Shown here: piece by piece, positions 1-64,000 of the stretch
Layout of the letters: the number at the start of each line of letters is the position of its first letter
Position numbering within the stretch: the first letter of the stretch is position 1
DNA from: a virus
Lineage: Duplodnaviria; Caudoviricetes
Length of the DNA stretch: 64,000 bases
Virus record (IMG/VR): IMGVR_UViG_3300025723_000013
Reading direction: 5' to 3' (one strand)
Translations under genes and position numbers: made by a program
Notes under the pieces: model-generated
Database searches by the model: none
Seen by the model: the letters and a program-made list of their open reading frames with translations, nothing else
Told to the model about the DNA's origin: nothing

Positions 1-200
1 CGATACTGCCTGTAAATCCGATTGATCCCACAAATCCAGTTGTACCTGTTGAACCTACTGATCCGGTATATCCGATACTGCCTGTAAATCCGATTGATCC
101 CACAAATCCAGTTGTACCTGTTGAACCTACTGATCCGGTATATCCGATACTGCCTGTAAATCCGATTGATCCCACAAATCCAGTTGTACCTGTTGAACCC
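1..200. repeat. 72-bp tandem repeat (~2.8 copies) within collagen-like coding region
   Basis: cgatactgcctgtaaatccg... recurs at 1, 73 and 145. Confidence 0.9.
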
Positions 201-1495
201 GCTGATCCTATGTATCCTGTTGAACCCACAAATCCAGTTGTACCTGTTGAACCAACTGATCCGATATAACCAATACTACCACCGTATCCGGTACTACCGC
301 TGTATCCCGTTGAGCCTGTATATCCAATCGAGCCGATATATCCAATACTTCCTGTGTATCCGGTTGATCCTGAAAATCCAGTGGTGCCCGCAGAACCTAT
401 TGAGCCTGTGTATCCCGTTGATCCCAAATATCCAGTACTACCTGCGTACCCTGTACTGCCATTATAACCAATTGATCCTGTATATCCGATTGATCCTGTA
501 TATCCAGAAGCAGTACTAGCGGATCCAGTATACCCTATTGAACCCGTGTATCCTGTTGACCCAACGAAGCCGGTGGTACCTGTGAAACCTATTGAGCCGG
601 TATAGCCCAGGGATCCTGTATATCCTATGCTTCCTGTATACCCCGTTGAACCTACAAAACCAGTGGTACCAGTAGAGCCCACTGATCCGGTATATCCGAT
701 GCTGCCTATGTATCCAACGGATCCGGTGTAACCTATACTGCCTGCATACCCAATTGAGCCGATATATCCTAGAGATCCTGTATATCCCGTTGATCCGGTA
801 TATCCAGTGGATCCGGTATATCCAGTGGATCCGGTATAGCCAATGCTACCACTATATCCAATACTACCCACAAATCCAGTAGTGCCCGTAGATCCCACTG
901 ATCCGGTATATCCTACGGATCCGGTGTATCCGATCGACCCTGTATATCCTACGGATCCTGCGTATCCGATACTGCCATTAAAACCGGACGATCCTGCATA
1001 TCCCGTTGACCCAACGAATCCAATAGCACCAACGGCCCCTACTGAACCAGTATAACCAACGGATCCTGTGTATCCCTGAGAACCCACATATGAAGTACCT
1101 ATGGGTCCTGCAGATCCCATATATCCCAATGATCCAACAAAACCTACAGAACCTCTATATCCAGCTGATCCCACATAGCCCACTGATCCAGCATAGCCAA
1201 TGGTGCCAGAATACCCAGTTGTTCCGGTCGACACCGCATAGCCATTTACATAAATCATGGTAGCGGTGATGGCCCCGCCCACATATAATCCGCCGCCGAT
1301 GCCTGCACCGCCTGCTACTACCAGCGCTCCGCTTGTGGTACTGACTGATCCCACAGTGCCGCTGATGTTCAAATTGGAAGTGGCTGTTACTGCTTGAGCA
1401 ACTCTGGTCCACGACAAATTACTGGTGCTGTAAACGTAAGTGACACCATTTATTATGGATATTTGACCGTTGTAGGGATTTGTGGGAAAACTCAT
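1..1495 (-). CDS. Tail fibre-like protein with collagen-like GYxGSx repeats (3' end runs off the window)
   Basis: Translated by hand from ATG at 1495: MSFPTNPYNGQISIINGVTYVYS...GALVVAGGAGIGGGLYVGG...then (GYTGSV)n; absent from ORF track because no stop lies in the window. Confidence 0.85.
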   Translation of the reverse strand, partial: MSFPTNPYNGQISIINGVTYVYSTSNLSWTRVAQAVTATSNLNISGTVGSVSTTSGALVVAGGAGIGGGLYVGGAITATMIYVNGYAVSTGTTGYSGTIGYAGSVGYVGSAGYRGSVGFVGSLGYMGSAGPIGTSYVGSQGYTGSVGYTGSVGAVGAIGFVGSTGYAGSSGFNGSIGYAGSVGYTGSIGYTGSVGYTGSVGSTGTTGFVGSIGYSGSIGYTGSTGYTGSTGYTGSTGYTGSLGYIGSIGYAGSIGYTGSVGYIGSIGYTGSVGSTGTTGFVGSTGYTGSIGYTGSLGYTGSIGFTGTTGFVGSTGYTGSIGYTGSASTASGYTGSIGYTGSIGYNGSTGYAGSTGYLGSTGYTGSIGSAGTTGFSGSTGYTGSIGYIGSIGYTGSTGYSGSTGYGGSIGYIGSVGSTGTTGFVGSTGYIGSAGSTGTTGFVGSIGFTGSIGYTGSVGSTGTTGFVGSIGFTGSIGYTGSVGSTGTTGFVGSIGFTGSI

Positions 1496-1688
1496 GGATA
1501 GTGATCCAAAAGCAGCCAATTGTATCCGTCAACTCTATTTATAGAGACAAAGTTTGGATTTATTTGTTCAATCTCCTGGATTTGTAATAGCATTGCAATC
1601 GCCGTGTTAAATGTTGACAGCTATAAATTCTTGCGGATAACCAAGCAATAATCTAGTGGCTTGTGCATATTTATTCGATACTGCGCAC

Positions 1689-1764
1689 AAAAAAACAGGC
1701 TTTATCTACACCAAAACACTCAGTGTGGATAATGCCTGTTTTAAATCTACATGTGTATGTAGAT
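1689..1764 (-). terminator. Double hairpin, probable intrinsic terminator for minus-strand transcript
   Basis: AAAACAGGC(1692-1700)/GCCTGTTTT(1734-1742) long stem with A-run (U-tail on minus strand); second 8-bp hairpin ATCTACAT-GTGT-ATGTAGAT 1745-1764. Confidence 0.7.
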
Positions 1765-1780
1765 GATGGCCAACGGTCTA

Positions 1781-2434
1781 TTAGACTGGAACTTCTTCCC
1801 AAGCTGCTGACACGTTCAAGCCCGAAGTACCTGATGCAGCAGATAGATATACCGATGCAAATGAACCCGGAGGCAGTATCAATCCACCTTCAAGATCAAT
1901 CAATGCCGCAGTCTGCGGCGTGGTAGTAATCAATGTAGCACCGCTGTATTGAATAACGTCGCTTACGATAGCTAGCGGCGCAAATGTGAGAGTTGCCACG
2001 ATATACAGCGATCCTGTGGGAGCTGCACCACCTGCATAACGGCTTACACCCTGTGTGCCTGGAGCTGCCGGAGCAGTGGTAGAAGCCACTGCGGTCAAAC
2101 CATAGCCTCTTGCCAATCCAATCACGCCAGCAGTGGGTGCGACAGAATGGAACACGTTGAATTTGTTAAGCACCATGTTGAACGTGTTGCCTGGCGGATT
2201 TACAAGAACTGCTCCGGTAAATGCGGAGCCGGTGGCCGGTACACCTGTGCTTGACTGAGTAAAGCCCGTGGCCGAAGCTGAAAAACCTGCGCGGCGATAG
2301 GTTGTTTCATAGTAACGACCGTGCAGTTCGCTGACAATGGTGTCACCCAAGTTTCCCGAACGAGCAGGAGCCTGTAGACCTGCAGAAATGCTCTGGATTG
2401 TTGCGATTGGTCCTACCTGAGTTTGTACTAGCAT
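1781..2434 (-). CDS. Hypothetical protein, probable virion structural
   Basis: 217 aa G/A/S/T-rich ORF with AAGGAG SD, in structural cluster. Confidence 0.7.
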   Translation of the reverse strand: MLVQTQVGPIATIQSISAGLQAPARSGNLGDTIVSELHGRYYETTYRRAGFSASATGFTQSSTGVPATGSAFTGAVLVNPPGNTFNMVLNKFNVFHSVAPTAGVIGLARGYGLTAVASTTAPAAPGTQGVSRYAGGAAPTGSLYIVATLTFAPLAIVSDVIQYSGATLITTTPQTAALIDLEGGLILPPGSFASVYLSAASGTSGLNVSAAWEEVPV

Positions 2435-2492
2435 GTTTAAATCTCCTTGTTTCTATAATGTATTCAGTTAATGCTTTGTTTTATTTATGCAT

Positions 2493-3779
2493 TTACTGCT
2501 GTTTGTCAAATAATGACTGCTCTGCTCTCAGCCAGGAGGGTTCATCACCCAACTGAGCAGTTTGACTGGGCACTGCCACTGAAGCGCCATTAAACGCCTG
2601 CGTTTGTATAGTGGGCAGTTCGTGTATCTGCTGATTCAATATTTTCAGTTCCAGCAATATCTGACTCAGCAACTCGATCTGTGTTTGCCCTTCAAAGTTA
2701 GAAGTATCCTGAGAGTTCAGTGCAGGTGTGTTCTGCATGCTGCCCGTGACCAAAGGAATCGTGCCCAAGATGTTGGACGTGGTACTGATGCTGGCCGGAG
2801 CAACTGTGTTCAGCTGGGTGGCTATTTGCAATCGACCTGTGCCGTCGCTGATGATTCTGCGTGACACTGATCCAGGATCTGTGGCACCTATGGGCATAAC
2901 ACCGGCGGCAGCGCTACCCACAGATCCTGCAGCCTGACCAGCGATGTTGACCACGTTGATGCCCAGCTGAGACGAGGCCTGGCTTACTGCGGCGGCACCG
3001 ATCTGCTGCAAGTTTATGTTTAGGTTGGAAAAAGGTTGCGAGCGCAAATAGTAGACCAGCTGGCCTGCTGTGGTAGCTGTCAATCTAATAAAACGTGTCA
3101 AGCAGGGAAACACATAGTTGGTGTTGGCGGCCAAGGTGCTGGTGGCCAGGCTGGTACCTAGAGAATATCCTAGGATCGCGTTAAAGCTGATGCCGTCATT
3201 GGATCCTGCCACAGTGCCCACAAATCCCTGCGTGGTTATGGTGATGCTTTGATAACCTGTGGTGTCCACTATATAGTTGCCGTTGACTGCGATTACAGGA
3301 GTGGTTACAGCAATGGGAGCATCGCTCGGTATGGCAGCGCCCTGTGCATCGCTCTTGGGTGGGTTCTGCAGGTTCACATACAGGGGTGTGTTATTGGCAG
3401 CATCCATGGCCAAGTTTAGTCGATCCGCTGGCTCAGTGGACACAGCGCTATTGCCCAATATGGTCAAACTCACTGTGCCTGTAATGGCCTGCACATTGTA
3501 TCGCAGCCAGCGCACGTCACTCTTGACTTGATAGAGACCCACAGTTTCAATTTGTGTTTTGAGTTCTACTGCGGATAAATTGGTGATCAGCACCGGAGAC
3601 CAATACACACTGTCAGCTGAACCTTCTGCGGTAATAACGCCATTGAATGTGGATCCAGTCACTTGCCAAGTGGTAGCTGCGTAGCCAGTTGTGTCAATTC
3701 TTGAGCCGGCTCCAGAGGAAGACACAGTGCCTGAATACAAAATTGCACGATCTACAAATGTATTGCCGATAAAACTCAT
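2493..3779 (-). CDS. Hypothetical protein, probable virion/tail structural
   Basis: 428 aa beta-rich ORF, two similar DTTGY..T modules, in structural cluster. Confidence 0.7.
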   Translation of the reverse strand: MSFIGNTFVDRAILYSGTVSSSGAGSRIDTTGYAATTWQVTGSTFNGVITAEGSADSVYWSPVLITNLSAVELKTQIETVGLYQVKSDVRWLRYNVQAITGTVSLTILGNSAVSTEPADRLNLAMDAANNTPLYVNLQNPPKSDAQGAAIPSDAPIAVTTPVIAVNGNYIVDTTGYQSITITTQGFVGTVAGSNDGISFNAILGYSLGTSLATSTLAANTNYVFPCLTRFIRLTATTAGQLVYYLRSQPFSNLNINLQQIGAAAVSQASSQLGINVVNIAGQAAGSVGSAAAGVMPIGATDPGSVSRRIISDGTGRLQIATQLNTVAPASISTTSNILGTIPLVTGSMQNTPALNSQDTSNFEGQTQIELLSQILLELKILNQQIHELPTIQTQAFNGASVAVPSQTAQLGDEPSWLRAEQSLFDKQQ

Positions 3780-4096
3780 CAGGTGACCTCAACTGTGGAC
3801 ACTATCACATCGACTGAGGCAGTGGGCGTAACTGTTACAAAGTTGTTTTGTGCCACTATCAATCGGCTGGCGTCTACCACGTTCAAACTGCTGCCCACCG
3901 GTATGATAACATTGGTCACGATGCTGGCCGTGACAGTGCCGCTGGTCAAAGTCACTGTGGCCACTGCATTGGTGCTGGAAGTGTTAGACAGCAGCAATCC
4001 TATCACAGTGGCCTGAATGCCTGTACTGACAGGGTTATAAACCACTGTGGCAGTTGTTATATTGGGAGACAGATAGTTTCTGTAATTGATGGGCAT
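3779..4096 (-). CDS. Small T/V/S-rich structural protein
   Basis: 105 aa ORF abutting downstream gene. Confidence 0.7.
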   Translation of the reverse strand: MPINYRNYLSPNITTATVVYNPVSTGIQATVIGLLLSNTSSTNAVATVTLTSGTVTASIVTNVIIPVGSSLNVVDASRLIVAQNNFVTVTPTASVDVIVSTVEVT

Positions 4097-4108
4097 GGAT
4101 TTTACCTG

Positions 4109-7100
4109 TTATGCTATGAACGCTTGTGCCAGTGCTATGTTATTTATATTAGTTAAACTGTTGCTGGGTCCAAAATTAATCAGCATGTTTGATGCAGATG
4201 CTGTATTGGCCACGTTGATGCTGTCGCCCACACCTATTCCACCAGCAACTACTATGGCTCCTGTGGCAGTTGAAATCGAAGCGTTGGGATTTGGAAAAGT
4301 CCAGGTTTGTGCAGACTGGTTGTAATAGGCAGCTATGTTTCCGCCTCCATCAGCAAGCACTATCCAGTTATTTCCAGTGGCATTAATGGGAGCACCAGTT
4401 CCGCTATAGTTACCCAATATCACATTGTTAGCGCCACTGGTGATGCCGGATCCAGCCTGATAACCAATGGCCACATTGGTAGAGCCTGTGGCCGAGGTCA
4501 AGGCCTGATAACCTACACCCACCTGATTGAAGCCGGCACTGGTGGCGCCAGTAAGACCGCCTGCTTGATAGCCGATTAAAACACTGCCTCCGCTGGCTAC
4601 CGAGACATATCCGGCCTGATAGCCGATCAACACCGAAGTGCTGGCCGCACTTGATCCTCCTGCCTGATAACCAATACCCACTGCTGACCCTACAATATTG
4701 TTTAAACCAGCCAAAGCTTGATAGCCCACTGCCACATTAGCTGCACTGCTACCGGACTTGGCGCCGGCTGCATACCCAATGGCTGTGTTGTAGGAACCAC
4801 CATTGATATTATATCCTGCCTGGAAGCCCAATGCCACATTGAAACCGCCGGTTCTAGTTTGATTGAGCGTTTGATGGCCTATGCCTGTGTTGCTTTGTCC
4901 TGATGTGATATTAAAAAGAGCTTGATAACCGATAGCTACGGAGGAAGTGGTGCCAGCGGTAGCATTTTGTCCGCGTAGGGCCTGTGTGCCTATAGCTATG
5001 TTGTAAAGATTGTTATTGGTGGATTGCCCTAGATTGTATCCCACCTGATATCCAATTCCTATGCTGTTCGATGGTGCGACGGAATACGGAAAAGATTGGT
5101 ATCCAATGGCTATGGTATTGCCACCTGCAGTATTAGCGCCTAAAGCCCCAAATCCCATCACGTTGTTGGTGTTTACTCCGCCACCACCCAATCCCAGAGT
5201 GATTCCTCCAGAGCCAAAACTGGTGTTATTCAAAACTAGATCATTGATAAAACTGGCATTGGTTGCAGCTAAACTACCTGAAATACTAGCGTTTGCTGCC
5301 CATATCTGATTGCTGCTGTAATAAAAAGTAGGATCGGCCTGCAACACCTGTGTGTTAGGATCTATATAAAGTATAGCTCCCGGACTGGCAGTGGCAGTGG
5401 TGATTGGTGTAACATTGATTTGGAGATTGGGCATGGATCCGGTATAGCCTATGGATCCTGCATAACCAGCCGCGGTGCTGGCCGATCCCACATATCCAGC
5501 GGATCCGATATAGCCAGTGGATCCGGTATAGCCAACGCTACCCACATATCCAATACTTCCGGTATAGCCGGCGGATCCAACGGATCCTGTGTATCCTATA
5601 CTTCCGATATAACCAATACTTCCGATATAGCCAACGCTACCCACATATCCAATACTTCCGGTATAGCCAGTGGATCCAACAGATCCTGTGTATCCTATAC
5701 TTCCGATATAGCCAATACTTCCGATATAGCCAACGCTACCCACATATCCTGTGATACCTTGTGATCCTGTATAGCCAATACTGCCTGTATAGCCCAAGCT
5801 GCCAGTATAACCATATCCCACTTTTTTTCCATTAATGGCTATGGCTCCACCCACATTCAAATTGCCGCCAATACCAGTATCACCGTAAACAACCAACACG
5901 CCAGTAGTTGTACCAGTGGATGCAGTGGCCACAGGGTTTATCATCATGGCTATTTGATTGACCGTAGGCAATGAATTAGAAACAGGAACACCAACTACAA
6001 ATTTAATATTGGTTCCAGAACTAGCAGTGGCCAGCGCTAAACTTCCATACCCCTGCGTGGTATTTTCTCCAACAAATATATATCCATCATTGGGACCCAA
6101 CACCGAGCCCAGACTGTTTGGCTGTGTGCCATCCCATTGGCTGCCAGTGATTCCCATATCAATAAATGAATTGTTCAGCTGCACATTGTCAGCGCTGGCC
6201 ACAAAATCTGTTGACGCTATTGGTCCTGCATTGATATTTTCAAAATTTATTTCGATATAGTCATTGATATTGCCCGATGCTTGAAACACTGTTTGAGGAT
6301 ATGGAGTGTATCCTGTAGTACCCGCATACAGTGCGCCACTACCAGAAGCATCGCCATAAAAGGTAGCACTGTTGGCTATTAGAGTATTCAATGAGACATT
6401 GGTACCAGTAATAATTCCTTGAACAGTTAGATTTCCAGTAAGAAAACTGTCGCCGTTGATTTTGAATCCTCGATTACCGCCAATTCCGCCAGCAACATAC
6501 AATGCATTATTAGCAAAACTTGATGTGCTGGACAAGGTATTACTGATGATGATCTGTTGCTCGGTTGAATTTCCTCTACTGGTCACTGATTGCAATGTGC
6601 TGACATCATTGACAGTTACAGCGCCGATTGAGGAGCTTACTGTTATATCTGTGCCTCCTAGCACAGCAGTCACTCCGATGCCAGATCCTGTCCCTAAGCT
6701 GGATGTGGTCAATACCAATGAGTTAGCAGAATAAATGTTTTTGGCAACATTGAGAGTACCACCAATGCCCACGCCGCCTGATACCTGCAGTGCTCCTGTG
6801 TTGGTTCCAATCGAAGTGGTGGTATTGGTGATAGTTAAAATCTGACTGTAGGGATTGCTAATCAATCCCGCGCTTCCGATGTATCCTATACCGATACTGC
6901 CAATATACCCTGTACTGCCTATATACCCAACGGATCCTGTATACCCAACGGATCCTGTATACCCAACGGATCCTGTATAACCAACGGATCCTGTATACCC
7001 AACGGATCCTGTATACCCAACGGATCCTGTATAACCAACGGATCCTGTATACCCAACGGATCCTGTATATCCCATACTGCCCACGTATCCAATGCTGCCT

Positions 7101-7366
7101 GAATATCCTGTGGCTGTGCTGGCTGATCCCACATAGCCTATGGATCCTGAATAGCCCAAACTGCCTGCATATCCTGCCGCGGTGCTGGCAGATCCAACAT
7201 AGCCCTGTATACCGCCGTATTTTAAACTGTTCCAACTAGTGACGCCATCGCCTATTTTAAACAATGCGGTATCAGTTTCGATACCCATTTCGGCCAAGGC
7301 CAGGGTTGGATTGGCCGATGTCCATTGCGCTGCTGTACCTCGTCTAAATTGGATCTGAATGGCCAT
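4109..7366 (-). CDS. Tail fibre protein: Mtd_N-like N-terminus, collagen-like repeats, YadA-like head repeats
   Basis: N-term IQFRRGTAAQWTSANPTLALAEMGIETDT..FKIGDG (Mtd_N-type), two GYxGSx tracts, C-terminal (N/S)xAIGYQA repeats. Confidence 0.85.
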   Translation of the reverse strand: MAIQIQFRRGTAAQWTSANPTLALAEMGIETDTALFKIGDGVTSWNSLKYGGIQGYVGSASTAAGYAGSLGYSGSIGYVGSASTATGYSGSIGYVGSMGYTGSVGYTGSVGYTGSVGYTGSVGYTGSVGYTGSVGYTGSVGYTGSVGYIGSTGYIGSIGIGYIGSAGLISNPYSQILTITNTTTSIGTNTGALQVSGGVGIGGTLNVAKNIYSANSLVLTTSSLGTGSGIGVTAVLGGTDITVSSSIGAVTVNDVSTLQSVTSRGNSTEQQIIISNTLSSTSSFANNALYVAGGIGGNRGFKINGDSFLTGNLTVQGIITGTNVSLNTLIANSATFYGDASGSGALYAGTTGYTPYPQTVFQASGNINDYIEINFENINAGPIASTDFVASADNVQLNNSFIDMGITGSQWDGTQPNSLGSVLGPNDGYIFVGENTTQGYGSLALATASSGTNIKFVVGVPVSNSLPTVNQIAMMINPVATASTGTTTGVLVVYGDTGIGGNLNVGGAIAINGKKVGYGYTGSLGYTGSIGYTGSQGITGYVGSVGYIGSIGYIGSIGYTGSVGSTGYTGSIGYVGSVGYIGSIGYIGSIGYTGSVGSAGYTGSIGYVGSVGYTGSTGYIGSAGYVGSASTAAGYAGSIGYTGSMPNLQINVTPITTATASPGAILYIDPNTQVLQADPTFYYSSNQIWAANASISGSLAATNASFINDLVLNNTSFGSGGITLGLGGGGVNTNNVMGFGALGANTAGGNTIAIGYQSFPYSVAPSNSIGIGYQVGYNLGQSTNNNLYNIAIGTQALRGQNATAGTTSSVAIGYQALFNITSGQSNTGIGHQTLNQTRTGGFNVALGFQAGYNINGGSYNTAIGYAAGAKSGSSAANVAVGYQALAGLNNIVGSAVGIGYQAGGSSAASTSVLIGYQAGYVSVASGGSVLIGYQAGGLTGATSAGFNQVGVGYQALTSATGSTNVAIGYQAGSGITSGANNVILGNYSGTGAPINATGNNWIVLADGGGNIAAYYNQSAQTWTFPNPNASISTATGAIVVAGGIGVGDSINVANTASASNMLINFGPSNSLTNINNIALAQAFIA
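6923..7075. repeat. 18-bp tandem repeat (~8 copies) encoding GYTGSV
   Basis: acccaacggatcctgtat units in tandem with rare synonymous change. Confidence 0.9.
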
Positions 7367-7394
7367 TTATTATGTTTATCCGATTTTTTAATAT

Positions 7395-8084
7395 TTATCC
7401 GGTCACGCCGCCGGCATCGATAGGTGAAACACCTCCATACACTGTGTTGGGCTGTCCGCCGTCCAGTTGTCCCACCGCCCCGGATGATCCTATATAGCCC
7501 GTGCTGCCGGTATATCCGTTGCCCCCTCCGCCCCCGCCAGAGGATCCGGTGTATCCTGCCGGGCCCTGGGTTCCCGATGATCCCACATAGCCCGTGCTGC
7601 CGCTATATCCATTGCCCCCTCCGCCCTGACCTCCCCCTCCGGATGACACAGCTGATCCTGTAATATCTAACCAATAGGAGTTGATTCCGTCGCTGGTGTA
7701 ACGATAAACAGCGTCGGTCGCAGTGTCATACCAAATGTCGCCCACGGTAGGGAGAGGGCTAGTGGGAGCAGTGCTGGTGGAGGTGCTGCGTACTCCGCCT
7801 CCCACGATCTTGCCTCCCACATACAAATCACCGCCGATGCCCACTCCGCCTGCCACAGTCAGCGCTCCGCTGTCAGTGCCCAAGGACACTGTGGTGTTGG
7901 TGATTGTTAAAATTTGCGTGAATGGATTGGTAAAACCAGCGGTGATGGGTATTCCACCCGGGGTATGTCCGTCGCTGAGGCGTAAAAACCCTGTAGAATC
8001 GTAGAAAATTACACCTTTTTCTCCCACATAGGTGGCAGCATTGACTGTGGGAATTTGTCCAGCTTTGATCTTGTGAATGGCCAT
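7395..8084 (-). CDS. Short tail-fibre-related protein
   Basis: 229 aa; shares TITNTT..GALTVAGGVGIGG.LYVGG module, GDIWYD motif and GYTGS repeats with neighbours. Confidence 0.75.
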   Translation of the reverse strand: MAIHKIKAGQIPTVNAATYVGEKGVIFYDSTGFLRLSDGHTPGGIPITAGFTNPFTQILTITNTTVSLGTDSGALTVAGGVGIGGDLYVGGKIVGGGVRSTSTSTAPTSPLPTVGDIWYDTATDAVYRYTSDGINSYWLDITGSAVSSGGGGQGGGGNGYSGSTGYVGSSGTQGPAGYTGSSGGGGGGNGYTGSTGYIGSSGAVGQLDGGQPNTVYGGVSPIDAGGVTG

Positions 8085-8089
8085 ACCAA

Positions 8090-8096
8090 TATTTAT
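8090..8096 (-). promoter_or_regulatory. T4-like late promoter box ATAAATA, 5 nt from ATG
   Basis: ATAAATA-TTGGT-ATG on minus strand. Confidence 0.6.
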
Positions 8097-8109
8097 CGGT
8101 AGGTAGCGG

Positions 8110-8397
8110 TTATGGGCTTGGCGATATCAATTGTCTAATGCGTTCTAGTTCAATGTCGGGAGTTTGTTCGGCGCCGTGTGTGGGTTCGCTCTTGGTCAGC
8201 TTGCTGATCACCGGGCTTTCTTTGCCCAAGGTGGCTTTGGCCAACTCTAATCCCTGCTGCAATGGAGCCACCATGATGGGATTGTTGTGTAGTTCATCTT
8301 CATCGGGCGTGATCTGATCCATTTCCAATTCAGGATCCCCATCTCCGTTGATCTTGATAGTGATGGGAACGTTTATGGTAAATTCTCTTGCTCTCAT
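8110..8397 (-). CDS. Small protein with MRAREF leader; paralog of 11264-11584
   Basis: Shared APLQQGLELAK / PPLQSKIELLK and ELERIRQL / ELDRVRKI motifs; ATAAATA box at 8403-8409. Confidence 0.75.
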   Translation of the reverse strand: MRAREFTINVPITIKINGDGDPELEMDQITPDEDELHNNPIMVAPLQQGLELAKATLGKESPVISKLTKSEPTHGAEQTPDIELERIRQLISPSP

Positions 8398-8405
8398 AGT
8401 GCTAT

Positions 8406-11252
8406 TTATGCTGCTCCCGAACAGTTCATGTAGACACCACTGGTGGCTGTGGTTGTGCAGATAAACTCCACAATGGCCACACTGCCATTGGAGTTGCCTC
8501 GGAAACTGGCCGATCCATTGGTGCTGTTGGCGGCTGTTAGTCCTGTGATGCTGACAGTGGTAGCACCTGGGCCAGTCTTCATGTTCACTGCCATCACGCG
8601 CACGATTTTGCCAGGCACCGGATTGGTTATGGTGATGGTGAAACTGGCCTGGCTGTTGTCCAAAATAACCAGTCCCGATGATGTGCTCAAGTTCAGGGTA
8701 TAGGCATTAGACACCACCGTGATGGGTCCGGTAACAGAGTTGTAGTTGTTTATGGTATGTGCAGCGCTGCCATCGTAGGTGGATCCAGATTCTAATGCCA
8801 GACCAAATCCCATTGTGAGCGCATTGGCCACTTTGGTTGCTGTCACTGCATTGGCCACTAGAGTGGCTGTATTGAAACTGTAGGCATAACCTGCATTGGT
8901 AGCAGTGGAAGCAGACACTGCATTGGCCACTAGGGTGGCTGTATTGAAACTGTAGGCATAACCCGCATTGGTAGCGGTAACAGCCGACGCCATTAAGGTG
9001 GCTGTGTTAAAACTGTTGGCATAACCAGCTGTGATGGCATATGTGGCAGTATTGGCCAATTGACTGGTACCAATTATGGTGCTGCTTACTGTGAGGCTGG
9101 ATAACACACCAACACTGGTAATATAGGGCTGCGCACCGATATTGACTGTGCCTGCTACCGAAGCCGAAGCTGCATTGCCGTTCAGTGAAGCAGTGATAAC
9201 ATTGGCTGAGAAATTGCCGCTGCTGTCTCGAGAAACAATAGTTCCAGAATTATTGAAACTGGTAGCATCCGATGTAACGATTATGATGCCACTTGACGTG
9301 TTGACACTGATATGATTGGTGGCAGAAATACTGGAGAATATAGACACCGGAGGCACATACTGCCAAGAGCCATTGCCATATATGACAAATCCACCTGCTT
9401 GATAATTCACGCTGCCTGTCTGCGTGCCCAAATTCTGTGTGCCACTTACACCTATGGAATATTCAGTACCTGAACTCACCGTGGTGGTATTATTAGTAAG
9501 AGGAGGTTGATTAGTGCTGGCATTCCAACTGCCCGCATATTGCACTCCTCCCAACAGGCTGGAGGGAATTTGAGAGGCCGACAAGTGCCCGGTGCTGTCC
9601 AATGTGGCCACGCCACTGCTAGCGCCTCGTTGTGCCAGAGGAATAGCAGCAGAAGTTTGCAATGTGTTATCAGAAAATTTAATGCCTAGTCCTGGAGTAG
9701 GTATCGTGATACCAACGGTGCTGTCGATGTAGGCGCTGATTACTCGGTTGGCTTGGCCTTGAGGACTGTTGTAAAACTGATGTTGGCTGCCCTGTGTGCT
9801 GGTGGTCCAAGCATCCAATCCCACAACATCGAGGCTGCTATAGGCTGTTTGTCCAGCCACACCAAACGCTGTGCTGGTGTTGTACCCCACGCTTGAGATG
9901 CGTGATATCACAGTACCAGGAGAGGTAGCTGACGGTGAGGCTGCTGTGCCTAGACCAGAACGCAGCACCAGCGTACTGAAATTGCCAAAAGCGTCGTTAA
10001 CGATACGGCTGGCATATCCATCATTGCCTGTGATGTGCAACATACCACCAGCATTGGTCACAGGAACCGTGATACCACTGGTGCTGCCTATGATGGATAA
10101 CGCTCCAGTACCGCCTGCCGGCACCAAGGGAGCAAGCATTTGTAAAAATCCGTTGCGCTGTATCGACATGGTTAACACATTGGCAGCATTATAAAAATTG
10201 GCCTGTCGATAGATATTAAATGATCCCGTGTCTGGTAAATTGCCCACATTGATATTGAGATCAGGAGTGGTGGTTTGCAATGTGGTGTTGTTGATCACTA
10301 GATTGCCCAATGCAATACTTTGTGCGCCATTTAAAAATATTGTTCCGCTGTTGACCGATATGGCTACATCAGCCAAGGTACTTTGATCCTGCAGATGTAT
10401 GCTGGACGGACCAATGTAGACATTGCGCCATCTAGTGGAAGTGGTCCCTAGATCCAACTGATTGTTGCTGGCGGGCGCGAGCAACGCAGCTATTGTTATG
10501 GCACTGTTGGTAACAGTCATGACCGGAGCTATGGCGCTGGTGGCATTGTTGACAGGAGTGGTCCAGAATGTGATTTTGCTGCCGCCATTGCTAACAGTTT
10601 GTAGGCCCAGGGCAGTGTAGGCCATGCGAGCATTGCCTGTGGTAGGGATCAGCGTGCCGTTATAGGCACTGCCGCCATAGCGAACCATGTCCTCACCGTC
10701 CTGCACTGCGGTGGGTGCGCTGATGGTTCCGTCGTATCTACGACCCGTATACACAGCATAACTGCCTTCGCTGTCGTTGTAGATCCTGCTGGATATTCCA
10801 GGATTGCCCGTGACCTGTAGCATGACGCCGCTGTTGATAGGGGCAAAACTGGCGCCATTGCTGCTGCCTATGATTTCAAAAGCCGAGTCAGATACATTTT
10901 GTTGTGCCGCATAGAAATTGACAAATCCATTGTTTGGCACCTGCATGATCAATGTGTTTGAAGGTGTGACCACATTGAACGCGCCTGTGACCTGCACAGT
11001 GCCTGTGCCATTGGATACTAGGTAGAGATTTTCATTAGGATTGATAGTAGATATAGAAGCCCCAGCTATGACCAAATCACCAATACTGGCTGTGGTCACA
11101 GCTATAACCGCAGGCAACCCACCAGGAGTCACACCGTCGCTGACCCTTAGTCCTGTTACAGGATCATACCAAAGTCGGCCTATTTGACCAACAAATGTAG
11201 CACCGTTGGCATTTTTGAGATCAGTGAATAGTTTTTGTATCGGTGTGCCCAT
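8406..11252 (-). CDS. Tail fibre/structural protein
   Basis: 948 aa S/T/G/N-rich; GRLWYDP..GLRVSDGVTPGG N-term like 7395 gene; internal 60-bp duplication (FNTATLVANAV) near 8840-8990. Confidence 0.75.
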   Translation of the reverse strand: MGTPIQKLFTDLKNANGATFVGQIGRLWYDPVTGLRVSDGVTPGGLPAVIAVTTASIGDLVIAGASISTINPNENLYLVSNGTGTVQVTGAFNVVTPSNTLIMQVPNNGFVNFYAAQQNVSDSAFEIIGSSNGASFAPINSGVMLQVTGNPGISSRIYNDSEGSYAVYTGRRYDGTISAPTAVQDGEDMVRYGGSAYNGTLIPTTGNARMAYTALGLQTVSNGGSKITFWTTPVNNATSAIAPVMTVTNSAITIAALLAPASNNQLDLGTTSTRWRNVYIGPSSIHLQDQSTLADVAISVNSGTIFLNGAQSIALGNLVINNTTLQTTTPDLNINVGNLPDTGSFNIYRQANFYNAANVLTMSIQRNGFLQMLAPLVPAGGTGALSIIGSTSGITVPVTNAGGMLHITGNDGYASRIVNDAFGNFSTLVLRSGLGTAASPSATSPGTVISRISSVGYNTSTAFGVAGQTAYSSLDVVGLDAWTTSTQGSQHQFYNSPQGQANRVISAYIDSTVGITIPTPGLGIKFSDNTLQTSAAIPLAQRGASSGVATLDSTGHLSASQIPSSLLGGVQYAGSWNASTNQPPLTNNTTTVSSGTEYSIGVSGTQNLGTQTGSVNYQAGGFVIYGNGSWQYVPPVSIFSSISATNHISVNTSSGIIIVTSDATSFNNSGTIVSRDSSGNFSANVITASLNGNAASASVAGTVNIGAQPYITSVGVLSSLTVSSTIIGTSQLANTATYAITAGYANSFNTATLMASAVTATNAGYAYSFNTATLVANAVSASTATNAGYAYSFNTATLVANAVTATKVANALTMGFGLALESGSTYDGSAAHTINNYNSVTGPITVVSNAYTLNLSTSSGLVILDNSQASFTITITNPVPGKIVRVMAVNMKTGPGATTVSITGLTAANSTNGSASFRGNSNGSVAIVEFICTTTATSGVYMNCSGAA

Positions 11253-11263
11253 TTAACGCCCCG

Positions 11264-11584
11264 TTAGACGTCTAATGGTTCATCATCGGCAGCAGCATCC
11301 AACTGTGCTGGTTTCATCAGACCAGCTATTTTTCTCACACGATCCAGTTCATCTGTTTCATGTGGTTTGTCATCATAGACACTGGGTACATCCACTGATT
11401 TTTTTAGTAGTTCAATCTTGCTCTGTAGAGGAGGCACAAACACTTCGGCCTCGGTGTTGTCCTCATTGTCTACAGCTACAGGAGTGAGTTCAATCACTGA
11501 TGTATTAACCGGCGCAGCAGGTGGCTGCTGTTCAACCGAAGCCACCATGTCTGCCAATGCTCTCATCAATTCTGAAACTTTCAT
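11264..11584 (-). CDS. Small acidic protein (MKVSELM leader); paralog of 8110-8397
   Basis: 106 aa ORF overlapping stop of upstream gene; shared PPLQ motif. Confidence 0.75.
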   Translation of the reverse strand: MKVSELMRALADMVASVEQQPPAAPVNTSVIELTPVAVDNEDNTEAEVFVPPLQSKIELLKKSVDVPSVYDDKPHETDELDRVRKIAGLMKPAQLDAAADDEPLDV

Positions 11585-13824
11585 TAACTCATAGCCTCCT
11601 GCCCAACTAGATTTGCACCAACCACTGGATTGGTTCCACTAGGGGCACTGACCGCCACTGTCAATGTGTCCACAGCGCTGCCTCGTATGTTGTTGTACAA
11701 GGGGAAGAAGTAGCCAAAGTCTAGATCTTGCACTCCTGATCCGCTGGACAACACAAACGCAAACACCACTTCGCCGCCTGTCAAAGCGGTAGCGGAAACA
11801 TCACGTTCTGCGAATGAATATACCGATCCCAAATACTGCGCTGCGTTAAAATTAGAACCAGTCAGCACGGTTGGGTTGGTAGGTGTGCTGGAAACTAATT
11901 CTATCAACACCTGAGTGTTGGCACTTTGTGACACCAACAATCGTTTGGGCAAGATTTGTCCGCGATTGCTGAGTCCAATTATGTAGCCGGTATTGAAGGT
12001 CAATGTGCCTGAAATTTGTGCAACCGCAGGTAGATTTGTAGTGATGGTGTTACCACTGATCACAGTGACCTGCGATCCTGCTGCCACGCCGGTACCTGTC
12101 ACACTCATGCCCACCGTTACTCCGGTAACAGAGCCCAATGTGGCAGTGTAGGAACCGGAGGCTCCTCCTGAACTGTAAGACTGTGTTACTGGTGATGTTA
12201 GAATAGTGGGTGTGGCCGGCAGCGGTCCTTGGAACACAGGGTCACACCAATACAGTGTGTTGGTGGTATTGTAGGTCACACGTCCTATAGCACCTGATCC
12301 CCAAATGCTGGTAAATGTCAAAGATCCATTTGAGATGTTGGCAGTTAGGGGTGCACCCAATGTCACCGAGTTGGTGCTGACACTGGTCACAAACACAGGA
12401 GATCCGCTGGTGTTGATACCGGAGCCGGTAACAATGGCATTCACGCTGATGCCCACTGTGGTGGTGCTGCTGGCCGTGGTGTTACCCAAAACTCCATTAA
12501 TTCCGCCGCTCACTGTGGTTACTGTTTGGTATCCATTGTTGGGGAAATAAATCTGTCGACCCAACCACTGATTGGCAGTGAATGGGCTGCCAGTCACTGT
12601 CATGTATTGTCCACTACCTGTAAACACCACCGGACTGGAGACAGATCCCACAGTCTGGCTGTTATTTACTGTCCATGTGGTGGAACTGATGTTGCCCGTG
12701 ATAACTGTATAAGGAGTGACCAATCCATTGTTACTGCCCGAAGACGGTCCAATGCCTATTATGGTCGTGCCTGTGGCGATAGCTCCTGAACCGGTGGATA
12801 TTACAGTCAGCGTGGTGTTGGAAATGTAGCCAGTAAAGGTGCTGGATAGCAATCCAGTGGCTGTGGCCGCCGAGCCTGCGTCATTGCGTCCGTAGATATT
12901 GCCATATTCTTGTGTGCCCATCTGTCGTCCGCGTATGGTCAATATGGGTCGACGTGTCACCGGAGCAGTGAGAGTGGTGGTAGGAGCTGTGTTGGGCAGT
13001 CCATACGAGTAGGTGAAACCACGCTGTTCGTCTCGCAAACCTTCGATAATGATTGACACACCATAGTGATACATGTCATTGAGCACAGTGGTGCCTGTTA
13101 AATTGCGTTGTTCATAGCGCACAGGCAAATTGCCAGTTCTGGCCCAAGGAGTGGTTTGATATCCTCCACTGAGAGGATTGCCATAATTTCCCCAACCAAT
13201 CTGATGCGCGATCACAGGTTCGCCGTCGATCCAAAAACCAAAACGTGTAGCGCCTGCTCCATACCATGCATACTCAATCCAAAACATTTGAATATTGGTA
13301 AAATTGAGTTTATTAATATTAACAGTATCTCCGTTCCATTTATCTAGACCCACACGGGTTTCTTGTACCGAGCCGCCCACGTCGGACCTAACAACCACGT
13401 ACATTCCGTAGGGATTGCCTCCATAAGGTTGTCCCTGTTCAAAAAATACGCCGTTGGCGTCATCAAAAAATCCCACACGCTGCACATTGCCCGACAGTGC
13501 TGTTCCAAAACATAATCCAGTGGCCATAAACATGGTTTTGCCTGGTTGATAACGATGATAAGGTCGACTTTGACGTATGGTCACATCTCCTGAACTGGTA
13601 CCCACACGCATACGCACACCGCCTGAACTGGGGATTTGTTGTATGCTACTTACTCCATCGGCGGTCTGAACCAACTGTTCCCAGCGCAAGGGCTGTGTAC
13701 CATATTCAAAATCAGCTTCATACACGTTTTGGTGTATGGATACTTTTAATCTGCCCAAGACATCGCGCACACGTTGCGGCATTGCTGTGGAATATGGATA
13801 ACCTGTTGTTGCGTTGCTGGCCAT
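11584..13824 (-). CDS. Large virion structural protein
   Basis: 746 aa; globular N-terminal part (RQSRPYHRYQPGK, RVGFFDDANGVFFE) followed by T/S/G-rich beta repeats. Confidence 0.7.
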   Translation of the reverse strand: MASNATTGYPYSTAMPQRVRDVLGRLKVSIHQNVYEADFEYGTQPLRWEQLVQTADGVSSIQQIPSSGGVRMRVGTSSGDVTIRQSRPYHRYQPGKTMFMATGLCFGTALSGNVQRVGFFDDANGVFFEQGQPYGGNPYGMYVVVRSDVGGSVQETRVGLDKWNGDTVNINKLNFTNIQMFWIEYAWYGAGATRFGFWIDGEPVIAHQIGWGNYGNPLSGGYQTTPWARTGNLPVRYEQRNLTGTTVLNDMYHYGVSIIIEGLRDEQRGFTYSYGLPNTAPTTTLTAPVTRRPILTIRGRQMGTQEYGNIYGRNDAGSAATATGLLSSTFTGYISNTTLTVISTGSGAIATGTTIIGIGPSSGSNNGLVTPYTVITGNISSTTWTVNNSQTVGSVSSPVVFTGSGQYMTVTGSPFTANQWLGRQIYFPNNGYQTVTTVSGGINGVLGNTTASSTTTVGISVNAIVTGSGINTSGSPVFVTSVSTNSVTLGAPLTANISNGSLTFTSIWGSGAIGRVTYNTTNTLYWCDPVFQGPLPATPTILTSPVTQSYSSGGASGSYTATLGSVTGVTVGMSVTGTGVAAGSQVTVISGNTITTNLPAVAQISGTLTFNTGYIIGLSNRGQILPKRLLVSQSANTQVLIELVSSTPTNPTVLTGSNFNAAQYLGSVYSFAERDVSATALTGGEVVFAFVLSSGSGVQDLDFGYFFPLYNNIRGSAVDTLTVAVSAPSGTNPVVGANLVGQEAMS

Positions 13825-13876
13825 TGAAAAATCCTCAAAATTGTTATGTTGTATTTATACGCTTGTAAAAGTTCTG

Positions 13877-14683
13877 TCAATATCCAAATCTTTTTCTATA
13901 CTGATTCCACAACGTTTGTATGTCTGTGAGACTCAATTCTCCATTATATACCTGTATCAACCCCACATCTGCAGACTGCTGCTCAGTTGACGCGGCTCTG
14001 CTGAACAGTCTCAGCTGATTAAAACCTCTAGAACTGTTGTTGGCAGCTCCAGTTGTTTGTCCCAATAGTGATTTATACACAGCCACAGGAGCCGCATTGG
14101 TGGCTATATAAAGATACAGATTTCCGGTAGCTGCGTTCCAGGTACCCCAAATGAAATGCCAATTGTTGTCCGCTAGATCGGAACTCAAATTCACAGTGCC
14201 GTTGGGATAATACACATTCATATAATCAGTTGGTGGGCTGCCATATGTGCCCAACAACCAATCATTGGTGGCTTCATTTGATGTGTTTAACAATCGACCC
14301 TGGACTCCGCCTGTGATTGGCCTATATGCCATGAACACCGTGTAGCTTTGTGCAGCAGTGGTGTAGTTTGGACCACCTATGATGTAGGGCATGTTGGAAA
14401 CCAGTGATACTTGTGTTGAAGTATTAAATCTCACGATTCCGCTGTTGGTATTGACCCAAGACATATAACCGCTGGCAGTATTGCCTACTGATATGGTGTA
14501 ATTGCCAGTGGCATCTGCTGCTCCATTGGCTGGCAGCGCTGAAAAATTACTGAAATCCAAATTGTACACCAAACTGGCCGATGTGGTCACATATTTGAAT
14601 TGACTGGTTATGGCAAATGCAGAGCCTGCTGGGCTGGCATTGGTGTAATTTGCTTTTAAAGTCACTCCGGGCGTAAAAATCAC
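13877..14683 (-). CDS. Concanavalin A/LamG-like lectin domain protein
   Basis: NNWHFIWGTW and IGLIQVYNGELS..DIQTLW-like C-terminus typical of LamG folds; GTG start. Confidence 0.6.
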   Translation of the reverse strand: MIFTPGVTLKANYTNASPAGSAFAITSQFKYVTTSASLVYNLDFSNFSALPANGAADATGNYTISVGNTASGYMSWVNTNSGIVRFNTSTQVSLVSNMPYIIGGPNYTTAAQSYTVFMAYRPITGGVQGRLLNTSNEATNDWLLGTYGSPPTDYMNVYYPNGTVNLSSDLADNNWHFIWGTWNAATGNLYLYIATNAAPVAVYKSLLGQTTGAANNSSRGFNQLRLFSRAASTEQQSADVGLIQVYNGELSLTDIQTLWNQYRKRFGY

Positions 14684-14702
14684 GTTAAGTTGTCCTAGGT
14701 GA

Positions 14703-17700
14703 TCAATATGTAATAACGATCACAATGCCAGGAGATCCTGCTCCGCCTGGGCCAGATCCACCAGCGGCCTGTGTACTGTTGCTGCGTGAAGCTCCTCCGC
14801 CTCCTCCGCCAGCTCCATATCCTCCTGCTGCACCTCCTATGATATTTTGATTTCCGAATGTGCCGCTTGTACTGGTATAAGCGCCACCACCGCCACCACC
14901 GCCACCGCCAATTAATCCATACGTTGTCTGAATGTAGGTCGGTGTGTTACCAGTGACTACAGGATAAGTTCCATTTCCGTTTGGCCCATATCCTCCGCTT
15001 CCATAAGCTAAACCTGAATTGACATTGGTGGTTAATCCGCCCGAAGCAATCAGTATGGCAGTAGTAGACGATGCTCCTGACGGAGAACCGGAATAGTATA
15101 CTGCAGGCACTCCACCGTTTCCTCCATTGTCGCCAACTCCGTTGACAAATCCTCCGCCTGCTCCGCCTGCTCCGCCCAGATAAGGCGCTCCGGAATTGGG
15201 TACATTGGCCACACTGGTTCCGGTGCCGGCTGTGCCTCCGCCTATGGCAGTACTAGTGCCGCCGGCCAGTCCCAGAGCAAGATTGCCTCCTGAAGTGGCA
15301 GCAGTTTGGGTTGACTGAGATCCACCAATGACCCCACCTTTACCTCCTGCTCCGCCTGCGGCCAAGATGGTTATTCCTTGCCACGAGAAAGAGGAATCAC
15401 CGCCCACTGATCCAGTATATCCGGTTCCAGAACTAACTCCTGACACCTGAGTAGCTCCTGGTCCTCCATATCCTACTATGATGGTTGCTGTGGTCTGATT
15501 ACTATTGCTAACTCCCAAATCCAACATGGACCAACAGGCAGAATTTCCCCCGTTTCCACCGTACACTGTGGCGGTTGTGCTCCATTTAGCTCCACTTCCT
15601 CCTCCTCCTCCGCCACCGCACATGATCACACGCCCTCCATTCCACGTGGCAGGCCAATTGTAGTTATAAGTGCCAGGAGTATTGTAAATTGAAACACTAT
15701 TTGACAATTGATAATTCTGCGCAGAAATCAGTATCCATCCTGGTCCATTTAAGTTTTGATTGTAGTCATAGACCAAAAATGCGCTTCCTCCTGCAAGAAT
15801 CGTCACCCCGTTTGGAGTTCCACTGTTGATAGTGGCTCCATAGGTGGGTGAGATACGGGCCAGATTTATAGTATAACCACTACTATAGTTATTGATTACT
15901 AGAAAAGAAGAATTAGTGGGCGGAGGTGCTATACCTTGTATGGTAACATTGGCAAAACTAGATTTTATATCCCAAATCATGCAATTAGCTCCGGTGGCCG
16001 TGGAGCTACCAGAAACTGGAATATAATTGTCAACACTGCTAGGCCCGCTTATTGCCGAGCCAAAAAGATATCCCACAGTGGCAGTGGTCATTCCGGGCAC
16101 AGCGTAGTTAAGTGTTGCCGTGGAAGATGCGTTGGTCAATGTCATCTTGTAGTAGGTTGAACTGGTGTTTGGATTTGCAAACACAACATTATACTGGCCA
16201 CTGGTGTAAGACCATCCTGTGGGATAGGCAGTAGAGCTCAGTGTCACATTGGTTCCCGACACACTGGCAAATGTGATTTGTGGTTGATTATTAAAAGTAT
16301 AAGTGTCAACCAAACTGTTACTAAACTTGGTCAATCCACCTGATATCTGTGTGACCGTAGTGGTATTTGATCCAGCAGTTGGAGTTGTAACGTCACCGGT
16401 CAATGGACCAAATGTGGATCCTCCGGTGGATGTGCTCACGGCGTATCCATTCACGTACACGTTGGTGGCTGTGATCACACCACCCACTACTAGTCCGCCT
16501 CCAATGCCCGCCCCGCCTGCCACAGTCAATGCGCCGGTAGTGGTGGAAGTGGTGGCACTGGTGCCATTTATCACATGATTGGTGCTGGTTACAGTGCCCA
16601 CAACATACAATCCATTACCTATGCCAACACCGCCGGCCACAGTCAATGCACCTGTTGTGGAAGAAATACTGGTTAGGGTGCTCAGTATCTGTACCGCAGC
16701 CGTGGTACTGGTTGATAGCAACAGTATATCTGAAGTACTGCTGTTTGCATTGAGCACAAAGTGCACGTTGTTGTTATTGTAGGTACCAATGGTTAGATCA
16801 CTGCCCACTGACTCCAAGAAGCTGGCACCGGGCAAGCTGAAGCTGTTGTTGGCATATCCGGCAGCTGAATAACTGTAGTTGGTGCTGTTAACACCCATTT
16901 CCATGTAGTTATTGAATCCGTTATTGGCCACTTCGTAGCTGGCATAGGCCGTGTTGGTGCTGTTGTTGTTGATCAGGGTTATATTGCTGTAAGTGGTATC
17001 GCTGCCAGCAAATGTGGCAATTTGTCCAGTGTAGCTGTTGACGTAATTGCCCACATTCAATGCACCCTGACTGGATGTGGTATTGGATTGATAATTGACC
17101 ACATTCAATATACCGCCCACATACATGTTTGATCCCACCGAATGACCACCGGTTACTATCAATGCGCCGGTAGTGGTTGACGTGGAATTGGTAGTATTTG
17201 ATATGGTGATAGCATTGTTGGTAGATGATCCATACCCAGTGACTGCTTGCAAAGTCACTGAGGCAGTGTTCAGTGCCCAGGTCACTGTGCCGTTGGCGCT
17301 TTGCGTGATTGTGATACCAGTAGAACTACTGTAAACAGGAGTCACTGTCCACCAGTTGCTAGTGGTTTTGGCCACAATTGCCAAGGTGGCATAGGACGGC
17401 AGTGATGTAGCAGTGTTAACTGGGCTATTTTCAATAGATGCTCCTACCGCTGGATAAACATTGACACTGCCTGCGGTTGCATTGGTGATGCTGATTTCAC
17501 GTCCAACCACAGCCGTGGGCAGTATAATACCTCCTGTTCCGGTGGTTACATAGGTGTTGTCTGCTGTAATTAAAGCAGCAGTGGCCTGATTGGTTCCAGT
17601 GGCTGTTATGTTGGCTGAAGAAAATATCAATGGTCCGTTCAATGTTGCAGTATTGGTGACTGTTAATGCATATACAGTAATTGCAGTATTGGCCGTTATC

Positions 17701-20700
17701 GAAGTAGCGCTTACCGCGATAGCTACCAATGTAGCAGTGTTAAAAGTTCCTGTGCTCACAGCATAGCCATTGACATAAACGTTGGTGGCAGTGATCACGC
17801 CGCCCACGTATAATCCGCCGCCAACACCCACCCCGCCCACCACTTGTAATGCTCCTGTAATGGTAGAGGTTGAACTCAGCGTGCTGCTTATGACAACTGC
17901 ACTGGATGGATTCCATGCTGTTGACTGCACTGTGCTGTCTGGAAATGTTATTGTACCTGTGGTTCCGTTATTGCTAAATGTCCAGCTACTGGTGGTTCCA
18001 TTGTAGGTTGATTGCAACTGTATGGAAGCAGTGTTGGCCGAGCTGGCTATGTTATTTGGCACAGTCAGCAATCCATTCGATAAACTTAAAGTCACAGTGT
18101 ATGTGCCGGCAATTAGTGAACTGGTGGAAGCAAAACCTCCCGAACCACTGCCTGTGCTCACAGCATAGCCATTGACATAAACGTTGGTGGCAGTGATCAC
18201 ACCACCTACATACAATCCGCCGCCTATGCCTGCACCGCCCACCACTTGCAGTGCTCCGGTAGTGGTTGATGCGGCGGCACCTGTGCCAATAACAATATGA
18301 TTGGTACTTGTTACCGTGCCTCCAACATACAGTCCGCCACCCACACCCACACCGCCTGTTACCTGCAGCGCGCCTGTGTTGGTGGATGTTGTGACCGTGA
18401 CATTGGTAATGGTCAAAATGCTAGCGAAAGGATTGGTGAACGATCCAGAGCTTCCTGTATATCCGATTGATCCCACATAGCCCGTACCGGTACCGCTTGC
18501 TCCTTGCGATCCCACAAATCCAACGGATCCTGTATATCCAACGCTTCCAACAAATCCGATGCTTCCTACAAATCCAACAGATCCAGTATATCCAAAGGAT
18601 CCAGTATATCCAATGCTTCCTACAAATCCAACGGATCCTGTATATCCAATAGTGCCTGTTGTTCCCTGAGATCCCACAAATCCAACGGATCCTGTATATC
18701 CAACGCTTCCAACAAATCCGATGCTTCCTACAAATCCAACAGATCCAGTATATCCATTAGTGCCTGTTGTTCCTTTAGATCCAGTGTATCCTAGAACTCC
18801 TAAGCTACTGGTAGTAATCCAGGTAGCAGTGATGCCATTGCTTTGTAACAGAGTTCCAGTTGATCCTATCGAAATAAATCCAGTTAGTCCTCCGGCAATT
18901 TGATATGGAATACTGCCTGCGGCTCCGCCGGCAATGTTAACAGCGTTGACCGAATTGGTAACCAGTGTTGCTGTGTTAAAATTGCTAGCTGTTGTTGCTA
19001 TTTGAGCACTAACAGCATTGGTAACCAAGGTACTTGTATTAAATGATTGCGCATAACCACTGGTGGTAGCAAATGAACTAGTAGTGGCGTTGACTGCATT
19101 GGTCATAAGAGTGGCAGTGTTCAGTGCCCAGGTCACTGTGCCGTTGGCGCTTTGCGTGATTGTGATGCCGGTGCTGGCATTGTAAACAGGAGTCACAGTC
19201 CACCAATTGCTAGTGGTTTTGGCCACAACTGCCATGGTGGCATAGGATGGCAGCAGTGTTGGAATATTTGCTGCACTGTTTTCAATATTGGTTCCGGTTG
19301 AAGGATACACATAGATTGACGATGCAGTGGCATTGGTTATGCTGATTTCTCTACCAACCACCGGCACTGGTAATACTACTCCGCCTGTGCCTGCAACAAT
19401 GTAGGTGTTATCGCCCACAATCGCAGCAGCCGTGGCTTGATTGGTACCTGTGGCTGTGATGTTTGCAGAACTGAATATTATTGGTCCGCCAAATGTGGAA
19501 GTACTTGATACCACCAACGAGGTGGAAGTAACCAAGCGTGAAGTGACTGTGGTAGCGTTGATGCCGGCAAATGTAACATTACTGCTGGTTGCTATAGCTT
19601 GCGGAGTGGTTAAAATTACCGATCCTGTATTTGCGCTCACATAAACCTGATTCACAGTGCCATTGATAAAACTCACGCCATTGATGATGTTTGTGGCAGT
19701 CGTGGCATAAGCAGCATATGTCGAGTTAACCGCATTTGCTATCAGCGTGCCTGTTCCCAACCATGCAGTGACCTGAGTGCTGCCGTCTGCAAAGGCCAAG
19801 ACACCAGGCAGTTGCACGGTGCCAGTGGCATTGGAAGTGATCACATTCTGCGTGCTGGTTCCAGTGCCCACACTTATGGTATTGGTAGCAGTGTTAATCG
19901 TTAGAGGAACTCGGCCAATAAAGACAGTATTAGTGCTGACATAAAGGCTTTTCCATTGCAGAGATGGACTGCCTAGATTGTAAGTTGTATCAACTGCGGG
20001 CAGTAGATCAACATTGATATTTTGAAAGTTCACAGTGCTGTTGGACCAACCCAAATTGCCTAACCCGTCGGTGTATAGGTATTGACCCGGAGTGCCTGCT
20101 GTGGCCGGAAAAGTGTAATTGGGAAACTGTGTGCTGCCGTTTTGATTAAATTGCCAAGTGTTTGAACCCACTGTGGACAATATGCTGGTACCTGTTCCGT
20201 TGGCCACAGTCAAAGCTGTGGCAAATGCGCCGGGGGAAGAAAACAACGTACTGGTTGTAAGCGTGGCTGTGGTCACAATCACAGTGAGAGTAGTGGCATA
20301 CACAGTTAAATTGGAAGCATAAGAGCTTACCACATTGGTCAAGGTGGCGTCGGTATAGGTGAATCTCCCATAATGTCCAATCAAACTGCCATCGGTAGGA
20401 AACTGTGATATCAGGGCTTTGTAGTGATTATTTTTCCATACGGTAGAAGTGTTATTGGTATTGTTCACACGAGTAACACCAACCACTGTTAGGCTGTTGC
20501 CAAATACCGAAATTACAGAGTGCCCTTGTCCTGGACCGGTATTTGGTATTTGAGATACAGCGTTGGTATTGGTAGCTGTGCTGCCCAATAGTCTGGAAAA
20601 AACAAAACTACCTGTTGAGCTGTATTTTGTTACAGCAATATAGGTATTTAATCCAGCCCGCATTATGCCACTGGCATATAAATTATTTTGACTATCTACA

Positions 20701-21866
20701 CCCAATCCCCATCCGTATCCAGCAGACGGCGGAGACATGATATTGCTCCAAATCAAGCTGCCAGTAGAACTGTATTTTGATACTATTTGCCCAGTATAAG
20801 AACCGTTGCTGCTGCTTATATAAAGATTATTATTGGAATCACAAACAATATCATAGCCGGTAAGTGGACCAAATACACTGTTATCCACTGTTCCTGTTTG
20901 CCACAGTATATTACCATATGGTCCAAATTTAGCCAGAAACTGTACCAGTCCTGCCGTTGTATCTGTTACCAAACCGGTGCAATAAACATTGCCTTGAATG
21001 TCGGTGGTTATACCATATTGGGAATACTGCGAGCTGGTAGTTGATAAATTTTGTTGCCAATACAGCGATCCGGAACTGGTGTATCGAGCTAGATACAAAG
21101 AGTTATTGCTCAACAAAGACCCAACCACATAAATGTTGCCAAAACAGTCAGTGGCAATGTCACTTATGACTGCGCCTGTTACAGTTTCAGTCTGCCATTG
21201 CAAATTACCATTGAGATCAGTGGCCACCACAAAATAGGTACCAGTGCCGGTTGATTCACTAATGGTAAAATAAAGATTGGTTTGATTGACAGTGATGGCA
21301 TCGCCGGTTTTGACATAACCATCAATGTTGTTGTAACTGTTTTGCCAAACTACCTGACCAGCAGGATTGAATTTGACGAGGTTTACTGTGCCTTGCGTTA
21401 TATCTCCGCCAACCACATAAACATTACCGTAATTGTCGTAGGTCACACTGGATGCATACACACGATCGGTATCTGTGACCAAATCACCATATTCCGTTAT
21501 CCAGTAATTGCCACTGTTGGCAGAAGAAGTCAGTGTGATATTTCCCAAGCTGTTGATAGCGCCGGGCACAGTTAATACCCCGCTGCTGCCATTGAAGATC
21601 CATGTGTTTGAGGCCGTGGTTAGATGGTTAACGGCTGTTATTTTCAGTCCAGCTGCGGTGTCATTGATGGTGGAGCCTTGAGGCAGAATCAGCTGCCCAG
21701 TGGCAGTAAGGACCACGGTGTAAGTTCCATTGGCCAATCCATAATTGAGTGTTTGACCATTCAGCGCGGCAAAATTGCTGTTGATCTTGGAAAAAGCCAA
21801 TCTAAGAACATCGCCATTGTGCGAATTTGGGCTGGTACCGGTGTTGACATATTGAAACTGAATCAT
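14703..21866 (-). CDS. Giant tail fibre/adhesin (beta-propeller, collagen-like and glycine-rich domains)
   Basis: 2387 aa; repeated D..GN.Y..G / KY.S.G.L.WQ propeller blades, GFVGS/GYTGS tract, several GALxVxGGxGIGG modules, C-terminal GGGGGGG-rich domain. Confidence 0.85.
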   Translation of the reverse strand: MIQFQYVNTGTSPNSHNGDVLRLAFSKINSNFAALNGQTLNYGLANGTYTVVLTATGQLILPQGSTINDTAAGLKITAVNHLTTASNTWIFNGSSGVLTVPGAINSLGNITLTSSANSGNYWITEYGDLVTDTDRVYASSVTYDNYGNVYVVGGDITQGTVNLVKFNPAGQVVWQNSYNNIDGYVKTGDAITVNQTNLYFTISESTGTGTYFVVATDLNGNLQWQTETVTGAVISDIATDCFGNIYVVGSLLSNNSLYLARYTSSGSLYWQQNLSTTSSQYSQYGITTDIQGNVYCTGLVTDTTAGLVQFLAKFGPYGNILWQTGTVDNSVFGPLTGYDIVCDSNNNLYISSSNGSYTGQIVSKYSSTGSLIWSNIMSPPSAGYGWGLGVDSQNNLYASGIMRAGLNTYIAVTKYSSTGSFVFSRLLGSTATNTNAVSQIPNTGPGQGHSVISVFGNSLTVVGVTRVNNTNNTSTVWKNNHYKALISQFPTDGSLIGHYGRFTYTDATLTNVVSSYASNLTVYATTLTVIVTTATLTTSTLFSSPGAFATALTVANGTGTSILSTVGSNTWQFNQNGSTQFPNYTFPATAGTPGQYLYTDGLGNLGWSNSTVNFQNINVDLLPAVDTTYNLGSPSLQWKSLYVSTNTVFIGRVPLTINTATNTISVGTGTSTQNVITSNATGTVQLPGVLAFADGSTQVTAWLGTGTLIANAVNSTYAAYATTATNIINGVSFINGTVNQVYVSANTGSVILTTPQAIATSSNVTFAGINATTVTSRLVTSTSLVVSSTSTFGGPIIFSSANITATGTNQATAAAIVGDNTYIVAGTGGVVLPVPVVGREISITNATASSIYVYPSTGTNIENSAANIPTLLPSYATMAVVAKTTSNWWTVTPVYNASTGITITQSANGTVTWALNTATLMTNAVNATTSSFATTSGYAQSFNTSTLVTNAVSAQIATTASNFNTATLVTNSVNAVNIAGGAAGSIPYQIAGGLTGFISIGSTGTLLQSNGITATWITTSSLGVLGYTGSKGTTGTNGYTGSVGFVGSIGFVGSVGYTGSVGFVGSQGTTGTIGYTGSVGFVGSIGYTGSFGYTGSVGFVGSIGFVGSVGYTGSVGFVGSQGASGTGTGYVGSIGYTGSSGSFTNPFASILTITNVTVTTSTNTGALQVTGGVGVGGGLYVGGTVTSTNHIVIGTGAAASTTTGALQVVGGAGIGGGLYVGGVITATNVYVNGYAVSTGSGSGGFASTSSLIAGTYTVTLSLSNGLLTVPNNIASSANTASIQLQSTYNGTTSSWTFSNNGTTGTITFPDSTVQSTAWNPSSAVVISSTLSSTSTITGALQVVGGVGVGGGLYVGGVITATNVYVNGYAVSTGTFNTATLVAIAVSATSITANTAITVYALTVTNTATLNGPLIFSSANITATGTNQATAALITADNTYVTTGTGGIILPTAVVGREISITNATAGSVNVYPAVGASIENSPVNTATSLPSYATLAIVAKTTSNWWTVTPVYSSSTGITITQSANGTVTWALNTASVTLQAVTGYGSSTNNAITISNTTNSTSTTTGALIVTGGHSVGSNMYVGGILNVVNYQSNTTSSQGALNVGNYVNSYTGQIATFAGSDTTYSNITLINNNSTNTAYASYEVANNGFNNYMEMGVNSTNYSYSAAGYANNSFSLPGASFLESVGSDLTIGTYNNNNVHFVLNANSSTSDILLLSTSTTAAVQILSTLTSISSTTGALTVAGGVGIGNGLYVVGTVTSTNHVINGTSATTSTTTGALTVAGGAGIGGGLVVGGVITATNVYVNGYAVSTSTGGSTFGPLTGDVTTPTAGSNTTTVTQISGGLTKFSNSLVDTYTFNNQPQITFASVSGTNVTLSSTAYPTGWSYTSGQYNVVFANPNTSSTYYKMTLTNASSTATLNYAVPGMTTATVGYLFGSAISGPSSVDNYIPVSGSSTATGANCMIWDIKSSFANVTIQGIAPPPTNSSFLVINNYSSGYTINLARISPTYGATINSGTPNGVTILAGGSAFLVYDYNQNLNGPGWILISAQNYQLSNSVSIYNTPGTYNYNWPATWNGGRVIMCGGGGGGGSGAKWSTTATVYGGNGGNSACWSMLDLGVSNSNQTTATIIVGYGGPGATQVSGVSSGTGYTGSVGGDSSFSWQGITILAAGGAGGKGGVIGGSQSTQTAATSGGNLALGLAGGTSTAIGGGTAGTGTSVANVPNSGAPYLGGAGGAGGGFVNGVGDNGGNGGVPAVYYSGSPSGASSTTAILIASGGLTTNVNSGLAYGSGGYGPNGNGTYPVVTGNTPTYIQTTYGLIGGGGGGGGGAYTSTSGTFGNQNIIGGAAGGYGAGGGGGGASRSNSTQAAGGSGPGGAGSPGIVIVITY

Positions 21867-21994
21867 TATCTAGGTCCTACAGTTAGAGTTCATAGCGGTA
21901 TTTATTCAAACAGTTTGCTAAAAGTATTTGTTGTGCTGTGTGTCACAATGTGTTAAAGTAGCGAGAAACTATGACAAATAAATAAAGTGATAAG

Positions 21995-22528
21995 ATGTCA
22001 GCTACATTACTATTAAATTCTGACGGCAACCCAGTTTCCATACTGCCTCTAAGCACTATTTCCTGGAAAAAAAGCATATTGTACATGCTGGATGAAACTG
22101 CCACAGTACTGGAGTGGTACGACAACTGGATCGTGCACTCAGTGAACTGGCAAACAGCGGTGCCTGCTGTGATGATACTAAAAAACTACGAAAGAAAGCG
22201 GCATCAGGTGCGTTTCAGCAAACGCAATGTGTTTTTGAGAGACGGATTCCGGTGTCAGTATTGTGGTCAGGACGTGAGCAAAAAGTCAGCCACCATGGAT
22301 CATATACTGCCCATCAGTCATGGTGGCAAAAGCACTTATGAAAACTGCGTGTGCGCTTGCGATGTGTGCAACGCACAAAAAGGCAACAACAAGGCCATAC
22401 GCCCCAAGAAGATGCCCATCAAGCCCAGCTACTATCAGTTGGTGGAACAGCGCAAGAAATTGCCGTTTGAAGGCGGGCATCACACCTGGCCCACCTACTT
22501 GGGGATCAAAGAGCCAATCGAATTTTGA
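21995..22528 (+). CDS. HNH endonuclease
   Basis: RDGFRCQYCG...TMDHILPISHGGKSTYENCVCACDVCNAQKGN. Confidence 0.92.
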   Translation: MSATLLLNSDGNPVSILPLSTISWKKSILYMLDETATVLEWYDNWIVHSVNWQTAVPAVMILKNYERKRHQVRFSKRNVFLRDGFRCQYCGQDVSKKSATMDHILPISHGGKSTYENCVCACDVCNAQKGNNKAIRPKKMPIKPSYYQLVEQRKKLPFEGGHHTWPTYLGIKEPIEF

Positions 22529-22829
22529 TAGGCAGTTTGGGCAAAACAGCATTGGTGCCTGCGTCTAACACACAGGCATAGCCCTGCTGATTGATCACAA
22601 ACTTGGTCCAAGTTTTTGTGTCCAAATTCATGGTGATCAACACGATGAGATCATCCTGGTGTTTGCCAGAAGCTGCATTTCTCACTCCTTCAAACACAGC
22701 CACCTCATGGAATTTTTCCATGATCTTGGGAATGTTTGAGGATGGTCCACAATTGTTTTGCGTGGCAGGTGCATCTGCCAGGGCTAGATAACTCGATAAA
22801 ATCAAACCAAAACCAATAAGAGTTTTCAC
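22506..22829 (-). CDS. Hypothetical protein with signal peptide
   Basis: 107 aa, GTG start with AAGGA SD, hydrophobic N-terminus ending ALA. Confidence 0.6.
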   Translation of the reverse strand: MKTLIGFGLILSSYLALADAPATQNNCGPSSNIPKIMEKFHEVAVFEGVRNAASGKHQDDLIVLITMNLDTKTWTKFVINQQGYACVLDAGTNAVLPKLPIKIRLAL

Positions 22830-22848
22830 GCTGATCCTTTTTGAATAT

Positions 22849-23067
22849 TTATTTGTGCCTAAAGGTCACTCGACCACGATTGAGATCATACTGAGATACT
22901 TCGATAGAAACCTTGTCCCCTTCCAGTATCTGGATCTTGTGCTGCCGCATCTTGCCGGATATGACTGCTGTCACGGTGTGTTTTTCACTGATTTTTACTC
23001 TAAACATCGCATTGGGTAACACACTCTCCACTATGCCCTGCAGTTCAATAAGCTCTTCTTTTGCCAC
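22849..23067 (-). CDS. infA: Translation initiation factor IF-1
   Basis: 72 aa [24 protein letters not shown]...[35 protein letters not shown], full-length IF-1 pattern. Confidence 0.95.
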
Positions 23068-23083
23068 TTTGATTGTTGTTTCC

Positions 23084-23281
23084 TTATAAAGTTAGTTGGC
23101 CGATCATTTGATATGCTGAACCAAGACGATCGGCGGCGTCTTCCACAGCCTGTTTTACATCTTGATGTTGTTCTACAAAAGGATGTTGAGATAAAAATTG
23201 TTCCAGCATCACTGAGATCATGTGCACTCGATCCAATGCTTCGTGACCGTGGAAAGGATCCAATTCAATTTTCACTGACAT
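23084..23281 (-). CDS. Hypothetical protein
   Basis: Helical 65 aa ORF in operon. Confidence 0.65.
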
Positions 23282-23510
23282 CACCTTTTAGACCCTTTAG
23301 CACCTGTTGCTTGGCTCTGCGATTCAGTTCTTGATCTTCGATCTCTAAAATCTCCAACGAGACCTTGGTTATAAAATCCACGATGGCATCTTTGCCGCGA
23401 CTGCTCCAGCTGCTGTAGGAAGAATGAAAACTTTTGTAAAAATAGTTTTCATTGTTCATGAGCTCGGCAATGCCTCCATAGATAACATCTTTTAGAGTTT
23501 GTTTTTCCAC
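23265..23510 (-). CDS. Hypothetical protein
   Basis: 81 aa, start overlaps ligase stop. Confidence 0.65.
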   Translation of the reverse strand: MEKQTLKDVIYGGIAELMNNENYFYKSFHSSYSSWSSRGKDAIVDFITKVSLEILEIEDQELNRRAKQQVLKGLKGDVSEN

Positions 23511-24817
23511 TAGATCTTTTCTCCTGCTGTGAATCCACGGAATCGCAAGAATCGAGGAAAGCGCAGGCTATACACATTGTCACTGTCTTGATTGAGAGTG
23601 GCAGCATCTGCGCGTATTTCCACGATTTGATCAATCATGACGTCTTGATCTTCCCAAAATTCGCCACGCTGTTCATCAGTGAATCCGCTGCCCACCCTCA
23701 CATGGATCTTACGACCGTCATCGTCGCCCTCGCAGATCAGTGCGCCCAATCGACCTTCATTTTTGCCTGTGCCTTCTTCAAGGCCCACTACCACAAGGCT
23801 AACTTCAATAAAGGGCTTGGCCTTGAGCCAGCTGACACTGCGTTTGCACTCATAAGGAGCATTTGGCTCCTTGATCATGATACCTTCGTAGCCATTTTCG
23901 ATAGCTTCTTGATTGTACTGTTTGAACTGTAGTTCACCCACGTAGGAGTCAAGATCCACTTCCAACTGAGGAACGATGCCGATGTTGCCGATCTTGTCAA
24001 ACATGGCCTTCATGCCACGCAACAGATTGGTGCGACGTCGTTGTCCCAGTATGCTCAATCCACGTTGAAATTCACTCAAGGGTATGATGTCAAACAGCAT
24101 CAGGACCGCGTCATCGGCCTGTACATTGTCTTTGCGATGCACCTGTTTCATCAAGGCCTGGAAGCTGGTGCTGATCATTTCTCCATCCAACACCATGCTG
24201 CGTCCAATGAGATCGATGTTATCTTGTATGGCTGTGGTAATGTGAGTGAAGTTTTCCAACACTTTACCGTTGCGAGTATACTGCGTGACTGTGCGATTTT
24301 CCATGTTGATCACTGTCAGCACACGCACACCGTCCAGTTTGGGTTCCAGCAGTTTTAGGCCCTTGATCTTTTTTTCATGATTGGCGCCATCGTGTGCCAG
24401 CATGACCTCAAACACGGGCACAGGAGCTATATTAGTGCCTTTGAGCACTTTGTTGATGGTTTTTTCGCTGACACCGCAGCGCAGATCCTTGATCAAGATA
24501 CGGCGATACCAACCATTCCATTCGTCCTTGGTACTGGCGCCCATGGCCAACTCGATGGCATCTCGCGCATCATGTCCGGTTAGTTCTCGACGGTATAGGC
24601 TATTGGCCAATTGCGAAAACGCAGCCCAGGGCAAACCCTGTCCATCTGGACCGGAGTAGATTGGCACCTTTTTGACACCAAAGCTGATGAGATTGTCCAA
24701 GGCCAATCGACAGCCCTCAAAGAATTCTTCATTGTTGGCCTCAGCCTCGCGCTTGAGTATGGCTTCTTTGGCCAATCGACTGCTATCTGCTTCCAATTCT
24801 TGAATGATCTTATGCAT
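23510..24817 (-). CDS. ATP-dependent DNA ligase
   Basis: Motif I EPKLDGVR, VLDGE, FDII, EGIMIK, WLKAKP, C-terminal OB fold SLRFPRF. Confidence 0.95.
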   Translation of the reverse strand: MHKIIQELEADSSRLAKEAILKREAEANNEEFFEGCRLALDNLISFGVKKVPIYSGPDGQGLPWAAFSQLANSLYRRELTGHDARDAIELAMGASTKDEWNGWYRRILIKDLRCGVSEKTINKVLKGTNIAPVPVFEVMLAHDGANHEKKIKGLKLLEPKLDGVRVLTVINMENRTVTQYTRNGKVLENFTHITTAIQDNIDLIGRSMVLDGEMISTSFQALMKQVHRKDNVQADDAVLMLFDIIPLSEFQRGLSILGQRRRTNLLRGMKAMFDKIGNIGIVPQLEVDLDSYVGELQFKQYNQEAIENGYEGIMIKEPNAPYECKRSVSWLKAKPFIEVSLVVVGLEEGTGKNEGRLGALICEGDDDGRKIHVRVGSGFTDEQRGEFWEDQDVMIDQIVEIRADAATLNQDSDNVYSLRFPRFLRFRGFTAGEKI

Positions 24818-24849
24818 TGTTAGTGTCCATGCTTGTTGATGACACAGAC

Positions 24850-24878
24850 ACTATAACGTATTTTGAAGCCCAGGTCAA
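24850..24878 (-). promoter_or_regulatory. sigma70-type promoter of ligase-infA operon
   Basis: TTGACC-N17-TATAGT on minus strand. Confidence 0.7.
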
Positions 24879-24890
24879 CCGGATATTTGT

Positions 24891-25139
24891 TCACCATAAA
24901 CGCACAGTATCCAGTGCAATGGATTCAGCGTGTGGATTGATTATTTTGACTTGATCAAACGCCAGCACAGCAGATACCATGGTGTAGGTGGTGATGGTGT
25001 TGCCCTTATCATTGATCCAGTGCAGGAACAGTGGTGAATCCTGTTTGGGTATGAGCACAGTGCCTTGCCCGGCATCGATCATTTGTTGGCCATGGGCTGG
25101 CACTGTCAACTGCACTGTGTCCAAGGGGCGATATTTCAA
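24891..25139 (-). CDS. Hypothetical protein
   Basis: 82 aa, TTG start overlapping SOD stop. Confidence 0.55.
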   Translation of the reverse strand: MKYRPLDTVQLTVPAHGQQMIDAGQGTVLIPKQDSPLFLHWINDKGNTITTYTMVSAVLAFDQVKIINPHAESIALDTVRLW

Positions 25140-25690
25140 TCAAAGGATCCTGGTATTTTGGCATCAATCATGGACCAATTGATTATGTTCCATTGAGCAT
25201 TGAGATACTTTTCTTTGTCCGTTCCAAAATCAAGTATGAAAGCATGCTCCCACCAATCAATCAACAGCACAATGTCCTGCTTGATTTCATGATTTTTGAT
25301 CTTTTTGAGTTCGCCATTCTTGGCCAGATAGATCCATCCACTGCCCTGTATGGTCATGGCAGTTTTTAAAAACTCTTGTTTGAAACGATCAAAAGTTTTG
25401 AAATGTTTTTCAATAAAGGCCAATGACCTGCCGGTGGGTTTGTTGTTGCTGGCCGGTGGCTGGAATTGAGGAAAGTATATGCTGTGTAAAAATGCGCCTG
25501 CTTCGTTGAAATCTGGATCACCTTCACCCTTGTTGAAACGATCCACATAGGCTCTGTACAGTTTGCCATAGTGCACATCCAGTGAGTGCTTGCTTATGCT
25601 GCGGCCCAATTTGTCTTTGGCGTAGGGCAATGGCACTTGCTCCAGTTTTTGTTTTTTGCTTTCGGTTACATATTTTATAAAATTATACAT
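25136..25690 (-). CDS. Fe/Mn superoxide dismutase
   Basis: LEQVPLPY, DVH, FLH, GSGWIYL, DWWEHAF: all four metal ligands (H,H,D,H) identifiable. Confidence 0.9.
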   Translation of the reverse strand: MYNFIKYVTESKKQKLEQVPLPYAKDKLGRSISKHSLDVHYGKLYRAYVDRFNKGEGDPDFNEAGAFLHSIYFPQFQPPASNNKPTGRSLAFIEKHFKTFDRFKQEFLKTAMTIQGSGWIYLAKNGELKKIKNHEIKQDIVLLIDWWEHAFILDFGTDKEKYLNAQWNIINWSMIDAKIPGSFD

Positions 25691-25785
25691 GCGATAAATA
25701 CCTTGTCAAGCGGTTGATTGGGCATCCAAGGATCCTGATACTTGCCTTTTCCCAATCTCGGCAAGTTTAAATGTTCAGGTAGCAT
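25675..25785 (-). CDS. Possible small protein MLPEHLNLPRLGKGKYQDPW...
   Basis: 36 aa ORF filling the gap between two genes; no clear SD. Confidence 0.3.
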   Translation of the reverse strand: MLPEHLNLPRLGKGKYQDPWMPNQPLDKVFIACIIL

Positions 25786-25816
25786 AATATGACTACGGGT
25801 AAATTGGCGCTTGACT

Positions 25817-26065
25817 TTATCTCTTGCCTTTGCCGCTGTAATCTTTCACATCCCCGCCGTAGTGCACACTTTTGCGGAAAGTATTATCTAGATGAATACC
25901 TGATCCTGTTTTGCCCTGTTTGCCAGTTCCGGCAGTATGGCCTGTGTGATGAGCACGCAATCCCTGAGCCACGCAACTGCTGTACATGCTGCGACTGAGC
26001 TTTTTGTTGCTGCGGCACAGCTTGGAGCTGGCTTTCTTTTCTGTTATAAATTCTTGTGCTCTCAT
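25817..26065 (-). CDS. Small basic protein with MRAQEFITE leader
   Basis: 82 aa K/S/G-rich. Confidence 0.7.
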   Translation of the reverse strand: MRAQEFITEKKASSKLCRSNKKLSRSMYSSCVAQGLRAHHTGHTAGTGKQGKTGSGIHLDNTFRKSVHYGGDVKDYSGKGKR

Positions 26066-26104
26066 TTTGATTCCATTGGGTGTTGTTTGATCCCTACCAT
26101 GTAT

Positions 26105-26725
26105 TTATTTCTCTTTGTAAAACACCTGTCCGCCTATCCTTCCCACCTGCCGTTTATCATGTGTCCATTCAGCATGCGCTCCTGCTGCATGGAAATACAA
26201 GGCATCACTGTAGCGATCTTTGAGATCGTTATATTGGTCAGTGGTCAGTAAGTCCTGTGCCACTCTGCGACTTTGCTGCCATCTTTGATCTGTGGATTTG
26301 GGTTCAGACACCGGCCTGCAGCTCCAGCTAAATTGACACACTGCATGGTTCCGGGTTTCTGTATGCACCGTGGTCACAGGCTGGGGGCTGCTCCACCAAT
26401 GCAGTTTCACCATCTGGGTCTGGGCCACTTGATAGATGCGCTCAAACACTGCGCGTTGATGCACCACTGCACAAATGCTATTTCCAAAACGCCCATCTTC
26501 TTTTCTGTTCAGCGTGACCACTCCCACAGCAGCTTTGCCCAATTCGGATTCGCTCCCAGCTTCATAAAATATATTGCGCGCCAAACAGTTTAATTCTTTC
26601 AAATTGATCACTGGCACCACCGTGTTTTGCAGTGCCTCTCCGATGCTGGATTGGGCCTGGACTGAGCCAACAGCCAAAACAATTGACCACATCGCTAAAA
26701 AAATCCTCAGTTTTTTACCAATCAT
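26105..26725 (-). CDS. SleB-like cell wall hydrolase (Hydrolase_2)
   Basis: CLARNIFYEAGSE...AVGVVTLNR...ICAVVHQ...CQFSW...ALYFHA...IGGQVFY. Confidence 0.9.
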   Translation of the reverse strand: MIGKKLRIFLAMWSIVLAVGSVQAQSSIGEALQNTVVPVINLKELNCLARNIFYEAGSESELGKAAVGVVTLNRKEDGRFGNSICAVVHQRAVFERIYQVAQTQMVKLHWWSSPQPVTTVHTETRNHAVCQFSWSCRPVSEPKSTDQRWQQSRRVAQDLLTTDQYNDLKDRYSDALYFHAAGAHAEWTHDKRQVGRIGGQVFYKEK

Positions 26726-26872
26726 GATTAAACCCCCTCAAAAACCCCAGCGGGTCAGTTAATTATATCTTTGGATAGATCATTAAAAGAATATATATTA
26801 TACGCACTTGCTCATGATCGGTCAAATGTGCTAATATAATTCTTAAATAATCCTAACAAAAGGACAAAAACT

Positions 26873-27649
26873 ATGCCATACACCTTCAAACATTCCGGAG
26901 CATTTAGTGATTTACTGTATGCCCTGCCACTAGTCAAACATTTTGGAGGTGGCGATTTTTATCTCCATCTGGATCAAATCAACTGGATTGGTCAGCACTA
27001 TTACGGGTCGCCACCTGTGGCATTTCACCAAGGGCGTTTGAATCAAAAAGATTTTGAATTCATGAAATCTTTTATGGAGGCACAGGACTATATTACCAAA
27101 TTCTCAGTGTTGGATCCAAAAACAGCTGAAATTACACACAATTTGGATAAATTCCGTCCGTTTTTTGTGAGTCATCCGGGCAACTATGTGGACATTTATG
27201 CCACGGCATTTGGTATCACGGATGGCACAATCAAGGAAGAATTGAGACAGATCAATTGGCTCACTGTTCCAGATCCTAAAAAGGTGGAGGGTAGAGATAT
27301 AGCTATCAATAGAACATCGAGTTGGATACAAAAGGAATTAAATCCCATTTGGCAAGATTGGACTTCGCAGAGTTTGTATAAACGCGCTTTTTTCCTTGGA
27401 TTAGACCAAGAATATGATGCTTTTAAGCAAGCTACCGGTTGGGATATTCCTCATCAAAAGACCAACAGCATGTTGGAAATTGCCCAATACATAGATGGAG
27501 CAGAAATCTTTATTGGTAATCAAAGCATGGCTTTGGCGCTGGCGATTGGATTGGGCTGCGGAGAAATTTGGTGCGAAGCACGTAGAGATTTGCCTATTGA
27601 ACGCAATGAGTGCTATTTCCCCATGCAACCGGGCATGAATTATTTCTAA
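26873..27649 (+). CDS. GT9/heptosyltransferase-like glycosyltransferase
   Basis: HSGAFSDLLYALP N-motif; MLEIAQYIDGAEIFIGNQS C-motif. Confidence 0.65.
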   Translation: MPYTFKHSGAFSDLLYALPLVKHFGGGDFYLHLDQINWIGQHYYGSPPVAFHQGRLNQKDFEFMKSFMEAQDYITKFSVLDPKTAEITHNLDKFRPFFVSHPGNYVDIYATAFGITDGTIKEELRQINWLTVPDPKKVEGRDIAINRTSSWIQKELNPIWQDWTSQSLYKRAFFLGLDQEYDAFKQATGWDIPHQKTNSMLEIAQYIDGAEIFIGNQSMALALAIGLGCGEIWCEARRDLPIERNECYFPMQPGMNYF

Positions 27650-27661
27650 ACAAGGATCAAC

Positions 27662-28438
27662 ATGAGCAAAGACACTAAAAAACTAGGATTAATACAGTCA
27701 AGAGGGGTGGGAGATATTGTTATAGCTCTGCCTATCGCCAAACATTTCCATGATCAAGGTTATAAAGTTTTGTGGCCCATCTGTGAAGAGTTTTGGCCCA
27801 ACTTCAAAGACACAGTGCCTTGGGTGCAATGGATTCCCATGGTAGCTGATCAAAAGGGTGACTTTTTCCATAAAGAACCCATGCAGCGCCTGAAGAATTT
27901 CAAATGCGACGAAATCATTTGTTTGTATCAAAGCCTCAGTGGCAGCCCAGAGTTCAGCCAAGTACCTTGGTTCCAGATACAAAAGTTTGATGAATACAAA
28001 TACACCAAAGCTGGAGTGCCATTCAAGAACAAATGGCAGCTGGCGGAATGCATCACACGCGATCTTGCCAAAGAGCAGGCCTTGAAAGATCGTTTGGTCA
28101 AACAACAGCACTATTATGTGACGCATACCGAAGGCAGCATGTATCAAACCACTCCAGATCTGTCAGCAATTCCCAGCGAATGGCAGCAGATTGATATCAA
28201 GGGCGACATTACAGACAGTGTGTTTGACTGGCTCACTATTATTGAAGGAGCCCAGGCGGTCGTGTGTTTGGATTCTGTGATTGCCAACATGGTGGATCAA
28301 CTGGACATCAAGGTGGACAAATACTGGATTCCTCGCAGCCACATACATCTTACTCCTGTGTTGGGATCAGACTGGACCATCCTGGATCCACCGCCGGACA
28401 GTCTTGCTGCCAATGCGTTGTTTACATCCGCCAGGTAA
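27662..28438 (+). CDS. GT9/heptosyltransferase-like glycosyltransferase
   Basis: RGVGDIVIALPIAK and WLTIIEGAQAVVCLDS motifs. Confidence 0.7.
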   Translation: MSKDTKKLGLIQSRGVGDIVIALPIAKHFHDQGYKVLWPICEEFWPNFKDTVPWVQWIPMVADQKGDFFHKEPMQRLKNFKCDEIICLYQSLSGSPEFSQVPWFQIQKFDEYKYTKAGVPFKNKWQLAECITRDLAKEQALKDRLVKQQHYYVTHTEGSMYQTTPDLSAIPSEWQQIDIKGDITDSVFDWLTIIEGAQAVVCLDSVIANMVDQLDIKVDKYWIPRSHIHLTPVLGSDWTILDPPPDSLAANALFTSAR

Positions 28439-28792
28439 TCAAATTGAATTTATAGTTTTGGGCAATAGGTTTATTCCTACTTTCTTGGCCAGTCTGACCA
28501 GTAAAGGAAGTAGGAATGTTCCTCCGGGCATGATAAAAACACTGGACAGCCCGGTTATTTTCAAAAGATTCAGCAACTGCTCATTGGCCTGTTTGACCTG
28601 CTTTTCGCTGGCCGCGCCTTTGAGATACAATTCATAGACTCGCAGCATGTATTCGGTATTTTGACTGTGCTGACCAATTTGATTTTCAATTTCTTGTTTT
28701 AATTCCTTGAGATAATTTTTGATGTTGTGGGAGGAAAATCTGGCTAACAGATCACCTAACCAACTTTCGGTTAACAATTCATTGATACGCAT
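28439..28792 (-). CDS. Protein with MRINELLTES leader and LETM1-like C-terminal motif
   Basis: LLKITGLSSVFIMPGGTFLLPLLV resembles LETM1-family motif (from memory); ATAAATA box at 28799-28805. Confidence 0.6.
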   Translation of the reverse strand: MRINELLTESWLGDLLARFSSHNIKNYLKELKQEIENQIGQHSQNTEYMLRVYELYLKGAASEKQVKQANEQLLNLLKITGLSSVFIMPGGTFLLPLLVRLAKKVGINLLPKTINSI

Positions 28793-28837
28793 AATGACTA
28801 TTTATTTGTAAATATATTTGTGTAAAGGACAAATACA

Positions 28838-29047
28838 ATGACAGAAATAGTTCTTATAACTGACATTTACAAATTGAGAGAGCAAAAAGAAAAAGAATTA
28901 AAATTTTATCGAGACCAATTGCAAAAGTTAATGATAAAACTGGATCTTGTGCAAAGAGAAGTTAATCTTACCAATCACATCATTGATTTGATCCAGCAAG
29001 AAAAAGTAGAAAGCCTGAGCAAGCTAATTGCAGATAAAAGATCATGA
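28838..29047 (+). CDS. Small coiled-coil protein
   Basis: 69 aa, AAGGA SD. Confidence 0.7.
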   Translation: MTEIVLITDIYKLREQKEKELKFYRDQLQKLMIKLDLVQREVNLTNHIIDLIQQEKVESLSKLIADKRS

Positions 29048-29059
29048 AATAAATACCCA

Positions 29060-29785
29060 ATGCGAATACATGAATTATTTGAAGCAGCTCCTCCTTTATG
29101 GAGCATTGAACGCACAACCAAAAAACCCGGAAAGATCAAGCGATATCCATCTTTGGATCAAAGCCCCACAGCTCGTAAAGGACAGGGATTCCACGCTATT
29201 GTTAGGCACAGCAGGAAAAATCCTCATGTGGTGGTGAGACAAGAAAGAGAGTTTGGCGACAAAACAAGAAATGCCTATCTCCAATGGGCCAACACCGCGG
29301 AACGGCTTATGTCAAGCAATCCTTACTTGCCCAGGATCTATAAAATCGAACGAGAAGTGGATCCAGAAAATGCCGATTTCACACGCCATCGTTATGAATT
29401 GGAAAAATTGATCCATCCACAACTGATTGGTAAAAAATTCCCCAAAGAATTGATGTATCAACTAGGAGATCAAATGATCACTAATTGGCCGCACAATTTA
29501 CGCAAACAGATACAACTACACAAATTGCAACACAAAACTCTTACCAACGAACAAATATGGAACATCATAATCTACATCATTGGCGATGCAATATACCACG
29601 GCCAGTGGAGGCGCTTGCGTGATCCATTGCTGAGACAAGCGGCCAAACTCACTGTACAGGCACAAATCAACACTAGAGGACAATGGGGATTTGAAAACCC
29701 TGAACTGGACCTTTATGGCTACAATGTGATGGCACGCCTAACCGCGGCAGGACCACAAGTGGTCATCACTGATCCAATAGGTTAA
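29060..29785 (+). CDS. Atypical protein-kinase-fold protein with MRIHELFEA leader
   Basis: GQGFHAIV loop, YLPRIY, YELEKL, DLYGYNVM, VITDP; ATAAATA box at 29049-29055. Confidence 0.55.
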   Translation: MRIHELFEAAPPLWSIERTTKKPGKIKRYPSLDQSPTARKGQGFHAIVRHSRKNPHVVVRQEREFGDKTRNAYLQWANTAERLMSSNPYLPRIYKIEREVDPENADFTRHRYELEKLIHPQLIGKKFPKELMYQLGDQMITNWPHNLRKQIQLHKLQHKTLTNEQIWNIIIYIIGDAIYHGQWRRLRDPLLRQAAKLTVQAQINTRGQWGFENPELDLYGYNVMARLTAAGPQVVITDPIG

Positions 29786-30513
29786 AGTCCTGTGACCTTG
29801 CAGGCTCTGATCTTTCTTCGAGACGATGGCAGAACTCTGGCAGCTCGATTGGCCACCGCACGCCCTTCGGCCAGTTGACTGGCATTGATCTGAGACCATC
29901 CACCAGATTGACCCGGCACATTGACCGGAAACTGACTGAGATATCCACCTTCCAGCATGGCCGGAACTGGACCGGGCAAATGCCCGCAAAAATCCCATTT
30001 GTCAGTCTTGATCGAGCGCTGAAAATAGGCCGGCAGCACAAAGTTTGACACCTGAACACCGTTGATCTCATATCCAAACTGATCGTCTTCCACAGCATCG
30101 CACATTTCAAACGCAAACAAATAACCGCTTTGGGGTGAAGTTTGCACGAAGGTGGTAAGGTTAATATCAGGATCTGCCAGCAGTTCCAGCAGTTCATGAC
30201 TCAGTGTGATGGACCAACTGGATTGACAGTCTAGGTCAGTTTTGGCAAACACTTTGCCCATGGGCATGCCAACCGGATTGAGGTCATGATACCCCAGTGC
30301 TCCCTGTGTGTCGCTGTTGTCCAACAGCAACAACATCCAGGTGTTGGCATCGGGTGTTTGACCTTTGGGTACAAAAATCAATTCGGCATCTATGCCCCAA
30401 GCTGGAGCAAAATCTCTAGTGACCTGTATCTGTAAGGCATCAACCACAGGCTTGACATCACTGTCTTGTAACACCGAACACTGATTAACGATTGAAACGC
30501 GAATATCGGACAT
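29782..30513 (-). CDS. Putative zinc metallopeptidase
   Basis: ALGYH, SHELLE (HExxE) and EMCD motifs; AAGGAG SD. Confidence 0.5.
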   Translation of the reverse strand: MSDIRVSIVNQCSVLQDSDVKPVVDALQIQVTRDFAPAWGIDAELIFVPKGQTPDANTWMLLLLDNSDTQGALGYHDLNPVGMPMGKVFAKTDLDCQSSWSITLSHELLELLADPDINLTTFVQTSPQSGYLFAFEMCDAVEDDQFGYEINGVQVSNFVLPAYFQRSIKTDKWDFCGHLPGPVPAMLEGGYLSQFPVNVPGQSGGWSQINASQLAEGRAVANRAARVLPSSRRKIRACKVTGL

Positions 30514-30580
30514 GTTTGACTCCTTGTATAAAAGTATTTATTGTGACTGCCAAATACCGCTGCGTCACATAAATATCTAT

Positions 30581-30718
30581 ATGCAAATAGATTTCCATCA
30601 TGTATTGATCATTGCATTGCTGGTATTCAGTGTTCCCCTAGTTGTGATAGGCGTGATTGAATTACTGGGCTGTGTAAAGATGTTTGATAGAGAAAAACTT
30701 AAAAAAACCCCGCTGTAA
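30581..30718 (+). CDS. Small membrane protein
   Basis: 45 aa, one TM segment; ATAAATA-N5-ATG. Confidence 0.6.
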   Translation: MQIDFHHVLIIALLVFSVPLVVIGVIELLGCVKMFDREKLKKTPL

Positions 30719-30721
30719 CTA

Positions 30722-30750
30722 TTGACGCAATGCGCGTGTTCATGTAACAT
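30722..30750 (+). promoter_or_regulatory. sigma70-type promoter
   Basis: TTGACG-N17-TAACAT, directly after a variant of the CCCCGCTG motif. Confidence 0.55.
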
Positions 30751-30789
30751 GCTGTTCTTGATTTAACAGACAGAGGTTTAAACACAGCT

Positions 30790-30942
30790 ATGCGTAAATT
30801 TACAGCCCGTATCTACACTCCTGACAACTCCTGGAATCGTTATTTTGATGTGGTCATTGATGCCATTGACTATTGGGATGCAAGAACACGTCTCGAGGCA
30901 CAGTATCCAAATTTGGAATTTCGTGGGCTGTGTGAGTGCTAG
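30790..30942 (+). CDS. Small hypothetical protein MRKFTARIYTP...
   Basis: 50 aa, GAGG SD, downstream of promoter; below ORF-track cutoff. Confidence 0.65.
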   Translation: MRKFTARIYTPDNSWNRYFDVVIDAIDYWDARTRLEAQYPNLEFRGLCEC

Positions 30943-31002
30943 GCACACGCAGTAGTGGTGAAATTGAGATAAACAAAATCTTTTGTTTCGGTCATGCGGG
31001 TT

Positions 31003-31017
31003 CAAATACCCCGCTGT
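31003..31017 (+). repeat. Dispersed motif CAAATACCCCGCTGT (first exact copy)
   Basis: Exact 13-mer core also at 41521, 41964, 46164, 48165, 48702, 49226, 51128. Confidence 0.9.
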
Positions 31018-31082
31018 GTGAGACTTGCAAGGATAAGTAATTGTGTAGTCCAAACGGGCTATCCATAAAAAGGAGACGAATC

Positions 31083-31199
31083 ATGTTTAGTTTTGATTTT
31101 TTAACAGGTCTAGTGGTAGGAGCCGTGGTGGTAGTGCTGGTACCGGCTGCTTTTTCCTGGGTGGCCAAGCAGGTCACCAGCGTGAAAAAGAACCTATAG
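31083..31199 (+). CDS. 38-aa single-TM peptide MFSFDFLTGLVVGAVVVVLVPAAFSWVAKQVTSVKKNL
   Basis: AAGGAG SD, hydrophobic helix with basic tail. Confidence 0.7.
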   Translation: MFSFDFLTGLVVGAVVVVLVPAAFSWVAKQVTSVKKNL

Positions 31200-31239
31200 T
31201 ACACATTGACAGCAAACCCTGAACCAAAAGTGAAGTGAG

Positions 31240-31475
31240 CTCTAGGCCGTGTATCCTGATTGAGCAACGGCTCAACTCACCTAATGGGGAGGTATAACCT
31301 CTAGTGTTGATGGTGATCCATTGGATCTACCGGAGCTGAGCACATGATGATAGGATCATGTGTTACTCGTGCGACTAGGTTAACTGTGTGCTTGAATCAG
31401 CAAGACTGGACACGGATTATCCGTAAAAATCACAGAGGGGTACAGATGCGGGGCACCAGCACAATCTGTAACTGA
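31240..31475 (+). ncRNA. Candidate structured non-coding RNA of unknown class
   Basis: At least seven stems in ~235 nt of non-coding DNA, followed by a terminator; see findings. Confidence 0.55.
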
Positions 31476-31477
31476 AC

Positions 31478-31502
31478 AAGCAGGGGAGACCCTGCTTTTT
31501 CT
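31478..31502 (+). terminator. Intrinsic terminator
   Basis: AAGCAGGG-GAGA-CCCTGCTT followed by T-run. Confidence 0.85.
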
Positions 31503-31589
31503 TGACCTAATACCCCGCTGTGTGACATTGACATTGTGTGCGCTGATGCTATAATTGCCAGCATGACCATTAGCACCAAGGAGTATCGA

Positions 31590-31790
31590 ATGTTTACCCG
31601 TTTTGAAAAAATCATATTGGCAGGCGGCGTGGCCTTTTTTGTCCTATTGTCCTTGTGGGTTTGGTATGAACTGACCGTGACCATTCCTCAATCGCAGGCA
31701 CGCTGCCAGGCCCGCGGCGGAAACTGGGTTCGCCTGCAGCATCGAGATGTGTGCCTGGCCTCGGCTGTGTTGATTGACTTGGATCGCTAG
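31590..31790 (+). CDS. Small membrane-anchored protein
   Basis: TM segment then C..RGG.W....C; own TTGACA/TATAAT promoter (31528-31555) and AAGGAG SD. Confidence 0.7.
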   Translation: MFTRFEKIILAGGVAFFVLLSLWVWYELTVTIPQSQARCQARGGNWVRLQHRDVCLASAVLIDLDR

Positions 31791-31949
31791 ATCATGCTGC
31801 TAGGTATCAGCATCTGTTTGTTTTTGTTCACACATCATTGGTTCATAGCCCTGCTGCTGTTGTTGTGGCACATTGAACGCAGTTTTTGACCGTTGACAGT
31901 GACTGTGCATGTGCTATAATGCAGTCATAGTTAGAACAAGGAGCACTAC

Positions 31950-32246
31950 ATGAATATGCGAGCACTGGGTACTTGTCCTGTTTGTGATGGCACTGGTCGC
32001 ATGGCCGCTGGCAATCGCCAGTACAAGATGGTGATCTATGGATATGATGCCAAAACCGATACCTTGGGCTGCAATAACTGTGGCGGCCAATACATGGACG
32101 CCCGACCCACAGGTCAGGTGCCGCTGAATCATGAGGGCCAACCATGCCGCCATGTGTACAAGGGCGTGCCAGGCCGTTGGCGCTGCACCACAGACTATGT
32201 GTGCCAGCACTGCCATGATACCTACATGATTGATTCGGGCGATTGA
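31950..32246 (+). CDS. Cys-rich putative Zn-finger protein
   Basis: CPVCDGTG, CNNCGG, CQHC; own promoter and AAGGAG SD. Confidence 0.75.
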   Translation: MNMRALGTCPVCDGTGRMAAGNRQYKMVIYGYDAKTDTLGCNNCGGQYMDARPTGQVPLNHEGQPCRHVYKGVPGRWRCTTDYVCQHCHDTYMIDSGD

Positions 32247-32247
32247 C

Positions 32248-32436
32248 ATGAGAGAAACCAAGGATCAGCTGCGGCAGCAGTTGGCTCAATTGCAGGAGCA
32301 GAATCAAGAACTGCGGCAGCAGTTGGAGATCAAACAGCAGCAGATCGCTGAACTGCGGGAGTTTCTCAAACCGGCCAAACTCAAAGAGTTCTTTGAGGAT
32401 TCTGATTATAGATACCTGTTCAAGGGCGGCATTTGA
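32248..32436 (+). CDS. Small coiled-coil protein
   Basis: Q/L/E heptads, start just after upstream stop. Confidence 0.6.
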   Translation: MRETKDQLRQQLAQLQEQNQELRQQLEIKQQQIAELREFLKPAKLKEFFEDSDYRYLFKGGI

Positions 32437-32485
32437 CCATGACTCAAAACCTGTTATAATGCCTACTCACTGACAAGGAGCACAC

Positions 32486-32653
32486 ATGTATAAAGTGACT
32501 GTTTACAAAAAGGACCGACGTTGCAAGTCCGGATATCGAAAGGTTGCAGTGATTCCTTACCCTAACGCCTCGGGCAACTCCATGATGGACGAGTGCAAGT
32601 ATCTGCGCCAAACCACTTACAAACCCGAGGACGGTTATAAAATAGACTGGTAG
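32486..32653 (+). CDS. Small basic protein MYKVTVYKKDRRCKSGYR...
   Basis: 55 aa, promoter and AAGGAG SD; below ORF-track cutoff. Confidence 0.7.
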   Translation: MYKVTVYKKDRRCKSGYRKVAVIPYPNASGNSMMDECKYLRQTTYKPEDGYKIDW

Positions 32654-32718
32654 ATTTTGAGAGTGACATTGCCTCAAAACCTGCTATACTACACACACAC
32701 TTACAGCTAGGAGCAGAA

Positions 32719-33363
32719 ATGTTTAACACCAAGGCAGCAGCGGATGAGTTTGTTGGCGGGTTGAGCAACACCTCCAAGATGCCGGGCAAGAGTTTTGGAC
32801 TGAGTGCCACTCGCTGCCAAGTGGGTTCCAAACTGCGGTCGGTGGCTGGTAGTACCTGCCATAAATGCTATGCCATGAAAGGCGCCTACACATGGGAGAG
32901 CACAGTCGGCGCACATGATCGTCGACACCTACAGCTGATGCAGGCACTGACCGATACCCTAACACGTGACTCATGGATCGCTGCCATGGTACGCTTGCTC
33001 AAGGGCGAAACATATTTTCGCTGGCACGACAGCGGCGACTTGCAGAGCGAACAGCATCTGGAAATGATCGCAGAAGTGGCACGTCAGACTCCAGAGGTCA
33101 AGCACTGGATACCCACTCGTGAATACAGTTATGTGCGTAAATTCCTTATGAAGAACAGTCGTCCTCGCAATCTTGTGATACGGCTCAGCGCACAGATGAT
33201 TGATCAACCGCCAGCCACAGGCTTTGAACACACATCAACAGTTCACAAACAGGGTCAAGCCCACGGACGTGAATGCCCATCTCGTTTCCAGAACAACGAA
33301 TGCCAAGATTGCCGAGACTGTTGGGATGATACAGTGGACAATGTCAGCTATTTCGCTCACTAA
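32719..33363 (+). CDS. Gp88-like protein (Cys-rich, radical-SAM-like fold)
   Basis: SKMPGKSFGL...CQVGSKL...CHKCYA...YFRWHDSGD...HWIPTRE...CQDCRDCWD. Confidence 0.8.
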   Translation: MFNTKAAADEFVGGLSNTSKMPGKSFGLSATRCQVGSKLRSVAGSTCHKCYAMKGAYTWESTVGAHDRRHLQLMQALTDTLTRDSWIAAMVRLLKGETYFRWHDSGDLQSEQHLEMIAEVARQTPEVKHWIPTREYSYVRKFLMKNSRPRNLVIRLSAQMIDQPPATGFEHTSTVHKQGQAHGRECPSRFQNNECQDCRDCWDDTVDNVSYFAH

Positions 33364-33375
33364 TTGGAGGATCAC

Positions 33376-33573
33376 ATGGCCTACAAGATCTTTAAACTGC
33401 ACGGATCATATGGACCTCGCAAGGGCCTAGAAGGTCCGTTTGAATATTTCAACGGCAGGGTGCTGTACTATGATGTCAAGGAAGGCCGCTATTGGGATCC
33501 AAGGACTGATTTCTATCTGGACGATGAAGAAATTGCCAGTCTACACAACGGTCTGATCAATTTGCTCAAGTGA
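33376..33573 (+). CDS. Conserved small phage protein
   Basis: GLEGPF...VLYYDVKEGRYWDPRTDFYL; GGAGG SD. Confidence 0.75.
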   Translation: MAYKIFKLHGSYGPRKGLEGPFEYFNGRVLYYDVKEGRYWDPRTDFYLDDEEIASLHNGLINLLK

Positions 33574-33630
33574 GATTGACAATGCGTTGACATGTGCTAA
33601 AATCGTGGCACACTGAATAGGAGCTATCGC

Positions 33631-34059
33631 ATGAAAGAAAGAATTTTTAACATGGCCTTGGAGGCACAGACAAAATCACATGGACAGGAACCGTGGAGTT
33701 TCACAGACAGTGAGCTGGTGAATTTTGCAGTGCTGGTACGGCAGGACCTGATTAAAAATCTCTTGTTGAAAACACCCGATGTCTACTCCAACAGGTATTT
33801 TGACACCATCAAAGATACGCCTGAACCCAAATCTGCGATCACACGCATAGATCAGTTGATCCAACAGGTGAGCACTGACATCAGCGGCAAATGGATCAGC
33901 CGCGATTCAGTTCGAACTCTAGCCCAGTTGATTGTTAGGGAATGTGCCAAAATTGGAGAAGATTATGGTGATGACGGACTTTCATCTGACCCTGAAGGTA
34001 ATAGATATCCCTTGAATGCGGGCATAGCAATTAGGAAACATTTAGGAGTTGAAGAATGA
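33631..34059 (+). CDS. RI.EL..FAQLIV.EC..FGVE family protein (tandem two-unit form)
   Basis: LAQLIVRECAKI...IRKHLGVEE; promoter at 33575. Confidence 0.75.
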   Translation: MKERIFNMALEAQTKSHGQEPWSFTDSELVNFAVLVRQDLIKNLLLKTPDVYSNRYFDTIKDTPEPKSAITRIDQLIQQVSTDISGKWISRDSVRTLAQLIVRECAKIGEDYGDDGLSSDPEGNRYPLNAGIAIRKHLGVEE

Positions 34060-34202
34060 CAGACTATGAATTAGCAGAAACATTGAAAACTGCTGCCAAG
34101 AGTGCGAGAGATAACATTGCTCTTGAAATGCTGTTGTTGATGGCGGCAGAACGAATCGAACAGTTGAGTGTGGTGCAAACTCCGGGAAACTATAATGAAT
34201 GA
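34056..34202 (+). CDS. Small hypothetical protein MTDYELAE...
   Basis: 48 aa, ATGA overlap with upstream gene. Confidence 0.6.
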   Translation: MTDYELAETLKTAAKSARDNIALEMLLLMAAERIEQLSVVQTPGNYNE

Positions 34203-34428
34203 TCGAATTCGTGAACTATATGTAAAATCGATGGAGTCAACTGGCGTAGAAGGTCTAGGCGGCTCTTATCAGGAATTAAACCCTGTAAAGTTCGCCCAGT
34301 TGATTGCAAAAGATTGTGCCGATATCTGCCTTGAGATGGCAGCAAAGTGTGCTGGAATTCCTGGTGATGGTGCACTAGCAAAAGATTGTGCTTATTGGAT
34401 TAAAAAAGATTTCGGAGTTGAAGAATGA
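34195..34428 (+). CDS. MNDRIREL...FGVEE family protein
   Basis: Family N-, mid- and C-terminal blocks. Confidence 0.75.
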   Translation: MNDRIRELYVKSMESTGVEGLGGSYQELNPVKFAQLIAKDCADICLEMAAKCAGIPGDGALAKDCAYWIKKDFGVEE

Positions 34429-34769
34429 GTTTAGATGTAAATTTAATGGTTACCCAACCCGTATCGGTTTATAGTGAGAATATTACGCATAACCTTGGAG
34501 CAATGGCAAGGGAAGTAAAATTGTCAAACGGCATGACATTGTATGATGTATTGTGGCGTCCCGATGAACAAGAAGGGTTGAAGTTTGCTAAAGATATTTC
34601 AGAATTGCTAGATGAGGGCTGGAATATTCTATTATCAGACCCTGAGCATTACAAAAAGTTTAAGCCAGCTGGCGGCTGGGGAAGTTATGAAGGACTCTTA
34701 TTGTTTGTATACGAGTATAGAAACGCATGTTGGGATAATCCTGATGCAGAATTGAGAGTGTCAAGATGA
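34425..34769 (+). CDS. Conserved hypothetical phage protein
   Basis: MSLDV...NITHNLGAMA...LWRP...GWGSY; ATGA overlaps at both ends. Confidence 0.75.
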   Translation: MSLDVNLMVTQPVSVYSENITHNLGAMAREVKLSNGMTLYDVLWRPDEQEGLKFAKDISELLDEGWNILLSDPEHYKKFKPAGGWGSYEGLLLFVYEYRNACWDNPDAELRVSR

Positions 34770-35041
34770 ACGAACGAATTCGAGAACTTGCTGAACAAGC
34801 AGTCAAAGATGTTGATGTTGTCCACGAGGATAATCCCTTCAACGAAGAATTGGCTAAGATGTATATTCCGAATCTCTTTATTGAACGATTCGCCAAATTG
34901 ATTGTGTGGGAGTGTTTGAGTGAACTGCAAATCAGCAAGCGATGTGACCCATATACGGGTGAAATTTATATCAACGAATATAATCAAGCAATTGACGACC
35001 AAATAAAGATGTTAGCAGGACATTTTGGAGTTGAACAATGA
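34766..35041 (+). CDS. MNERIREL...HFGVEQ family protein
   Basis: Family blocks; 5' DNA near-identical to 50106. Confidence 0.75.
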   Translation: MNERIRELAEQAVKDVDVVHEDNPFNEELAKMYIPNLFIERFAKLIVWECLSELQISKRCDPYTGEIYINEYNQAIDDQIKMLAGHFGVEQ

Positions 35042-35280
35042 ACAAATATGATTTAAATATACATCAAAACCCAGACGCTATGGCTTGGACCAAGTTTTTC
35101 AGGGAAACTCATCCATCCTGTAACATAGATGATGATGTAATGCTTGGATGGTTCGCCAATGCTATGATGGCAATGCATGATTTTTTAATCTATAAAGACG
35201 CTCCGTTAAATGGAGATCATGCAGAATTTATGTTAACTCAGGAAAATGTGCTTTCCCGCATTAAGAGGATTGAAGAATGA
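35038..35280 (+). CDS. Hypothetical protein
   Basis: DAMAWTKFF...MLGWFANAM; ATGA overlaps. Confidence 0.7.
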   Translation: MNKYDLNIHQNPDAMAWTKFFRETHPSCNIDDDVMLGWFANAMMAMHDFLIYKDAPLNGDHAEFMLTQENVLSRIKRIEE

Positions 35281-35471
35281 GGTATTGGTTCTATAGAACA
35301 CTGATGCGATTAGCACATCGTTTCAATTGGCACCACATGAAACCTTGCTATCCAGATGGAGACACTATGCTTTGGTGTCATTGGTGTGGAATTAGGGTTG
35401 TAATAAAACAATCAAACAAAACTTTGGAGTTGAAGAATGATAATGCACCTTCACAATTGACGAACAAATAG
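35277..35471 (+). CDS. Small hypothetical protein (WHHM...CHWCG); 3' part carries out-of-frame FGVEE remnant
   Basis: 64 aa ORF; alternative frame reads IKQNFGVEE* at 35411-35440. Confidence 0.55.
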   Translation: MRYWFYRTLMRLAHRFNWHHMKPCYPDGDTMLWCHWCGIRVVIKQSNKTLELKNDNAPSQLTNK

Positions 35472-35502
35472 CCATGTTAAAAGAGCTTTTTGGAGTTGAA
35501 AA

Positions 35503-35871
35503 ATGATTAACACCATCAAAGAACTGCTGGGCCACACCTTGATCAATGTAGAGGTAAACTCAGACGGCAACGAAATCTTGTTCACCCGCGAGGATGGAAT
35601 TCGATACCGTATGTATCACAGGCAGGACTGCTGTGAGGATGTGGCCATTGAAGATGTATGTGGTGACTGGCATGATCTCATAGGCAGCCCTTTGTTAGAA
35701 GCCGAAGAAGCCACCAGTGACGATATGCTGAACTGGTTGGAACACATCACTTGGACATTCTACAAATTCGCCACCATCAAGGGCAGTGTGACCATTCGCT
35801 GGCATGGTATCAGTAACGGTTATTACAGCCAGCGGGTGGATTTTGAGTGCTTGGACGAAGTTGAATGTTGA
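35503..35871 (+). CDS. Conserved hypothetical phage protein
   Basis: MYHRQDCCEDVAIEDVCGD...WTFYKFATIKGSVTIRWHG.SNGYYS. Confidence 0.8.
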   Translation: MINTIKELLGHTLINVEVNSDGNEILFTREDGIRYRMYHRQDCCEDVAIEDVCGDWHDLIGSPLLEAEEATSDDMLNWLEHITWTFYKFATIKGSVTIRWHGISNGYYSQRVDFECLDEVEC

Positions 35872-36086
35872 ACAACATCTTAAAATGGCTTGCTACCAAG
35901 ACTCTGATCATAGGCACGTTGATCAACAGCCTGGGCTATTATCCCCTAGGACCCTTGATTCTGCTGGCCGGTGGGCTGATGTGGCTGATTGTGGCCATAC
36001 GCTGGAGAGAAGCTTCCCTCATAGTGACCAACGGCGTCATGGCTGCGATCAGCACGGCTGGACTGATCTATCACTATTATCATTGA
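35865..36086 (+). CDS. Small multi-TM membrane protein
   Basis: 73 aa, three hydrophobic segments. Confidence 0.7.
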   Translation: MLNNILKWLATKTLIIGTLINSLGYYPLGPLILLAGGLMWLIVAIRWREASLIVTNGVMAAISTAGLIYHYYH

Positions 36087-36139
36087 CTGCTGTGTTTGAT
36101 CTGCTATAATACTCACATACTAGAGCGGAGACGAACACT

Positions 36140-36373
36140 ATGAATTGGAACTTGGAAGGTTTGATTGTGCGTGGTCGCTATCTTGGACAGCATCCGGTGC
36201 AGGGTCACGTGGTGTTGTCACGCACCAAGTACGGAAGTGGCATTGATCATCATGTGGTGTTGGATCATCCACTGGATCTTTTTGGCAGCTGCCGCGATCG
36301 AGTGGTGCTAGCCCATCATCACGTGGATCAGGTGTTGCAGAATCACTCCAAGGAGTGGGTACGTCATGGATAA
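36140..36373 (+). CDS. Hypothetical protein
   Basis: 77 aa, GGAG SD after TATAAT. Confidence 0.7.
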   Translation: MNWNLEGLIVRGRYLGQHPVQGHVVLSRTKYGSGIDHHVVLDHPLDLFGSCRDRVVLAHHHVDQVLQNHSKEWVRHG

Positions 36374-36569
36374 AGATCAACAAATCAAACAGCTTCGCGA
36401 ATCACAAATGGTGCTGTATCTCGAAAATGCCACACTCAAAAGCCGTTGCCACGAGATGGAAGAGCGTATCGCTCACTTGGCCCAGGCCTTGGATATTGCC
36501 ATCCAAGCACTAGAAACTGCCAAGGCCACTTTTGAACAGGCCTTGCAGGCCGCTGATCAATCTAGATAA
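36366..36569 (+). CDS. Small coiled-coil protein
   Basis: 67 aa, AAGGAG SD. Confidence 0.7.
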   Translation: MDKDQQIKQLRESQMVLYLENATLKSRCHEMEERIAHLAQALDIAIQALETAKATFEQALQAADQSR

Positions 36570-36660
36570 AAGCTCACTTTAAACGTTCTGGTAGCGAATC
36601 AGTCAGTTAAGCCAGCAGCCGGCTACATAACCTTATAACGGTCCTAAGGCATGTTCTTTG
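36568..36660 (+). ncRNA. Candidate ncRNA mimicking 23S rRNA helix 69-71
   Basis: GGTAGCGAA 36590-36598, CAGCAGCCG 36613-36621, TATAACGGTCCTAAGG 36634-36649 between convergent genes. Confidence 0.55.
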
Positions 36661-36667
36661 ATGTTTG

Positions 36668-37393
36668 TCAGCAGTGCCATTTTCTCAATGATTTATTGAT
36701 ACGACTGTTGGGATCATGAGCTGTCTTGGCTGATGTGCGATGTTTTTTCATGCCCTTCATGCGAGCGCAAAAACTCTTGCGTCGTTTGGAGGCCTTGCTG
36801 CCTTTCTTGAGCTTGCCGGGCTTGGTAGTGACCGCGGTCTGCAATTTGCTGCCGGGATGTTGTCTGCGGTAGCTGGCCACGCCCTTCTTGTTGAGCCCGC
36901 CGTTTTTGTTCTTGCCAGATTTCTTTTGCCATGCCGCAGCTTCATCCAGATGACTGCCTTCACGTGGGGCGAACGCAACATCTGCCACGTCTGCGATTCG
37001 TATGTGTTTCAGACCAGTGGTTCCGTGAGATCTAGCAGCCCAGTATCCTTGATTGTGCAGATGCTGCATCACATAGTAGAGAAATTTGGGATCAATTTTG
37101 TCACCGGCAGTGACCTTGACGCCCATGTATTGAGGCTGATATTGTGTGACTGGTCGGCCCACCTGTTGTTGGCTGCCTTTGCGTATGATCCAAAAGTCCG
37201 CATTGGGCATGTGCGTGGCCACCAAAGCCAAATCACGCAGGTACATGCCCGACGATTCCTTGACACTGCGATTGGGCACACAGTTATTGACTCGCACGCC
37301 GCCCTTGATCTTGGTGCCCTGTTTGTGCATGCCTGACCAGCACTTGGCATCCAATCTGGTTTTAACCTCACCCACGAATTCTTGAGCTCTCAT
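36668..37393 (-). CDS. Modular basic protein (MRAQEFVGE leader; CW..G..NNCVP module; HsdS-TRD-like middle; DUF6321-like C-terminus)
   Basis: Modules separated by VKES and LDEA; IDPKFLYYVM...SHGTT.LKHI middle; AWQKKSGKNKNGGLN...RKSFCARM...KW.C end. Confidence 0.7.
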   Translation of the reverse strand: MRAQEFVGEVKTRLDAKCWSGMHKQGTKIKGGVRVNNCVPNRSVKESSGMYLRDLALVATHMPNADFWIIRKGSQQQVGRPVTQYQPQYMGVKVTAGDKIDPKFLYYVMQHLHNQGYWAARSHGTTGLKHIRIADVADVAFAPREGSHLDEAAAWQKKSGKNKNGGLNKKGVASYRRQHPGSKLQTAVTTKPGKLKKGSKASKRRKSFCARMKGMKKHRTSAKTAHDPNSRINKSLRKWHC

Positions 37394-37587
37394 TTTTTCT
37401 TTCCTCTGCGCATGTTGATCTGCCAGCGGGCCAATTGGCCTTTACGCCCCTTGCTCTTGGCTGCCTTGGTCAATTGAGCCAGGGTGGCATGTTTGGGGAT
37501 ACCCGCACGAGCACTGTCGCCAGGACGACCCGGGCCTTTGCCATCTGCAAAGTTTTCAAACAAGGCCAACAGTTCGCGCAAAGTCAT
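37390..37587 (-). CDS. Small basic protein (MTLRELL leader)
   Basis: ENFADGKGPGRPG; ATAAATA-N5-ATG (box 37593-37599). Confidence 0.75.
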   Translation of the reverse strand: MTLRELLALFENFADGKGPGRPGDSARAGIPKHATLAQLTKAAKSKGRKGQLARWQINMRRGKKK

Positions 37588-37606
37588 ACTGATATTTATC
37601 ACTCTG

Positions 37607-38548
37607 TCACTGACCAAACTGAGTGGTGATCACACGACCATGCAGATCTTGTGCATGCAAGGGCAACTGTTCAATCACAAAGGTTCTCTGCAGCCATCGA
37701 TCGTTGCCATCAAAGCGTGGCTGATAGGCACTGCGTCCATGCACTGCCCGCGCATTGTCAATGATCAAGAGATCGCCTGATGTGAGATTGATTTCACTGT
37801 GACACTGAGCCACCGCACGGCCCAGTTCATGTAGGGCCTGATCAGCAGCAGGATCAGTGCCTACCATGAGATCCTCATCAAACACCATGACAGGATCATG
37901 GGGCGTGGTCAATACCGCCATGGGTGGGCCCAACTGATTGGCTCTGCCATTCAAGAAGCTTTGATCTATGGCCGTACGGAATCTGGGTTCAAACAAGATT
38001 CTCTGTGTGGCCCGGCTCAGGTGCGGCCACACCTGATTGATTGAGCACAGCGTGGTCATGGCTCGTTCATCTCCCCTCAAGCACAGCAGGGCCAGATAGG
38101 CCGGACGATAGGGATGAAAGGCCGTTTCGGTATGAAACATGAGTGGCACCAGACTGGATGTGCTGGTTTGGGCATGCTGATTGGCACGAGTTGGCACCAG
38201 ATTCTGCACCAAACGGCCGCCCAATTCAGGTTCATAGCCCACGGGTTCACCCAGCAGGCTGGCCACGGCCAACAGAGTGCGTTCGCTGATCAAATCTTTG
38301 CTAGTGGGCTCAGTGGGTGAGGAGGGAGTTCGCGGCACTGCTCCCACTGGCAAGCCTCGCATCAGCAGCGCACCACTGGGGTGGCTGTGCCTGCGAAACT
38401 GAGCCACTGCGTGAGTGATCTCAGCAGGCAGATGAGCACGCCAGTCCCGAGCCTGGGCCATGAACTGGGCGCTATCCAGTGGCTCCTGCAGGGGCAGCGG
38501 GCCTGGATCCGGTGCTGGGCACGTCAAGGTGAGGGGTGCTAGATGCAT
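37607..38548 (-). CDS. Fe(II)/2-oxoglutarate dioxygenase, clavaminate synthase/AsnO-like (TauD family)
   Basis: FHTETAFHP (HxE facial triad), LLCLRGD, DLLIIDNARAVHGR, RWLQR. Confidence 0.88.
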   Translation of the reverse strand: MHLAPLTLTCPAPDPGPLPLQEPLDSAQFMAQARDWRAHLPAEITHAVAQFRRHSHPSGALLMRGLPVGAVPRTPSSPTEPTSKDLISERTLLAVASLLGEPVGYEPELGGRLVQNLVPTRANQHAQTSTSSLVPLMFHTETAFHPYRPAYLALLCLRGDERAMTTLCSINQVWPHLSRATQRILFEPRFRTAIDQSFLNGRANQLGPPMAVLTTPHDPVMVFDEDLMVGTDPAADQALHELGRAVAQCHSEINLTSGDLLIIDNARAVHGRSAYQPRFDGNDRWLQRTFVIEQLPLHAQDLHGRVITTQFGQ

Positions 38549-38607
38549 GAGCGGGTCCTTTCATGTGTGAGATATTTATCGGCGATTAAATACACAATTG
38601 AATCAAC

Positions 38608-38838
38608 ATGCGAACCACACTGAAAATATCACGCGAGCAGTATCAAGCTCTGTTTGTAGAGCAGGGATGGGATCCCATTTGGGATTGGGGACCCTTGAGC
38701 CGAAGCCAATTTATCCTGGAATCATTGCGCCGGGAGTTTGGCATCGCGGACTACAGATACCAGTATGACCTCAGCCTGATCGAATTTGACTTTGATCATG
38801 AGCAGCAGGCCACTTGGTTTGCGCTGAAATATCTATGA
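38608..38838 (+). CDS. Small hypothetical protein; paralog of next gene
   Basis: C-terminal EQQATWFALKY. Confidence 0.7.
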   Translation: MRTTLKISREQYQALFVEQGWDPIWDWGPLSRSQFILESLRREFGIADYRYQYDLSLIEFDFDHEQQATWFALKYL

Positions 38839-39065
38839 AACGCATACGGATCACAGTGGATGAATTCAATCAGTTGGTGGCTCGATATGACCAAACAGTG
38901 GCCGCACAAGAGCCCCTGCTGCAACCCGGGCTGTACACTCGCGGCCTGCTGGGGCACTATGGCATCAAGACGTTCAAATACCTGTCAGCTCTGGGCTTGG
39001 TTCGCTTGGAATTTGTGAGCGAGCCCGCTGCCACTTGGTTTGCGCTGCGACATGTTGGCTCGTGA
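38835..39065 (+). CDS. Small hypothetical protein; paralog of previous gene
   Basis: C-terminal EPAATWFALRH; ATGA overlap. Confidence 0.7.
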   Translation: MKRIRITVDEFNQLVARYDQTVAAQEPLLQPGLYTRGLLGHYGIKTFKYLSALGLVRLEFVSEPAATWFALRHVGS

Positions 39066-39105
39066 TCAGCACATCAAAAATCTACACACATTAAATAAGT
39101 TCACT

Positions 39106-39702
39106 ATGGATAAACACAGAATAATTCAAGAAATGCATGCTCTTCCGTCGGCCTGGACCGGACATTTGGAATTTGCTCAATGGCTGGTTGATCGTGTGCG
39201 ACCAACCACCACTGTGGATCTGGGTGTGGATTACGGGTTCAGCCTGTTTGCCTTGGCTCTTGGCGGTCAAGGCACTGTGTACGGTGTAGACAGTTTTGAG
39301 GGCGATATTCATGCTGGTTACCATCCTGATGCCTACCGTATGGTAAGCAATTTCCAACAGCGCCATGCCTTTGATCATGTGCAGTTGATACGGTCATGGT
39401 TCACACCCTTGGCCCAAAAATGGCTGCTGCCAATTGACATACTGCACATCGACGGATTGCACACCTATTCGGCCATCACCGAGGATTGGCAAAATTGGTC
39501 AAAATTCGTGCCCGCCACTGGAGTGGTGATCATGCATGATGTGATCAGTTTCCCTGCCGATGTGGGTCGTTTTTACAATGAACTGCCTTTGCCCAAGGCC
39601 TATTTTGAACACAGTGCCGGACTGGGCATCGTGACATGGAATGTGAGATTACTGGAGGACATCTTGAGAGCCTTTCCTCAGGCACGTGTGGGCCCTGTGT
39701 GA
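39106..39702 (+). CDS. Class I SAM-dependent methyltransferase (Methyltransf_24-like)
   Basis: VDLGVDYGFS, YGVDSF, IDILHIDGLHTY, GVVIMHD. Confidence 0.85.
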   Translation: MDKHRIIQEMHALPSAWTGHLEFAQWLVDRVRPTTTVDLGVDYGFSLFALALGGQGTVYGVDSFEGDIHAGYHPDAYRMVSNFQQRHAFDHVQLIRSWFTPLAQKWLLPIDILHIDGLHTYSAITEDWQNWSKFVPATGVVIMHDVISFPADVGRFYNELPLPKAYFEHSAGLGIVTWNVRLLEDILRAFPQARVGPV

Positions 39703-39737
39703 TCCCCGGCCGGTGACGCGGCCATAAATAGTCACAT

Positions 39738-40193
39738 ATGCTGCTGCGTGAATTACTGGACCGTCCTTACCCTGTTGCCTTGGATGACCCCGACGCCGCC
39801 GACGCGGCCTATCGAGCCGTTTGGATCTGGAGATTCACCACAGATCAGGGCGATCAAGGCGAAGTCACCATAACTCGCAGTTTGATGCACAGCCGGACTT
39901 CAGTGAAATACAGCATCAACGGCAGCCGGGATAGACCCAATCGAGATCAACTCCGTCCCAACAGCATGAGAATCTTCAGCTCGGTGTTGGCCGCTCTCAG
40001 ACACTACTGGAGCCTCAACCCTGCCAATCAAACCCAGACCCTGGAATTTGTGGGCAGCCACAGCGATCCCAAAAGACTGGCGTTTTATGATCGCATGGCT
40101 CAGCAGCTGGGTCGGTGGATTCCCTACAGACTGGTGAGCACACAGGATCATCCAGACGATTACAAGAAGTATGTGTTGGCCCGGATCCGTTAG
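39738..40193 (+). CDS. Hypothetical protein (MLLRELLDRP leader); related to 52820-53233
   Basis: Shared MLLRE.[LF]DRP start and F.T.QG motif; ATAAATA box 39724-39730. Confidence 0.7.
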   Translation: MLLRELLDRPYPVALDDPDAADAAYRAVWIWRFTTDQGDQGEVTITRSLMHSRTSVKYSINGSRDRPNRDQLRPNSMRIFSSVLAALRHYWSLNPANQTQTLEFVGSHSDPKRLAFYDRMAQQLGRWIPYRLVSTQDHPDDYKKYVLARIR

Positions 40194-41413
40194 GCAGCGG
40201 AGCCTGATTGTTTTTGTTGGGCATAGGCCTGCTTGAGTGCTTGCAGCACACGACGGATACAGTCCGGTCTAGTTTGCGTTTTCTGCCATTCATCCTCCCA
40301 AATCACCACCAAGGTAAAGCCTTTCTGGCGCAGATATTCTTCTTTTTCTTGATTTAGTCGTCTACGTTCGCCTGCCGTTTTTCCAACTTTGGGTAACGGG
40401 GTGTTGTCGTCCTGGAATCGTAAGGGGTTGGCATGGTAAAGATCGCCATAATACTCCACGATCATGGGAGGATCTTCTATGAATAGATCGATTTTGTATG
40501 AATCTCCGTGACGGCCGCCAGTGGGGATTGGTACAGAGTGTTGAGGGTTCAGCGGTTGAATTTCGGGTAGCTGTGAGATTGTTTCAAAAAAATGTATTTC
40601 ACCTTGACTGCGCTGATGTACTTTTTGATTTTTTTTATAGTCTTGATGTAAAAGATCATAATCTGGCAGGTTTTTTAGGTGTCTTCTAATAGTTCCACGA
40701 TCTCGATCAATTCTTAAGCTGATATATCCAGGATTATAGCCCTGCTGATACAATTCGCGTATTTCATGATCTTGTTGCACAGTGAACGACCTTTTTTCTC
40801 GTTTTTGCCTAGCCTTAAACTGCCTATCGACAACAGCAGATACACTGGGTATTGATCTATTTTTCTCACGAGCGATCTTAGCGATGGACCAGTTATATTC
40901 GCCCTCGGGATCATAGTGACTTCGTATGAATTCTTCATCGTCGGGAGTGAACGACCTTTTTTCTTGTTTTTGCCTAGCCTTAAACTGCCTATCGACAACA
41001 TCAGATACACTGGCCGCTAATCTATTTAACACACCAGCGATCTTAGCGATGGACCAGTTATATTCGCCCTCGGGATCATAGTGACTTCGTATAAATTCTT
41101 CATCGTCGGGAGTGAACTCTTGATAGGGTCGTTTGAGTTCCTGATCAAGATAGCGATGGATCAGGACATAACTCTTTCCTAACTGTTTAGCAATGGCCGC
41201 TGCATTTAATCCCTGTTTGGCCAAGTGATTGATAAGAAAATAGTTCTTTATGGTTTGCTCGGTTGTACCAGCACCCAGTTGGTAATCGTGGATGAGATCT
41301 TGCAGTATGTGGTGATCACTGTGATGCTGAGCTCGCAGTTGGCGCATGCGTGCTCTCTGTTGAACAGTAAACCCTCGAAACGCTTCTTGAATGAATAATT
41401 CACGTAATAGCAT
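40190..41413 (-). CDS. Tandem-HTH DNA-binding protein with C-terminal Vsr/DUF559-like PD-(D/E)XK endonuclease
   Basis: Four FT......R..Y......IA..L.R HTH-like units; C-term KIDLF..VEYYGDLYH...KEEYLRQKGFTLVVIWEDEW; ATAAATA-N5-ATG. Confidence 0.8.
   Translation of the reverse strand: MLLRELFIQEAFRGFTVQQRARMRQLRAQHHSDHHILQDLIHDYQLGAGTTEQTIKNYFLINHLAKQGLNAAAIAKQLGKSYVLIHRYLDQELKRPYQEFTPDDEEFIRSHYDPEGEYNWSIAKIAGVLNRLAASVSDVVDRQFKARQKQEKRSFTPDDEEFIRSHYDPEGEYNWSIAKIAREKNRSIPSVSAVVDRQFKARQKREKRSFTVQQDHEIRELYQQGYNPGYISLRIDRDRGTIRRHLKNLPDYDLLHQDYKKNQKVHQRSQGEIHFFETISQLPEIQPLNPQHSVPIPTGGRHGDSYKIDLFIEDPPMIVEYYGDLYHANPLRFQDDNTPLPKVGKTAGERRRLNQEKEEYLRQKGFTLVVIWEDEWQKTQTRPDCIRRVLQALKQAYAQQKQSGSAA
40781..41117. 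repeat. 165-bp tandem duplication (55-aa HTH unit)
   Basis: agtgaac.. recurs at 40781, 40946, 41111 with high DNA identity. Confidence 0.9.
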
Positions 41414-41519
41414 GTGGTTATTTATTAGCGATCACGTGGTGAGTGTGCAGTGCACGGACTGCTAGTGATACACACACGAACCGGTCGCCGGATCGCGCAC
41501 GGAGCCGGTGGAAGGCGGC

Positions 41520-41578
41520 TCAAATACCCCGCTGTACGTGATGCGCACACACGCATACACACGCGCACACACGCACAA
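41520..41578. repeat. Motif plus (CA/CG)n alternating purine-pyrimidine tract 1
   Basis: TCAAATACCCCGCTGTACGTGATG followed by cgcacacacgcatacacacgcgcacacacgcac. Confidence 0.85.
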
Positions 41579-41962
41579 ACCCGCAGAGATTGAGTGTGTG
41601 CCGGTGGAGGAAACACTGCCCGTGACCAGAGTCCGTGACCCGTGACCCGTGATCGCGATTCCGGAGCAAGAAAGAATGGTCCAGAACCGGTCAAGAAGCG
41701 GTTGGCACCATTTAAACTATGCCTCACTTCCTTCACCTTGTCACGGGGTTTCTAGCCCAGATTCCCTGCCGCTTGAACTTCAGACCGTGACAGAAACCTG
41801 GAATAAAACCCCACCAAACCGTGAGGATTTTGGGCCAAAACGGTGGGGGTTTGAGACATTTCCCCACACTTTTTGAGGAATTTTGATCCATCTCAGTGTG
41901 GGGCTACCCTAGCACAGGATCCCACTACAACCACAGCCACCGGCTGGATCACAGTGGGGTTG

Positions 41963-42090
41963 TCAAATACCCCGCTGTACGTGATGTGCACACACGTACA
42001 TATACACACACTAGCGCACACACACGTACATATACACACACGCACACACACGTACATGTATACACACACGCACACACGAGCACATGCACA
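41963..42090. repeat. Motif plus (CA/TA)n tract 2, four imperfect ~27-bp units
   Basis: Same 24-nt header as 41520, then gcacacac(ac)gtacatatacacacac units. Confidence 0.85.
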
Positions 42091-42223
42091 CCGGAAGCGT
42101 TTGATCCCGGAGCATGGGCACTGTGACCTGGCGCCGTGAGTGAGCTGACATGGATATGAGCACACACACATCGAATGGACACGGCGGCATCGGGGCACAT
42201 CGAGGACTGGGCGGCGCAGGTGG

Positions 42224-42252
42224 TTGACACCTGTGGGGCAGTTGCATACACT
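42224..42252 (+). promoter_or_regulatory. sigma70-type promoter opening the early array
   Basis: TTGACA-N17-TACACT, AC-rich leader, AGGAG SD. Confidence 0.7.
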
Positions 42253-42287
42253 AGCGGCTCACTAACACACACAGGAGAACACACACC

Positions 42288-42638
42288 ATGCCCAAGACAG
42301 CGGCTTCGCGCCACCTCACTGACCAGGAGATCGCAACCATCGCGAACCAAGCCCTGGCCGCGGCTCAGGAGGCCACCCAGAATTTTCTCGACGCCAACGG
42401 TGATCGTGATCTGTGTGGATTTGCTTGGGTCACCCTCCGGCCTGCCACCACGCGCATGGCACGCTGGCTCCGGCAGCAGGGCGTGGCTCGGCCTGCACCG
42501 GGAGGCGGGGTACAGGTGTGGAATCCGGGTGGTCACCCTACCCAGTGCATCACGGCCCGGGAACAAGGCGCACGGGCCTTTGTCAAGGTCATGGAGCAAC
42601 ACGGCATCCGGGCCCTGGCCAACAGTCGATTGGACTAG
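42288..42638 (+). CDS. Conserved phage early protein
   Basis: CGFAWV...WNPGGHPTQCI...SRLD. Confidence 0.8.
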   Translation: MPKTAASRHLTDQEIATIANQALAAAQEATQNFLDANGDRDLCGFAWVTLRPATTRMARWLRQQGVARPAPGGGVQVWNPGGHPTQCITAREQGARAFVKVMEQHGIRALANSRLD

Positions 42639-42734
42639 CAGGCGATTTTTTTTTGAAAACGGGCTAGACAACGAGCCTGCATCGTGTATAATGTTCAACG
42701 TTGAGCAAGAGATGTTTTTTAACCAGCAAGGAGA

Positions 42735-42980
42735 TTGAACGTGGCCAAAGCCATTCCAGTTGATGTGACTTTTCCTGAGTCGGGCGAGACCCGCACTTTC
42801 CGCAGCATCCGTGCTGTGGCGCGCATGTTGAGCGGAACGGGCACTGAGTCGGGCGGTTTCCGCAAGACCATCAGTGCTCGTGCTGCCAACGGCTTTGTGT
42901 TGGCCCAGCCCGATGTGGTGCGCCATAACCGCTTGGCAGATGCCTGGGTGGCAGACCCAGGCTTGGAGCGAGTGGCCTAA
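42735..42980 (+). CDS. Standalone NUMOD1-like HTH protein; paralog of 47745-47942
   Basis: RTFRSIRAVARMLSG matches the F.S..eAAr.Lg pattern; TTG start with AAGGAG SD. Confidence 0.6.
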   Translation: MNVAKAIPVDVTFPESGETRTFRSIRAVARMLSGTGTESGGFRKTISARAANGFVLAQPDVVRHNRLADAWVADPGLERVA

Positions 42981-42987
42981 AGGCTCA

Positions 42988-43044
42988 GGGCAGCTGACCA
43001 CCGGGTCAGCTGCCCTTGACACTCGTGAACGCACACCGTATAAT
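42988..43044 (+). promoter_or_regulatory. 12-bp stem-loop abutting a consensus sigma70 promoter
   Basis: GGGCAGCTGACC-ACCG-GGTCAGCTGCCC then TTGACA(43016)-N17-TATAAT(43039). Confidence 0.85.
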
Positions 43045-43083
43045 CACCCGTGAACCGGCAAGCACACACACAAGGAAGCCCAA

Positions 43084-43935
43084 ATGGCACGAGAAACCAA
43101 CGTGATTGAACTGGATCCAGAAGCCGTGGCAGCGCGGGCTGCTGCTGTGGCCCAGGAGACCGACGATGAGATCCTGGCACGCTTGAACGAGCGATTCCAG
43201 ATCCTGGAAGACATGACCCTGGCAGTCAAGCGTGGATCGGTACGCAGCATGATCGTATCAGGTCCACCCGGCACGGGCAAGAGCCACGGCGTGGAACAGG
43301 TGCTCAGCCGCGACGACCTATTCAACACCCTGGCCCAGCGGCGGCCCAAGTACGAGATCGTGAAAGGAGCCACCAGTAGTGTGGGCCTGTATGCCAAACT
43401 GTTTGAGTATGCGGCTCCGGGCCATGTGCTGGTGTTTGACGACTGCGACACCATACTCATGGAAGAAGAAAGCCTCAACACCCTGAAAGGCGCCCTGGAC
43501 TCGGGTGAACGGCGCTACATTTCGTGGAACAAGGACAGCCGCCTGCTGCGCACACAGGGCGTGCCGGACCGTTTTGAGTTCTCGGGTTCAGTGATCTTTA
43601 TCACCAACATCAAGTTTGACTTTGTGCGCAGCAAGAAACTGCGAGACCACTTGATGGCCCTGGAGTCGCGCAGCCACTACATTGATCTGCAGATGGACAC
43701 CACGCGAGAAAAGATCCTGCGCATACGCCAGATCGTGGCCCAAGGCATGCTGTCTCGCTATCTGTTTGAACAGGATCAAGAAGCCCAGATCATTGACTTC
43801 ATAGTGGAGCATCAGGAGCGACTGAGCGAGCTGAGCCTGCGCATGGTGCTGAAAATCGCGGATCTGCGCCGTGAGTTTCCAGACACTTGGCGCAACATGG
43901 CTCGCACCACCTGCATGAGCCGGCAGCGCCCGTGA
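43084..43935 (+). CDS. AAA+ family ATPase
   Basis: Walker A SGPPGTGKS, Walker B VLVFDDCD, VIFITN. Confidence 0.9.
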   Translation: MARETNVIELDPEAVAARAAAVAQETDDEILARLNERFQILEDMTLAVKRGSVRSMIVSGPPGTGKSHGVEQVLSRDDLFNTLAQRRPKYEIVKGATSSVGLYAKLFEYAAPGHVLVFDDCDTILMEEESLNTLKGALDSGERRYISWNKDSRLLRTQGVPDRFEFSGSVIFITNIKFDFVRSKKLRDHLMALESRSHYIDLQMDTTREKILRIRQIVAQGMLSRYLFEQDQEAQIIDFIVEHQERLSELSLRMVLKIADLRREFPDTWRNMARTTCMSRQRP

Positions 43936-44156
43936 CGGCCAGGTGGGCCTGGGCCCTGGCCCACTGGGCCATTTGGATGGCAGCTGCGGGCCTGGCCCAC
44001 CTGGAAGGCCTGCCCTGGCCGCATGTGGCGGCCTGGGCCCTGCTGCTGCTGTGCCAGGAGTGGAACACGCGCCTCGTGTGGGAACACGAGGTGATGCAGG
44101 TGCTGGCGCGCGTCCGGCACCTGGTGGAGCAGGCGCGGGCCCCACCACACACGTGA
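43932..44156 (+). CDS. Small membrane protein
   Basis: GTGA overlap; two W/A-rich hydrophobic segments. Confidence 0.55.
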   Translation: MTARWAWALAHWAIWMAAAGLAHLEGLPWPHVAAWALLLLCQEWNTRLVWEHEVMQVLARVRHLVEQARAPPHT

Positions 44157-44266
44157 ACAGCTCTCCAGCTCGCAGTGGGGCTGGCCGCGGCCCACTGGCA
44201 GGTGCGGCTTGACTTAGAGCTGTTTTCTGTTATAATACACACACATTCACACACAAGGAGACTGCC

Positions 44267-44563
44267 ATGACCCTTTACAGCTATGCCGGAGTCAGCCGCC
44301 GCCAAGGACGCATGCGACCGCGTTGGGCCAACGATCAAGCTCGCATCCGGACCCTGATCCGCACCGGACACACGGACATTGATCTCATACCGTTGCCCAA
44401 GGCCATGACACGCACAGAGGCCCTGACCTGGCTGATCTCGATTGACTTTGACAACGGCAATCCGGAAGTGCGCGAGGCCCTGGAGGCCGCACTGGATCGA
44501 CGCCAGACCCAAGAACCGGCCGAGGCTCAGGGCGTGGAGCCGGCCCAGGAGCCGGCCCACTGA
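44267..44563 (+). CDS. Conserved phage early protein
   Basis: AGVS...RWAND..RI..L...GHTDIDLI.LP; own promoter and AAGGAG SD. Confidence 0.8.
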   Translation: MTLYSYAGVSRRQGRMRPRWANDQARIRTLIRTGHTDIDLIPLPKAMTRTEALTWLISIDFDNGNPEVREALEAALDRRQTQEPAEAQGVEPAQEPAH

Positions 44564-44622
44564 CCCACCCGGTACCGCACAGCCCGGTCGCGGGCTGTGC
44601 GAACTTTTGCAAGGAGCATACT

Positions 44623-44844
44623 ATGGGAATTTTGACCACATTTGGCAGGCCCTACGTGGAGTTTGATCCGGGCCAGCGCAGCCACCGCGAGTGGTTGCAT
44701 CAGTTCCTGGCCACGGCCAGCTGGGGCCACTGTCCGGTGCGTTTTACCGTGAATCAAGAAGGTGAGCACTTGGCCGTGATACAGCGACGCCTGTTGGAAT
44801 GGTACATGGACCGCGAGTTTGCGCGCCGTGGTGCCACAGGCTAG
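44623..44844 (+). CDS. Conserved small phage protein
   Basis: RPYVEFDP...HR...WGHCPVRF; AAGGAG SD. Confidence 0.75.
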   Translation: MGILTTFGRPYVEFDPGQRSHREWLHQFLATASWGHCPVRFTVNQEGEHLAVIQRRLLEWYMDREFARRGATG

Positions 44845-44903
44845 CGGCGGACTGCCGGCCGGCCTCGGCCCTGGTACTCTCACACACACAGCAAGGAGCA
44901 CAC

Positions 44904-45242
44904 ATGATACAGCCCAACTCACAGTTCCGTTATTGGCGAGCCGACCAAGTGGCCGAGTGCCTGGATGGCATTCCCGACAGCCTGTATCAACGCCTTTGGC
45001 ACATCACCCAGCCTGAGCCTGTGACGCCAGGCCTGGATTATGGCGAAACGCCACCGGACAGTTGGGATCACTGCCTGGCCGCCCAGGGCTGGAGTCTGCT
45101 GACTGAGGATCAGCAACGCCTGCTCAATCAGCTCATGGAGCAGTATCACGCTGCGCTGGGCTGGACCCAGGCTCAGCAGGATCGGGACATCCTGGACCAG
45201 ATCGACCACTTCAACTGGGTGGGCAGCCGGCACCACTATTGA
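44904..45242 (+). CDS. Hypothetical protein
   Basis: AAGGAG SD; ends FNWVGSRHHY. Confidence 0.7.
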   Translation: MIQPNSQFRYWRADQVAECLDGIPDSLYQRLWHITQPEPVTPGLDYGETPPDSWDHCLAAQGWSLLTEDQQRLLNQLMEQYHAALGWTQAQQDRDILDQIDHFNWVGSRHHY

Positions 45243-45308
45243 GGTTGACGGCGATCCGGCCCTAGTGTACATTGCACACACAGACACACACGCTGCAAGG
45301 AGACCCAC

Positions 45309-45365
45309 ATGCACACTTGGCCCTCGGATCAGGCGCTCGAGGCCTATCTGCCAGAACACGCTTAA
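45309..45365 (+). CDS. Possible 18-aa microprotein MHTWPSDQALEAYLPEHA
   Basis: TTGACG-N17-TACATT promoter, AAGGAG SD, stop 10 nt before tRNA. Confidence 0.4.
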   Translation: MHTWPSDQALEAYLPEHA

Positions 45366-45374
45366 CACACCAAT

Positions 45375-45449
45375 GGGATCGTAGCTCAGAGGTAGAGCAA
45401 TCGGCTTTTAACCGATTGGTCGAGAGTTCGAATCTCTCCGGTCCTACCA
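45375..45449 (+). tRNA. trnK: tRNA-Lys(UUU)
   Basis: GGGATCG/CGGTCCT acceptor, TAGCTCAG D-arm, ATCGG-CTTTTAA-CCGAT anticodon arm, GTTCGAATC T-loop, encoded CCA. Confidence 0.95.
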
Positions 45450-45483
45450 AATCACCACGTCCAAACAACGCAGGAAGACCAAA

Positions 45484-45912
45484 ATGGCCTACATGAATCA
45501 AGAAAGAAAAGCACAGGTTGCACCACTGGTCAAGGCCGTGTTAACACGCTACGGCGTGAAGGGGTCGCTGTCGGTTCGCAACCATATGACACTGTGCCTT
45601 AACATCAAGGCGGGCACGATTGATTTCATTGACAATTTCATCAGCACGGATCAGGCACGGGGTCATGCCCATCCAATGACAGCCGAAACCATCCAGCGCC
45701 TCCGCAACGAGCAGAGCCTAGACGTTAACCCGTACTGGTTCCATGAGCACTTTTCAGATCGCGCTAGAGCATTCCTAAGCGATGTGATGACTGCGCTAAA
45801 GGGTGCGGGTTGGTACGACAAATCGGATGCGCACACGGACCACTTTGACACCGCTTACTATATTAGCATAAGCATTGGTGACTGGAAAAAGCCTTACCAG
45901 CTGATCGCGTAA
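45484..45912 (+). CDS. Conserved phage protein
   Basis: DVNPYW...WYDKSDAHTDHFDTAYYISISIGDWKKPY. Confidence 0.8.
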   Translation: MAYMNQERKAQVAPLVKAVLTRYGVKGSLSVRNHMTLCLNIKAGTIDFIDNFISTDQARGHAHPMTAETIQRLRNEQSLDVNPYWFHEHFSDRARAFLSDVMTALKGAGWYDKSDAHTDHFDTAYYISISIGDWKKPYQLIA

Positions 45913-45976
45913 GTGACTGAATCTTGAGGCAAAACTGGTGCTTGACTATTCCATCACCAGAGACTATAATGATCGC

Positions 45977-46146
45977 ATATTGGCACGTGAGGGCGTCACC
46001 CTCTATTCTGGTCCGGAAGATGAGAAGCCCGTGACAGGGCAGGACCTTACCATTTGGTGCAAATGGCCTTGGCAACAGGACAGTCTTCCCAGGTCGAGAA
46101 GCGGGTGGAAGGTGGCAACACTACAATTACCGCCGCTGGGAAGAAG
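45977..46146 (+). ncRNA. Candidate structured ncRNA with two GCAA tetraloops
   Basis: Own promoter TTGACT(45942)-N17-TATAAT(45965); seven stems; no SD-led ORF. Confidence 0.6.
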
Positions 46147-46163
46147 CTATTAGGAAAAAACCT

Positions 46164-46213
46164 CAAATACCCCGCTGTGTGGGGTTGACAATGCCCACAC
46201 AGCGTGGTACAAT
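46164..46213 (+). promoter_or_regulatory. Motif-fused sigma70 promoter with -35 box inside an 11-bp inverted repeat
   Basis: CGCTGTGTGGG(46173-83) G-TTGACA-ATG CCCACACAGCG(46194-204); TACAAT at 46208. Confidence 0.8.
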
Positions 46214-46281
46214 GCTGTTATCAAATCTAGCCCAGAGGAGAGCCCTAGATTATAACTAGTTGTAGTCAGGGAGAAAACACC

Positions 46282-46563
46282 ATGTATCTTGATGAAAGCA
46301 CTGTGGAAAAAATGCGTGAGCAGTTGGCGCACAGAGACGAGATCATGACCGATGCACTGCGCAAGCGCGACGCGCACCGGCTCATGGCCCAGGAGTATCG
46401 AGATCAGCTGGGTCAAGCACGGGTGCAGATCTCACAGCTGGAGGCACAGATGCAATCCCAGGCCGCGCAGCTGGATCAGCTGCGCACAGACAATCGGGAT
46501 TTGGAAGCGTTCAATCGCATGCTGCAGAAGATGATACGACGTATGGCTCACAAGGACAAATAA
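46282..46563 (+). CDS. Coiled-coil protein
   Basis: 93 aa heptad pattern, GGGAG SD. Confidence 0.7.
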   Translation: MYLDESTVEKMREQLAHRDEIMTDALRKRDAHRLMAQEYRDQLGQARVQISQLEAQMQSQAAQLDQLRTDNRDLEAFNRMLQKMIRRMAHKDK

Positions 46564-46565
46564 AC

Positions 46566-46787
46566 ATGGTCAAGCGAACAAAGATTTTACACGAAGAACT
46601 GGAGTATGTGACCGCGCAACGCAACTGGACACTGGCACAAAAAAACTTTCGCCAGCTCAAACGCCGAGAGGGTGTCACGGACGAAGATCTAGCCCTGGCC
46701 AAACAGCGCCTGGAAGTGTTCAAGTCCCGAGCACAGGAAACCAGCGCAGCGTTGACTCGCGCGGGGCTCAACAAGGGTTCTATCTAG
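46566..46787 (+). CDS. Small hypothetical protein
   Basis: 73 aa, AAGGA SD. Confidence 0.65.
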   Translation: MVKRTKILHEELEYVTAQRNWTLAQKNFRQLKRREGVTDEDLALAKQRLEVFKSRAQETSAALTRAGLNKGSI

Positions 46788-46802
46788 CCACAGGACACAC
46801 AC

Positions 46803-46970
46803 ATGATTACTAACACGTTCATGACACACGCACCCTTTGTGATCGCTGTGCTGTGTGGGATCACAGCCATCCTGGCCCTGGTGCAGGGCCACTCAGACGC
46901 AGCCGGAGCTTGGCTGTTGGCCTTTGCGGGATGGCTCACGGTGCACGTGGAGCGCTTGACACAGCACTAG
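46803..46970 (+). CDS. Small two-TM membrane protein
   Basis: 55 aa MITNTFMTHAPFVIAVLCG..., AGGA SD. Confidence 0.6.
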   Translation: MITNTFMTHAPFVIAVLCGITAILALVQGHSDAAGAWLLAFAGWLTVHVERLTQH

Positions 46971-47008
46971 ATCCTGTTATAATGCACTCACAGTCACACA
47001 CGGAGAGC

Positions 47009-47176
47009 ATGATGGACCCGGCCAACTACCTGGAAAAGAATCGCACTCGCAGCCGCAATCCAGTGGCGCGACATGCCAATCAGTTCAATCGCCCAAGCAC
47101 GCACCCTAGCAAGCAGGATCGTGCTCGCCAGCGCCGACCCAAGTATGGGTTCCAGTTTGATCGGGAGCTGGTATGA
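47009..47176 (+). CDS. Small basic protein
   Basis: RNPVARHANQFNRPSTH; promoter and GGAG SD. Confidence 0.7.
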   Translation: MMDPANYLEKNRTRSRNPVARHANQFNRPSTHPSKQDRARQRRPKYGFQFDRELV

Positions 47177-47436
47177 CACGCGGTGTGCCCGTGCTGTGGC
47201 TGCCCACTGTGGCCTTGGCGGTGCTCATGATCCTGTTGGGTGTGAACCTGGTCAGCCACGTGGCCATGGCCTCTGCTGCTGTGCCCAGCACCATCTCATG
47301 CTACTCGGGCGGTCACGAGATCTATCGAGGGCGGGGTATACAAGTGGAACGCTTGGAGAACAGCTATGTGTACTTTCAAGAAGTGGGCACAGGGCGTGAC
47401 ATTTCCATACGTGCCGACTGCATGATCACCAAATAA
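47173..47436 (+). CDS. Secreted/membrane-anchored small protein
   Basis: N-terminal TM, CYSGG.EIY...ADC; ATGA overlap. Confidence 0.7.
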   Translation: MTRGVPVLWLPTVALAVLMILLGVNLVSHVAMASAAVPSTISCYSGGHEIYRGRGIQVERLENSYVYFQEVGTGRDISIRADCMITK

Positions 47437-47507
47437 ATGGTTGACACAGCCCATAAGGGTTGTATACTACAACAGTTGACAAGGCATTTACCAAGGAGCC
47501 AATCGCA

Positions 47508-47681
47508 ATGCCACGTTTTATCAGCGACGAACATCTGATGGAAGACATCTTCACGCAGACCAATCCTATTGTGAAGTCGGACTTTTTTGATGACGCCAAC
47601 CAGTTTGATGATTGGGAGGAGGATTGGGAAGAGGACAGTGAGCAGACCTGGGCTCACATGGACGCAAACGACCAGGATTGA
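47508..47681 (+). CDS. Highly acidic small protein (possible DNA mimic)
   Basis: 19 D/E versus 2 K/R in 57 aa; AAGGAG SD. Confidence 0.7.
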   Translation: MPRFISDEHLMEDIFTQTNPIVKSDFFDDANQFDDWEEDWEEDSEQTWAHMDANDQD

Positions 47682-47744
47682 GGTTGACACAGCCTGTGCA
47701 CGAACATATACTGCACAGGCTATTTACACACTAGGGAGAACAGT

Positions 47745-47942
47745 ATGACCAGTTACAAGATCCAAGTTACTTTTCCAAACTCGGGCGAGACCCGCACTTT
47801 CCGCAGTGTGCACGCTGTGGCACGCATGCTGAGTGGCACGGGCACTGCATCGGGCGGTCTGCGCCAGCAGATCGTGCACAAGGCCAACGAAGGCTATTGG
47901 GGTCATGACAACATCGTGCGCCGCCACGCGGTAGTGGGCTAG
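47745..47942 (+). CDS. Standalone NUMOD1-like HTH protein; paralog of 42735-42980
   Basis: VTFPNSGETRTFRSVHAVARMLSGTGT.SGG shared. Confidence 0.65.
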   Translation: MTSYKIQVTFPNSGETRTFRSVHAVARMLSGTGTASGGLRQQIVHKANEGYWGHDNIVRRHAVVG

Positions 47943-47948
47943 GGCACA

Positions 47949-47980
47949 CAGGGCCTGCTGATTGGATTCAGCAGGCCCTG
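47949..47980. terminator. 13-bp perfect stem-loop after gene
   Basis: CAGGGCCTGCTGA-TTGGAT-TCAGCAGGCCCTG; weak U-tail. Confidence 0.55.
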
Positions 47981-48002
47981 AACTGTTTTGGTCACAGCAC
48001 CC

Positions 48003-48155
48003 ATGACACACACTAGACCCCAATGCGGCCGTTGCAGTCAGCTGGAGGACCGCATACAACAGCTGAGGGACGCGCTCAAGGCCATACAGGCCCACAGCCA
48101 AAGCACCCCGCAGATTCGAGAGCTGGCCACCCGATCTCTACGGGGCATCATTTAG
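48003..48155 (+). CDS. Small hypothetical protein MTHTRPQCGRC...
   Basis: 50 aa ORF, weak SD. Confidence 0.45.
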   Translation: MTHTRPQCGRCSQLEDRIQQLRDALKAIQAHSQSTPQIRELATRSLRGII

Positions 48156-48309
48156 CAACAGGCTCAAATACCCCGCTGTGTGGGGATCTCCGCTGCTGAT
48201 AAATAAAAACTACCAATACATACAAACGCACTTGCGCACTGTGCACACTGTGTTATAGTGCATGTGTGCGTCAGGTCAGCAACCGCTACCACATATAGGA
48301 GCATAGCCC

Positions 48310-48594
48310 ATGCTAGAAGAAATCAGTACCGAATACGATCCGGAACTAGACGCCCACATCACAAAATATGCCTGCAGCTTTTTGGCCAGCTGCGAGGACC
48401 AAATGGTCAAAGTGACCGGCATCACAGTATGCGACGGCGGCGACTTTGAGGTCATTTGGGTAAAACACAACGGTGACCTGTTGTACCACGACCGTGAGTT
48501 TGAGCATGCTATCAGTCACGCTTTGGGTTATCGTGTACAGTTTACCGAACAAGGCATGCAGGCGCCTAAATCGGCCTGCCTGGAACGAATTTAA
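48310..48594 (+). CDS. Conserved hypothetical phage protein
   Basis: LLYHDREFE..IS..LG..V.FTEQGMQ; AGGAG SD. Confidence 0.75.
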   Translation: MLEEISTEYDPELDAHITKYACSFLASCEDQMVKVTGITVCDGGDFEVIWVKHNGDLLYHDREFEHAISHALGYRVQFTEQGMQAPKSACLERI

Positions 48595-48888
48595 CACAGC
48601 CCAGCGCCGCCTGCACAGCGGCGCTGTTTGGACGCCGCTGCTGCCTCATGGTGTGTGCTGGTCAGCAGTTGAAATCGCAGTGGGGCAGTGTGCTAGATCC
48701 CCAAATACCCCGCTGTGTGGGTTTATATCCGCCCCACTGTTGCAATCTTAAACGTGTGTTTTGATCACGTGGGGCAGCTCCCACTGTTGCCACAAAGCTT
48801 ATAGGAATTTTTGGTGGGATCCGGTTGACAACTCCAGCACCGGCACGCATACTACACACACTGCAAACCAGCAGTGACAGGAGCACAC

Positions 48889-49125
48889 ATGGAACACGTC
48901 AACATTGACTGCTATTTGGAATCACCTGCAAGCACACCCGATCTGGAAGAAGCCTGGGATCTGGACGCACAGTATCCAGGCGAGGATCAGGAGGAATGGG
49001 GCGACTACGAGGACGACAGCGACCGTGAGAATCAGCCCACCGAATACGAGGAGTGGCAGGCCGTGAGTGGCGGCGACGACAACTGGTACGACAACGCAAT
49101 GGAAATCGGCGACCTGGACTACTAG
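48889..49125 (+). CDS. Highly acidic small protein (possible DNA mimic)
   Basis: 27 D/E versus 1 R in 78 aa; own promoter (48825) and AGGAG SD. Confidence 0.75.
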   Translation: MEHVNIDCYLESPASTPDLEEAWDLDAQYPGEDQEEWGDYEDDSDRENQPTEYEEWQAVSGGDDNWYDNAMEIGDLDY

Positions 49126-49133
49126 ACCTCTCC

Positions 49134-49163
49134 AGGGCCTGTTTTGGCAACAGGCCCTTTTTT
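49134..49163 (+). terminator. Intrinsic terminator
   Basis: AGGGCCTGTT-TTGGC-AACAGGCCCT-TTTTT. Confidence 0.85.
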
Positions 49164-49469
49164 AGTGGCCCGCATTTCCCACCAGCACAATCACAGCAGC
49201 AGATGGCAGCAGTGGGGCCGCTGCCCAAATACCCCGCTATCACTATCTCTAAAAATATCTCGCAGTGGCTGGTCGGTACCGCTGTTCCCTGAACCCTGCG
49301 TGTGCATTCAAAAACGCAGCACGTGGGGCGGACACTGCGGCCGTGAACAGCTGGTGCAGTTCCCACAGTGCCGCATGCGAACCCGGCCAGCAGCAGTGGG
49401 GAGGATTAAATAACAGTTGACAGAGGGCGGCTGAACTAGTAAACTGGCTGCACTTAGAGGAGACACACA

Positions 49470-49808
49470 GTGATTGAAACAGTGATCGATTTGATTCCGT
49501 TTGTATTGGTCATGATGAGCGCGGCACAGTTGGTGGTGGTCATGTTGGTGCACAGTGATCTTAAAAACTTATTTGTTAACCTGACTCAACGCCTGGACAG
49601 CTTGAAAGACTCAGAACTTACCATTTCGCAGGGCAACAGCAGCCCAGCGCCCACCACTTTTGCGCATGCGCCCACCACAGCACCCGGTGCGGGCACAGGC
49701 TCTCAAAGTGCAGGCGTGGTTGACCGCCACCCACCCGCACAGACCGCTGGAATCTATGAGGTCAGCGATGCGCAAGTGATCGCAGCGTTGCGAGAGCTGG
49801 ACAAGTAA
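49470..49808 (+). CDS. Membrane-anchored hypothetical protein
   Basis: GTG start, GAGGAG SD, promoter TTGACA-N17-TAAACT at 49416. Confidence 0.65.
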   Translation: MIETVIDLIPFVLVMMSAAQLVVVMLVHSDLKNLFVNLTQRLDSLKDSELTISQGNSSPAPTTFAHAPTTAPGAGTGSQSAGVVDRHPPAQTAGIYEVSDAQVIAALRELDK

Positions 49809-49881
49809 TTGCCGGCGGGGTGCAACGCCCTAGCCCCACCAGGCCGTATACAACCCTAGCTACAATCTGTGGGGTTGAGTT

Positions 49882-49927
49882 GGGCCCCAATGCGCTGTAT
49901 TAAAAGAATATAAATGCAGCGGTGGGG
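49882..49927. repeat. 46-bp dispersed direct repeat, copy 1 (copy 2 at 52506-52551)
   Basis: gggccccaatgcgct(g/c)tattaaaa(g/a)aat(a/c)taaatgcagcggtgggg, 43/46 identical. Confidence 0.9.
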
Positions 49928-50105
49928 TGCAACGACGCAGCCCCACGCAGTGGCCAGTGCAGCTGACCTCGATCCGAGTGTGACTCAGCAGCGCTGGACA
50001 AAAAACACTTGCAAAATACACACACTGTGTTAAATTTGCAGCTGTAGCAATCGGCCAGTGGCTCTGGAGATTGTGCCCAATCAATTAAACACTTGGAGTT
50101 GCAGC

Positions 50106-50324
50106 ATGAACGAACGAATTCGAGAACTGGCTCAACAAGCTGCTGATGGTATGCTTTCTTATGATGCTGAAGGTGAATGGCGTCTTAATCAAAAGGAAGC
50201 GGAAAAGTTCGCCCAGTTGATTGTGAGAGAATGTGTTATAATTGTGGCAGATGCCGTTGACCATCGCGAACCCGCCATCACTTATGCGAGCAAGATTAAA
50301 CAACATTTTGGAGTTGAACAATGA
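50106..50324 (+). CDS. MNERIREL...HFGVEQ family protein
   Basis: Family blocks; GGAG SD. Confidence 0.75.
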   Translation: MNERIRELAQQAADGMLSYDAEGEWRLNQKEAEKFAQLIVRECVIIVADAVDHREPAITYASKIKQHFGVEQ

Positions 50325-50938
50325 CTGAGGAGAAAGCACAAGTGAAAACTGTGATTTGCACTAGTCTTAACAAGATTCGCGCGCGCGTTCCATGCGAGAA
50401 AGGGTGGAAAAAACTACTCGATCATTTGGGTAAAACTAAAGCGGACGATGAACCATTACCGTTTTCCGTAATTGTCGAATCAAACGGACTTGACGACGCG
50501 TTGTGGGCGTGTAGAACAACGCCAGAATATGACCACGAGTGGCGTTTGTTTGCAGTTTGGTGCGCACGACAAGTACAACATTTGATGACTTACCATCAAT
50601 CGGTCGATGCGTTAGATGTCGCATACCGACACGCGAACGGACAAGCAACCAATGAGGAGCTACACGCTGCGCAAAATGCGGCGAAAGATGCAGCGAGAGA
50701 TGCAGCGAGAGATGCGTATCACAAGTCAGTACAGGATGCGGCGTGGGCTGCGGCGTGGGCTGCGGCGAGGGCTGCGCGGTATGCGGCGTCGGCTGTGGCG
50801 GAGTATGCGGGGTGGGCCGCGCGAAATGCGGCGGGGGGTGTGGCGGAGTATGCGGGGTGGGTTGCGTGGGCTGCGGCGAAAGACGCTCAAACACAAAAAT
50901 TTCTGGATGTGGTGTCAAGTGCGCGGGGGGAGAAATGA
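50321..50938 (+). CDS. Phage protein with AAW/AAR alanine-rich repeats
   Basis: PCEKGWKKLL, NGLDDALW, RLFAVWCARQVQHL, AAWAAA repeats. Confidence 0.8.
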   Translation: MTEEKAQVKTVICTSLNKIRARVPCEKGWKKLLDHLGKTKADDEPLPFSVIVESNGLDDALWACRTTPEYDHEWRLFAVWCARQVQHLMTYHQSVDALDVAYRHANGQATNEELHAAQNAAKDAARDAARDAYHKSVQDAAWAAAWAAARAARYAASAVAEYAGWAARNAAGGVAEYAGWVAWAAAKDAQTQKFLDVVSSARGEK

Positions 50939-51063
50939 AACCGCACATGTACGTCTATGTAAACAACCGATTGATCACAGTGGAATCCTGCCTGGAGTTT
51001 GCCATGCCCTATTGGGCTAAACGCAAACAGACCAATAAACGGATCACTTGGAAGTTCCGATAG
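50935..51063 (+). CDS. Small hypothetical protein
   Basis: 42 aa MKPHMYVYVNNRL...AMPYW; ATGA overlap. Confidence 0.6.
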   Translation: MKPHMYVYVNNRLITVESCLEFAMPYWAKRKQTNKRITWKFR

Positions 51064-51147
51064 CGCTGGTACACCCGGGCCAGCGCAGCTGGATCTCGCC
51101 GGGCACACGCGCAACCAGTGTGGGGATCAAATACCCCGCTGCGCTCC

Positions 51148-51286
51148 CACTGCTGGGTGCACGCCGCTAACTTGCGCAATAGGGCTGTGTGCTGTGATCT
51201 CACTGCTGGGTGCACACCGCTGCTGTGTACGCCAAGCGCTGACAAGCTGTGTGCTAAATCTGCTGCGTTCCCACTGCTGGGTGCAC
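51148..51286. repeat. Three copies of 15-mer CACTGCTGGGTGCAC
   Basis: 51148-62, 51201-15, 51272-86. Confidence 0.9.
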
Positions 51287-51321
51287 GATTGCTAGATCGC
51301 GTGGCAGGGATCGCCGTGAAC

Positions 51322-51349
51322 AAAAAAAAAGCGCCGTGATCACGGCGCT
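51322..51349 (-). terminator. Intrinsic terminator (minus strand)
   Basis: Palindrome AGCGCCGT-GATC-ACGGCGCT preceded by A9 on plus strand. Confidence 0.8.
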
Positions 51350-51384
51350 CAACGTAGCGGCTCGAGGCCACTGGCCCCTGGGCG

Positions 51385-51585
51385 TCAGCTGCCCTCCACC
51401 GTGCGCTGCCAGCGCGGACGGCTCTCAATCATGTTCAACACTGCCTGTCGCAGCGCATCCAGATCATGCACAGGACCCTCAATGCGATCCAGCTCTGCAC
51501 CGCCCTGATGTATGCGGCCCGAAATCAACCACTGCATGGTGTTGTGGCTCACTGCTTGATCTTGGAAACGTATCTGTCTGCTCAT
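51385..51585 (-). CDS. Small hypothetical protein
   Basis: AAGGAG SD, TTGCAC-N17-CATAAT promoter (51646-51618) and downstream terminator. Confidence 0.7.
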   Translation of the reverse strand: MSRQIRFQDQAVSHNTMQWLISGRIHQGGAELDRIEGPVHDLDALRQAVLNMIESRPRWQRTVEGS

Positions 51586-51814
51586 CGCTACTGCTCCTTG
51601 CTGTTGCTGGAATCTGTATTATGCACAACCCGCCGGCCCTGTGCAACCTCTCGTGTGTCGAGTTGTGTTAAGTTGTGTCGAGTTTCCCACCCGCACCTCG
51701 CGTGTGCTGCGTTCCCACTGGCCCTGTTTCCCACTCGCGCTGCTGTTGCACAGTTTCCCAAGGGCTCTCGCAGGGCCGGTGTGCGCCGTGTGCGACGGCT
51801 TTTTTCATTGTGTT

Positions 51815-51843
51815 AGTATAGCATCAGTCCCACCCGATGTCAA
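51815..51843 (-). promoter_or_regulatory. Near-consensus sigma70 promoter (minus strand)
   Basis: TTGACA-N17-TATACT, ATG 6 nt downstream. Confidence 0.75.
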
Positions 51844-52060
51844 CTCTGCGTGCACACTTTATGCGGGGTTGCAGAGCCCCGGCTGCGGCGTCTGCGCTTG
51901 CGCACGCAGTTTTGTAAAGCGCGTGGGAGTTAGTCAAGCAGTCCAGCTCACAGCTGCGCACACGCACTGCGGGCCTGCCCGGCACTGGCGCAGTGGGATC
52001 CGGTTGACAGCCGGTCTGCGCGAGTGCATACTGCATGCACACTCGCGCAAGGAGACCAAC

Positions 52061-52147
52061 ATGTGCTCGTTATTGACTTATCTAGTGATCAGCTGTGTGA
52101 CCGCACTCGTAGTGGCACAAGTGATCCACTGGGGCAACGGAGACTAG
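52061..52147 (+). CDS. 28-aa hydrophobic peptide
   Basis: TTGACA(52004)-N17-CATACT promoter, AAGGAG SD. Confidence 0.55.
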   Translation: MCSLLTYLVISCVTALVVAQVIHWGNGD

Positions 52148-52305
52148 CAGCCCACCCGGCTGTGTGCGCACACCCGGCCCCCGGGTGTGCGGCCGCTGTG
52201 CCGGCTGACCCCCACTGCTGTGCACTAGCACAGCTAACGCCTGCGGTGGGGCCGCTGTATTAAACCCCTGCTGCGATTGCGTAACTGCGAGATTTCTGCA
52301 CTGGA

Positions 52306-52509
52306 CCCCCGCTGCTGCTGCGTTAAGCTGTTGTATTCCTGCACCGGGGCCCCAGCTGTTATTGCGCTAGCACATCAATTCCTGCACCGGGGCTGTGTGT
52401 GCCGGGCCCCCGCTGCTGCTGCGTTAAGCTGTTGTATTCCTGCACCGGGGCTGTGTGTGCCGGGCCCCCGCTGCTGCTGCGTTAAGCTGTTGTATTCCTG
52501 CACCGGGGC
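52306..52509. repeat. Three copies of a 45-bp GC-rich unit (58-bp period for last two)
   Basis: cccccgctgctgctgcgttaagctgttgtattcctgcaccggggc at 52306, 52407, 52465. Confidence 0.9.
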
Positions 52510-52769
52510 CCCAATGCGCTCTATTAAAAAAATCTAAATGCAGCGGTGGGGCTGTGCCGGTCCCCACCCGACCGGTATACTAGCTAGCAAGCTAGCCCGT
52601 GTTGCGTGCGGCAAGCCCGTTTTTTCTCACCACCGTTTTTCAATCCCGGGGTCGCAAAATCACCGGGGGTGGAGATCTCCGGGGCCTTTTTTATTTGCGT
52701 AACAATTTTTTGGCACTGTATAGACCGGGCCCTGCTCAATTCCTCACCCCCTCACGGGAGGCCCCTTTG

Positions 52770-52791
52770 AAAAATTTGCGCGCAAATTTTT
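52770..52791. repeat. 22-bp perfect palindrome
   Basis: AAAAATTTGCG|CGCAAATTTTT. Confidence 0.9.
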
Positions 52792-52819
52792 TGAGCCCTT
52801 ATAGAGGCCCCAGCCCTGG

Positions 52820-62640: not shown

Positions 62641-62661
62641 ATTATGTATTTATTGCAATCA

Positions 62662-63045
62662 ATGACAACAAAAATCGACTTTCAAAAGAATTTTCCCTTT
62701 ATCACCTGTATCAAATCAAATGATGTAGAATATGTAGGTATCATCATCAATTTAAATAGTCATGTGACCAGTCTCTATGATTTTGGCATTATCAAAACCG
62801 ATACAGAAAAAAGCAAATTCTTAGAATTGGGTGACGTCTGGTGGTGGGAAAGCAATCGCAAAATACCTATCAATATTTTTCTCAAAAAAGACATGATCAT
62901 ATTTAGAAATTATATCAAAACTTTCAATTCCAAGGATGTGGAAATACTTTTTGGACCCGTGGTCAATCTGGATGAGATTTCGGAAAAACGGGTAAAAAGA
63001 AAATCCATACAATTGGTACGCGCTCCAAAAAAATCCAAAGACTAA
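62662..63045 (+). CDS. Conserved hypothetical phage protein
   Basis: FPFITCI...EYVGIIIN...WWWESNRKIPINIFL. Confidence 0.7.
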   Translation: MTTKIDFQKNFPFITCIKSNDVEYVGIIINLNSHVTSLYDFGIIKTDTEKSKFLELGDVWWWESNRKIPINIFLKKDMIIFRNYIKTFNSKDVEILFGPVVNLDEISEKRVKRKSIQLVRAPKKSKD

Positions 63046-63611
63046 TAGTTTTCACAGATAAGATTCATCTGCACAGCCACTAACATCGCATAGCTGATAG
63101 CGTGAGCCTTTTTAAAAGCATAATCTTCGCCCTCAGACTTTGTCCATATCTCGTTCATCACTGTAGTCCAGTCTTTCCCAATCAAATAACGTTTCGCGGG
63201 GCGTATCATCGCTAGGACCGCAGCTAACTGTTCCACGGAAGTTGGGCAAGTCATCCTCAGTACATCCCCATGCCCCCTTAAATGAAATAGTAGATTTACA
63301 AACTCGTCTTGAAGTAAAAGCTCCCATAATGGCTCCTTGTTCATTAATTCAATTAAATGTTGTTCGCTTTTGATATCTTTATAAACACCCACATTTAAAA
63401 AATCCAGCTTGAAATAGCCTCGACTTTCTGCAGTTTTATAATCAATTGCCGCAATATTACTTATTGGGTTTACAGGAATTTTCTGTAGGTATATTCCGGT
63501 ACTGTGTTTTTTATATTCGCCGCGTTCTATGCGCGAAGCTGCGATATGAGGAATCTTTGATAAAATATCTTCTCTATTGGCAAAATCAATGTCAACATCT
63601 GACTGTATCAT
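63042..63611 (-). CDS. Miniature DNA polymerase III alpha (DnaE)-like catalytic core
   Basis: SDVDIDF, KHSTGIY, GYFKLDFL, LFHL, LAMIRPA, YAFKKAHAISY in DnaE order. Confidence 0.8.
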   Translation of the reverse strand: MIQSDVDIDFANREDILSKIPHIAASRIERGEYKKHSTGIYLQKIPVNPISNIAAIDYKTAESRGYFKLDFLNVGVYKDIKSEQHLIELMNKEPLWELLLQDEFVNLLFHLRGHGDVLRMTCPTSVEQLAAVLAMIRPAKRYLIGKDWTTVMNEIWTKSEGEDYAFKKAHAISYAMLVAVQMNLICENY

Positions 63612-64000
63612 TCTATTCCCGCTTCTTTACAAATCTCTTTGACAAGACCAACGTCTGCTGGGGCGTTTTTAAATCGCTTGAGCCAATGAGTAACATCAAA
63701 GGCTGGAGCAATTAATTCCAACTGTTCGTCACTGAAACCTTCTACCATGGCTTTTCCGCTTTTGGAGTTTAGTATCAACCAAGCAGAAATTTTACCGTTT
63801 CTTATATCATGCACTGCACGATTATGATTCACATAATTAAAATAATGATTAAACTGTGCTTGACTTATATCAGCCCATTCCATCATGGTCTGAAGTGATC
63901 TTTGCACCGCAGCCTCAACTGGTTCAGTTTTCAGTGTTTCATAGAGATAAGCTTCGTACAGTGCGTCTCTGCACCAATGATCCAGCTTGACTCCACTTTT
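63608..64000 (-). CDS. Hypothetical protein (5' end beyond window)
   Basis: Frame open from 64000: KSGVKLDHWCRDALYE... Confidence 0.75.
   Translation of the reverse strand, partial: KSGVKLDHWCRDALYEAYLYETLKTEPVEAAVQRSLQTMMEWADISQAQFNHYFNYVNHNRAVHDIRNGKISAWLILNSKSGKAMVEGFSDEQLELIAPAFDVTHWLKRFKNAPADVGLVKEICKEAGIE

Follow-up and report, generated by a model that had tools for sequence, protein, structure and literature searches.

A single short word recurs along one strand of a viral DNA stretch of 64,000 nucleotides (hereafter the window), and the locus raises the question of whether this word is a true signal and, if so, by what machinery it is read. The word, here called motif M, spans about 16 bp and is represented by the exact 13-mer CAAATACCCCGCT and the 11-letter core AATACCCCGCT. 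A first-pass annotation had listed eight exact copies, all on the plus strand, and an exact scan of the window recovered these eight matches in that orientation, while 100 dinucleotide-preserving shuffles yielded 0. It had also reported no minus-strand copies, in agreement with 10 plus-strand and 0 minus-strand occurrences of the core and with 12 matches at two or fewer mismatches, all on the plus strand, against 1.3 expected. Among its three proposed variants, the one at 31507 (one mismatch) was retained and the one placed at 30704 is genuine with its start at 30702 (AAAAAACCCCGCT); the third, at 30551 (CAAATACCGCTGC), lacks two C's, fails the two-mismatch search and is therefore at best a decayed copy. 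Its statement that positions 1 to 30.5 kb are free of copies was off by one, because a plus-strand copy at 21572 (TTAATACCCCGCT) has the exact core. This is the one copy of 11 located within a gene; the other 10 are intergenic and, as had been described, lie outside plus-strand open reading frames (ORFs) led by a Shine-Dalgarno (SD) sequence. Decayed copies are nearly absent, and one-mismatch variants are altered only in the A-rich 5' part.

Table 1. Copies of motif M in the window and the features linked to them.
Feature	Position	Strand	Context
M core, candidate (TTAATACCCCGCT)	21572..21587	+	Within 5' part of coding sequence of minus-strand fibre gene
Two GT9-like glycosyltransferase genes	26873..28438	+	Syntenic anchor
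M, two mismatches (AAAAAACCCCGCT)	30702..30717	+	20 bp before -35 box 30722
Sigma70-like promoter	30722..30750	+	Coupled to M at fixed spacing
M, exact (CAAATACCCCGCTGTG)	31003..31018	+	67 nt upstream of a 38-aa SD-led ORF
M, one mismatch (CTAATACCCCGCT)	31507..31522	+	Between terminator 31478-31497 and consensus promoter 31528
Consensus sigma70 promoter, 12/12	31528..31555	+	Coupled to M at fixed spacing
M, exact	41521..41536	+	Heads CA tract; opens origin-like non-coding region
Origin-like non-coding region	41537..41963	+	Between two M copies; CA tract, short repeats
M, exact	41964..41979	+	Closes origin-like region; heads second CA tract; next promoter 42224
M, exact	46164..46179	+	11 nt past stop of ORF 45938-46153; 21 bp before -35 box 46185
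Sigma70 promoter, 11/12	46185..46213	+	Coupled to M at fixed spacing
M, exact	48165..48180	+	Followed by GTGTGGGG, able to pair with the C-run of M
M, exact	48702..48717	+	Between 9-bp inverted-repeat arms, about 48678-48686 / 48731-48739
M, exact	49226..49241	+	3' part ATC instead of GTA
M, exact	51128..51143	+	A 31-nt repeat in three copies follows

The motif recurs in related uncultured jumbo phages, on at least 55 IMG/VR contigs. Two of these, G001 (326 kb) and G002 (328 kb), each hold 8 reverse and 0 forward copies, on the early-gene strand and all inside one 22-30 kb stretch, and at 19 of 19 related loci with GT9-like genes M lies downstream of them on the same strand. Phages whose neighbouring proteins are 46-60% identical keep the same 11-16 nt, while every flank differs. 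The scans of the window and its relatives returned a motif of one orientation, predominantly intergenic rather than scattered at random within genes. Throughout this clade, motif M is a genuine cis signal of the early region, under selection and strand-specific, and the earlier proposal of a site organising the early regions holds to the extent that M is one-way, is coupled to promoters at some of its copies and occupies the same place and orientation in many relatives. The alternative of a polar signal of the Chi or KOPS kind does not hold, as this would require genome-wide spread including the inside of genes, whereas M is regional in G001 and G002 and predominantly intergenic in the window.

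A logo built from 87 copies reads c-a-AATACCCCGCT-G-T-A-g over about 16 bp and has sharp edges, with a purine at the 3' boundary in 86 of 87 copies. No position outside the 16-bp box is conserved, and across these copies M has neither a fixed partner box nor a fixed distance to promoter boxes; a constant hairpin was likewise not found, and in four window copies the C-run pairs as the 3' arm of a hairpin of the Gn-loop-Cn type. C predominates at the first position, which is followed by AAATA.

The orientation of M is that of the downstream genes. Among 28 near-clade copies, 7 start 0-11 nt past a stop codon, and 5 are followed by a -35 box 20-22 bp after the motif start (0.13-0.5 expected), which places M at -56 to -41 of five promoters. 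The -35 boxes annotated at 30722, 31528 and 46185 are indeed located 20-21 bp after the motif start, and the inverted repeat around 48702 and the CA-rich tracts headed by the copies at 41521 and 41964 are present as well. The -35 box of the 46185 promoter is set between the tail of M and an inverted copy, CCCACACAGCG. In some gaps of 37-50 nt M is the sole signal, with arrangements such as stop codon, 10 nt, M, 12 nt and ATG (the SD sequence lying in between), M, 4 nt and ATG, or M, 14 nt and tRNA-Met; it also occurs within operons, in the gaps between neighbouring ORFs, and 15 nt past tRNA or tRNA-like sequences. Plus-strand blocks beside divergent minus-strand genes with late promoters are headed by M at 30702 (following minus-strand gene 29782-30513), at 41521 (the first plus-strand signal past minus-strand gene 40190-41413, with no sigma70-like site before it) and at position 550 of G002, and M is absent from the three convergent junctions of the window. 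The copy at 21572 lies 423 nt upstream of a plus-strand HNH endonuclease gene. Early genes of this phage have consensus sigma70 promoters, most of the strong ones without M, and late genes have the one-block promoter NATAAATA, with no M in front of them.

Distant relatives carry 2-4 copies in tandem at the head of a non-coding, origin-like region, the counterpart of which in the window lies at 41.5-42.0 kb; G003 (207 kb) and G005 (107 kb) carry 3 copies each, in a single tandem array. Such arrays are flanked by the GT9-like gene pair on one side and the origin-like region on the other, and in 25 of 37 clusters they precede a G-rich region of this kind. They adjoin G-rich iterons, a conserved box, phased A-tracts, DnaA-box-like CCACA words and a promoter. 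The box kept after the clusters in relatives starts at 41709 in the window, between two M copies, and in G001 it occurs without an adjacent M. An AAA+ gene whose fold is of the clamp-loader/initiator class is found 1.1 kb downstream. These features suggest that the non-coding region flanked by M may serve as an origin. Tandem spacings of 26-113 bp are irregular and show no helical phasing.

Searches for a possible reader were negative. The tandem-HTH nuclease (40190-41413) had been put forward as a binder, yet no homologue occurs near motif clusters in the relatives examined. A search of five related records, including one that is 92% complete, found neither MotA (PF09158) nor AsiA (PF09010), though it had no positive control; T4-like cyanophages likewise lack both proteins (PMC5780444). 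A T7-like RNA polymerase (PF00940) was not found in the five records, although control genomes also gave nothing, and no sigma70-family gene was found in relatives. A NusG-family gene was absent from the five related phage records in a search whose control worked, and no conserved DNA-binding protein was identified. A 2387-aa ORF considered as a virion polymerase was rejected, as it is a collagen-like fibre.

Most likely, M is a previously undescribed, phage-specific transcription signal. The reading that we favour, with a probability of about 0.4, is that it constitutes a compact promoter, complete in itself, belonging to a third temporal, "middle" class, in phages in which MotA and AsiA were not found. 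Host RNA polymerase would read M together with a putative phage specificity factor and would start at the conserved purine 8 nt past the A of ACCCC, so that rightward transcription could be re-started past the stop codons and terminators that close early units, with M doubling some sigma70 early promoters and tandem arrays firing into the origin-like region, which they may prime or activate. This reading is favoured because M always points in the direction of the downstream genes, heads plus-strand blocks but not convergent junctions, is the sole signal in some short gaps, and has a sharp-edged logo bounded by a purine, and because the phage already possesses one-block late and sigma70 early promoters while MotA and AsiA were not found in the five records. 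The 5 of 28 couplings to a -35 box resemble tandem early and middle promoters of T4, and the arrays preceding the origin-like region argue in the same direction; T4 oriF and oriG depend on a middle promoter. On the other hand, no T7-like RNA polymerase or sigma70-family gene was found in relatives, the run CCCCGCT, which separates the A-rich block from the proposed start, would be hard to melt, tandem copies as close as 26-31 bp are tight for independent promoters, a polymerase at M would occupy part of the sigma70 promoter where 8-9 bp separate M from a -35 box, and most strong early promoters lack M. An end-of-unit signal would account equally well for copies 0-11 nt past stop codons and right after terminators.

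M could also be a transcribed signal, read on nascent RNA or on the non-template strand of the elongating polymerase, as a loading site for antitermination (nut-, put- or ops-like) or as a processing site in polycistronic early transcripts and tRNA precursors. Co-orientation with transcription at no fixed distance to promoter boxes, copies within operons, in gaps between ORFs and next to tRNA(-like) sequences (14 nt ahead of them or 15 nt past them), arrays of 2-4 copies at the entry to the early region, the similarity of the 3' half, GCTGTAG, to GCGGTAG of the E. coli ops element, and a near-invariant core with hardly any decayed copies, which suits base-pairing or single-strand recognition, are all consistent with it. 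Nevertheless, no co-directional transcript is expected at several copies, among them 41521, where the neighbouring gene is divergent and no promoter-like site precedes M, and 31507, which lies 10 nt past a canonical intrinsic terminator (31478-31497) and ahead of the next promoter; a constant hairpin is missing and the controlled NusG search was negative, and we consider this reading unlikely, if still deserving of attention. Less likely still is that a putative sequence-specific DNA-binding protein turns M into a polar boundary, modelled on the Sal-box/TTF-I/Reb1 sites of eukaryotic rDNA, which stops incoming polymerases, and perhaps head-on forks, at unit ends and helps the next promoter. 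The strictly single orientation, the copies just past stop codons (7/28) and directly after terminators, those at -56 to -41 of five promoters and the arrays between the GT9-like pair and the origin-like region would suit such a boundary; yet a block 14 nt before tRNA-Met or in promoterless 37-nt gaps would shut off the genes downstream, no conserved DNA-binding protein was identified and the arrays are without helical phasing. In an extended and quite improbable form of this idea, M would be a putative docking site that ends the upstream unit, arrests forks running head-on into the rightward early genes and hands the polymerase to the adjacent promoter; if true, this would give phages an equivalent of the rDNA Sal-box/TTF-I system, and the tandem array by the origin-like region would make replication start unidirectional.

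It has also been considered that M is primarily an element of the replication origin, either an initiator or loader site or a priming signal, with its spread in the near clade being secondary. The single three-copy arrays of the distant relatives, the iterons, box, A-tracts, CCACA words and promoter adjoining them, the same box between two copies in the window and the AAA+ gene downstream point this way, and the iteron proposed in the first-pass annotation fits only the tandem clusters of distant relatives. Both ideas sit poorly with the window, G001 and G002, in which 8-11 copies are dispersed over 20-30 kb among ordinary genes without helical phasing; considering also that G001 has the box without an adjacent M, that the spacings are unphased and that the origin role of the region is itself presumptive, the origin-element reading is improbable, though somewhat less so than the docking site. 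The least probable reading is that M has no reader and is the conserved spacer of mobile terminator-promoter cassettes, homogenised by recombination among co-infecting phages. The terminator, M and promoter at 31478-31555 and the M, hairpin and promoter at 46164-46213 resemble promoter-early stem-loops (PeSLs) from the hyperplastic regions of T4-like phages, strong mosaicism marks the early regions of G001 and G002, and M is present in some phages and missing in others at an otherwise shared ORF-to-tRNA-Met junction. However, a passive spacer is difficult to reconcile with 11-16 nt kept between diverged proteins and among flanks that all differ, with the near absence of decayed copies, with promoter coupling in only 5 of 28 copies and with homology blocks of G001 and G002 that do not end at M.

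M was also compared with known systems. A CRISPR repeat, or a solitary repeat unit acting as an RNA anti-CRISPR, was rejected: one Polyangia MAG array shares 19 nt with M, in an orientation opposite to its ATTGAAAC end, but the phages lack the remainder of the repeat, the spacings of M are irregular and the 12 spacers of the array have no match in the phages. PeSLs are cassettes of the hyperplastic regions of T4-like phages (PMC2839356, PMC4122927). Like them, M occupies intergenic gaps of a variable early region in a single direction, the window having T4-type late promoters and ORFan-rich plus-strand blocks, and at some loci a near-consensus TTGACA-N17-TATAAT promoter follows a stem-loop or terminator: the cassette at 31478-31555 is PeSL-like and that at 46164-46213 partly so. 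The Gn-loop-Cn hairpins with the C-run as 3' arm recall RB49-type PeSLs. Unlike PeSLs, M is a linear box that forms no constant hairpin, is conserved far past close relatives and in most copies has no coupled promoter. A role as gene-swap junction was rejected, since homology blocks of G001 and G002 end elsewhere and, at one junction, only M itself is present or absent.

The T4-type late promoter, which gp55 reads (TATAAATA, in this phage NATAAATA), is a single-block promoter-type signal like M and shares AAATA with it; in M a purine follows 8 nt past the last A. Identity was rejected, given that M is absent before late genes, begins mostly with C instead of T, carries an invariant GC-rich tail and could read TAAATA in at most 24 of 87 copies, the full word occurring in several copies of G001 and G002. 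The ops/JUMPStart element read by RfaH is likewise short, one-way and sharply bounded, at no fixed promoter distance, and part of the E. coli element, GCGGTAG, agrees with GCTGTAG of M in 6 of 7 letters; the likeness to the 12-nt GGCGGTAGnnTG ends there, several copies of M lie upstream of promoters or after terminators, and identity was rejected, no NusG-family gene having been found in the related records. The polar Sal-box/TTF-I (Reb1) terminators of rDNA also form one-way arrays of about 16-18 bp units at unit ends and include a promoter-proximal copy, although that system is eukaryotic, and a binding protein, termination and fork arrest are at most predicted for M.

Finally, the T4 middle promoters, with their MotA box, AsiA-remodelled sigma70, oriF and oriG, and the PmSL cassettes of phage nt-1, were compared with M. 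A MotA-dependent promoter has TGCTT near -30, in a box of about 9 bp, and a -10 element 11-13 bp downstream; M is a box of about 16 bp unrelated to TGCTT, has no -10 element at a fixed distance and nothing conserved outside the box, and MotA and AsiA were not found in its relatives (five records, no positive control), so that a MotA-dependent promoter as such was rejected. What the two share is a phage-specific, asymmetric, one-way box of the early/middle region, often behind early terminators, in tandem with sigma70 early promoters and, presumably for M, linked to origin transcription. On the favoured reading M would be a functional counterpart of the T4 middle promoters in a clade of uncultured T4-like jumbo phages.

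It has been established that the window carries eight exact copies of CAAATACCCCGCT, all on the plus strand as the first-pass annotation had claimed, and none in 100 shuffles. When up to two mismatches are allowed, 12 matches appear in the window, every one on the plus strand, against 1.3 expected, and the core AATACCCCGCT occurs ten times on the plus and never on the minus strand. This family, designated motif M, is sharp, in that the core is either exact or the copy is absent, and the few one-mismatch variants differ solely in the A-rich 5' part. Among the variants proposed earlier, one is genuine at a slightly corrected position and another is two C's short and not a member; the claimed absence of copies from the first 30.5 kb fails on one core copy within a minus-strand fibre gene, while the placement of copies mainly between genes is borne out (10 of 11 window copies are not in SD-led ORFs).

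Positions of motif M and of associated features
Feature	Record	Position	Strand	Remark
Exact M copies	window	31003, 41521, 41964, 46164, 48165, 48702, 49226, 51128	+	
M variant	window	30702	+	proposed at 30704
Rejected variant	window	30551		two C's short
Core copy	window	21572		within minus-strand fibre gene
Isolated match	window	11830		probably chance
M copies	G001, 326 kb	54.9-77.0 kb	reverse	8 reverse, 0 forward
M copies	G002, 328 kb, 92% complete	54.9-84.4 kb	reverse	8 reverse, 0 forward
M copies	G003, 207 kb	one cluster	forward	3 forward, 0 reverse
M copies	G005, 107 kb	one cluster	forward	3 forward, 0 reverse
M between small ORF and tRNA-Met	G001 (L123)	~10245	minus	
Homologous junction, M absent	G002 (L125)	~19208-19446		
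GT9-like pair	window	26873-27649, 27662-28438		258 aa each
Tandem-HTH nuclease gene	window	40190-41413		adjoins M copy 41521
Origin-like region	window	41537-41963		between M copies 41521 and 41964
Conserved box counterpart	window	41709		
AAA+ ATPase (phrog_1250)	window	43084-43935		
Late NATAAATA boxes (examples)	window	28806, 37600, 8410, 8097, 13859	-	few nt upstream of starts
TTTGGAGTTGAA.AATGA junctions	window	34030-35506, 50295-50324	+	stop/start overlapping
CAACGGATCCTGT repeats	window	6928-7066, 18521-18695, 5578, 1057	+	18-bp period where tandem (6928-7066)
CRISPR array	L156 (JBNKCR010000105.1)	1148-4953		Polyangia MAG

Structural genes on the minus strand are present in the window, along with a ligase, a DnaB-like helicase and a primase, and the closeness of the NATAAATA boxes to the start codons of late genes suggests that late mRNAs are leaderless or have a very short leader. 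The stretch from 29.5 to 49 kb holds 36 consensus sigma70 promoters where shuffles give 17.5, about a twofold excess, and the strongest are nearly all on the plus strand. Most ORFs of 30.5-53 kb are small and match no known family. Some of these small ORFs are paralogous and are joined, in two separate plus-strand blocks, by junctions sharing TTTGGAGTTGAA.AATGA. A further repeat, CAACGGATCCTGT, is found 13 times on the plus strand, and its copies, most of them within minus-strand tail-fibre genes having collagen-like matches, look like ordinary coding repeats.

The genome-wide scan proposed in the first-pass annotation was run on whole records of relatives, where M proved to be confined to one strand and regional rather than genome-wide. 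Many IMG/VR contigs matched in a 14-mer scan; about 22 have two to four M copies on one strand, 26-113 bp apart, and the two-copy pattern occurs in at least 55 viral contigs of uncultured jumbo phages in that database. Such contigs come from relatives: in them are found genes whose products are 46-60% identical to two neighbouring window proteins that are GT9-like glycosyltransferases. M lies downstream of the GT9-like genes, on the same strand, in 19 of the 19 loci having them; the whole record of G004 has a GT9-like gene and no M. Among relatives, the pair is the best-conserved neighbour of the M region. GenBank phages include no close relatives by DNA, and protein searches among them gave distant matches only, to virion proteins of cyanophages (36-37% identical across one third of the query); the homologue of gene B was found, at 30% identity, in two unannotated metagenomic records.

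An alignment of 87 non-identical copies gives the logo c-a-A-A-T-A-C-C-C-C-G-C-T-(G 70, A 16)-T-A-g, in which only the flanking positions count as independent evidence, since the copies were gathered via the exact word ACCCCGCT. On either side of the logo the information falls to about zero, and no -35 or -10 box stands at a fixed distance. No constant hairpin accompanies M: its C-run pairs with upstream or downstream partners, and these split 5'/3' partners, together with ordinary pairing probabilities, led to the rejection of an RNA hairpin as the signal. Partial inverted complements near M are enriched only about threefold (17% versus 6%), and array spacings display no helical phasing.

The placement of M relative to genes and promoters allows several readings to be weighed. 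In the near clade (the window, G001 and G002), a sigma70 -35 box lies 20-22 bp past the start of M in 5 of 28 copies, against 0.13-0.5 expected (P about 1e-7 naively and 1e-4 conservatively), so that M spans roughly positions -56 to -41 of the coupled promoters; two of these five copies may be duplicates of one another. A pure upstream activator site agrees with the five couplings, but the gaps of 37-50 nt and the tRNA case disagree with it, and a role as upstream element of all early promoters was rejected because most strong sigma70 promoters are without M. In this regard, short gaps of G001 contain M as the sole signal, in the arrangements stop codon, 10 nt, M, 12 nt and an ATG with SD; M, 4 nt and ATG; and M, 14 nt and tRNA-Met. 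The junction between a small ORF and this tRNA differs cleanly from its G002 homologue by the presence or absence of M, over about 30 nt. Near-clade copies often start 0-11 nt past the stop codon of an upstream co-directional ORF, or just past a terminator, a neighbourhood that partly suits a block at the end of a transcription unit, although copies just before promoterless genes and the promoterless tRNA speak against it. Similarly, an element dependent on transcription arriving from upstream would fit the operon-internal copies, but neither the copy at 41521, with no promoter ahead of it, nor that at 31507, just past a terminator.

M is also found at the heads of rightward blocks adjoining divergent late genes (30702 and 41521 in the window; position 550 in G002) and at none of the convergent junctions in the window; a recombination junction was discarded, as homology blocks do not end at M. 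The reading with the fewest conflicts is that M is a self-contained promoter, to which we assign a probability of roughly 0.4. A promoter of this kind would account for the co-orientation with downstream genes and the block-head positions, for the sole-signal copies in short gaps, for the purine at the 3' edge, for a T4-like tandem arrangement with early promoters and for the arrays ahead of the origin-like region. On the other hand, a GC-rich stretch precedes the proposed start, tandem copies are very close and no factor was found.

In distant relatives, the M locus has a recurrent order, namely GT9-like genes, a TA/CA-rich tract, two to four M copies, short G-rich GGTGGGAGAAC-like repeats, a strongly conserved box (CCATTTGACTATAGCCTCTC..CCCCAC), phased A-tracts accompanied by DnaA-box-like CCACA words, a sigma70 promoter and tRNA-Met. 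The box follows within 420 nt of the M array in 25 of 37 unique arrays, and the M strand is rich in G over the first 80 nt past the array. Its window counterpart lies between two M copies which, as noted from the sequence at the outset, each head a CA tract; G001 has the box with no adjoining M. This origin-like non-coding locus is kept across the clade (L010, L041, L046, L058, L065, L084, L087, L089 and other loci), and we infer that it is a probable origin or regulatory hub. Pairing of the G-rich repeats with the conserved C-rich box was dismissed as barely better than in shuffles (-16.5 versus -15.0 kcal/mol). A conserved AAA+ ATPase is encoded 1.1 kb past this region; it has the clamp-loader/RuvB/Orc-Cdc6/NorQ fold class and, over residues 183-236, weakly resembles Pur-alpha.

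A reader of M was sought among the proteins of the clade. Related records yielded no sigma70-family gene, MotA, AsiA or NusG paralogue, and no T7-like RNA polymerase in a search whose control was also blank. An N4-like virion RNA polymerase with hairpin promoters was rejected, the 2387-aa ORF being a collagen-like fibre and M having no constant hairpin. The tandem-HTH nuclease, earlier proposed as a binder, is not conserved, as none of the relatives compared for it has a homologue. Searches of early ORFs gave no DNA-binding family (Pfam, about 39 ORFs; PHROGs, about 13 ORFs), and Rfam no relevant families. A conserved 98-aa early protein (predicted fold pLDDT 77, no solved fold matched) was set aside as reader, as was the AAA+ protein, a generic clamp-loader/initiator-type ATPase with weak Pur-alpha likeness. 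A host-borne signal was likewise rejected: when 596 Gb of genomes were scanned for the two-copy pattern, 35 matches emerged, and those inspected comprised tandem repeats with no relation to M, repeats in coding sequence and two CRISPR arrays. The 35-nt repeat of the Polyangia array ends in CTCAAA(C/T)ACCCCGCTGTAAC, alike to M in 18-19 of 19 letters; its orientation, the remaining repeat and the spacers (12, none matching the phage loci) do not support a link, and with an estimated chance of about 0.01-0.03 the likeness is probably coincidence.

T4 gene timing rests on three promoter classes, and many T4-like phages are without MotA and AsiA. M, a sharply bounded 16-bp box, marks the very region where an early-to-middle switch should act and also heads the origin-like locus, so that it offers a concrete, testable sequence for the question of this switch and a practical marker with which to find and orient the early region and probable origin in metagenomic contigs of the clade. 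Even as a boundary or RNA-level signal, M would represent a hitherto undescribed regulatory element in a large, ecologically widespread phage group. Its nearest known counterparts are T4 middle promoters, the PeSL/PmSL cassettes of T4-like hyperplastic regions and one-block late promoters and, should a rival reading apply, the ops element and polar roadblock terminators. Because each is defined by features that M does not show, and its string was not found in a literature search, it is classed as a putative, previously undescribed, phage-specific and transcription-linked box. Abundant cyanophages are among the T4-like phages that lack MotA/AsiA and whose early-to-middle switch is unsettled (PMC5780444). 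In T4, early and middle promoters stand in tandem (PMC5780444), as M does with some early promoters, and the tandem arrangement of PmSLs (PMC4122927) can be likened to that of M and an early promoter.

What the first reader, a model, noticed from the sequence alone, without database searches (positions are those of the whole stretch)
36568..36660. Intergenic element rebuilding 23S rRNA helix 69-71 in permuted order
Known: bacterial 23S contains AAGCCCC..AAACGGCGGCCGTAACTATAACGGTCCTAAGGTAGCGAAAT (H69-H71, intersubunit bridge B2a region). Seen in ~90 nt between convergent genes: GGTAGCGAA (36590-98) closed by a CTG/CAG stem, AAGCC-AGCAGCCG (36609-21), then GCTACA-TAAC-CT-TATAACGGTCCTAAGG (16-nt exact match at 36634-49). 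The H69 pairing GCCG/CGGT (36618-21/36639-42) is preserved either as an enlarged-loop H69 or as a loop-loop contact between AGCC/GGCT and ACAT..CCTTA/TAAGG..ATGT hairpins. A lone 16-mer match is unremarkable (order 0.1 expected), but three blocks from one rRNA segment within 60 nt is not. Inference: an rRNA-mimic RNA acting as decoy or ligand for factors that read H69 (RRF, release factors, RluD/RlmH, ribosome-targeting defence nucleases) or binding the 30S interface. Best candidate for an undescribed system.
Basis: partly seen in the sequence, partly recalled or inferred. Interest (0 to 1): 0.85.

Follow-up and report, generated by a model that had tools for sequence, protein, structure and literature searches.

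The report
Phage RNA element matching 23S rRNA
The 90-nt spacer is one copy of a large, undescribed family of pseudoknotted RNA elements in uncultured phages. Its two invariant loops together spell 18 contiguous bases of the 23S rRNA helix 69-70 junction, most likely as the complementary (antisense) strand, so it may pair with the host's large ribosomal subunit RNA.

Summary
The core observation is real. TATAACGGTCCTAAGG (36634-49) and GGTAGCGAA (36590-98) are E. coli 23S nt 1915-1930 and 1929-1937, in permuted order.

The spacer belongs to a family found in more than 270 IMG/VR phage loci by three independently anchored scans. Covariation is strong: 21 of 24 pairs show double changes and 84.5% of cells pair, against 60% when shuffled. 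The fold is a long hairpin P1 with apex GUAGCGAAU, a 4-bp hairpin P2 whose loop forms a covarying pseudoknot, and a closing helix P3 around an optional hairpin P4 and the single-stranded CGGUCCUAAGG.

Other members carry further 23S domain IV pieces (1827-36, 1938-42, 1964-78). No Rfam family, paper, cultured relative or bacterial genome matches, apart from three MAG contigs.

Flanking genes lie on the opposite strand (176 of 181 downstream), and the element starts 2-14 nt after a stop codon there. P1 interior mismatches are A.C 12 against G.U 1 on the rRNA-sense strand. The pseudoknot loop lengths fit only the complement.

My best reading is an RNA antisense to 23S nt 1920-1937. A sense-strand mimic or decoy remains the main rival. 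Function is untested.

The parts
36570..36662 (-). Whole RNA element (about 93 nt). The strand call is probable, not certain.
   Evidence: CM R1 hit 36570-36659, 75.9 bits, E 9e-16. Strand.
36639..36649 (-). Conserved single-stranded block L1: CGGTCCTAAGG on +, CCUUAGGACCG on -. It matches 23S nt 1920-1930; in this copy the match extends to 36634 (nt 1915).
   Evidence: G at -1 in 104 of 109 and C at -2 in 81 of 109 unanchored positions. Exact rRNA match. Predicted duplex with 23S -20.3 kcal/mol, or -26.2 for the window's 16-mer.
36590..36600 (-). P1 apex L2: GGTAGCGAATC on +, GAUUCGCUACC on -. It matches 23S nt 1929-1937.
   Evidence: GUAGCGAAU is nearly invariant in 79 of 109 apexes of a set not anchored on it, and the flanking pair covaries G-C/A-U.
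36582..36608 (-). P1 hairpin: 36582-84 pairs with 36606-08, and 36588-92 with 36598-602, around a 3x3 internal loop.
   Evidence: Single-sequence fold. Family helices 1 and 2: 10 of 10 pairs have double changes.
36610..36624 (-). P2 hairpin: AGCC (36610-13) pairs with GGCT (36621-24), with the 7-nt loop AGCAGCC (36614-20).
   Evidence: Helix 3 is 97.6% paired with GC/CG/AU swaps.
36572..36580 (-). Pseudoknot strand GCTCAC plus TTT (AAAGUGAGC on -), which pairs with the P2 loop. Only GCU/AGC is complementary in this copy.
   Evidence: Covarying partners in other subfamilies: GCUACU/AGUAGC, GCCACU/AGUGGC, CCCCCA/UGGGGG, UCUACC/GGUAGA, GCUGCU/AGCAGC and others.
36625..36654 (-). P3 closing helix: ACAT (36625-28) pairs with ATGT (36651-54), plus CC (36631-32) with GG (36648-49). 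It encloses a degenerate P4 (ACC 36630-32 / GGT 40-42) and L1.
   Evidence: Folds. Helix 4 has 4 of 5 pairs with double changes.
36668..37393 (-). Preceding gene on the minus strand (241 aa, DUF6321). Its TGA stop at 36670-36668 lies 18 nt before L1.

Best explanation
The spacer encodes one member of a large, undescribed family of ~95-nt pseudoknotted RNA elements of uncultured tailed phages (T4-like or jumbo by their DNA polymerase). The element is most likely transcribed from the window's minus strand, as the tail of the preceding gene's transcript. A variable, covarying scaffold (P1, P2 with an H-type pseudoknot, P3, optional P4) displays two invariant unpaired segments: CCUUAGGACCG, in the P3/P4 internal loop, and AUUCGCUAC, the 9-nt P1 apex. 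Together they are perfectly complementary to 18 contiguous bases of bacterial 23S rRNA, nt 1920-1937. That stretch is the 3' strand of H69 plus the H69-H70 joining strand, at the base of intersubunit bridge B2. Other members carry complements of neighbouring domain IV strands. Shown here: the family exists, its fold covaries, it matches rRNA, it is restricted to phages, and it has a fixed position and orientation after stop codons. Inferred: the RNA pairs with 23S rRNA through these two loops, probably on immature or free 50S particles where H68-H71 are exposed. The consequence is unknown. Plausible outcomes are a block of late 50S maturation or subunit joining, tethering of a 50S, or shielding of that site.
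For: Family and fold. Three scans with different anchors returned 78, at least 120 and 114 loci. 100 of 100 loci from the second scan hit CM R1 at E<1e-3, one hit each. Covariation: 84.5% of cells paired against 60.1% shuffled, 21 of 24 pairs with double changes, score 0.462 against 0.146 shuffled and at most 0.062 slid. The pseudoknot partners covary. rRNA relation. Positions not fixed by the anchors are still rRNA-identical: GUAGCGAAU in 79 of 109 and CGGUCCUAAGG. UAGCG occurs in 59 of 74 members of the third set, against ~10% by chance. Extra modules map to 23S nt 1827-36, 1938-42, 1964-69 and 1968-78. Strand. The gene on the 3' side of the rRNA-sense reading is on the opposite strand in 176 of 181 cases (median gap 10 nt). 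The gene on the 5' side is opposite in 159 of 190. On the complement, the element begins 2-14 nt after a stop codon in about 100 of 120 cases, behind unrelated genes. Isolated interior mismatches in P1 are A.C 12 against G.U 1 on the sense strand, which means G.U on the complement; P4 gives 3:0. No promoter signal lies at a usable distance on the sense strand. Pseudoknot stereochemistry (established Pleij-type rules). The 0-2 nt connector would have to cross the shallow groove of a 5-7 bp helix on the sense strand. On the complement it crosses the deep groove, and the conserved AAA lies in loop 3. Predicted loop-rRNA duplexes are -20.3 and -10.9 kcal/mol.
Against: No transcript data were available, so strand, ends and expression are all inferred. 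P3 shows more G.U than A.C on the sense strand (9:2; terminal pairs). The P1 apex has an invariant G.U on the sense strand. MFE shows no strand preference. A looser count in P1 is only 50 A.C against 33 G.U. Many loci share ancestry, so the orientation counts are not fully independent. The target nucleotides are largely buried or paired in mature 50S, so access would need immature or free subunits. Members that carry both strands of an H67-like helix and an H69-like hairpin are explained at least as naturally by mimicry. No benefit to a phage of pairing with 23S rRNA has been demonstrated.
Confidence: 0.45

Rival explanations
1. Sense-strand rRNA mimic or decoy. The plus strand is an independent small RNA. 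It rebuilds, in circularly permuted connectivity, the core junction of 23S domain IV: an H67-like P3, an H69-like P4, the junction strand CCUAAGG, and GUAGCGAA presented on P1. It titrates something that recognises that surface, such as a ribosome-targeting nuclease or toxin, an rRNA modification or assembly factor, or the 30S platform at bridge B2.
For: Helices of rRNA correspond to helices of the element, and joining strands to loops. UGACGCCUGC pairs with GGCGU(U)AA as in H67. The P4 consensus matches H69 at about 20 of 24 positions, directly 5' of CCUAAGG. There is an invariant G.U at the P1 apex and a G.U excess in P3 on this strand. A U-rich stretch follows P3. H69, the base of H68 and H67 form bridges B2a-c (PMC11040002).
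Against: On this strand the element is antisense to both neighbouring genes in most loci. No promoter lies at a usable distance, and the only AT-rich box abuts the pseudoknot strand, so a start from it would exclude that strand. P1 interior mismatches are A.C rather than G.U. The pseudoknot connector lengths are sterically unfavourable on this strand. P4 is missing in many members.
Confidence: 0.25
2. A cis-acting 3'-end element of the upstream gene's mRNA on the minus strand. It could act as a terminator or processing site, as an exonuclease block, or through coupling to translation termination. In the last case the rRNA complementarity would serve only to tether a ribosomal subunit released at the adjacent stop codon, in the manner of the calicivirus TURBS.
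For: The stop codon lies 2-14 nt before the element behind many unrelated genes. The next gene starts about 60-85 nt later, with an AT-rich box in between. The element sits where a transcription unit would end.
Against: There is no hairpin-plus-U-tract terminator on either strand. A purely structural 3' cap would not need loops invariant to the base and matching rRNA. TURBS-type tethering to the large-subunit rRNA is unknown.
Confidence: 0.15
3. A DNA-level or mobile-element remnant, for example rDNA-derived sequence, homing-endonuclease half-sites or a replication signal next to the polymerase gene, with no RNA function.
For: Overall G.U and A.C counts are about equal (67 against 68), as expected if neither strand is selected as RNA. 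The sequence covers the I-CeuI recognition site region of rDNA (own knowledge). The element occurs behind varied genes, which suggests mobility.
Against: A covarying pseudoknot and four covarying helices with conserved unpaired loops are hallmarks of RNA. The two rRNA blocks are separated and permuted, so no contiguous endonuclease site exists (0 hits for a contiguous arrangement is implied). The Rfam LSU model does not recognise the element.
Confidence: 0.07

Closest known systems
Antisense RNAs that recognise targets through exposed loops (CopA/CopT, RNA I/RNA II; YUNR U-turn loops)
   Same: On the minus strand both conserved segments are unpaired, are held on stable stems and begin with YUNR-type tetranucleotides (UUCG, UUAG). 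Their sequence is fixed while the scaffold drifts.
   Different: The apparent target is 23S rRNA, not an mRNA or a replication primer. The two loops address one contiguous 18-nt target in permuted order. No natural anti-rRNA RNA of phages or bacteria is known to me or was found in the literature searches.
Group II intron EBS2/EBS1 recognition of IBS2-IBS1
   Same: Two short guide segments sit in separate loops. The 5' guide pairs with the 5' half of a contiguous target and the 3' guide with the 3' half, the same permuted geometry as here.
   Different: No intron domains, no catalytic core and no reverse transcriptase ORF are present, and the element is only about 95 nt. The comparison rests on my own knowledge of group II introns and is an analogy of geometry only.
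rRNA mimics in ribosomal-protein operon leaders (L1, L10, L20, S8, S15 and others)
   Same: A short RNA reproduces rRNA sequence and structure of a defined rRNA site.
   Different: Those mimics lie in 5' UTRs of ribosomal-protein genes and bind the encoded protein. This element follows unrelated phage genes, no ribosomal-protein gene is nearby, the site (H67-H70 junction) is essentially protein-free in the ribosome, and the strand evidence favours the complement.
Phage RNA decoys and substitutes against host nucleases (pseudo-ToxI, phage tRNAs replacing cleaved host tRNAs)
   Same: A phage-encoded non-coding RNA related in sequence to a host RNA species. Some loci sit near phage tRNA and tmRNA genes.
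   Different: No toxin that cuts 23S at nt 1920-1937 is known, and decoy function requires the sense strand.
Calicivirus/influenza B TURBS and plant-virus 3' elements with rRNA complementarity
   Same: An mRNA element close to a stop codon carries complementarity to rRNA and tethers a ribosomal subunit.
   Different: Those elements pair with small-subunit rRNA in eukaryotes and lie upstream of the stop/start site. Here the match is to large-subunit rRNA and the element lies just downstream of the stop.
I-CeuI homing endonuclease site in rrl (TAACTATAACGGTCCTAAGGTAGCGAA, own knowledge)
   Same: It covers the same rRNA gene positions.
   Different: The site must be contiguous in DNA. Here the halves are 35-50 nt apart, in reversed order and embedded in covarying RNA helices.

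Membership tests
Any Rfam 15 family | Covariance-model match at or near the gathering score, on either strand | tested here: not met
   Nothing reached gathering score at the element. At E<=10 in 36400-36850 only three chance-level hits appeared, two outside the element and one (isrD, 12.8 bits, 36533-36574) touching only its last few bases. Fifteen other loci at E<=1 gave only tRNA and tmRNA hits elsewhere.
Bacterial LSU rRNA gene fragment (RF02541) | Colinear similarity to 23S rRNA recognised by the LSU model | tested here: not met
   No LSU hit in the spacer at E<=10, whereas a 201-nt piece of E. coli rrlH scores 202 bits. The matching blocks are permuted and separated by non-rRNA helices.
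H-type pseudoknotted structured RNA (generic) | A hairpin loop pairs with an external strand, with compensatory changes | tested here: met
   Eleven different complementary partner pairs occur at the same position. Mean best pairing is 4.64 against 4.01 with swapped loops (maximum 4.45 in 200 trials).
Intrinsic (Rho-independent) terminator | GC-rich hairpin followed directly by a U-tract | tested here: not met
   0 terminator-like sites in 36300-36900 on either strand.
Ribosomal-protein leader rRNA mimic | Located in the 5' UTR of a ribosomal-protein gene whose product binds the mimicked site | tested here: not met
   Neighbours are DUF6321, a TauD-like protein, DNA polymerase B, a DsbA-like regulator and others. 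No ribosomal-protein gene is present.
Trans-acting antisense RNA against 23S rRNA (proposed) | Exposed segments complementary to the target | tested here: met
   11 + 8 nt of perfect complementarity to nt 1920-1937, unpaired in all single-sequence folds.
Trans-acting antisense RNA against 23S rRNA (proposed) | Transcribed from the complementary strand as a discrete RNA that binds the target | not testable with these tools
The strand is inferred.
tRNA / tmRNA | Cloverleaf or tRNA-like domain detected by ARAGORN or Rfam | tested here: not met
   The only tRNA in the window is tRNA-Lys at 45375-45449.

The most novel reading that the evidence does not exclude
Uncultured phages encode a dedicated small RNA that base-pairs with the host's 23S rRNA at the H69-H70 junction, the base of bridge B2. 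It uses two loop-presented guides on a pseudoknotted scaffold. Through this pairing it would inactivate, trap or re-purpose 50S subunits or their precursors. This would be the first natural anti-rRNA RNA, or an RNA-guided rRNA-targeting system, in bacteria or phages.
Probability: 0.35. Interest if true: 0.95.

Novelty: categorically new. Interest (0 to 1): 0.85.

Why it matters
No phage or bacterial RNA is known, to my knowledge or in the held literature, that is built to match the large-subunit rRNA. The match would be as an antisense binder, which I think likeliest, or as a mimic. Either reading would add a new way for viruses to manipulate ribosomes. It would also point to the H69-H70 junction as a natural vulnerability of the 50S subunit. 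The result is a compact, evolution-tuned scaffold for addressing rRNA. The family is large (more than 270 loci), has clean covariation and is directly testable with a 95-nt transcript and purified subunits.

Tried and rejected
- RNAalifold on a plain MAFFT alignment of 55 members found no structure because of misalignment. This was replaced by a hand-specified structure and a covariance model.
- BLAST of the spacer against E. coli genomes found nothing because the query is short. The 23S gene was fetched by accession instead.
- Phage isolate collection: there was no near or distant DNA match except a DUF6321 fragment in cyanophage S-SM2. CM R1 found nothing in the complete genomes of Phosso, Atu_ph07, 121Q or S-SM2.
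- Bacterial genomes: the strict pattern gave 0 hits. The looser pattern gave 63 hits, of which 60 are chance and 3 are real, all on MAG contigs.
- Association with tRNA or tmRNA genes holds in only about 11 of 197 loci within 3 kb, so it is not a general feature.
- The promoter idea on the plus strand was rejected: there is no conserved -35/-10 at a usable spacing.
- Strand choice by folding energy was uninformative: 85 members are more stable on one strand and 78 on the other.
- A UAA/GAN internal-loop reading of the two blocks and a boxA reading of GCUCACUUUAA were considered from memory. Both were dropped because the flanks do not fit and because the strand covaries as a pseudoknot.
- The whole genome is not held.

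Full report
**1. What is in the window**

The spacer 36570-36667 lies between the 67-aa ORF 36366-36569 (+) and the 241-aa DUF6321 ORF 36668-37393 (-). The window is phage DNA: it encodes tail-fibre and virion proteins, DNA ligase, DnaB helicase, primase and one tRNA-Lys.

TATAACGGTCCTAAGG (36634-49) and GGTAGCGAA (36590-98) are exact copies of E. coli 23S nt 1915-1930 and 1929-1937 (L159). The 9-mer is unique in the 64 kb on both strands (0.25 expected) and lies 44 nt from the 16-mer. The pair is therefore not chance.

Taken alone, the sequence folds no better than shuffles on either strand. No Rfam family matches it.

**2. A large family**

Two loci fetched through the neighbouring DUF6321 protein carried the same two blocks at the same spacing. 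Three IMG/VR scans with different anchors then returned many more:
- GGTAGCGAATCA..GGTCCTAAGG gave 78 loci.
- GACGCCT..GGTCCTAAGG gave 114 loci.

A covariance model built from 24 members hit every one of 100 second-scan loci exactly once at E<1e-3. It also found divergent members in loci chosen only by the DUF6321 protein.

The family is absent from:
- Rfam, in the window and 15 further loci;
- four cultured phages with the closest DNA polymerases or DUF6321 genes;
- 185,579 bacterial and archaeal genomes, except three MAG contigs (two binned as Haliscomenobacter, one as Lishizhenia), which are probably phage contigs mis-binned. The other 60 pattern hits there are chance matches.

Six literature searches found no description.

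**3. Architecture, written on the rRNA-sense strand**

From 5' to 3' the element has:
- a 5-7 nt strand followed by UUU;
- a long hairpin P1 whose apex is G-GUAGCGAAU-C;
- a 4-bp hairpin P2 with a 7-9 nt loop that pairs with the first strand, forming a pseudoknot;
- a closing helix P3 whose 3' strand starts with the GG of CCUAAGG;
- inside P3, an optional hairpin P4 followed by single-stranded (C)GGUCCUAA.

Single-sequence folds of 55 members give this layout repeatedly. On the model-based alignment of 94 distinct sequences:
- 84.5% of cells pair, against 60.1% in shuffles;
- 21 of 24 pairs show changes on both sides;
- the covariation score is 0.462, against 0.146 shuffled and at most 0.062 with partners slid.

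That alignment is fitted to the model, which favours the structure, but the margins are large. The pseudoknot is supported by at least eleven different complementary partner pairs at the same place.

**4. The rRNA relation is a family property**

In the set anchored only on GCTCACTTT and GTCCTAAGG, the P1 apex is free to vary. It nevertheless reads GUAGCGAAU in 79 of 109 distinct members, and the flanking pair covaries G-C/A-U. The bases before GUCCUAAGG are G (104 of 109) and C (81 of 109).

In the set anchored on GACGCCT and GGTCCTAAGG, 59 of 74 members contain UAGCG, against about 10% expected.

The two invariant blocks share G1930 and together cover 23S nt 1920-1937.

Further members add other domain IV pieces:
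- UGACGCCUGC (nt 1827-36, the 5' strand of H67 including G1835), pairing with GGCGU(U)AA (nt 1972-78, the 3' strand of H67);
- P1 apexes reading GAAUGGCGUUAA or UGGCGUAAC (nt 1968-79);
- P1 apexes reading GGGCACGACUCC with or without CAUUCC (nt 1964-69 and 1938-42);
- some members with UAGCG moved into the P4 loop.

The short modules (GCACGA, AUUCC) are not significant on their own. The 8-10-mers are.

The P4 consensus resembles H69 at about 20 of 24 positions and sits where H69 sits. Its stem register differs, however, and P4 is missing in many members.

**5. Which strand is the RNA?**

This point decides the interpretation and could not be settled by transcript data.

For the complement (the window's minus strand):
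- (a) Among 195 distinct elements, the nearest ORF of at least 100 aa on the 3' side of the sense reading is on the opposite strand in 176 of 181 cases, at a median of 10 nt. On the 5' side it is opposite in 159 of 190. On the complement, the element begins 2-14 nt after the stop codon of the preceding gene in about 100 of 120 cases. Those genes belong to several unrelated families.
- (b) Isolated non-Watson-Crick pairs inside P1, flanked by two Watson-Crick pairs on each side, are A.C 12 against G.U 1 on the sense strand. On the complement these are G.U wobbles. P4 gives 3:0.
- (c) On the sense strand there is no promoter signal, except an AT-rich hexamer that abuts the pseudoknot strand. A start from it would exclude that strand from the RNA.
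- (d) Pseudoknot stereochemistry (established rules, my inference). The 0-2 nt left between the loop pairing and the P2 stem would, on the sense strand, have to cross the shallow groove of a 5-7 bp helix, which is not feasible. On the complement it is loop 1 crossing the deep groove, and the conserved AAA lies at the end of loop 3 next to a 4-bp G-C stem, which is the classical arrangement.

For the sense strand:
- G.U exceeds A.C in P3 (9:2, in helices whose register is less certain) and at terminal pairs.
- There is an invariant G.U at the P1 apex.
- The natural correspondence of helix to helix with H67 and H69 favours mimicry.

Folding energies do not discriminate. Total G.U and A.C counts outside the apex are equal. 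I put about 70-75% on the minus strand.

**6. Most likely mechanism**

On the minus strand, the RNA presents CCUUAGGACCG in an internal loop and AUUCGCUAC as a 9-nt hairpin loop. Both begin with YUNR-type tetranucleotides. They are perfectly complementary to nt 1920-1930 and 1930-1937 of 23S rRNA, with predicted duplexes of -20.3 and -10.9 kcal/mol. The window's copy extends to 16 bp at -26.2 kcal/mol.

The 5' guide pairs with the 5' half of the target and the 3' guide with the 3' half. The two short helices would therefore stack into one nicked 18-bp helix with the scaffold leaving at the nick. This is the same geometry as EBS2/EBS1 of group II introns (own knowledge).

The target is the 3' strand of H69 plus the strand joining H69 to H70. 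H69, the base of H68 and H67 form bridges B2a-c (PMC11040002). In mature 50S much of this is paired or buried. Binding is therefore more plausible on nascent 23S, on late pre-50S particles or on free 50S. This is inference.

What the phage gains is unknown. Possibilities are arrest of host ribosome production or of subunit joining, capture of a released 50S next to the stop codon, or shielding of the site.

**7. Rivals**

The sense-strand mimic or decoy (25%) remains viable and would also be new. A purely cis-acting 3'-end element (15%) and a DNA-level remnant (7%) are less likely, for the reasons given under each rival.

**8. Context and limits**

In about half of the first set, the element lies between a variable gene and a DsbA-like regulator (phrog_639) followed by a T4 gp43-type DNA polymerase. 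The nearest cultured polymerases (41-49% identity) belong to jumbo phages of Sinorhizobium, Agrobacterium and enterobacteria.

Permuted tmRNA or tRNA genes lie within 3 kb in about 11 of 197 loci. Hosts are unknown; the three MAG bins hint at Bacteroidota.

All functional statements are inferences. Counts of sequences are not counts of independent events.

Noticed in passing
L086:1884-2294, L105:1039-1377, L115:460-879 (also L097, L108, L128, L133, L141, L155, L242): Phage contigs that carry the element also encode two-piece (permuted) tmRNA genes 0-4.4 kb away. In L105 the order on one strand is tmRNA, element, tRNA-Thr.
   Followed up: partly
L242:4617-4690: ARAGORN calls a 'tRNA-Pyl' (CUA anticodon, i.e. 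an amber suppressor) next to a tmRNA in one element-bearing phage contig. This may point to stop-codon recoding.
   Followed up: no
window 14703-21866 (-): A 2387-aa ORF with no PHROG match at E<=1e-5. It lies beside virion structural and tail-fibre genes (4109-7366, 11584-13824).
   Followed up: no
window 40190-41413 (-): A 407-aa protein with HTH_38/HTH_23 domains plus weak REase_MTES_1575 and homing-endonuclease matches. It may be a free-standing homing endonuclease or a D5-like regulator.
   Followed up: no
window 37607-38548 (-) and 39040-39702 (+): A TauD/TfdA-family dioxygenase and a Methyltransf_24 protein lie next to the element's neighbour gene. This is unusual auxiliary metabolism for a phage.
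   Followed up: no
window 36668-37393 (-): The DUF6321 C-terminal module (residues ~150-241) is shared by very many phage proteins of different lengths (9 PHROG families; 349 IMG/VR loci). The N-terminal part varies. Earlier scan notes read this ORF as a polyprotein; that was not examined here.
   Followed up: no
window 36533-36574 (-): A GGCCU-GCA-AGGCC hairpin followed by UGUUC lies just after the element on the minus strand, inside the 3' end of the plus-strand ORF (weak isrD-like Rfam hit, 12.8 bits). It may be a minus-strand terminator.
   Followed up: no
L388, L390, L396, L400 and L345, L370, L373, L391: These are divergent relatives. They keep GACGCCU..ACGGUCCUAAGG but have a different 5' half, or carry UAGCG in the hairpin just before GGUCCUAAGG. 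They suggest further subfamilies in which the rRNA-matching modules are shuffled between loops.
   Followed up: partly

Follow-up and report, generated by a model that had tools for sequence, protein, structure and literature searches.

A conserved composite DNA site heading the early genes of an uncultured jumbo-phage clade

Chromosome ends in the nearest described phages

Long direct terminal repeats (DTRs) are the rule among the cultured phages nearest to the jumbo phage considered here. Reported repeats measure 39 kb in PA5oct (PMC7318152), 22.5 kb in CBB (PMC5259590), 32 kb in XaC1 and 17.6 kb in XbC2 (PMC11273794), and 20.7 kb in Sharanji (PMC11895373); XacN1 is also among the phages with a reported long DTR (PMC7318152, PMC5259590, PMC11273794, PMC11895373). 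In the literature, we found no defined sequence signal for end choice or replication start in long-DTR jumbo phages. The closest known system to our locus is the long-DTR left end of the Rak2-like phages with T5-type ends, namely Pectobacterium phage CBB, Serratia phage BF and Xanthomonas phage XaC1. The left end of CBB and XaC1, and that of BF as placed by record-junction homology, falls where minus-strand genes and plus-strand early genes are separated by non-coding DNA, at a distance of 318-460 nt from the start of the last minus-strand gene. The CBB and BF left junctions read CCCC-N2-3-CCGCTA followed by TAT (L198:5911-5930; L205 end/L206 start). At XaC1, the junction reads GCTGCTA and then AGA, and CGCT immediately precedes the right end of CBB as well. 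These junction words may reflect a terminase cut preference in Rak2-like phages. The ends of PA5oct and XacN1 lie outside any divergent zone.

The locus described below lies in a 64,000-nt stretch of viral DNA (IMG/VR record IMGVR_UViG_3300025723_000013; Duplodnaviria, Caudoviricetes), hereafter the window. The window comes from an uncultured jumbo phage. Among cultured phages, the closest to it are Atu_ph07, PA5oct and the Rak2-like phages, with helicases 38-51% identical. As at the Rak2-like ends, a non-coding zone of ∼1-2 kb separates leftward genes from small sigma70-driven early genes, and the two groups of phages have related replication proteins. The word CCGCT, which stands right ahead of the cut in CBB and BF, also occurs in the polar box of our locus, a likeness noticed post hoc and drawn from two phages that are not independent. 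Set against these ends, the core and polar boxes of our locus are without a detectable match, and its clade is known from sequence rather than from mapped termini. A core profile search at the CBB, BF, XaC1, PA5oct and XacN1 junctions found no homologue, neither core nor polar boxes were detectable in the cultured relatives, and blastn of the zone, the core and one relative's zone against cultured phages returned chance matches only. PA5oct has a divergent non-coding zone with ncRNA004 (L099:6117-6735) ∼2 kb upstream of the same AAA ATPase gene that neighbours our locus. Considered as a counterpart, this zone was set aside: it is homologous, but is without box or core and lies ∼40 kb from the PA5oct DTR.

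Anatomy of the zone and its single-copy core

The zone is a conserved, apparently undescribed composite cis-acting DNA site of a large clade of uncultured jumbo phages, for which anatomy, conservation, single-copy state, strand polarity, early-region position and the lack of a conserved ORF or RNA fold were observed directly (Table 1). Its most conserved part is a 21-nt core between two purine-pyrimidine tracts. A sequence-only reading of the window had overlooked the core and caught the most striking but least conserved part of the site. The core emerged as a second motif, once per locus, when the box clusters of relatives were aligned. Some 70 IMG/VR contigs carry it, and all five records of 149-356 kb (one 96% complete) hold exactly one copy. 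Scanning with the core alone returned 78 loci; a box lies within 1 kb in 69 of them, and the boxes number 205 on the same strand and 0 on the opposite strand. Many core and box loci are close relatives, so these counts overstate independence. The left arm of the core is G-skewed in relatives and is often built of tandem units of 10-11 nt. In 60 distinct contexts compared, the sequence directly left of the core has a strongly positive GC skew and that directly right of it a negative one. The zone is non-coding and heads the early genes, as in CBB, BF and XaC1; the exception is a 327-kb record (G013) in which early promoters flank the core on both sides. In several relatives (L094, L095, L016, L137), GCGAAGC words occur ∼0.4-1 kb left of the core; they are absent from the window zone. 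GCGAAGC forms a very stable DNA mini-hairpin.

Table 1. Elements of the composite site and related boxes in the window
Feature	Position	Strand	Remarks
Box inside long minus-strand ORF	21578..21585	+	may be chance
Three further boxes	30708, 31009, 31513 (span 30708..31520)	+	
Late-type TAAATA box of leftward nuclease gene	41419..41424	-	left limit of zone
Header copy 1	41520..41543	+	polar box CCCCGCTG inside at 41527-41534, 180 nt left of core
Alternating tract 1	41541..41577	+	37 nt, CA/CG-rich, begins 6 nt past box
CGTGACC x3	41621..41647 (starts 41621, 41634, 41641)	+	private to window genome
Core left arm	41667..41706	+	purine/G-rich
Conserved core ACCATTTAAACTATGCCTCAC	41707..41727	+	single-copy; clade consensus ACCATTTGAGCATAGCCTCTC
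C-rich tail	41728..41737	+	CCAC-like in relatives
Inverted repeat around TTTTGG-G-CCAAAA	41805..41852	.	arms 41806-41815 / 41842-41852; TTTTGG-G-CCAAAA at 41828; not found in relatives
Second inverted repeat CCCCACAC/GTGTGGGG	41862..41903	.	
Header copy 2	41963..41986	+	box at 41970-41977, 263 nt right of core
Alternating tract 2	41984..42091	+	perfect runs 28 + 65 nt; local tandem expansion
First sigma70-type promoter of early island	42224..42252	+	right limit of zone
Seven further boxes, early island	46170, 48171, 48708, 51134, 52307, 52408, 52466 (46170..52473)	+	

The smaller elements that the sequence-only reading had listed, three CGTGACC words, inverted repeats and the TTTTGG-G-CCAAAA palindrome, are all present where it placed them. 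Its view that the zone lacks a credible ORF also holds, as ORFs within 41425-42223 have no homologue in 3.3 Mb of related loci; the overlapping ORFs (41949-43034 on the minus strand, and shorter ones) were rejected, having no homologues except antisense to a real gene. Rfam gave no match above the gathering score in the zone, and RNAalifold on the plus strand of 28 core regions gave zero consensus pairs, so that a DNA site is the simpler reading. Gene orientation does diverge here, with a single minus-strand nuclease gene (40190-41413) pointing away from the plus-strand early genes, but the divergence is only local, and plus-strand genes return further to the left. The nuclease, a protein with four HTH domains and a Vsr/homing-type domain, carries a recent 165-bp internal duplication. 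It has no homologue in any related locus retrieved and is therefore unlikely to be the cognate factor of the site.

Polar boxes and the alternating runs behind them

The 24-nt header is duplicated exactly, as had been claimed, with no third copy at three or fewer mismatches in the window and a chance expectation of 0 in 100 shuffles. Header and tract were duplicated together as a unit of 71 nt with 79% identity. The exact header 21-mer found no match in IMG/VR, and the exact header found one chance match, in coding sequence, in metagenomes. The 24-mer is not the conserved unit it had been taken for: what recurs is R-CCCCGCTG-Y, an 8-nt box whose outer flanks are genome-specific. In the second header, the box doubles as the 3′ arm of a 10-bp inverted repeat (41951-41978). 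A literature search for the octamer in phages found nothing relevant among the papers listed. Consensus sequences for dif, matS, sigma54, the Mot box and rolling-circle nicking were also considered, and by eye none of them fits. Three boxes lie in a 58-nt tandem repeat at 52277-52510, close to the right edge of the early island.

The box is polar. In the window, it occurs 13 times, each time on the plus strand (13:0). In 80 loci retrieved via the neighbouring AAA ATPase gene, 56 boxes lie on the same strand and 2 on the opposite strand, and further relatives give 32:0. Whole records hold 3-7 boxes each, nearly all on one strand and grouped around the early region; part of the wider clade lacks the box. 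In a 356-kb record, all three boxes sit at the core and none of the 46 minus-strand sigma70 promoters has one, and polarity thus tracks the chromosome, not transcription. Polarity tied to the chromosome in this way suggests that something directional is at work, be it packaging, nicking, helicase loading or injection.

The alternating tracts had been described as ∼35 and ∼105 nt long, and the measured lengths agree: perfect purine-pyrimidine runs of 37 nt in tract 1 and of 28 nt (41984-42011) and 65 nt (42014-42078) in tract 2, compared with a maximum of 22 in 100 dinucleotide Markov simulations of the window. Tract 2 likewise resolves into four units (32, 26, 28 and 20 nt), close to the four ∼27-bp units reported. 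The label 'Eukaryote-style CA microsatellite' was an overstatement. A long pure (CA)n run was sought in the tracts and none was found, the maximum being 9 nt; CG, TA and AT steps are mixed with CA, and the tracts are therefore not microsatellites in the eukaryotic sense. They share long purine-pyrimidine alternation and slippage-type units with eukaryotic (CA)n microsatellites and Z-DNA tracts, but differ in their mixed steps and in being anchored a few nucleotides behind a conserved box.

In relatives, runs of at least 12 nt occur within 50 nt after the box in 37 of 149 cases and before it in 13, as against 2% of random stretches, in loci that were chosen around these sites and include many close kin. 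Related DNA amounting to 3.3 Mb contains 13 distinct runs of at least 20 nt. For 10 of them, the midpoint falls no more than 100 nt downstream of a box, such stretches accounting for 1% of the sequence; six begin exactly 8 nt past the box (6 nt in the window). Most relatives' runs face as TG, those of the window genome and two others as CA. This suggests, on sequence comparison, that alternation may matter more than its sequence. The longest run in relatives is at most 32 nt, which makes the tract length in the window a local expansion; the lengths of 37 and 108 nt are probably slippage expansions of a run that measures 12-30 nt in relatives.

It is very improbable that the tracts simply reflect neutral slippage, or that assembly joined DNA of a eukaryote to that of the phage. 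The tract length is indeed unique to the window genome and made of tandem units, and Rfam reports weak matches, far under cut-off, to (CA/TG)-rich mammalian miRNA models. Against this, the box, the core and the alternating runs linked to the box are shared by relatives from many samples, and the flanking genes are bona fide phage genes. The module's presence in relatives settles the chimera question that the sequence-only reading had raised: the module is no chimera. Neutral slippage is contradicted for the site as a whole and still likely for the extra tract length. On comparison with relatives, the proposal of a protein site joined to structure-prone DNA is supported: the octamer is conserved and strand-polar across a clade, and nearly all long runs in relatives lie a short way downstream of it. 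The earlier interpretation as a whole is supported in part; the conserved unit is not the 24-mer, and the tract length is private. Alternation rich in CG and CA behind divergent promoters makes Z-DNA plausible, and its formation by these tracts is accordingly plausible. A stronger proposal, that a phage end or origin signal couples the polar octamer to alternation conserved as Z-DNA-prone or kinkable structure needed for cutting or initiation, seems rather doubtful. If the runs do act through shape, such selection for Z-prone DNA would be unusual among bacterial viruses.

A possible packaging start, origin or early control site

Our leading reading, held tentatively, is that the site marks the left end of a long DTR or a packaging start; we favour packaging or a terminus only moderately over an origin or an injection pause. 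Under this reading, the site would consist of the single-copy core, a G-rich left and a C-rich right flank, and same-strand boxes, many of them trailed by an alternating run. A phage protein, perhaps the terminase small subunit or a partner, would recognize the core together with its flank, phased at roughly 10 bp, and the polar boxes would orient the protein complex or be nicked on one strand. Flexible, Z-prone runs could ease bending or opening under negative supercoils from two divergent promoters. Cutting within the zone, or immediately to its left, would make the sigma70 early island the first part of the chromosome to enter the cell. The core and its oriented boxes offer an exact target for read mapping, protein pull-down and the re-orienting of metagenomic genomes.

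The left-end positions in CBB, XaC1 and BF, the long DTRs of the nearest cultured phages and the presence of a second conserved site closing the early island speak for the terminus reading. The ends of PA5oct and XacN1, the failure to detect core or polar boxes in cultured relatives and the two-sided early promoters of the 327-kb record speak against it. Contig starts also bear on a terminus near the core. Of the 72 contigs that carry the core, 11 begin no more than 120 nt upstream of it, where 0.76 would be expected, and 28 begin no more than 1.2 kb upstream; downstream ends number 3 and 5 over the same distances. The starts near the core are scattered over -29 to -132, with no single base preferred. 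A second conserved site, which closes the early island on the right, served as a control: 7 of 120 contigs start within 120 nt upstream of it, with 0.92 expected. With the control showing a like excess of starts, the cause may be G-rich repeats or a mixture of strains, and contig starts are weak evidence. The early island alone as the repeated segment was rejected, since it predicted contig ends just downstream of the right-edge site and the opposite was seen.

A replication origin, with the boxes as iterons for an initiator or helicase loader, the core as loading or nicking site and the runs opening under supercoils, is possible though unlikely. A single-copy core with polar direct repeats would suit it, as would primase and helicase genes 18-20 kb away. 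In DTR phages, origin and left end can coincide, as in T7. The sharp G-to-C flip in skew across the core also speaks for an origin, and the GC skew to which the sequence-only reading had pointed does change sign there. On the genome scale, skew is uninformative: in the 356-kb relative, the cumulative curve tracks gene strand and reaches its lowest point ∼12-22 kb upstream of the core. Lambda ori and the P1 and SPP1 pac sites are well-known iteron-type phage origins and pac sites. Our site resembles them in being unique and in having direct repeats and helically phased flanks; it differs in that its repeats are irregularly spaced and scattered over 20-30 kb, some far from the site, and in having no adjacent terminase gene. 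Regularly phased iterons, an AT-rich unwinding element and a linked initiator gene were looked for at the site and not found: the 2-kb bin is 55% GC, and no neighbouring initiator gene is conserved.

A third possibility is that the box binds a host or phage factor acting on sigma70 early promoters and that the core is a late/early control site where no cutting occurs. Boxes 31513 and 46170 each end 7 nt ahead of a TTGACA promoter, and 45 of 196 dereplicated boxes end 7-38 nt ahead of a sigma70 -35 hexamer. The gaps cluster at 7-9, 18-20, 28-29 and 36-38 nt (Rayleigh R 0.49 at 10.5 bp; 0.37 minus the first cluster), and such helical phasing suggests a protein on one helical face, though the gap data are not independent. 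The ACACACAC words of the window, which are confined to the plus strand and frequent in the leaders of early genes, would also fit. Yet no promoter follows three quarters of the boxes, both header boxes or any of the three in the 356-kb record; minus-strand sigma70 promoters go without boxes, and most sigma70 promoters in the 356-kb record face the other way. We consider a control site of this kind distinctly unlikely as the whole account; a transcription role may be real but secondary. Between 32691 and 50025, 19 of 19 ACACACAC words are on the plus strand, outside the tracts mostly between the -10 box and the ribosome-binding site, a habit shared by relatives.

Two further readings concern the box itself. 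It could be a strand-specific nick motif of virion DNA, as in T5, phiKMV, tf and Rembedalsseter, which would be compatible with the packaging-start reading but could also hold independently. Like the motifs of T5, phiKMV-like and tf/LUZ24-like phages, it is short, confined to one strand, present in ∼3-13 copies and regionally clustered. The 14 nick sites of tf and 13 of Rembedalsseter are same-strand and clustered (PMC3517423, PMC11780129), and our boxes, too, are concentrated in one genome part. The bottom strand, AGCGGGGY, fits the T5 consensus R/GCGCRGG at 6 of 8 positions. The nicks here are putative, however, and the box differs in sequence and is tied to a single-copy core and alternating runs; it is also intergenic, unlike tf-group motifs, most of which fall within coding sequence (PMC11780129). 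The boxes are not where contigs end, and the core is left unexplained. We regard a nick motif alone as quite improbable. The box could instead be a Chi-like signal taming host AddAB/RecBCD entering from a left DNA end. Its bottom strand holds AGCGG, the B. subtilis Chi, oriented for an enzyme entering from the left, and in P1, Chi is concentrated near the ends (10.1101/2021.07.08.451572). Conserved flanks, promoter phasing and trailing alternating runs would be unexpected of such a signal, the core is again unexplained, and the box is not among the inferred Proteobacteria Chi motifs, which were searched only near the E. coli motif (PMC8022716). A Chi role is very unlikely.

The early region holds several further features. 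The right-edge site reads, in relatives, AAATCACC ... AAGTACT-N5-8-AATTTTTT-RCGCG-N2-AATTTTTT ... GACCCATTTCGG; the window copy (52655-52800) is diverged and without AAGTACT. It has at least 120 IMG/VR matches, lies 9.6-17 kb right of the core and also occurs in phages without box or core. A 335-kb contig (L331) binned with a Neomarinimicrobiota MAG has both the AAA gene and the right-edge site; it is probably a misbinned jumbo phage. A search for the host of the clade yielded misbinned contigs only. Two paralogous small genes of the early island (42735-42980 and 47745-47942) share 102 nt at 82% identity, 5 kb apart. Left of the core, a second sigma70 promoter cluster with three boxes occupies 30500-36100; it holds five copies of the gene-junction word TTTTGGAGTTGAAGAATGA, and a sixth lies at 50306.

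Follow-up and report, generated by a model that had tools for sequence, protein, structure and literature searches.

The 64,000-nt stretch of phage DNA analysed here (hereafter the window; Duplodnaviria, Caudoviricetes; IMG/VR record IMGVR_UViG_3300025723_000013) carries at 45983–46148, on the plus strand, what comparison of homologous sequences identifies as the gene for a non-coding structured RNA of a previously unclassified large-phage family. Judged from its surroundings in 30 loci, it is a single-copy RNA gene, on the plus strand in the window, that behaves as an extra member of phage tRNA arrays. We put at about 0.6 the probability of the fuller reading, namely that this is a stable, trans-acting RNA family that travels with phage tRNA genes, has a fold of six helices (P1–P6), docks onto a host partner and, in this phage, has its own early promoter. 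A first-pass annotation made from the window alone had proposed an unrecognised, promoter-driven structured RNA at this place; in the homologues, the stems are indeed kept by compensatory changes.

Location of the element in an early island

The window encodes collagen-repeat and Mtd_N tail-fibre proteins, and its other matches are to PHROG families only. Seven public contigs, one of them 284 kb long, are 100% identical to the window over the locus, and are thus uninformative for comparison. The element is situated in an island at ~42–54 kb in which G+C is raised to 55–59%. We counted ~12 near-consensus sigma-70 promoters between 42 and 52 kb, all on the plus strand. Such sites (−35 TTGACA, −10 TATAAT, spacer of 16–18 bp) number 10 within 4 kb, compared with 2.0 expected. 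The usual cassette of the island consists of a promoter, an AC-rich leader, AAGGAG and a short ORF. Two features flank the element:

45942–45970 (+): sigma-70-type promoter TTGACT-N17-TATAAT; predicted start near A45977
46173–46204 (+): perfect 11-bp hairpin, arms CGCTGTGTGGG and CCCACACAGCG; its 10-nt loop contains the −35 box of a second promoter

The upstream promoter had been pointed out in the first-pass annotation, and is present with 11 of 12 positions matching the consensus. It is the sole promoter of the island that is not followed by AAGGAG or GGAG with an ATG inside 75 nt. The earlier statement that no SD-led ORF follows it is correct. Transcription would start near A45977, ~6 nt 5ʹ of the conserved edge of the element. 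Among the copies of the family, only that of the window has a near-consensus promoter.

The second promoter (46185–46213) lies downstream of the element, and the region around the hairpin (46160–46210) is the most structured spot in the island, with a folding z-score of −5.1 that none of 300 shuffles reached. This hairpin is not part of the conserved RNA family. It could act as a 3ʹ barrier for the transcript, or as an operator; since it has no U-tract, a role as terminator is a supposition. A canonical terminator is missing from the interval between 46148 and the gene that follows, and the element could therefore have been processed out of a longer transcript.

The spacer downstream of the element also holds a copy of a dispersed motif, AAATACCCCGCT, that occurs 11 times in the window with at most one mismatch (0.14 expected), every time on the plus strand (46163–46184, and at 21573, 30703, 31004, 31508, 41522, 41965, 48166, 48703, 49227 and 51129). 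The copies in the early island are intergenic, after genes and ahead of promoters. An uncalled 49-codon ATG ORF of coiled-coil-like sequence (48004–48152) ends in a TAG 11 nt before one of them, and the open frame across the RNA element likewise stops 10 nt ahead of its own copy. Further downstream, the leader of a 93-aa gene forms, in its minimum free energy (MFE) fold, a hairpin (46245–46275) that pairs the AGGG of the SD AGGGAG and may confer translational control on that gene.

Homologues and their distribution

As a test for coding, the translated ~70–71-codon frame that is open across the element was compared by phmmer with 1.84 billion protein representatives. Besides itself, it matched three “proteins” of 79, 136 and 83 aa, which have ~45 residues in common and unrelated N-termini. 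The DNA of their contigs is 75–84% identical to the window over ~130 nt, with indels that are not multiples of 3 and with visible compensations in stems. Because the shared stretch overlies the element, the indels are non-triplet and the stems are compensated, we regard the three “proteins” as spurious ORF calls over a conserved RNA.

Homologues were also sought by using conserved single-stranded blocks as exact patterns. An initial pattern taken from a stem, GCCCGTGACAGGGCAGGACC, had no matches, as this stem covaries. The pattern CTGGTCCGGARGATGAGAAG matched five loci in IMG/VR and 28 in metagenomes, 24 of the latter genuine, together with two chance matches in prokaryote genomes. A pattern for a second block recovered five additional IMG/VR copies in which the first block varied, for a total of 10 IMG/VR and 24 metagenome copies from the pattern scans. 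Apart from the window copy, the family counts 29 distinct full copies, on contigs from large phages that have not been cultivated. The loci L183, L193, L201/L206/L207 (a Planctomycetota MAG) and L208 (Corynebacterium) were rejected as chance matches to the 20-mer only. Six further loci with the pattern TTTGGTGCAAANNGCGNTGGC were false positives; they have no match to R1, our covariance model of the family, and encode the protein motif FGAKGDG, which we take to mark pectate-lyase-type phage tail proteins.

A scan of 185,579 prokaryote genomes with one 20-mer gave no genuine copy, and BLAST gave none in 50,697 GenBank phage records or in 5,426 E. coli genomes; blastn showed no rRNA likeness of the element. 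Relatives were also collected by way of the flanking genes, 80 loci for the upstream 142-aa protein (matches of at most 60%) and 80 for an AAA protein (at most 64%). Searches of these relatives (1.4 Mb) with blastn, nhmmer, tblastn and R1 returned no copy, and R1 found none in 162 loci from relatives or in five large contigs related to the window phage. Synteny is the wrong route to homologues here because the early island is mosaic.

On each of five carrier contigs of 80–355 kb, one of them complete with terminal repeats, R1 found exactly one copy, and we found no paralogue of the element within the window. Most of the contigs are 21–79% complete, so calls of gene absence are unreliable for profiling of partner proteins. 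On the evidence of these searches, the family is rare and known from uncultivated phages only.

One contig, L211, has a second, partial R1 match on the minus strand (3741–3824; 25.7 bits, E 4e-6). It covers the 5ʹ domain only, with P1, a P2-like hairpin, the block GAUGAGAAG and P3, and without GGUCC or GGACC. It may represent a paralogue that has degenerated, or a module able to exist separately.

A covarying fold with a conserved unpaired core

The window copy is 68–85% identical to other members (BLASTN E 2e-37 to L170/L171) and aligns over its full length with the 29 other copies. It scores 181 bits against R1, whose seed includes it. Every pair of P1–P6 can form in it, with the helices in order, and it has all the blocks of the family: the GGUCC loop, GAUGAGAAG, AGGACCUUAC, UUUGGNGNAAA, UGGCAAY and ACCRCCG. 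Its parts are as follows:

45983–46148 (+): conserved structured RNA element, 166 nt, from 5ʹ edge (RR)ACGUG to 3ʹ edge AAGCW
45989–93/45999–46003 (+): P1 hairpin, 5 bp, GAGGG/CCCTC
46006–09/46015–18 (+): P2 hairpin, 4 bp; its loop is the invariant GGUCC (46010–46014)
46019–46026 (+): purine-rich junction GAUGAGAA, the family block just named second; its last G opens P3
46027–30/46037–40 (+): P3 hairpin, 4 bp, including GCCC/GGGC
46042–46046 (+): invariant GGACC, complementary to the P2 loop GGUCC in 30/30 copies
46050–55/46061–66 (+): P4 hairpin, 6–7 bp, with the conserved loop GGNGN
46067–69/46077–79 (+): P5 hairpin, 3 bp plus G-C 46071/46076 closing GCAA; family loop UGGCAAY
46084–46144 (+): P6, long-range helix of 9 bp + 2 bp + 4 bp; its 3ʹ strand is continuous and it encloses P7
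46113–46120 (+): P7 stub capped by GCAA, inserted in P6

We aligned the 30 distinct full-length copies (about 152–243 nt) with MAFFT, without structural guidance, and curated a structure of 46 pairs comprising P1, P2, GGUCC/GGACC, P3, P4, P5, the three-part P6 and the base of P7. In this alignment, 98.8% of 1365 cells are standard pairs. There are changes on both sides in 28 of the 46 pairs (208 cells), with up to six types at single pairs; because many copies are close relatives (Infernal effective sequence number 1.61), independent compensatory events are fewer than these cell counts imply. The covariation score is 0.454, compared with 0.141 in shuffles, and was reached by none of 500. When the 3ʹ partners are slid by 1–3 columns, 43–54% of cells are paired and only 5–12 pairs show double changes. 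With the first 25 copies as input, RNAalifold independently predicted 44 pairs, of which 25 are compensatory. The strand is also indicated, since ~100 G-U cells would turn into A-C mismatches on the opposite strand.

The support is spread over the molecule. All five pairs of P1 have changes on both sides, with 99.3% of cells paired, and P3 has double changes in three of four pairs, up to six pair types and 100% of cells paired. In P2, the pair at alignment columns 26/38 appears as CG, UA, GU and GC, and that at 28/36 as CG and GC. P4 covaries at 74/88 (four pair types) and 75/87 (three), and both Gs of its loop are invariant. At P5, the pair 92/100 is UA in 16 copies and CG in 13, and the pair 94/99 is GU, GC or AU. 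P6, built from 46084–92/46136–44, then CG/CG, then GCGG/CCGC, has double changes in eight of nine outer pairs, and its inner part GYGG/CCRC covaries. By this comparative evidence, all six helices P1–P6 are supported by covariation. Most copies have a long P7, in many cases with UGAUG/UGAUG internal loops, and its base covaries; since it is shortened to a stub in the window and missing in L170 and L211, it is dispensable.

The inverted repeats listed in the first-pass annotation are all in place, and six of the seven stem regions covary. It had drawn GGTCC/GGACC as a nested stem enclosing GCCC/GGGC, but GGTCC is the loop of P2, a hairpin that had been missed. P2 (columns 26–29/35–38) is absent from the MFE fold, yet it is supported by covariation. 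A local hairpin that MFE and RNAalifold folds place here instead (columns 27–33/39–45) has no covariation and breaks at variable positions, and P2 is preferred over it. The annotation had also noted two GCAA tetraloops. That of the P7 stub is present in the window; the other corresponds, in the family as a whole, to a 7-nt loop with the conserved sequence UGGCAAY, or else to G[GCRA]U with a bulged U.

Because GGUCC is the loop of P2, any pairing of GGUCC with GGACC would be a pseudoknot or a contact between molecules. Such pairing, within one molecule or between molecules, is plausible, and is unproven because both sequences are invariant in all copies. A scan for copies with an altered GGACC returned known members only. 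As an intramolecular pseudoknot, the pairing would be sterically tight, with linkers of zero length on either side of the loop.

The unpaired part of the RNA is more conserved than the paired part (86% in unpaired core columns compared with 80%). In the junction GAUGAGAA, the last five letters are invariant and the others at least 90% conserved among the 30 copies. In total, 25 of 75 unpaired core columns are invariant, which with the ten positions of GGUCC/GGACC makes ~35 junction and loop nucleotides, although gathering the copies by exact-match patterns makes the bait blocks look more invariant than they are; variants of the first block did turn up with the second and third patterns, for which it was not required. 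Higher conservation of an unpaired core marks, at the level of sequence, an RNA that has a tertiary fold or a ligand that is conserved.

Folding energy is ordinary, with MFE z-scores of −0.97 for 45975–46160 and −1.25 for 45977–46150 (35 of 300 shuffles fold as well). The 5ʹ half of the element scores −0.41 and the 3ʹ domain (46084–46144) −2.4, and 30% of island windows of the same size have z ≤ −0.97. Since the z-scores of the element and of its 5ʹ half are not significant, we dropped thermodynamic significance as a criterion.

The element is unlikely to be a small protein gene or a leader

Could the element encode a small protein? The ~71-codon frame 45938–46153 is open in the window, has GAGG 8 nt upstream of its GTG and was called by the gene caller in one assembly (P0003); a 41-aa ORF starts at 46063. 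However, the long frame is interrupted by stops in 27 of the 30 copies, and the other two frames in 29 and 30 of them. The N-termini of its “homologous proteins” are unrelated and the indels shift the frame. Codon scores are −0.03 for the open frame and +0.06 for the 41-aa ORF, compared with 0.22–0.89 in 15 neighbouring genes. No homologue was found for the 41-aa ORF, whose ATG is hidden within P4, and no gene is called in the 370-nt gap in seven independent assemblies. The first-pass annotation had considered that the region might be translated, with synonymous variation that breaks the stems; we see the opposite, stems kept and every frame broken. These comparisons essentially refute a coding function, which we regard as effectively excluded and to which we attach next to no probability.

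The element might instead belong to the 93-aa early gene at 46282–46563, as a long 5ʹ leader, a spacer between tandem promoters or a cis-regulator. The missing terminator between the two would fit this, as would the position of the promoter 46185–46213 between them and the folding of the leader 45977–46285 (z −2.9). Against it, the gene has its own promoter and SD, and in its sole relative (58% identity) the corresponding place holds a promoter and an SD-led 50-aa gene, with nothing that resembles the element. Furthermore, the 29 homologues precede tRNAs or unrelated ORFs. A cis-acting leader is thus very improbable, and largely refuted by genomic context. We favour a trans-acting RNA gene because downstream neighbours vary, each of the five carrier contigs searched has one copy and the unpaired core is the more conserved part.

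Association with tRNA genes

The tRNA genes found across the 30 loci are all on the strand of the element (140, with none on the opposite strand). Same-strand tRNAs are present in 18 loci, 12 loci have a tRNA within 150 nt, and 12 have none at all. The spacing between element and tRNA is 0–29 nt in ten loci. A tRNA-Asp, tRNA-Cys, tRNA-Tyr, tRNA-Asn or CUA-anticodon tRNA can follow 5–29 nt past the conserved 3ʹ AAGCA. On the other side, in L210 and L213, the encoded CCA of a tRNA directly abuts the conserved 5ʹ (RR)ACGUG, with 0 nt between them.

In L210 and L213, this spacing requires a cut exactly at the boundary. One explanation for such a cut is that the element is a new self-cleaving or otherwise catalytic RNA, which cuts the polycistronic transcript at its own edge and frees the neighbouring tRNAs or itself. 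Its invariant junction nucleotides and probable pseudoknot are typical of small ribozymes. However, the ribozyme models of Rfam give no match at E ≤ 10, excision from an array is already accounted for by host RNase P and RNase E/Z, and the window copy, which has a promoter of its own, lacks a flanking tRNA that it could free. A cleavage site, moreover, is not readable from the sequence of the element. We consider catalysis unlikely, and favour a stable RNA that is excised by the enzymes of its host.

In the window, the only tRNA is a same-strand tRNA-Lys(UUU) (45375–45449), 533 nt upstream of the element with one gene between them. This tRNA lies in a promoter cassette of its own (45245–45449; TTGACG-17-TACATT, AC-rich leader, AAGGAG, ATG), in which an 18-codon ORF stops just ahead of the tRNA, as though the tRNA took the place of the gene in the standard cassette. 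Certain phage tRNAs counter defences that cleave tRNA-Lys, such as PrrC and PARIS, and a lone early tRNA-Lys(UUU) brings these to mind. In L184, the tRNA 18 nt downstream of the RNA copy (2465–2539) has a CUA anticodon (an amber suppressor, reported by ARAGORN as “Pyl”), which hints at stop-codon recoding in that phage.

In another subgroup, the RNA lies between two small unannotated ORFs. In L198 (8497–8838 and 9048–9281), and with the same genes in L181, L182, L188, L192 and L203, these are a conserved 113-aa ORF, whose TAA abuts the 5ʹ edge of the RNA, and a 77-aa ORF, whose ATG is 11–12 nt past the 3ʹ edge. Neither of the two is matched in Pfam. Pfam searches of proteins that flank members gave nothing informative, and no conserved partner protein adjoins the element across members.

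Comparison with known RNAs

The RNA class had not been recognised in the first-pass annotation, and a search with Infernal against Rfam 15 assigned no family even at E ≤ 10; in 45850–46300, that threshold gave four noise matches of 9–15 bits. At gathering scores, the scan of the window gave tRNA-Lys only, and nine member loci at E ≤ 1 gave tRNAs and noise only. The classes without a match are tRNA, tmRNA, RNase P, SRP, 6S, Y RNA/YrlA, T-box, GOLLD, ROOL, pRNA, hammerhead, twister, pistol, hatchet and HDV-like. Neither ARAGORN nor RF00005 called a tRNA overlapping the element, in the window or in any member. A full-text search of the literature found no description of the family.

In its setting, the element resembles the species 1 and species 2 RNAs of phage T4 (rnaC and rnaD), which are non-tRNA stable RNAs that adjoin same-strand tRNA genes. 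These are 119–139 nt long and lie in the tRNA cluster of the phage, as annotated in AF158101. To our knowledge, their function has not been established. With filters off, R1 found nothing significant on rnaC or rnaD in T4 68000–75000 (best score 12.6 bits, inside segB). Also, rnaC ends in a tRNA-like T-arm, whereas the element family has none.

The pRNA of phi29-type phages is a phage RNA of ~120–174 nt, made from an early promoter, with complementary loops that pair between molecules. It belongs to small podoviruses with protein-primed replication, is encoded at the genome end beside packaging genes, and its loop pairs covary between phages. In contrast, the complementary sequences of the element are invariant, and Rfam gives no match; the likeness is one of analogy.

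GOLLD and ROOL are ornate, covariation-supported phage and prophage RNAs, often near tRNA islands, of unknown function (PMC12286853). They have pseudoknots and no known protein partner, and cryo-EM has shown them to form homo-oligomeric cages (PMC12286853). They are much longer (500–800+ nt, compared with about 152–243 nt in the element family), and their Rfam models are unmatched. Their cages have been seen by cryo-EM, whereas for the element assembly would be conjectured from the complementarity of GGUCC and GGACC alone.

By analogy, the element could be a self-assembling or scaffold RNA that works through intermolecular GGUCC-GGACC contacts, in the manner of phi29 pRNA or of the ROOL and GOLLD cages, or else a 6S-like or CsrB-like protein sponge. 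The complementarity of GGUCC and GGACC is perfect, neither sequence varies in any copy, and an intramolecular pseudoknot of the two would have no linker nucleotides on either side of the P2 loop. ROOL and GOLLD, too, are homo-oligomeric phage RNAs by tRNA islands (PMC12286853). However, the invariance of the two sequences means that no pairing of them has covariation support, the family is far smaller than ROOL and GOLLD and does not match them in Rfam, and no partner protein is conserved beside it. We regard a scaffold or sponge as a minor possibility, and a trans-acting RNA that docks onto a host partner as the better reading.

Loops of the UGG type are known to bind the 3ʹ-CCA of tRNA, as in the T-box antiterminator bulge (UGGN) and L15 of RNase P (GGU). 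The element exposes GG or UGG in the P4 loop GGNGN, the P5 loop UGGCAAY and the P6/P7 junction GUGGARG. We mention this likeness as a lead: the Rfam models of T-box and RNase P are unmatched, and the GUGGARG junction is missing in L170 and L211, which lack P7.

A recent survey by Fremin and Bhatt (2023) listed 10,006 candidate structured RNAs from IMG/VR, that is, from the same data source and on the same kind of evidence as ours (PMC10690425). Among these candidates are some that lie over or beside predicted tRNAs; of the 27 copies of DNAVirus_1850, for instance, one overlaps a tRNA-Asp. The main text of that paper neither names nor characterises a family like the element, which may be one of the 10,006 unnamed candidates.

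Discussion

How might an RNA of this kind be made and used? We propose that copies borne in arrays would be co-transcribed with the tRNAs and excised by the enzymes of tRNA maturation, with RNase P acting at the downstream tRNA and 3ʹ-end processing acting on the upstream tRNA. In the window phage, the RNA would be made early from its own host-type promoter, and the transcript would then either be shortened as far as the stable P6 helix or end at the downstream hairpin. We infer the early timing from the sigma-70 promoter and the position in a host-takeover island.

The invariant loops and junctions would build a precise tertiary fold that docks in trans onto a slowly evolving partner. That partner would most likely be a host tRNA or translation component: tRNA ends or elbows, tRNA-processing enzymes, or defence enzymes that target tRNA. 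A partner in the tRNA and translation machinery is the most likely one on grounds of genomic association, to be read together with the 12 of 30 loci that have no tRNA. A more specific proposal, that these phage RNAs form a new functional class with a direct action on the host tRNA or translation system, is one that we advance tentatively and at less than even odds. Such an RNA might capture tRNA ends or elbows, serve as decoy or inhibitor of tRNA-cleaving nucleases, or be a ribozyme that matures the array.

Our analysis holds a lesson of method, in that folding-energy z-scores missed the element entirely, and spurious overlapping ORF calls revealed its family. Because the RNA is small, with minimal forms of 152–155 nt that lack P7, it lends itself to probing of its structure, to crystallography or cryo-EM, and to pull-downs and genetics.

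The usual view of phage tRNA arrays is that of tRNA-only kits for codon usage or counter-defence. The family described here, by its sequence conservation and location, indicates that a second, unrelated and strongly constrained RNA can take a slot in these arrays, and ~35 positions in its junctions and loops do not vary among phages that have unrelated genes beside it. One phage appears to have moved this RNA under a dedicated, early, host-type promoter within a host-takeover island. The situation is comparable to that of the species 1 and 2 RNAs of T4, and of GOLLD and ROOL. If the target proves to be tRNA ends, RNase P, the ribosome or anticodon nucleases, the family would represent a new form of phage control over host translation or defence.
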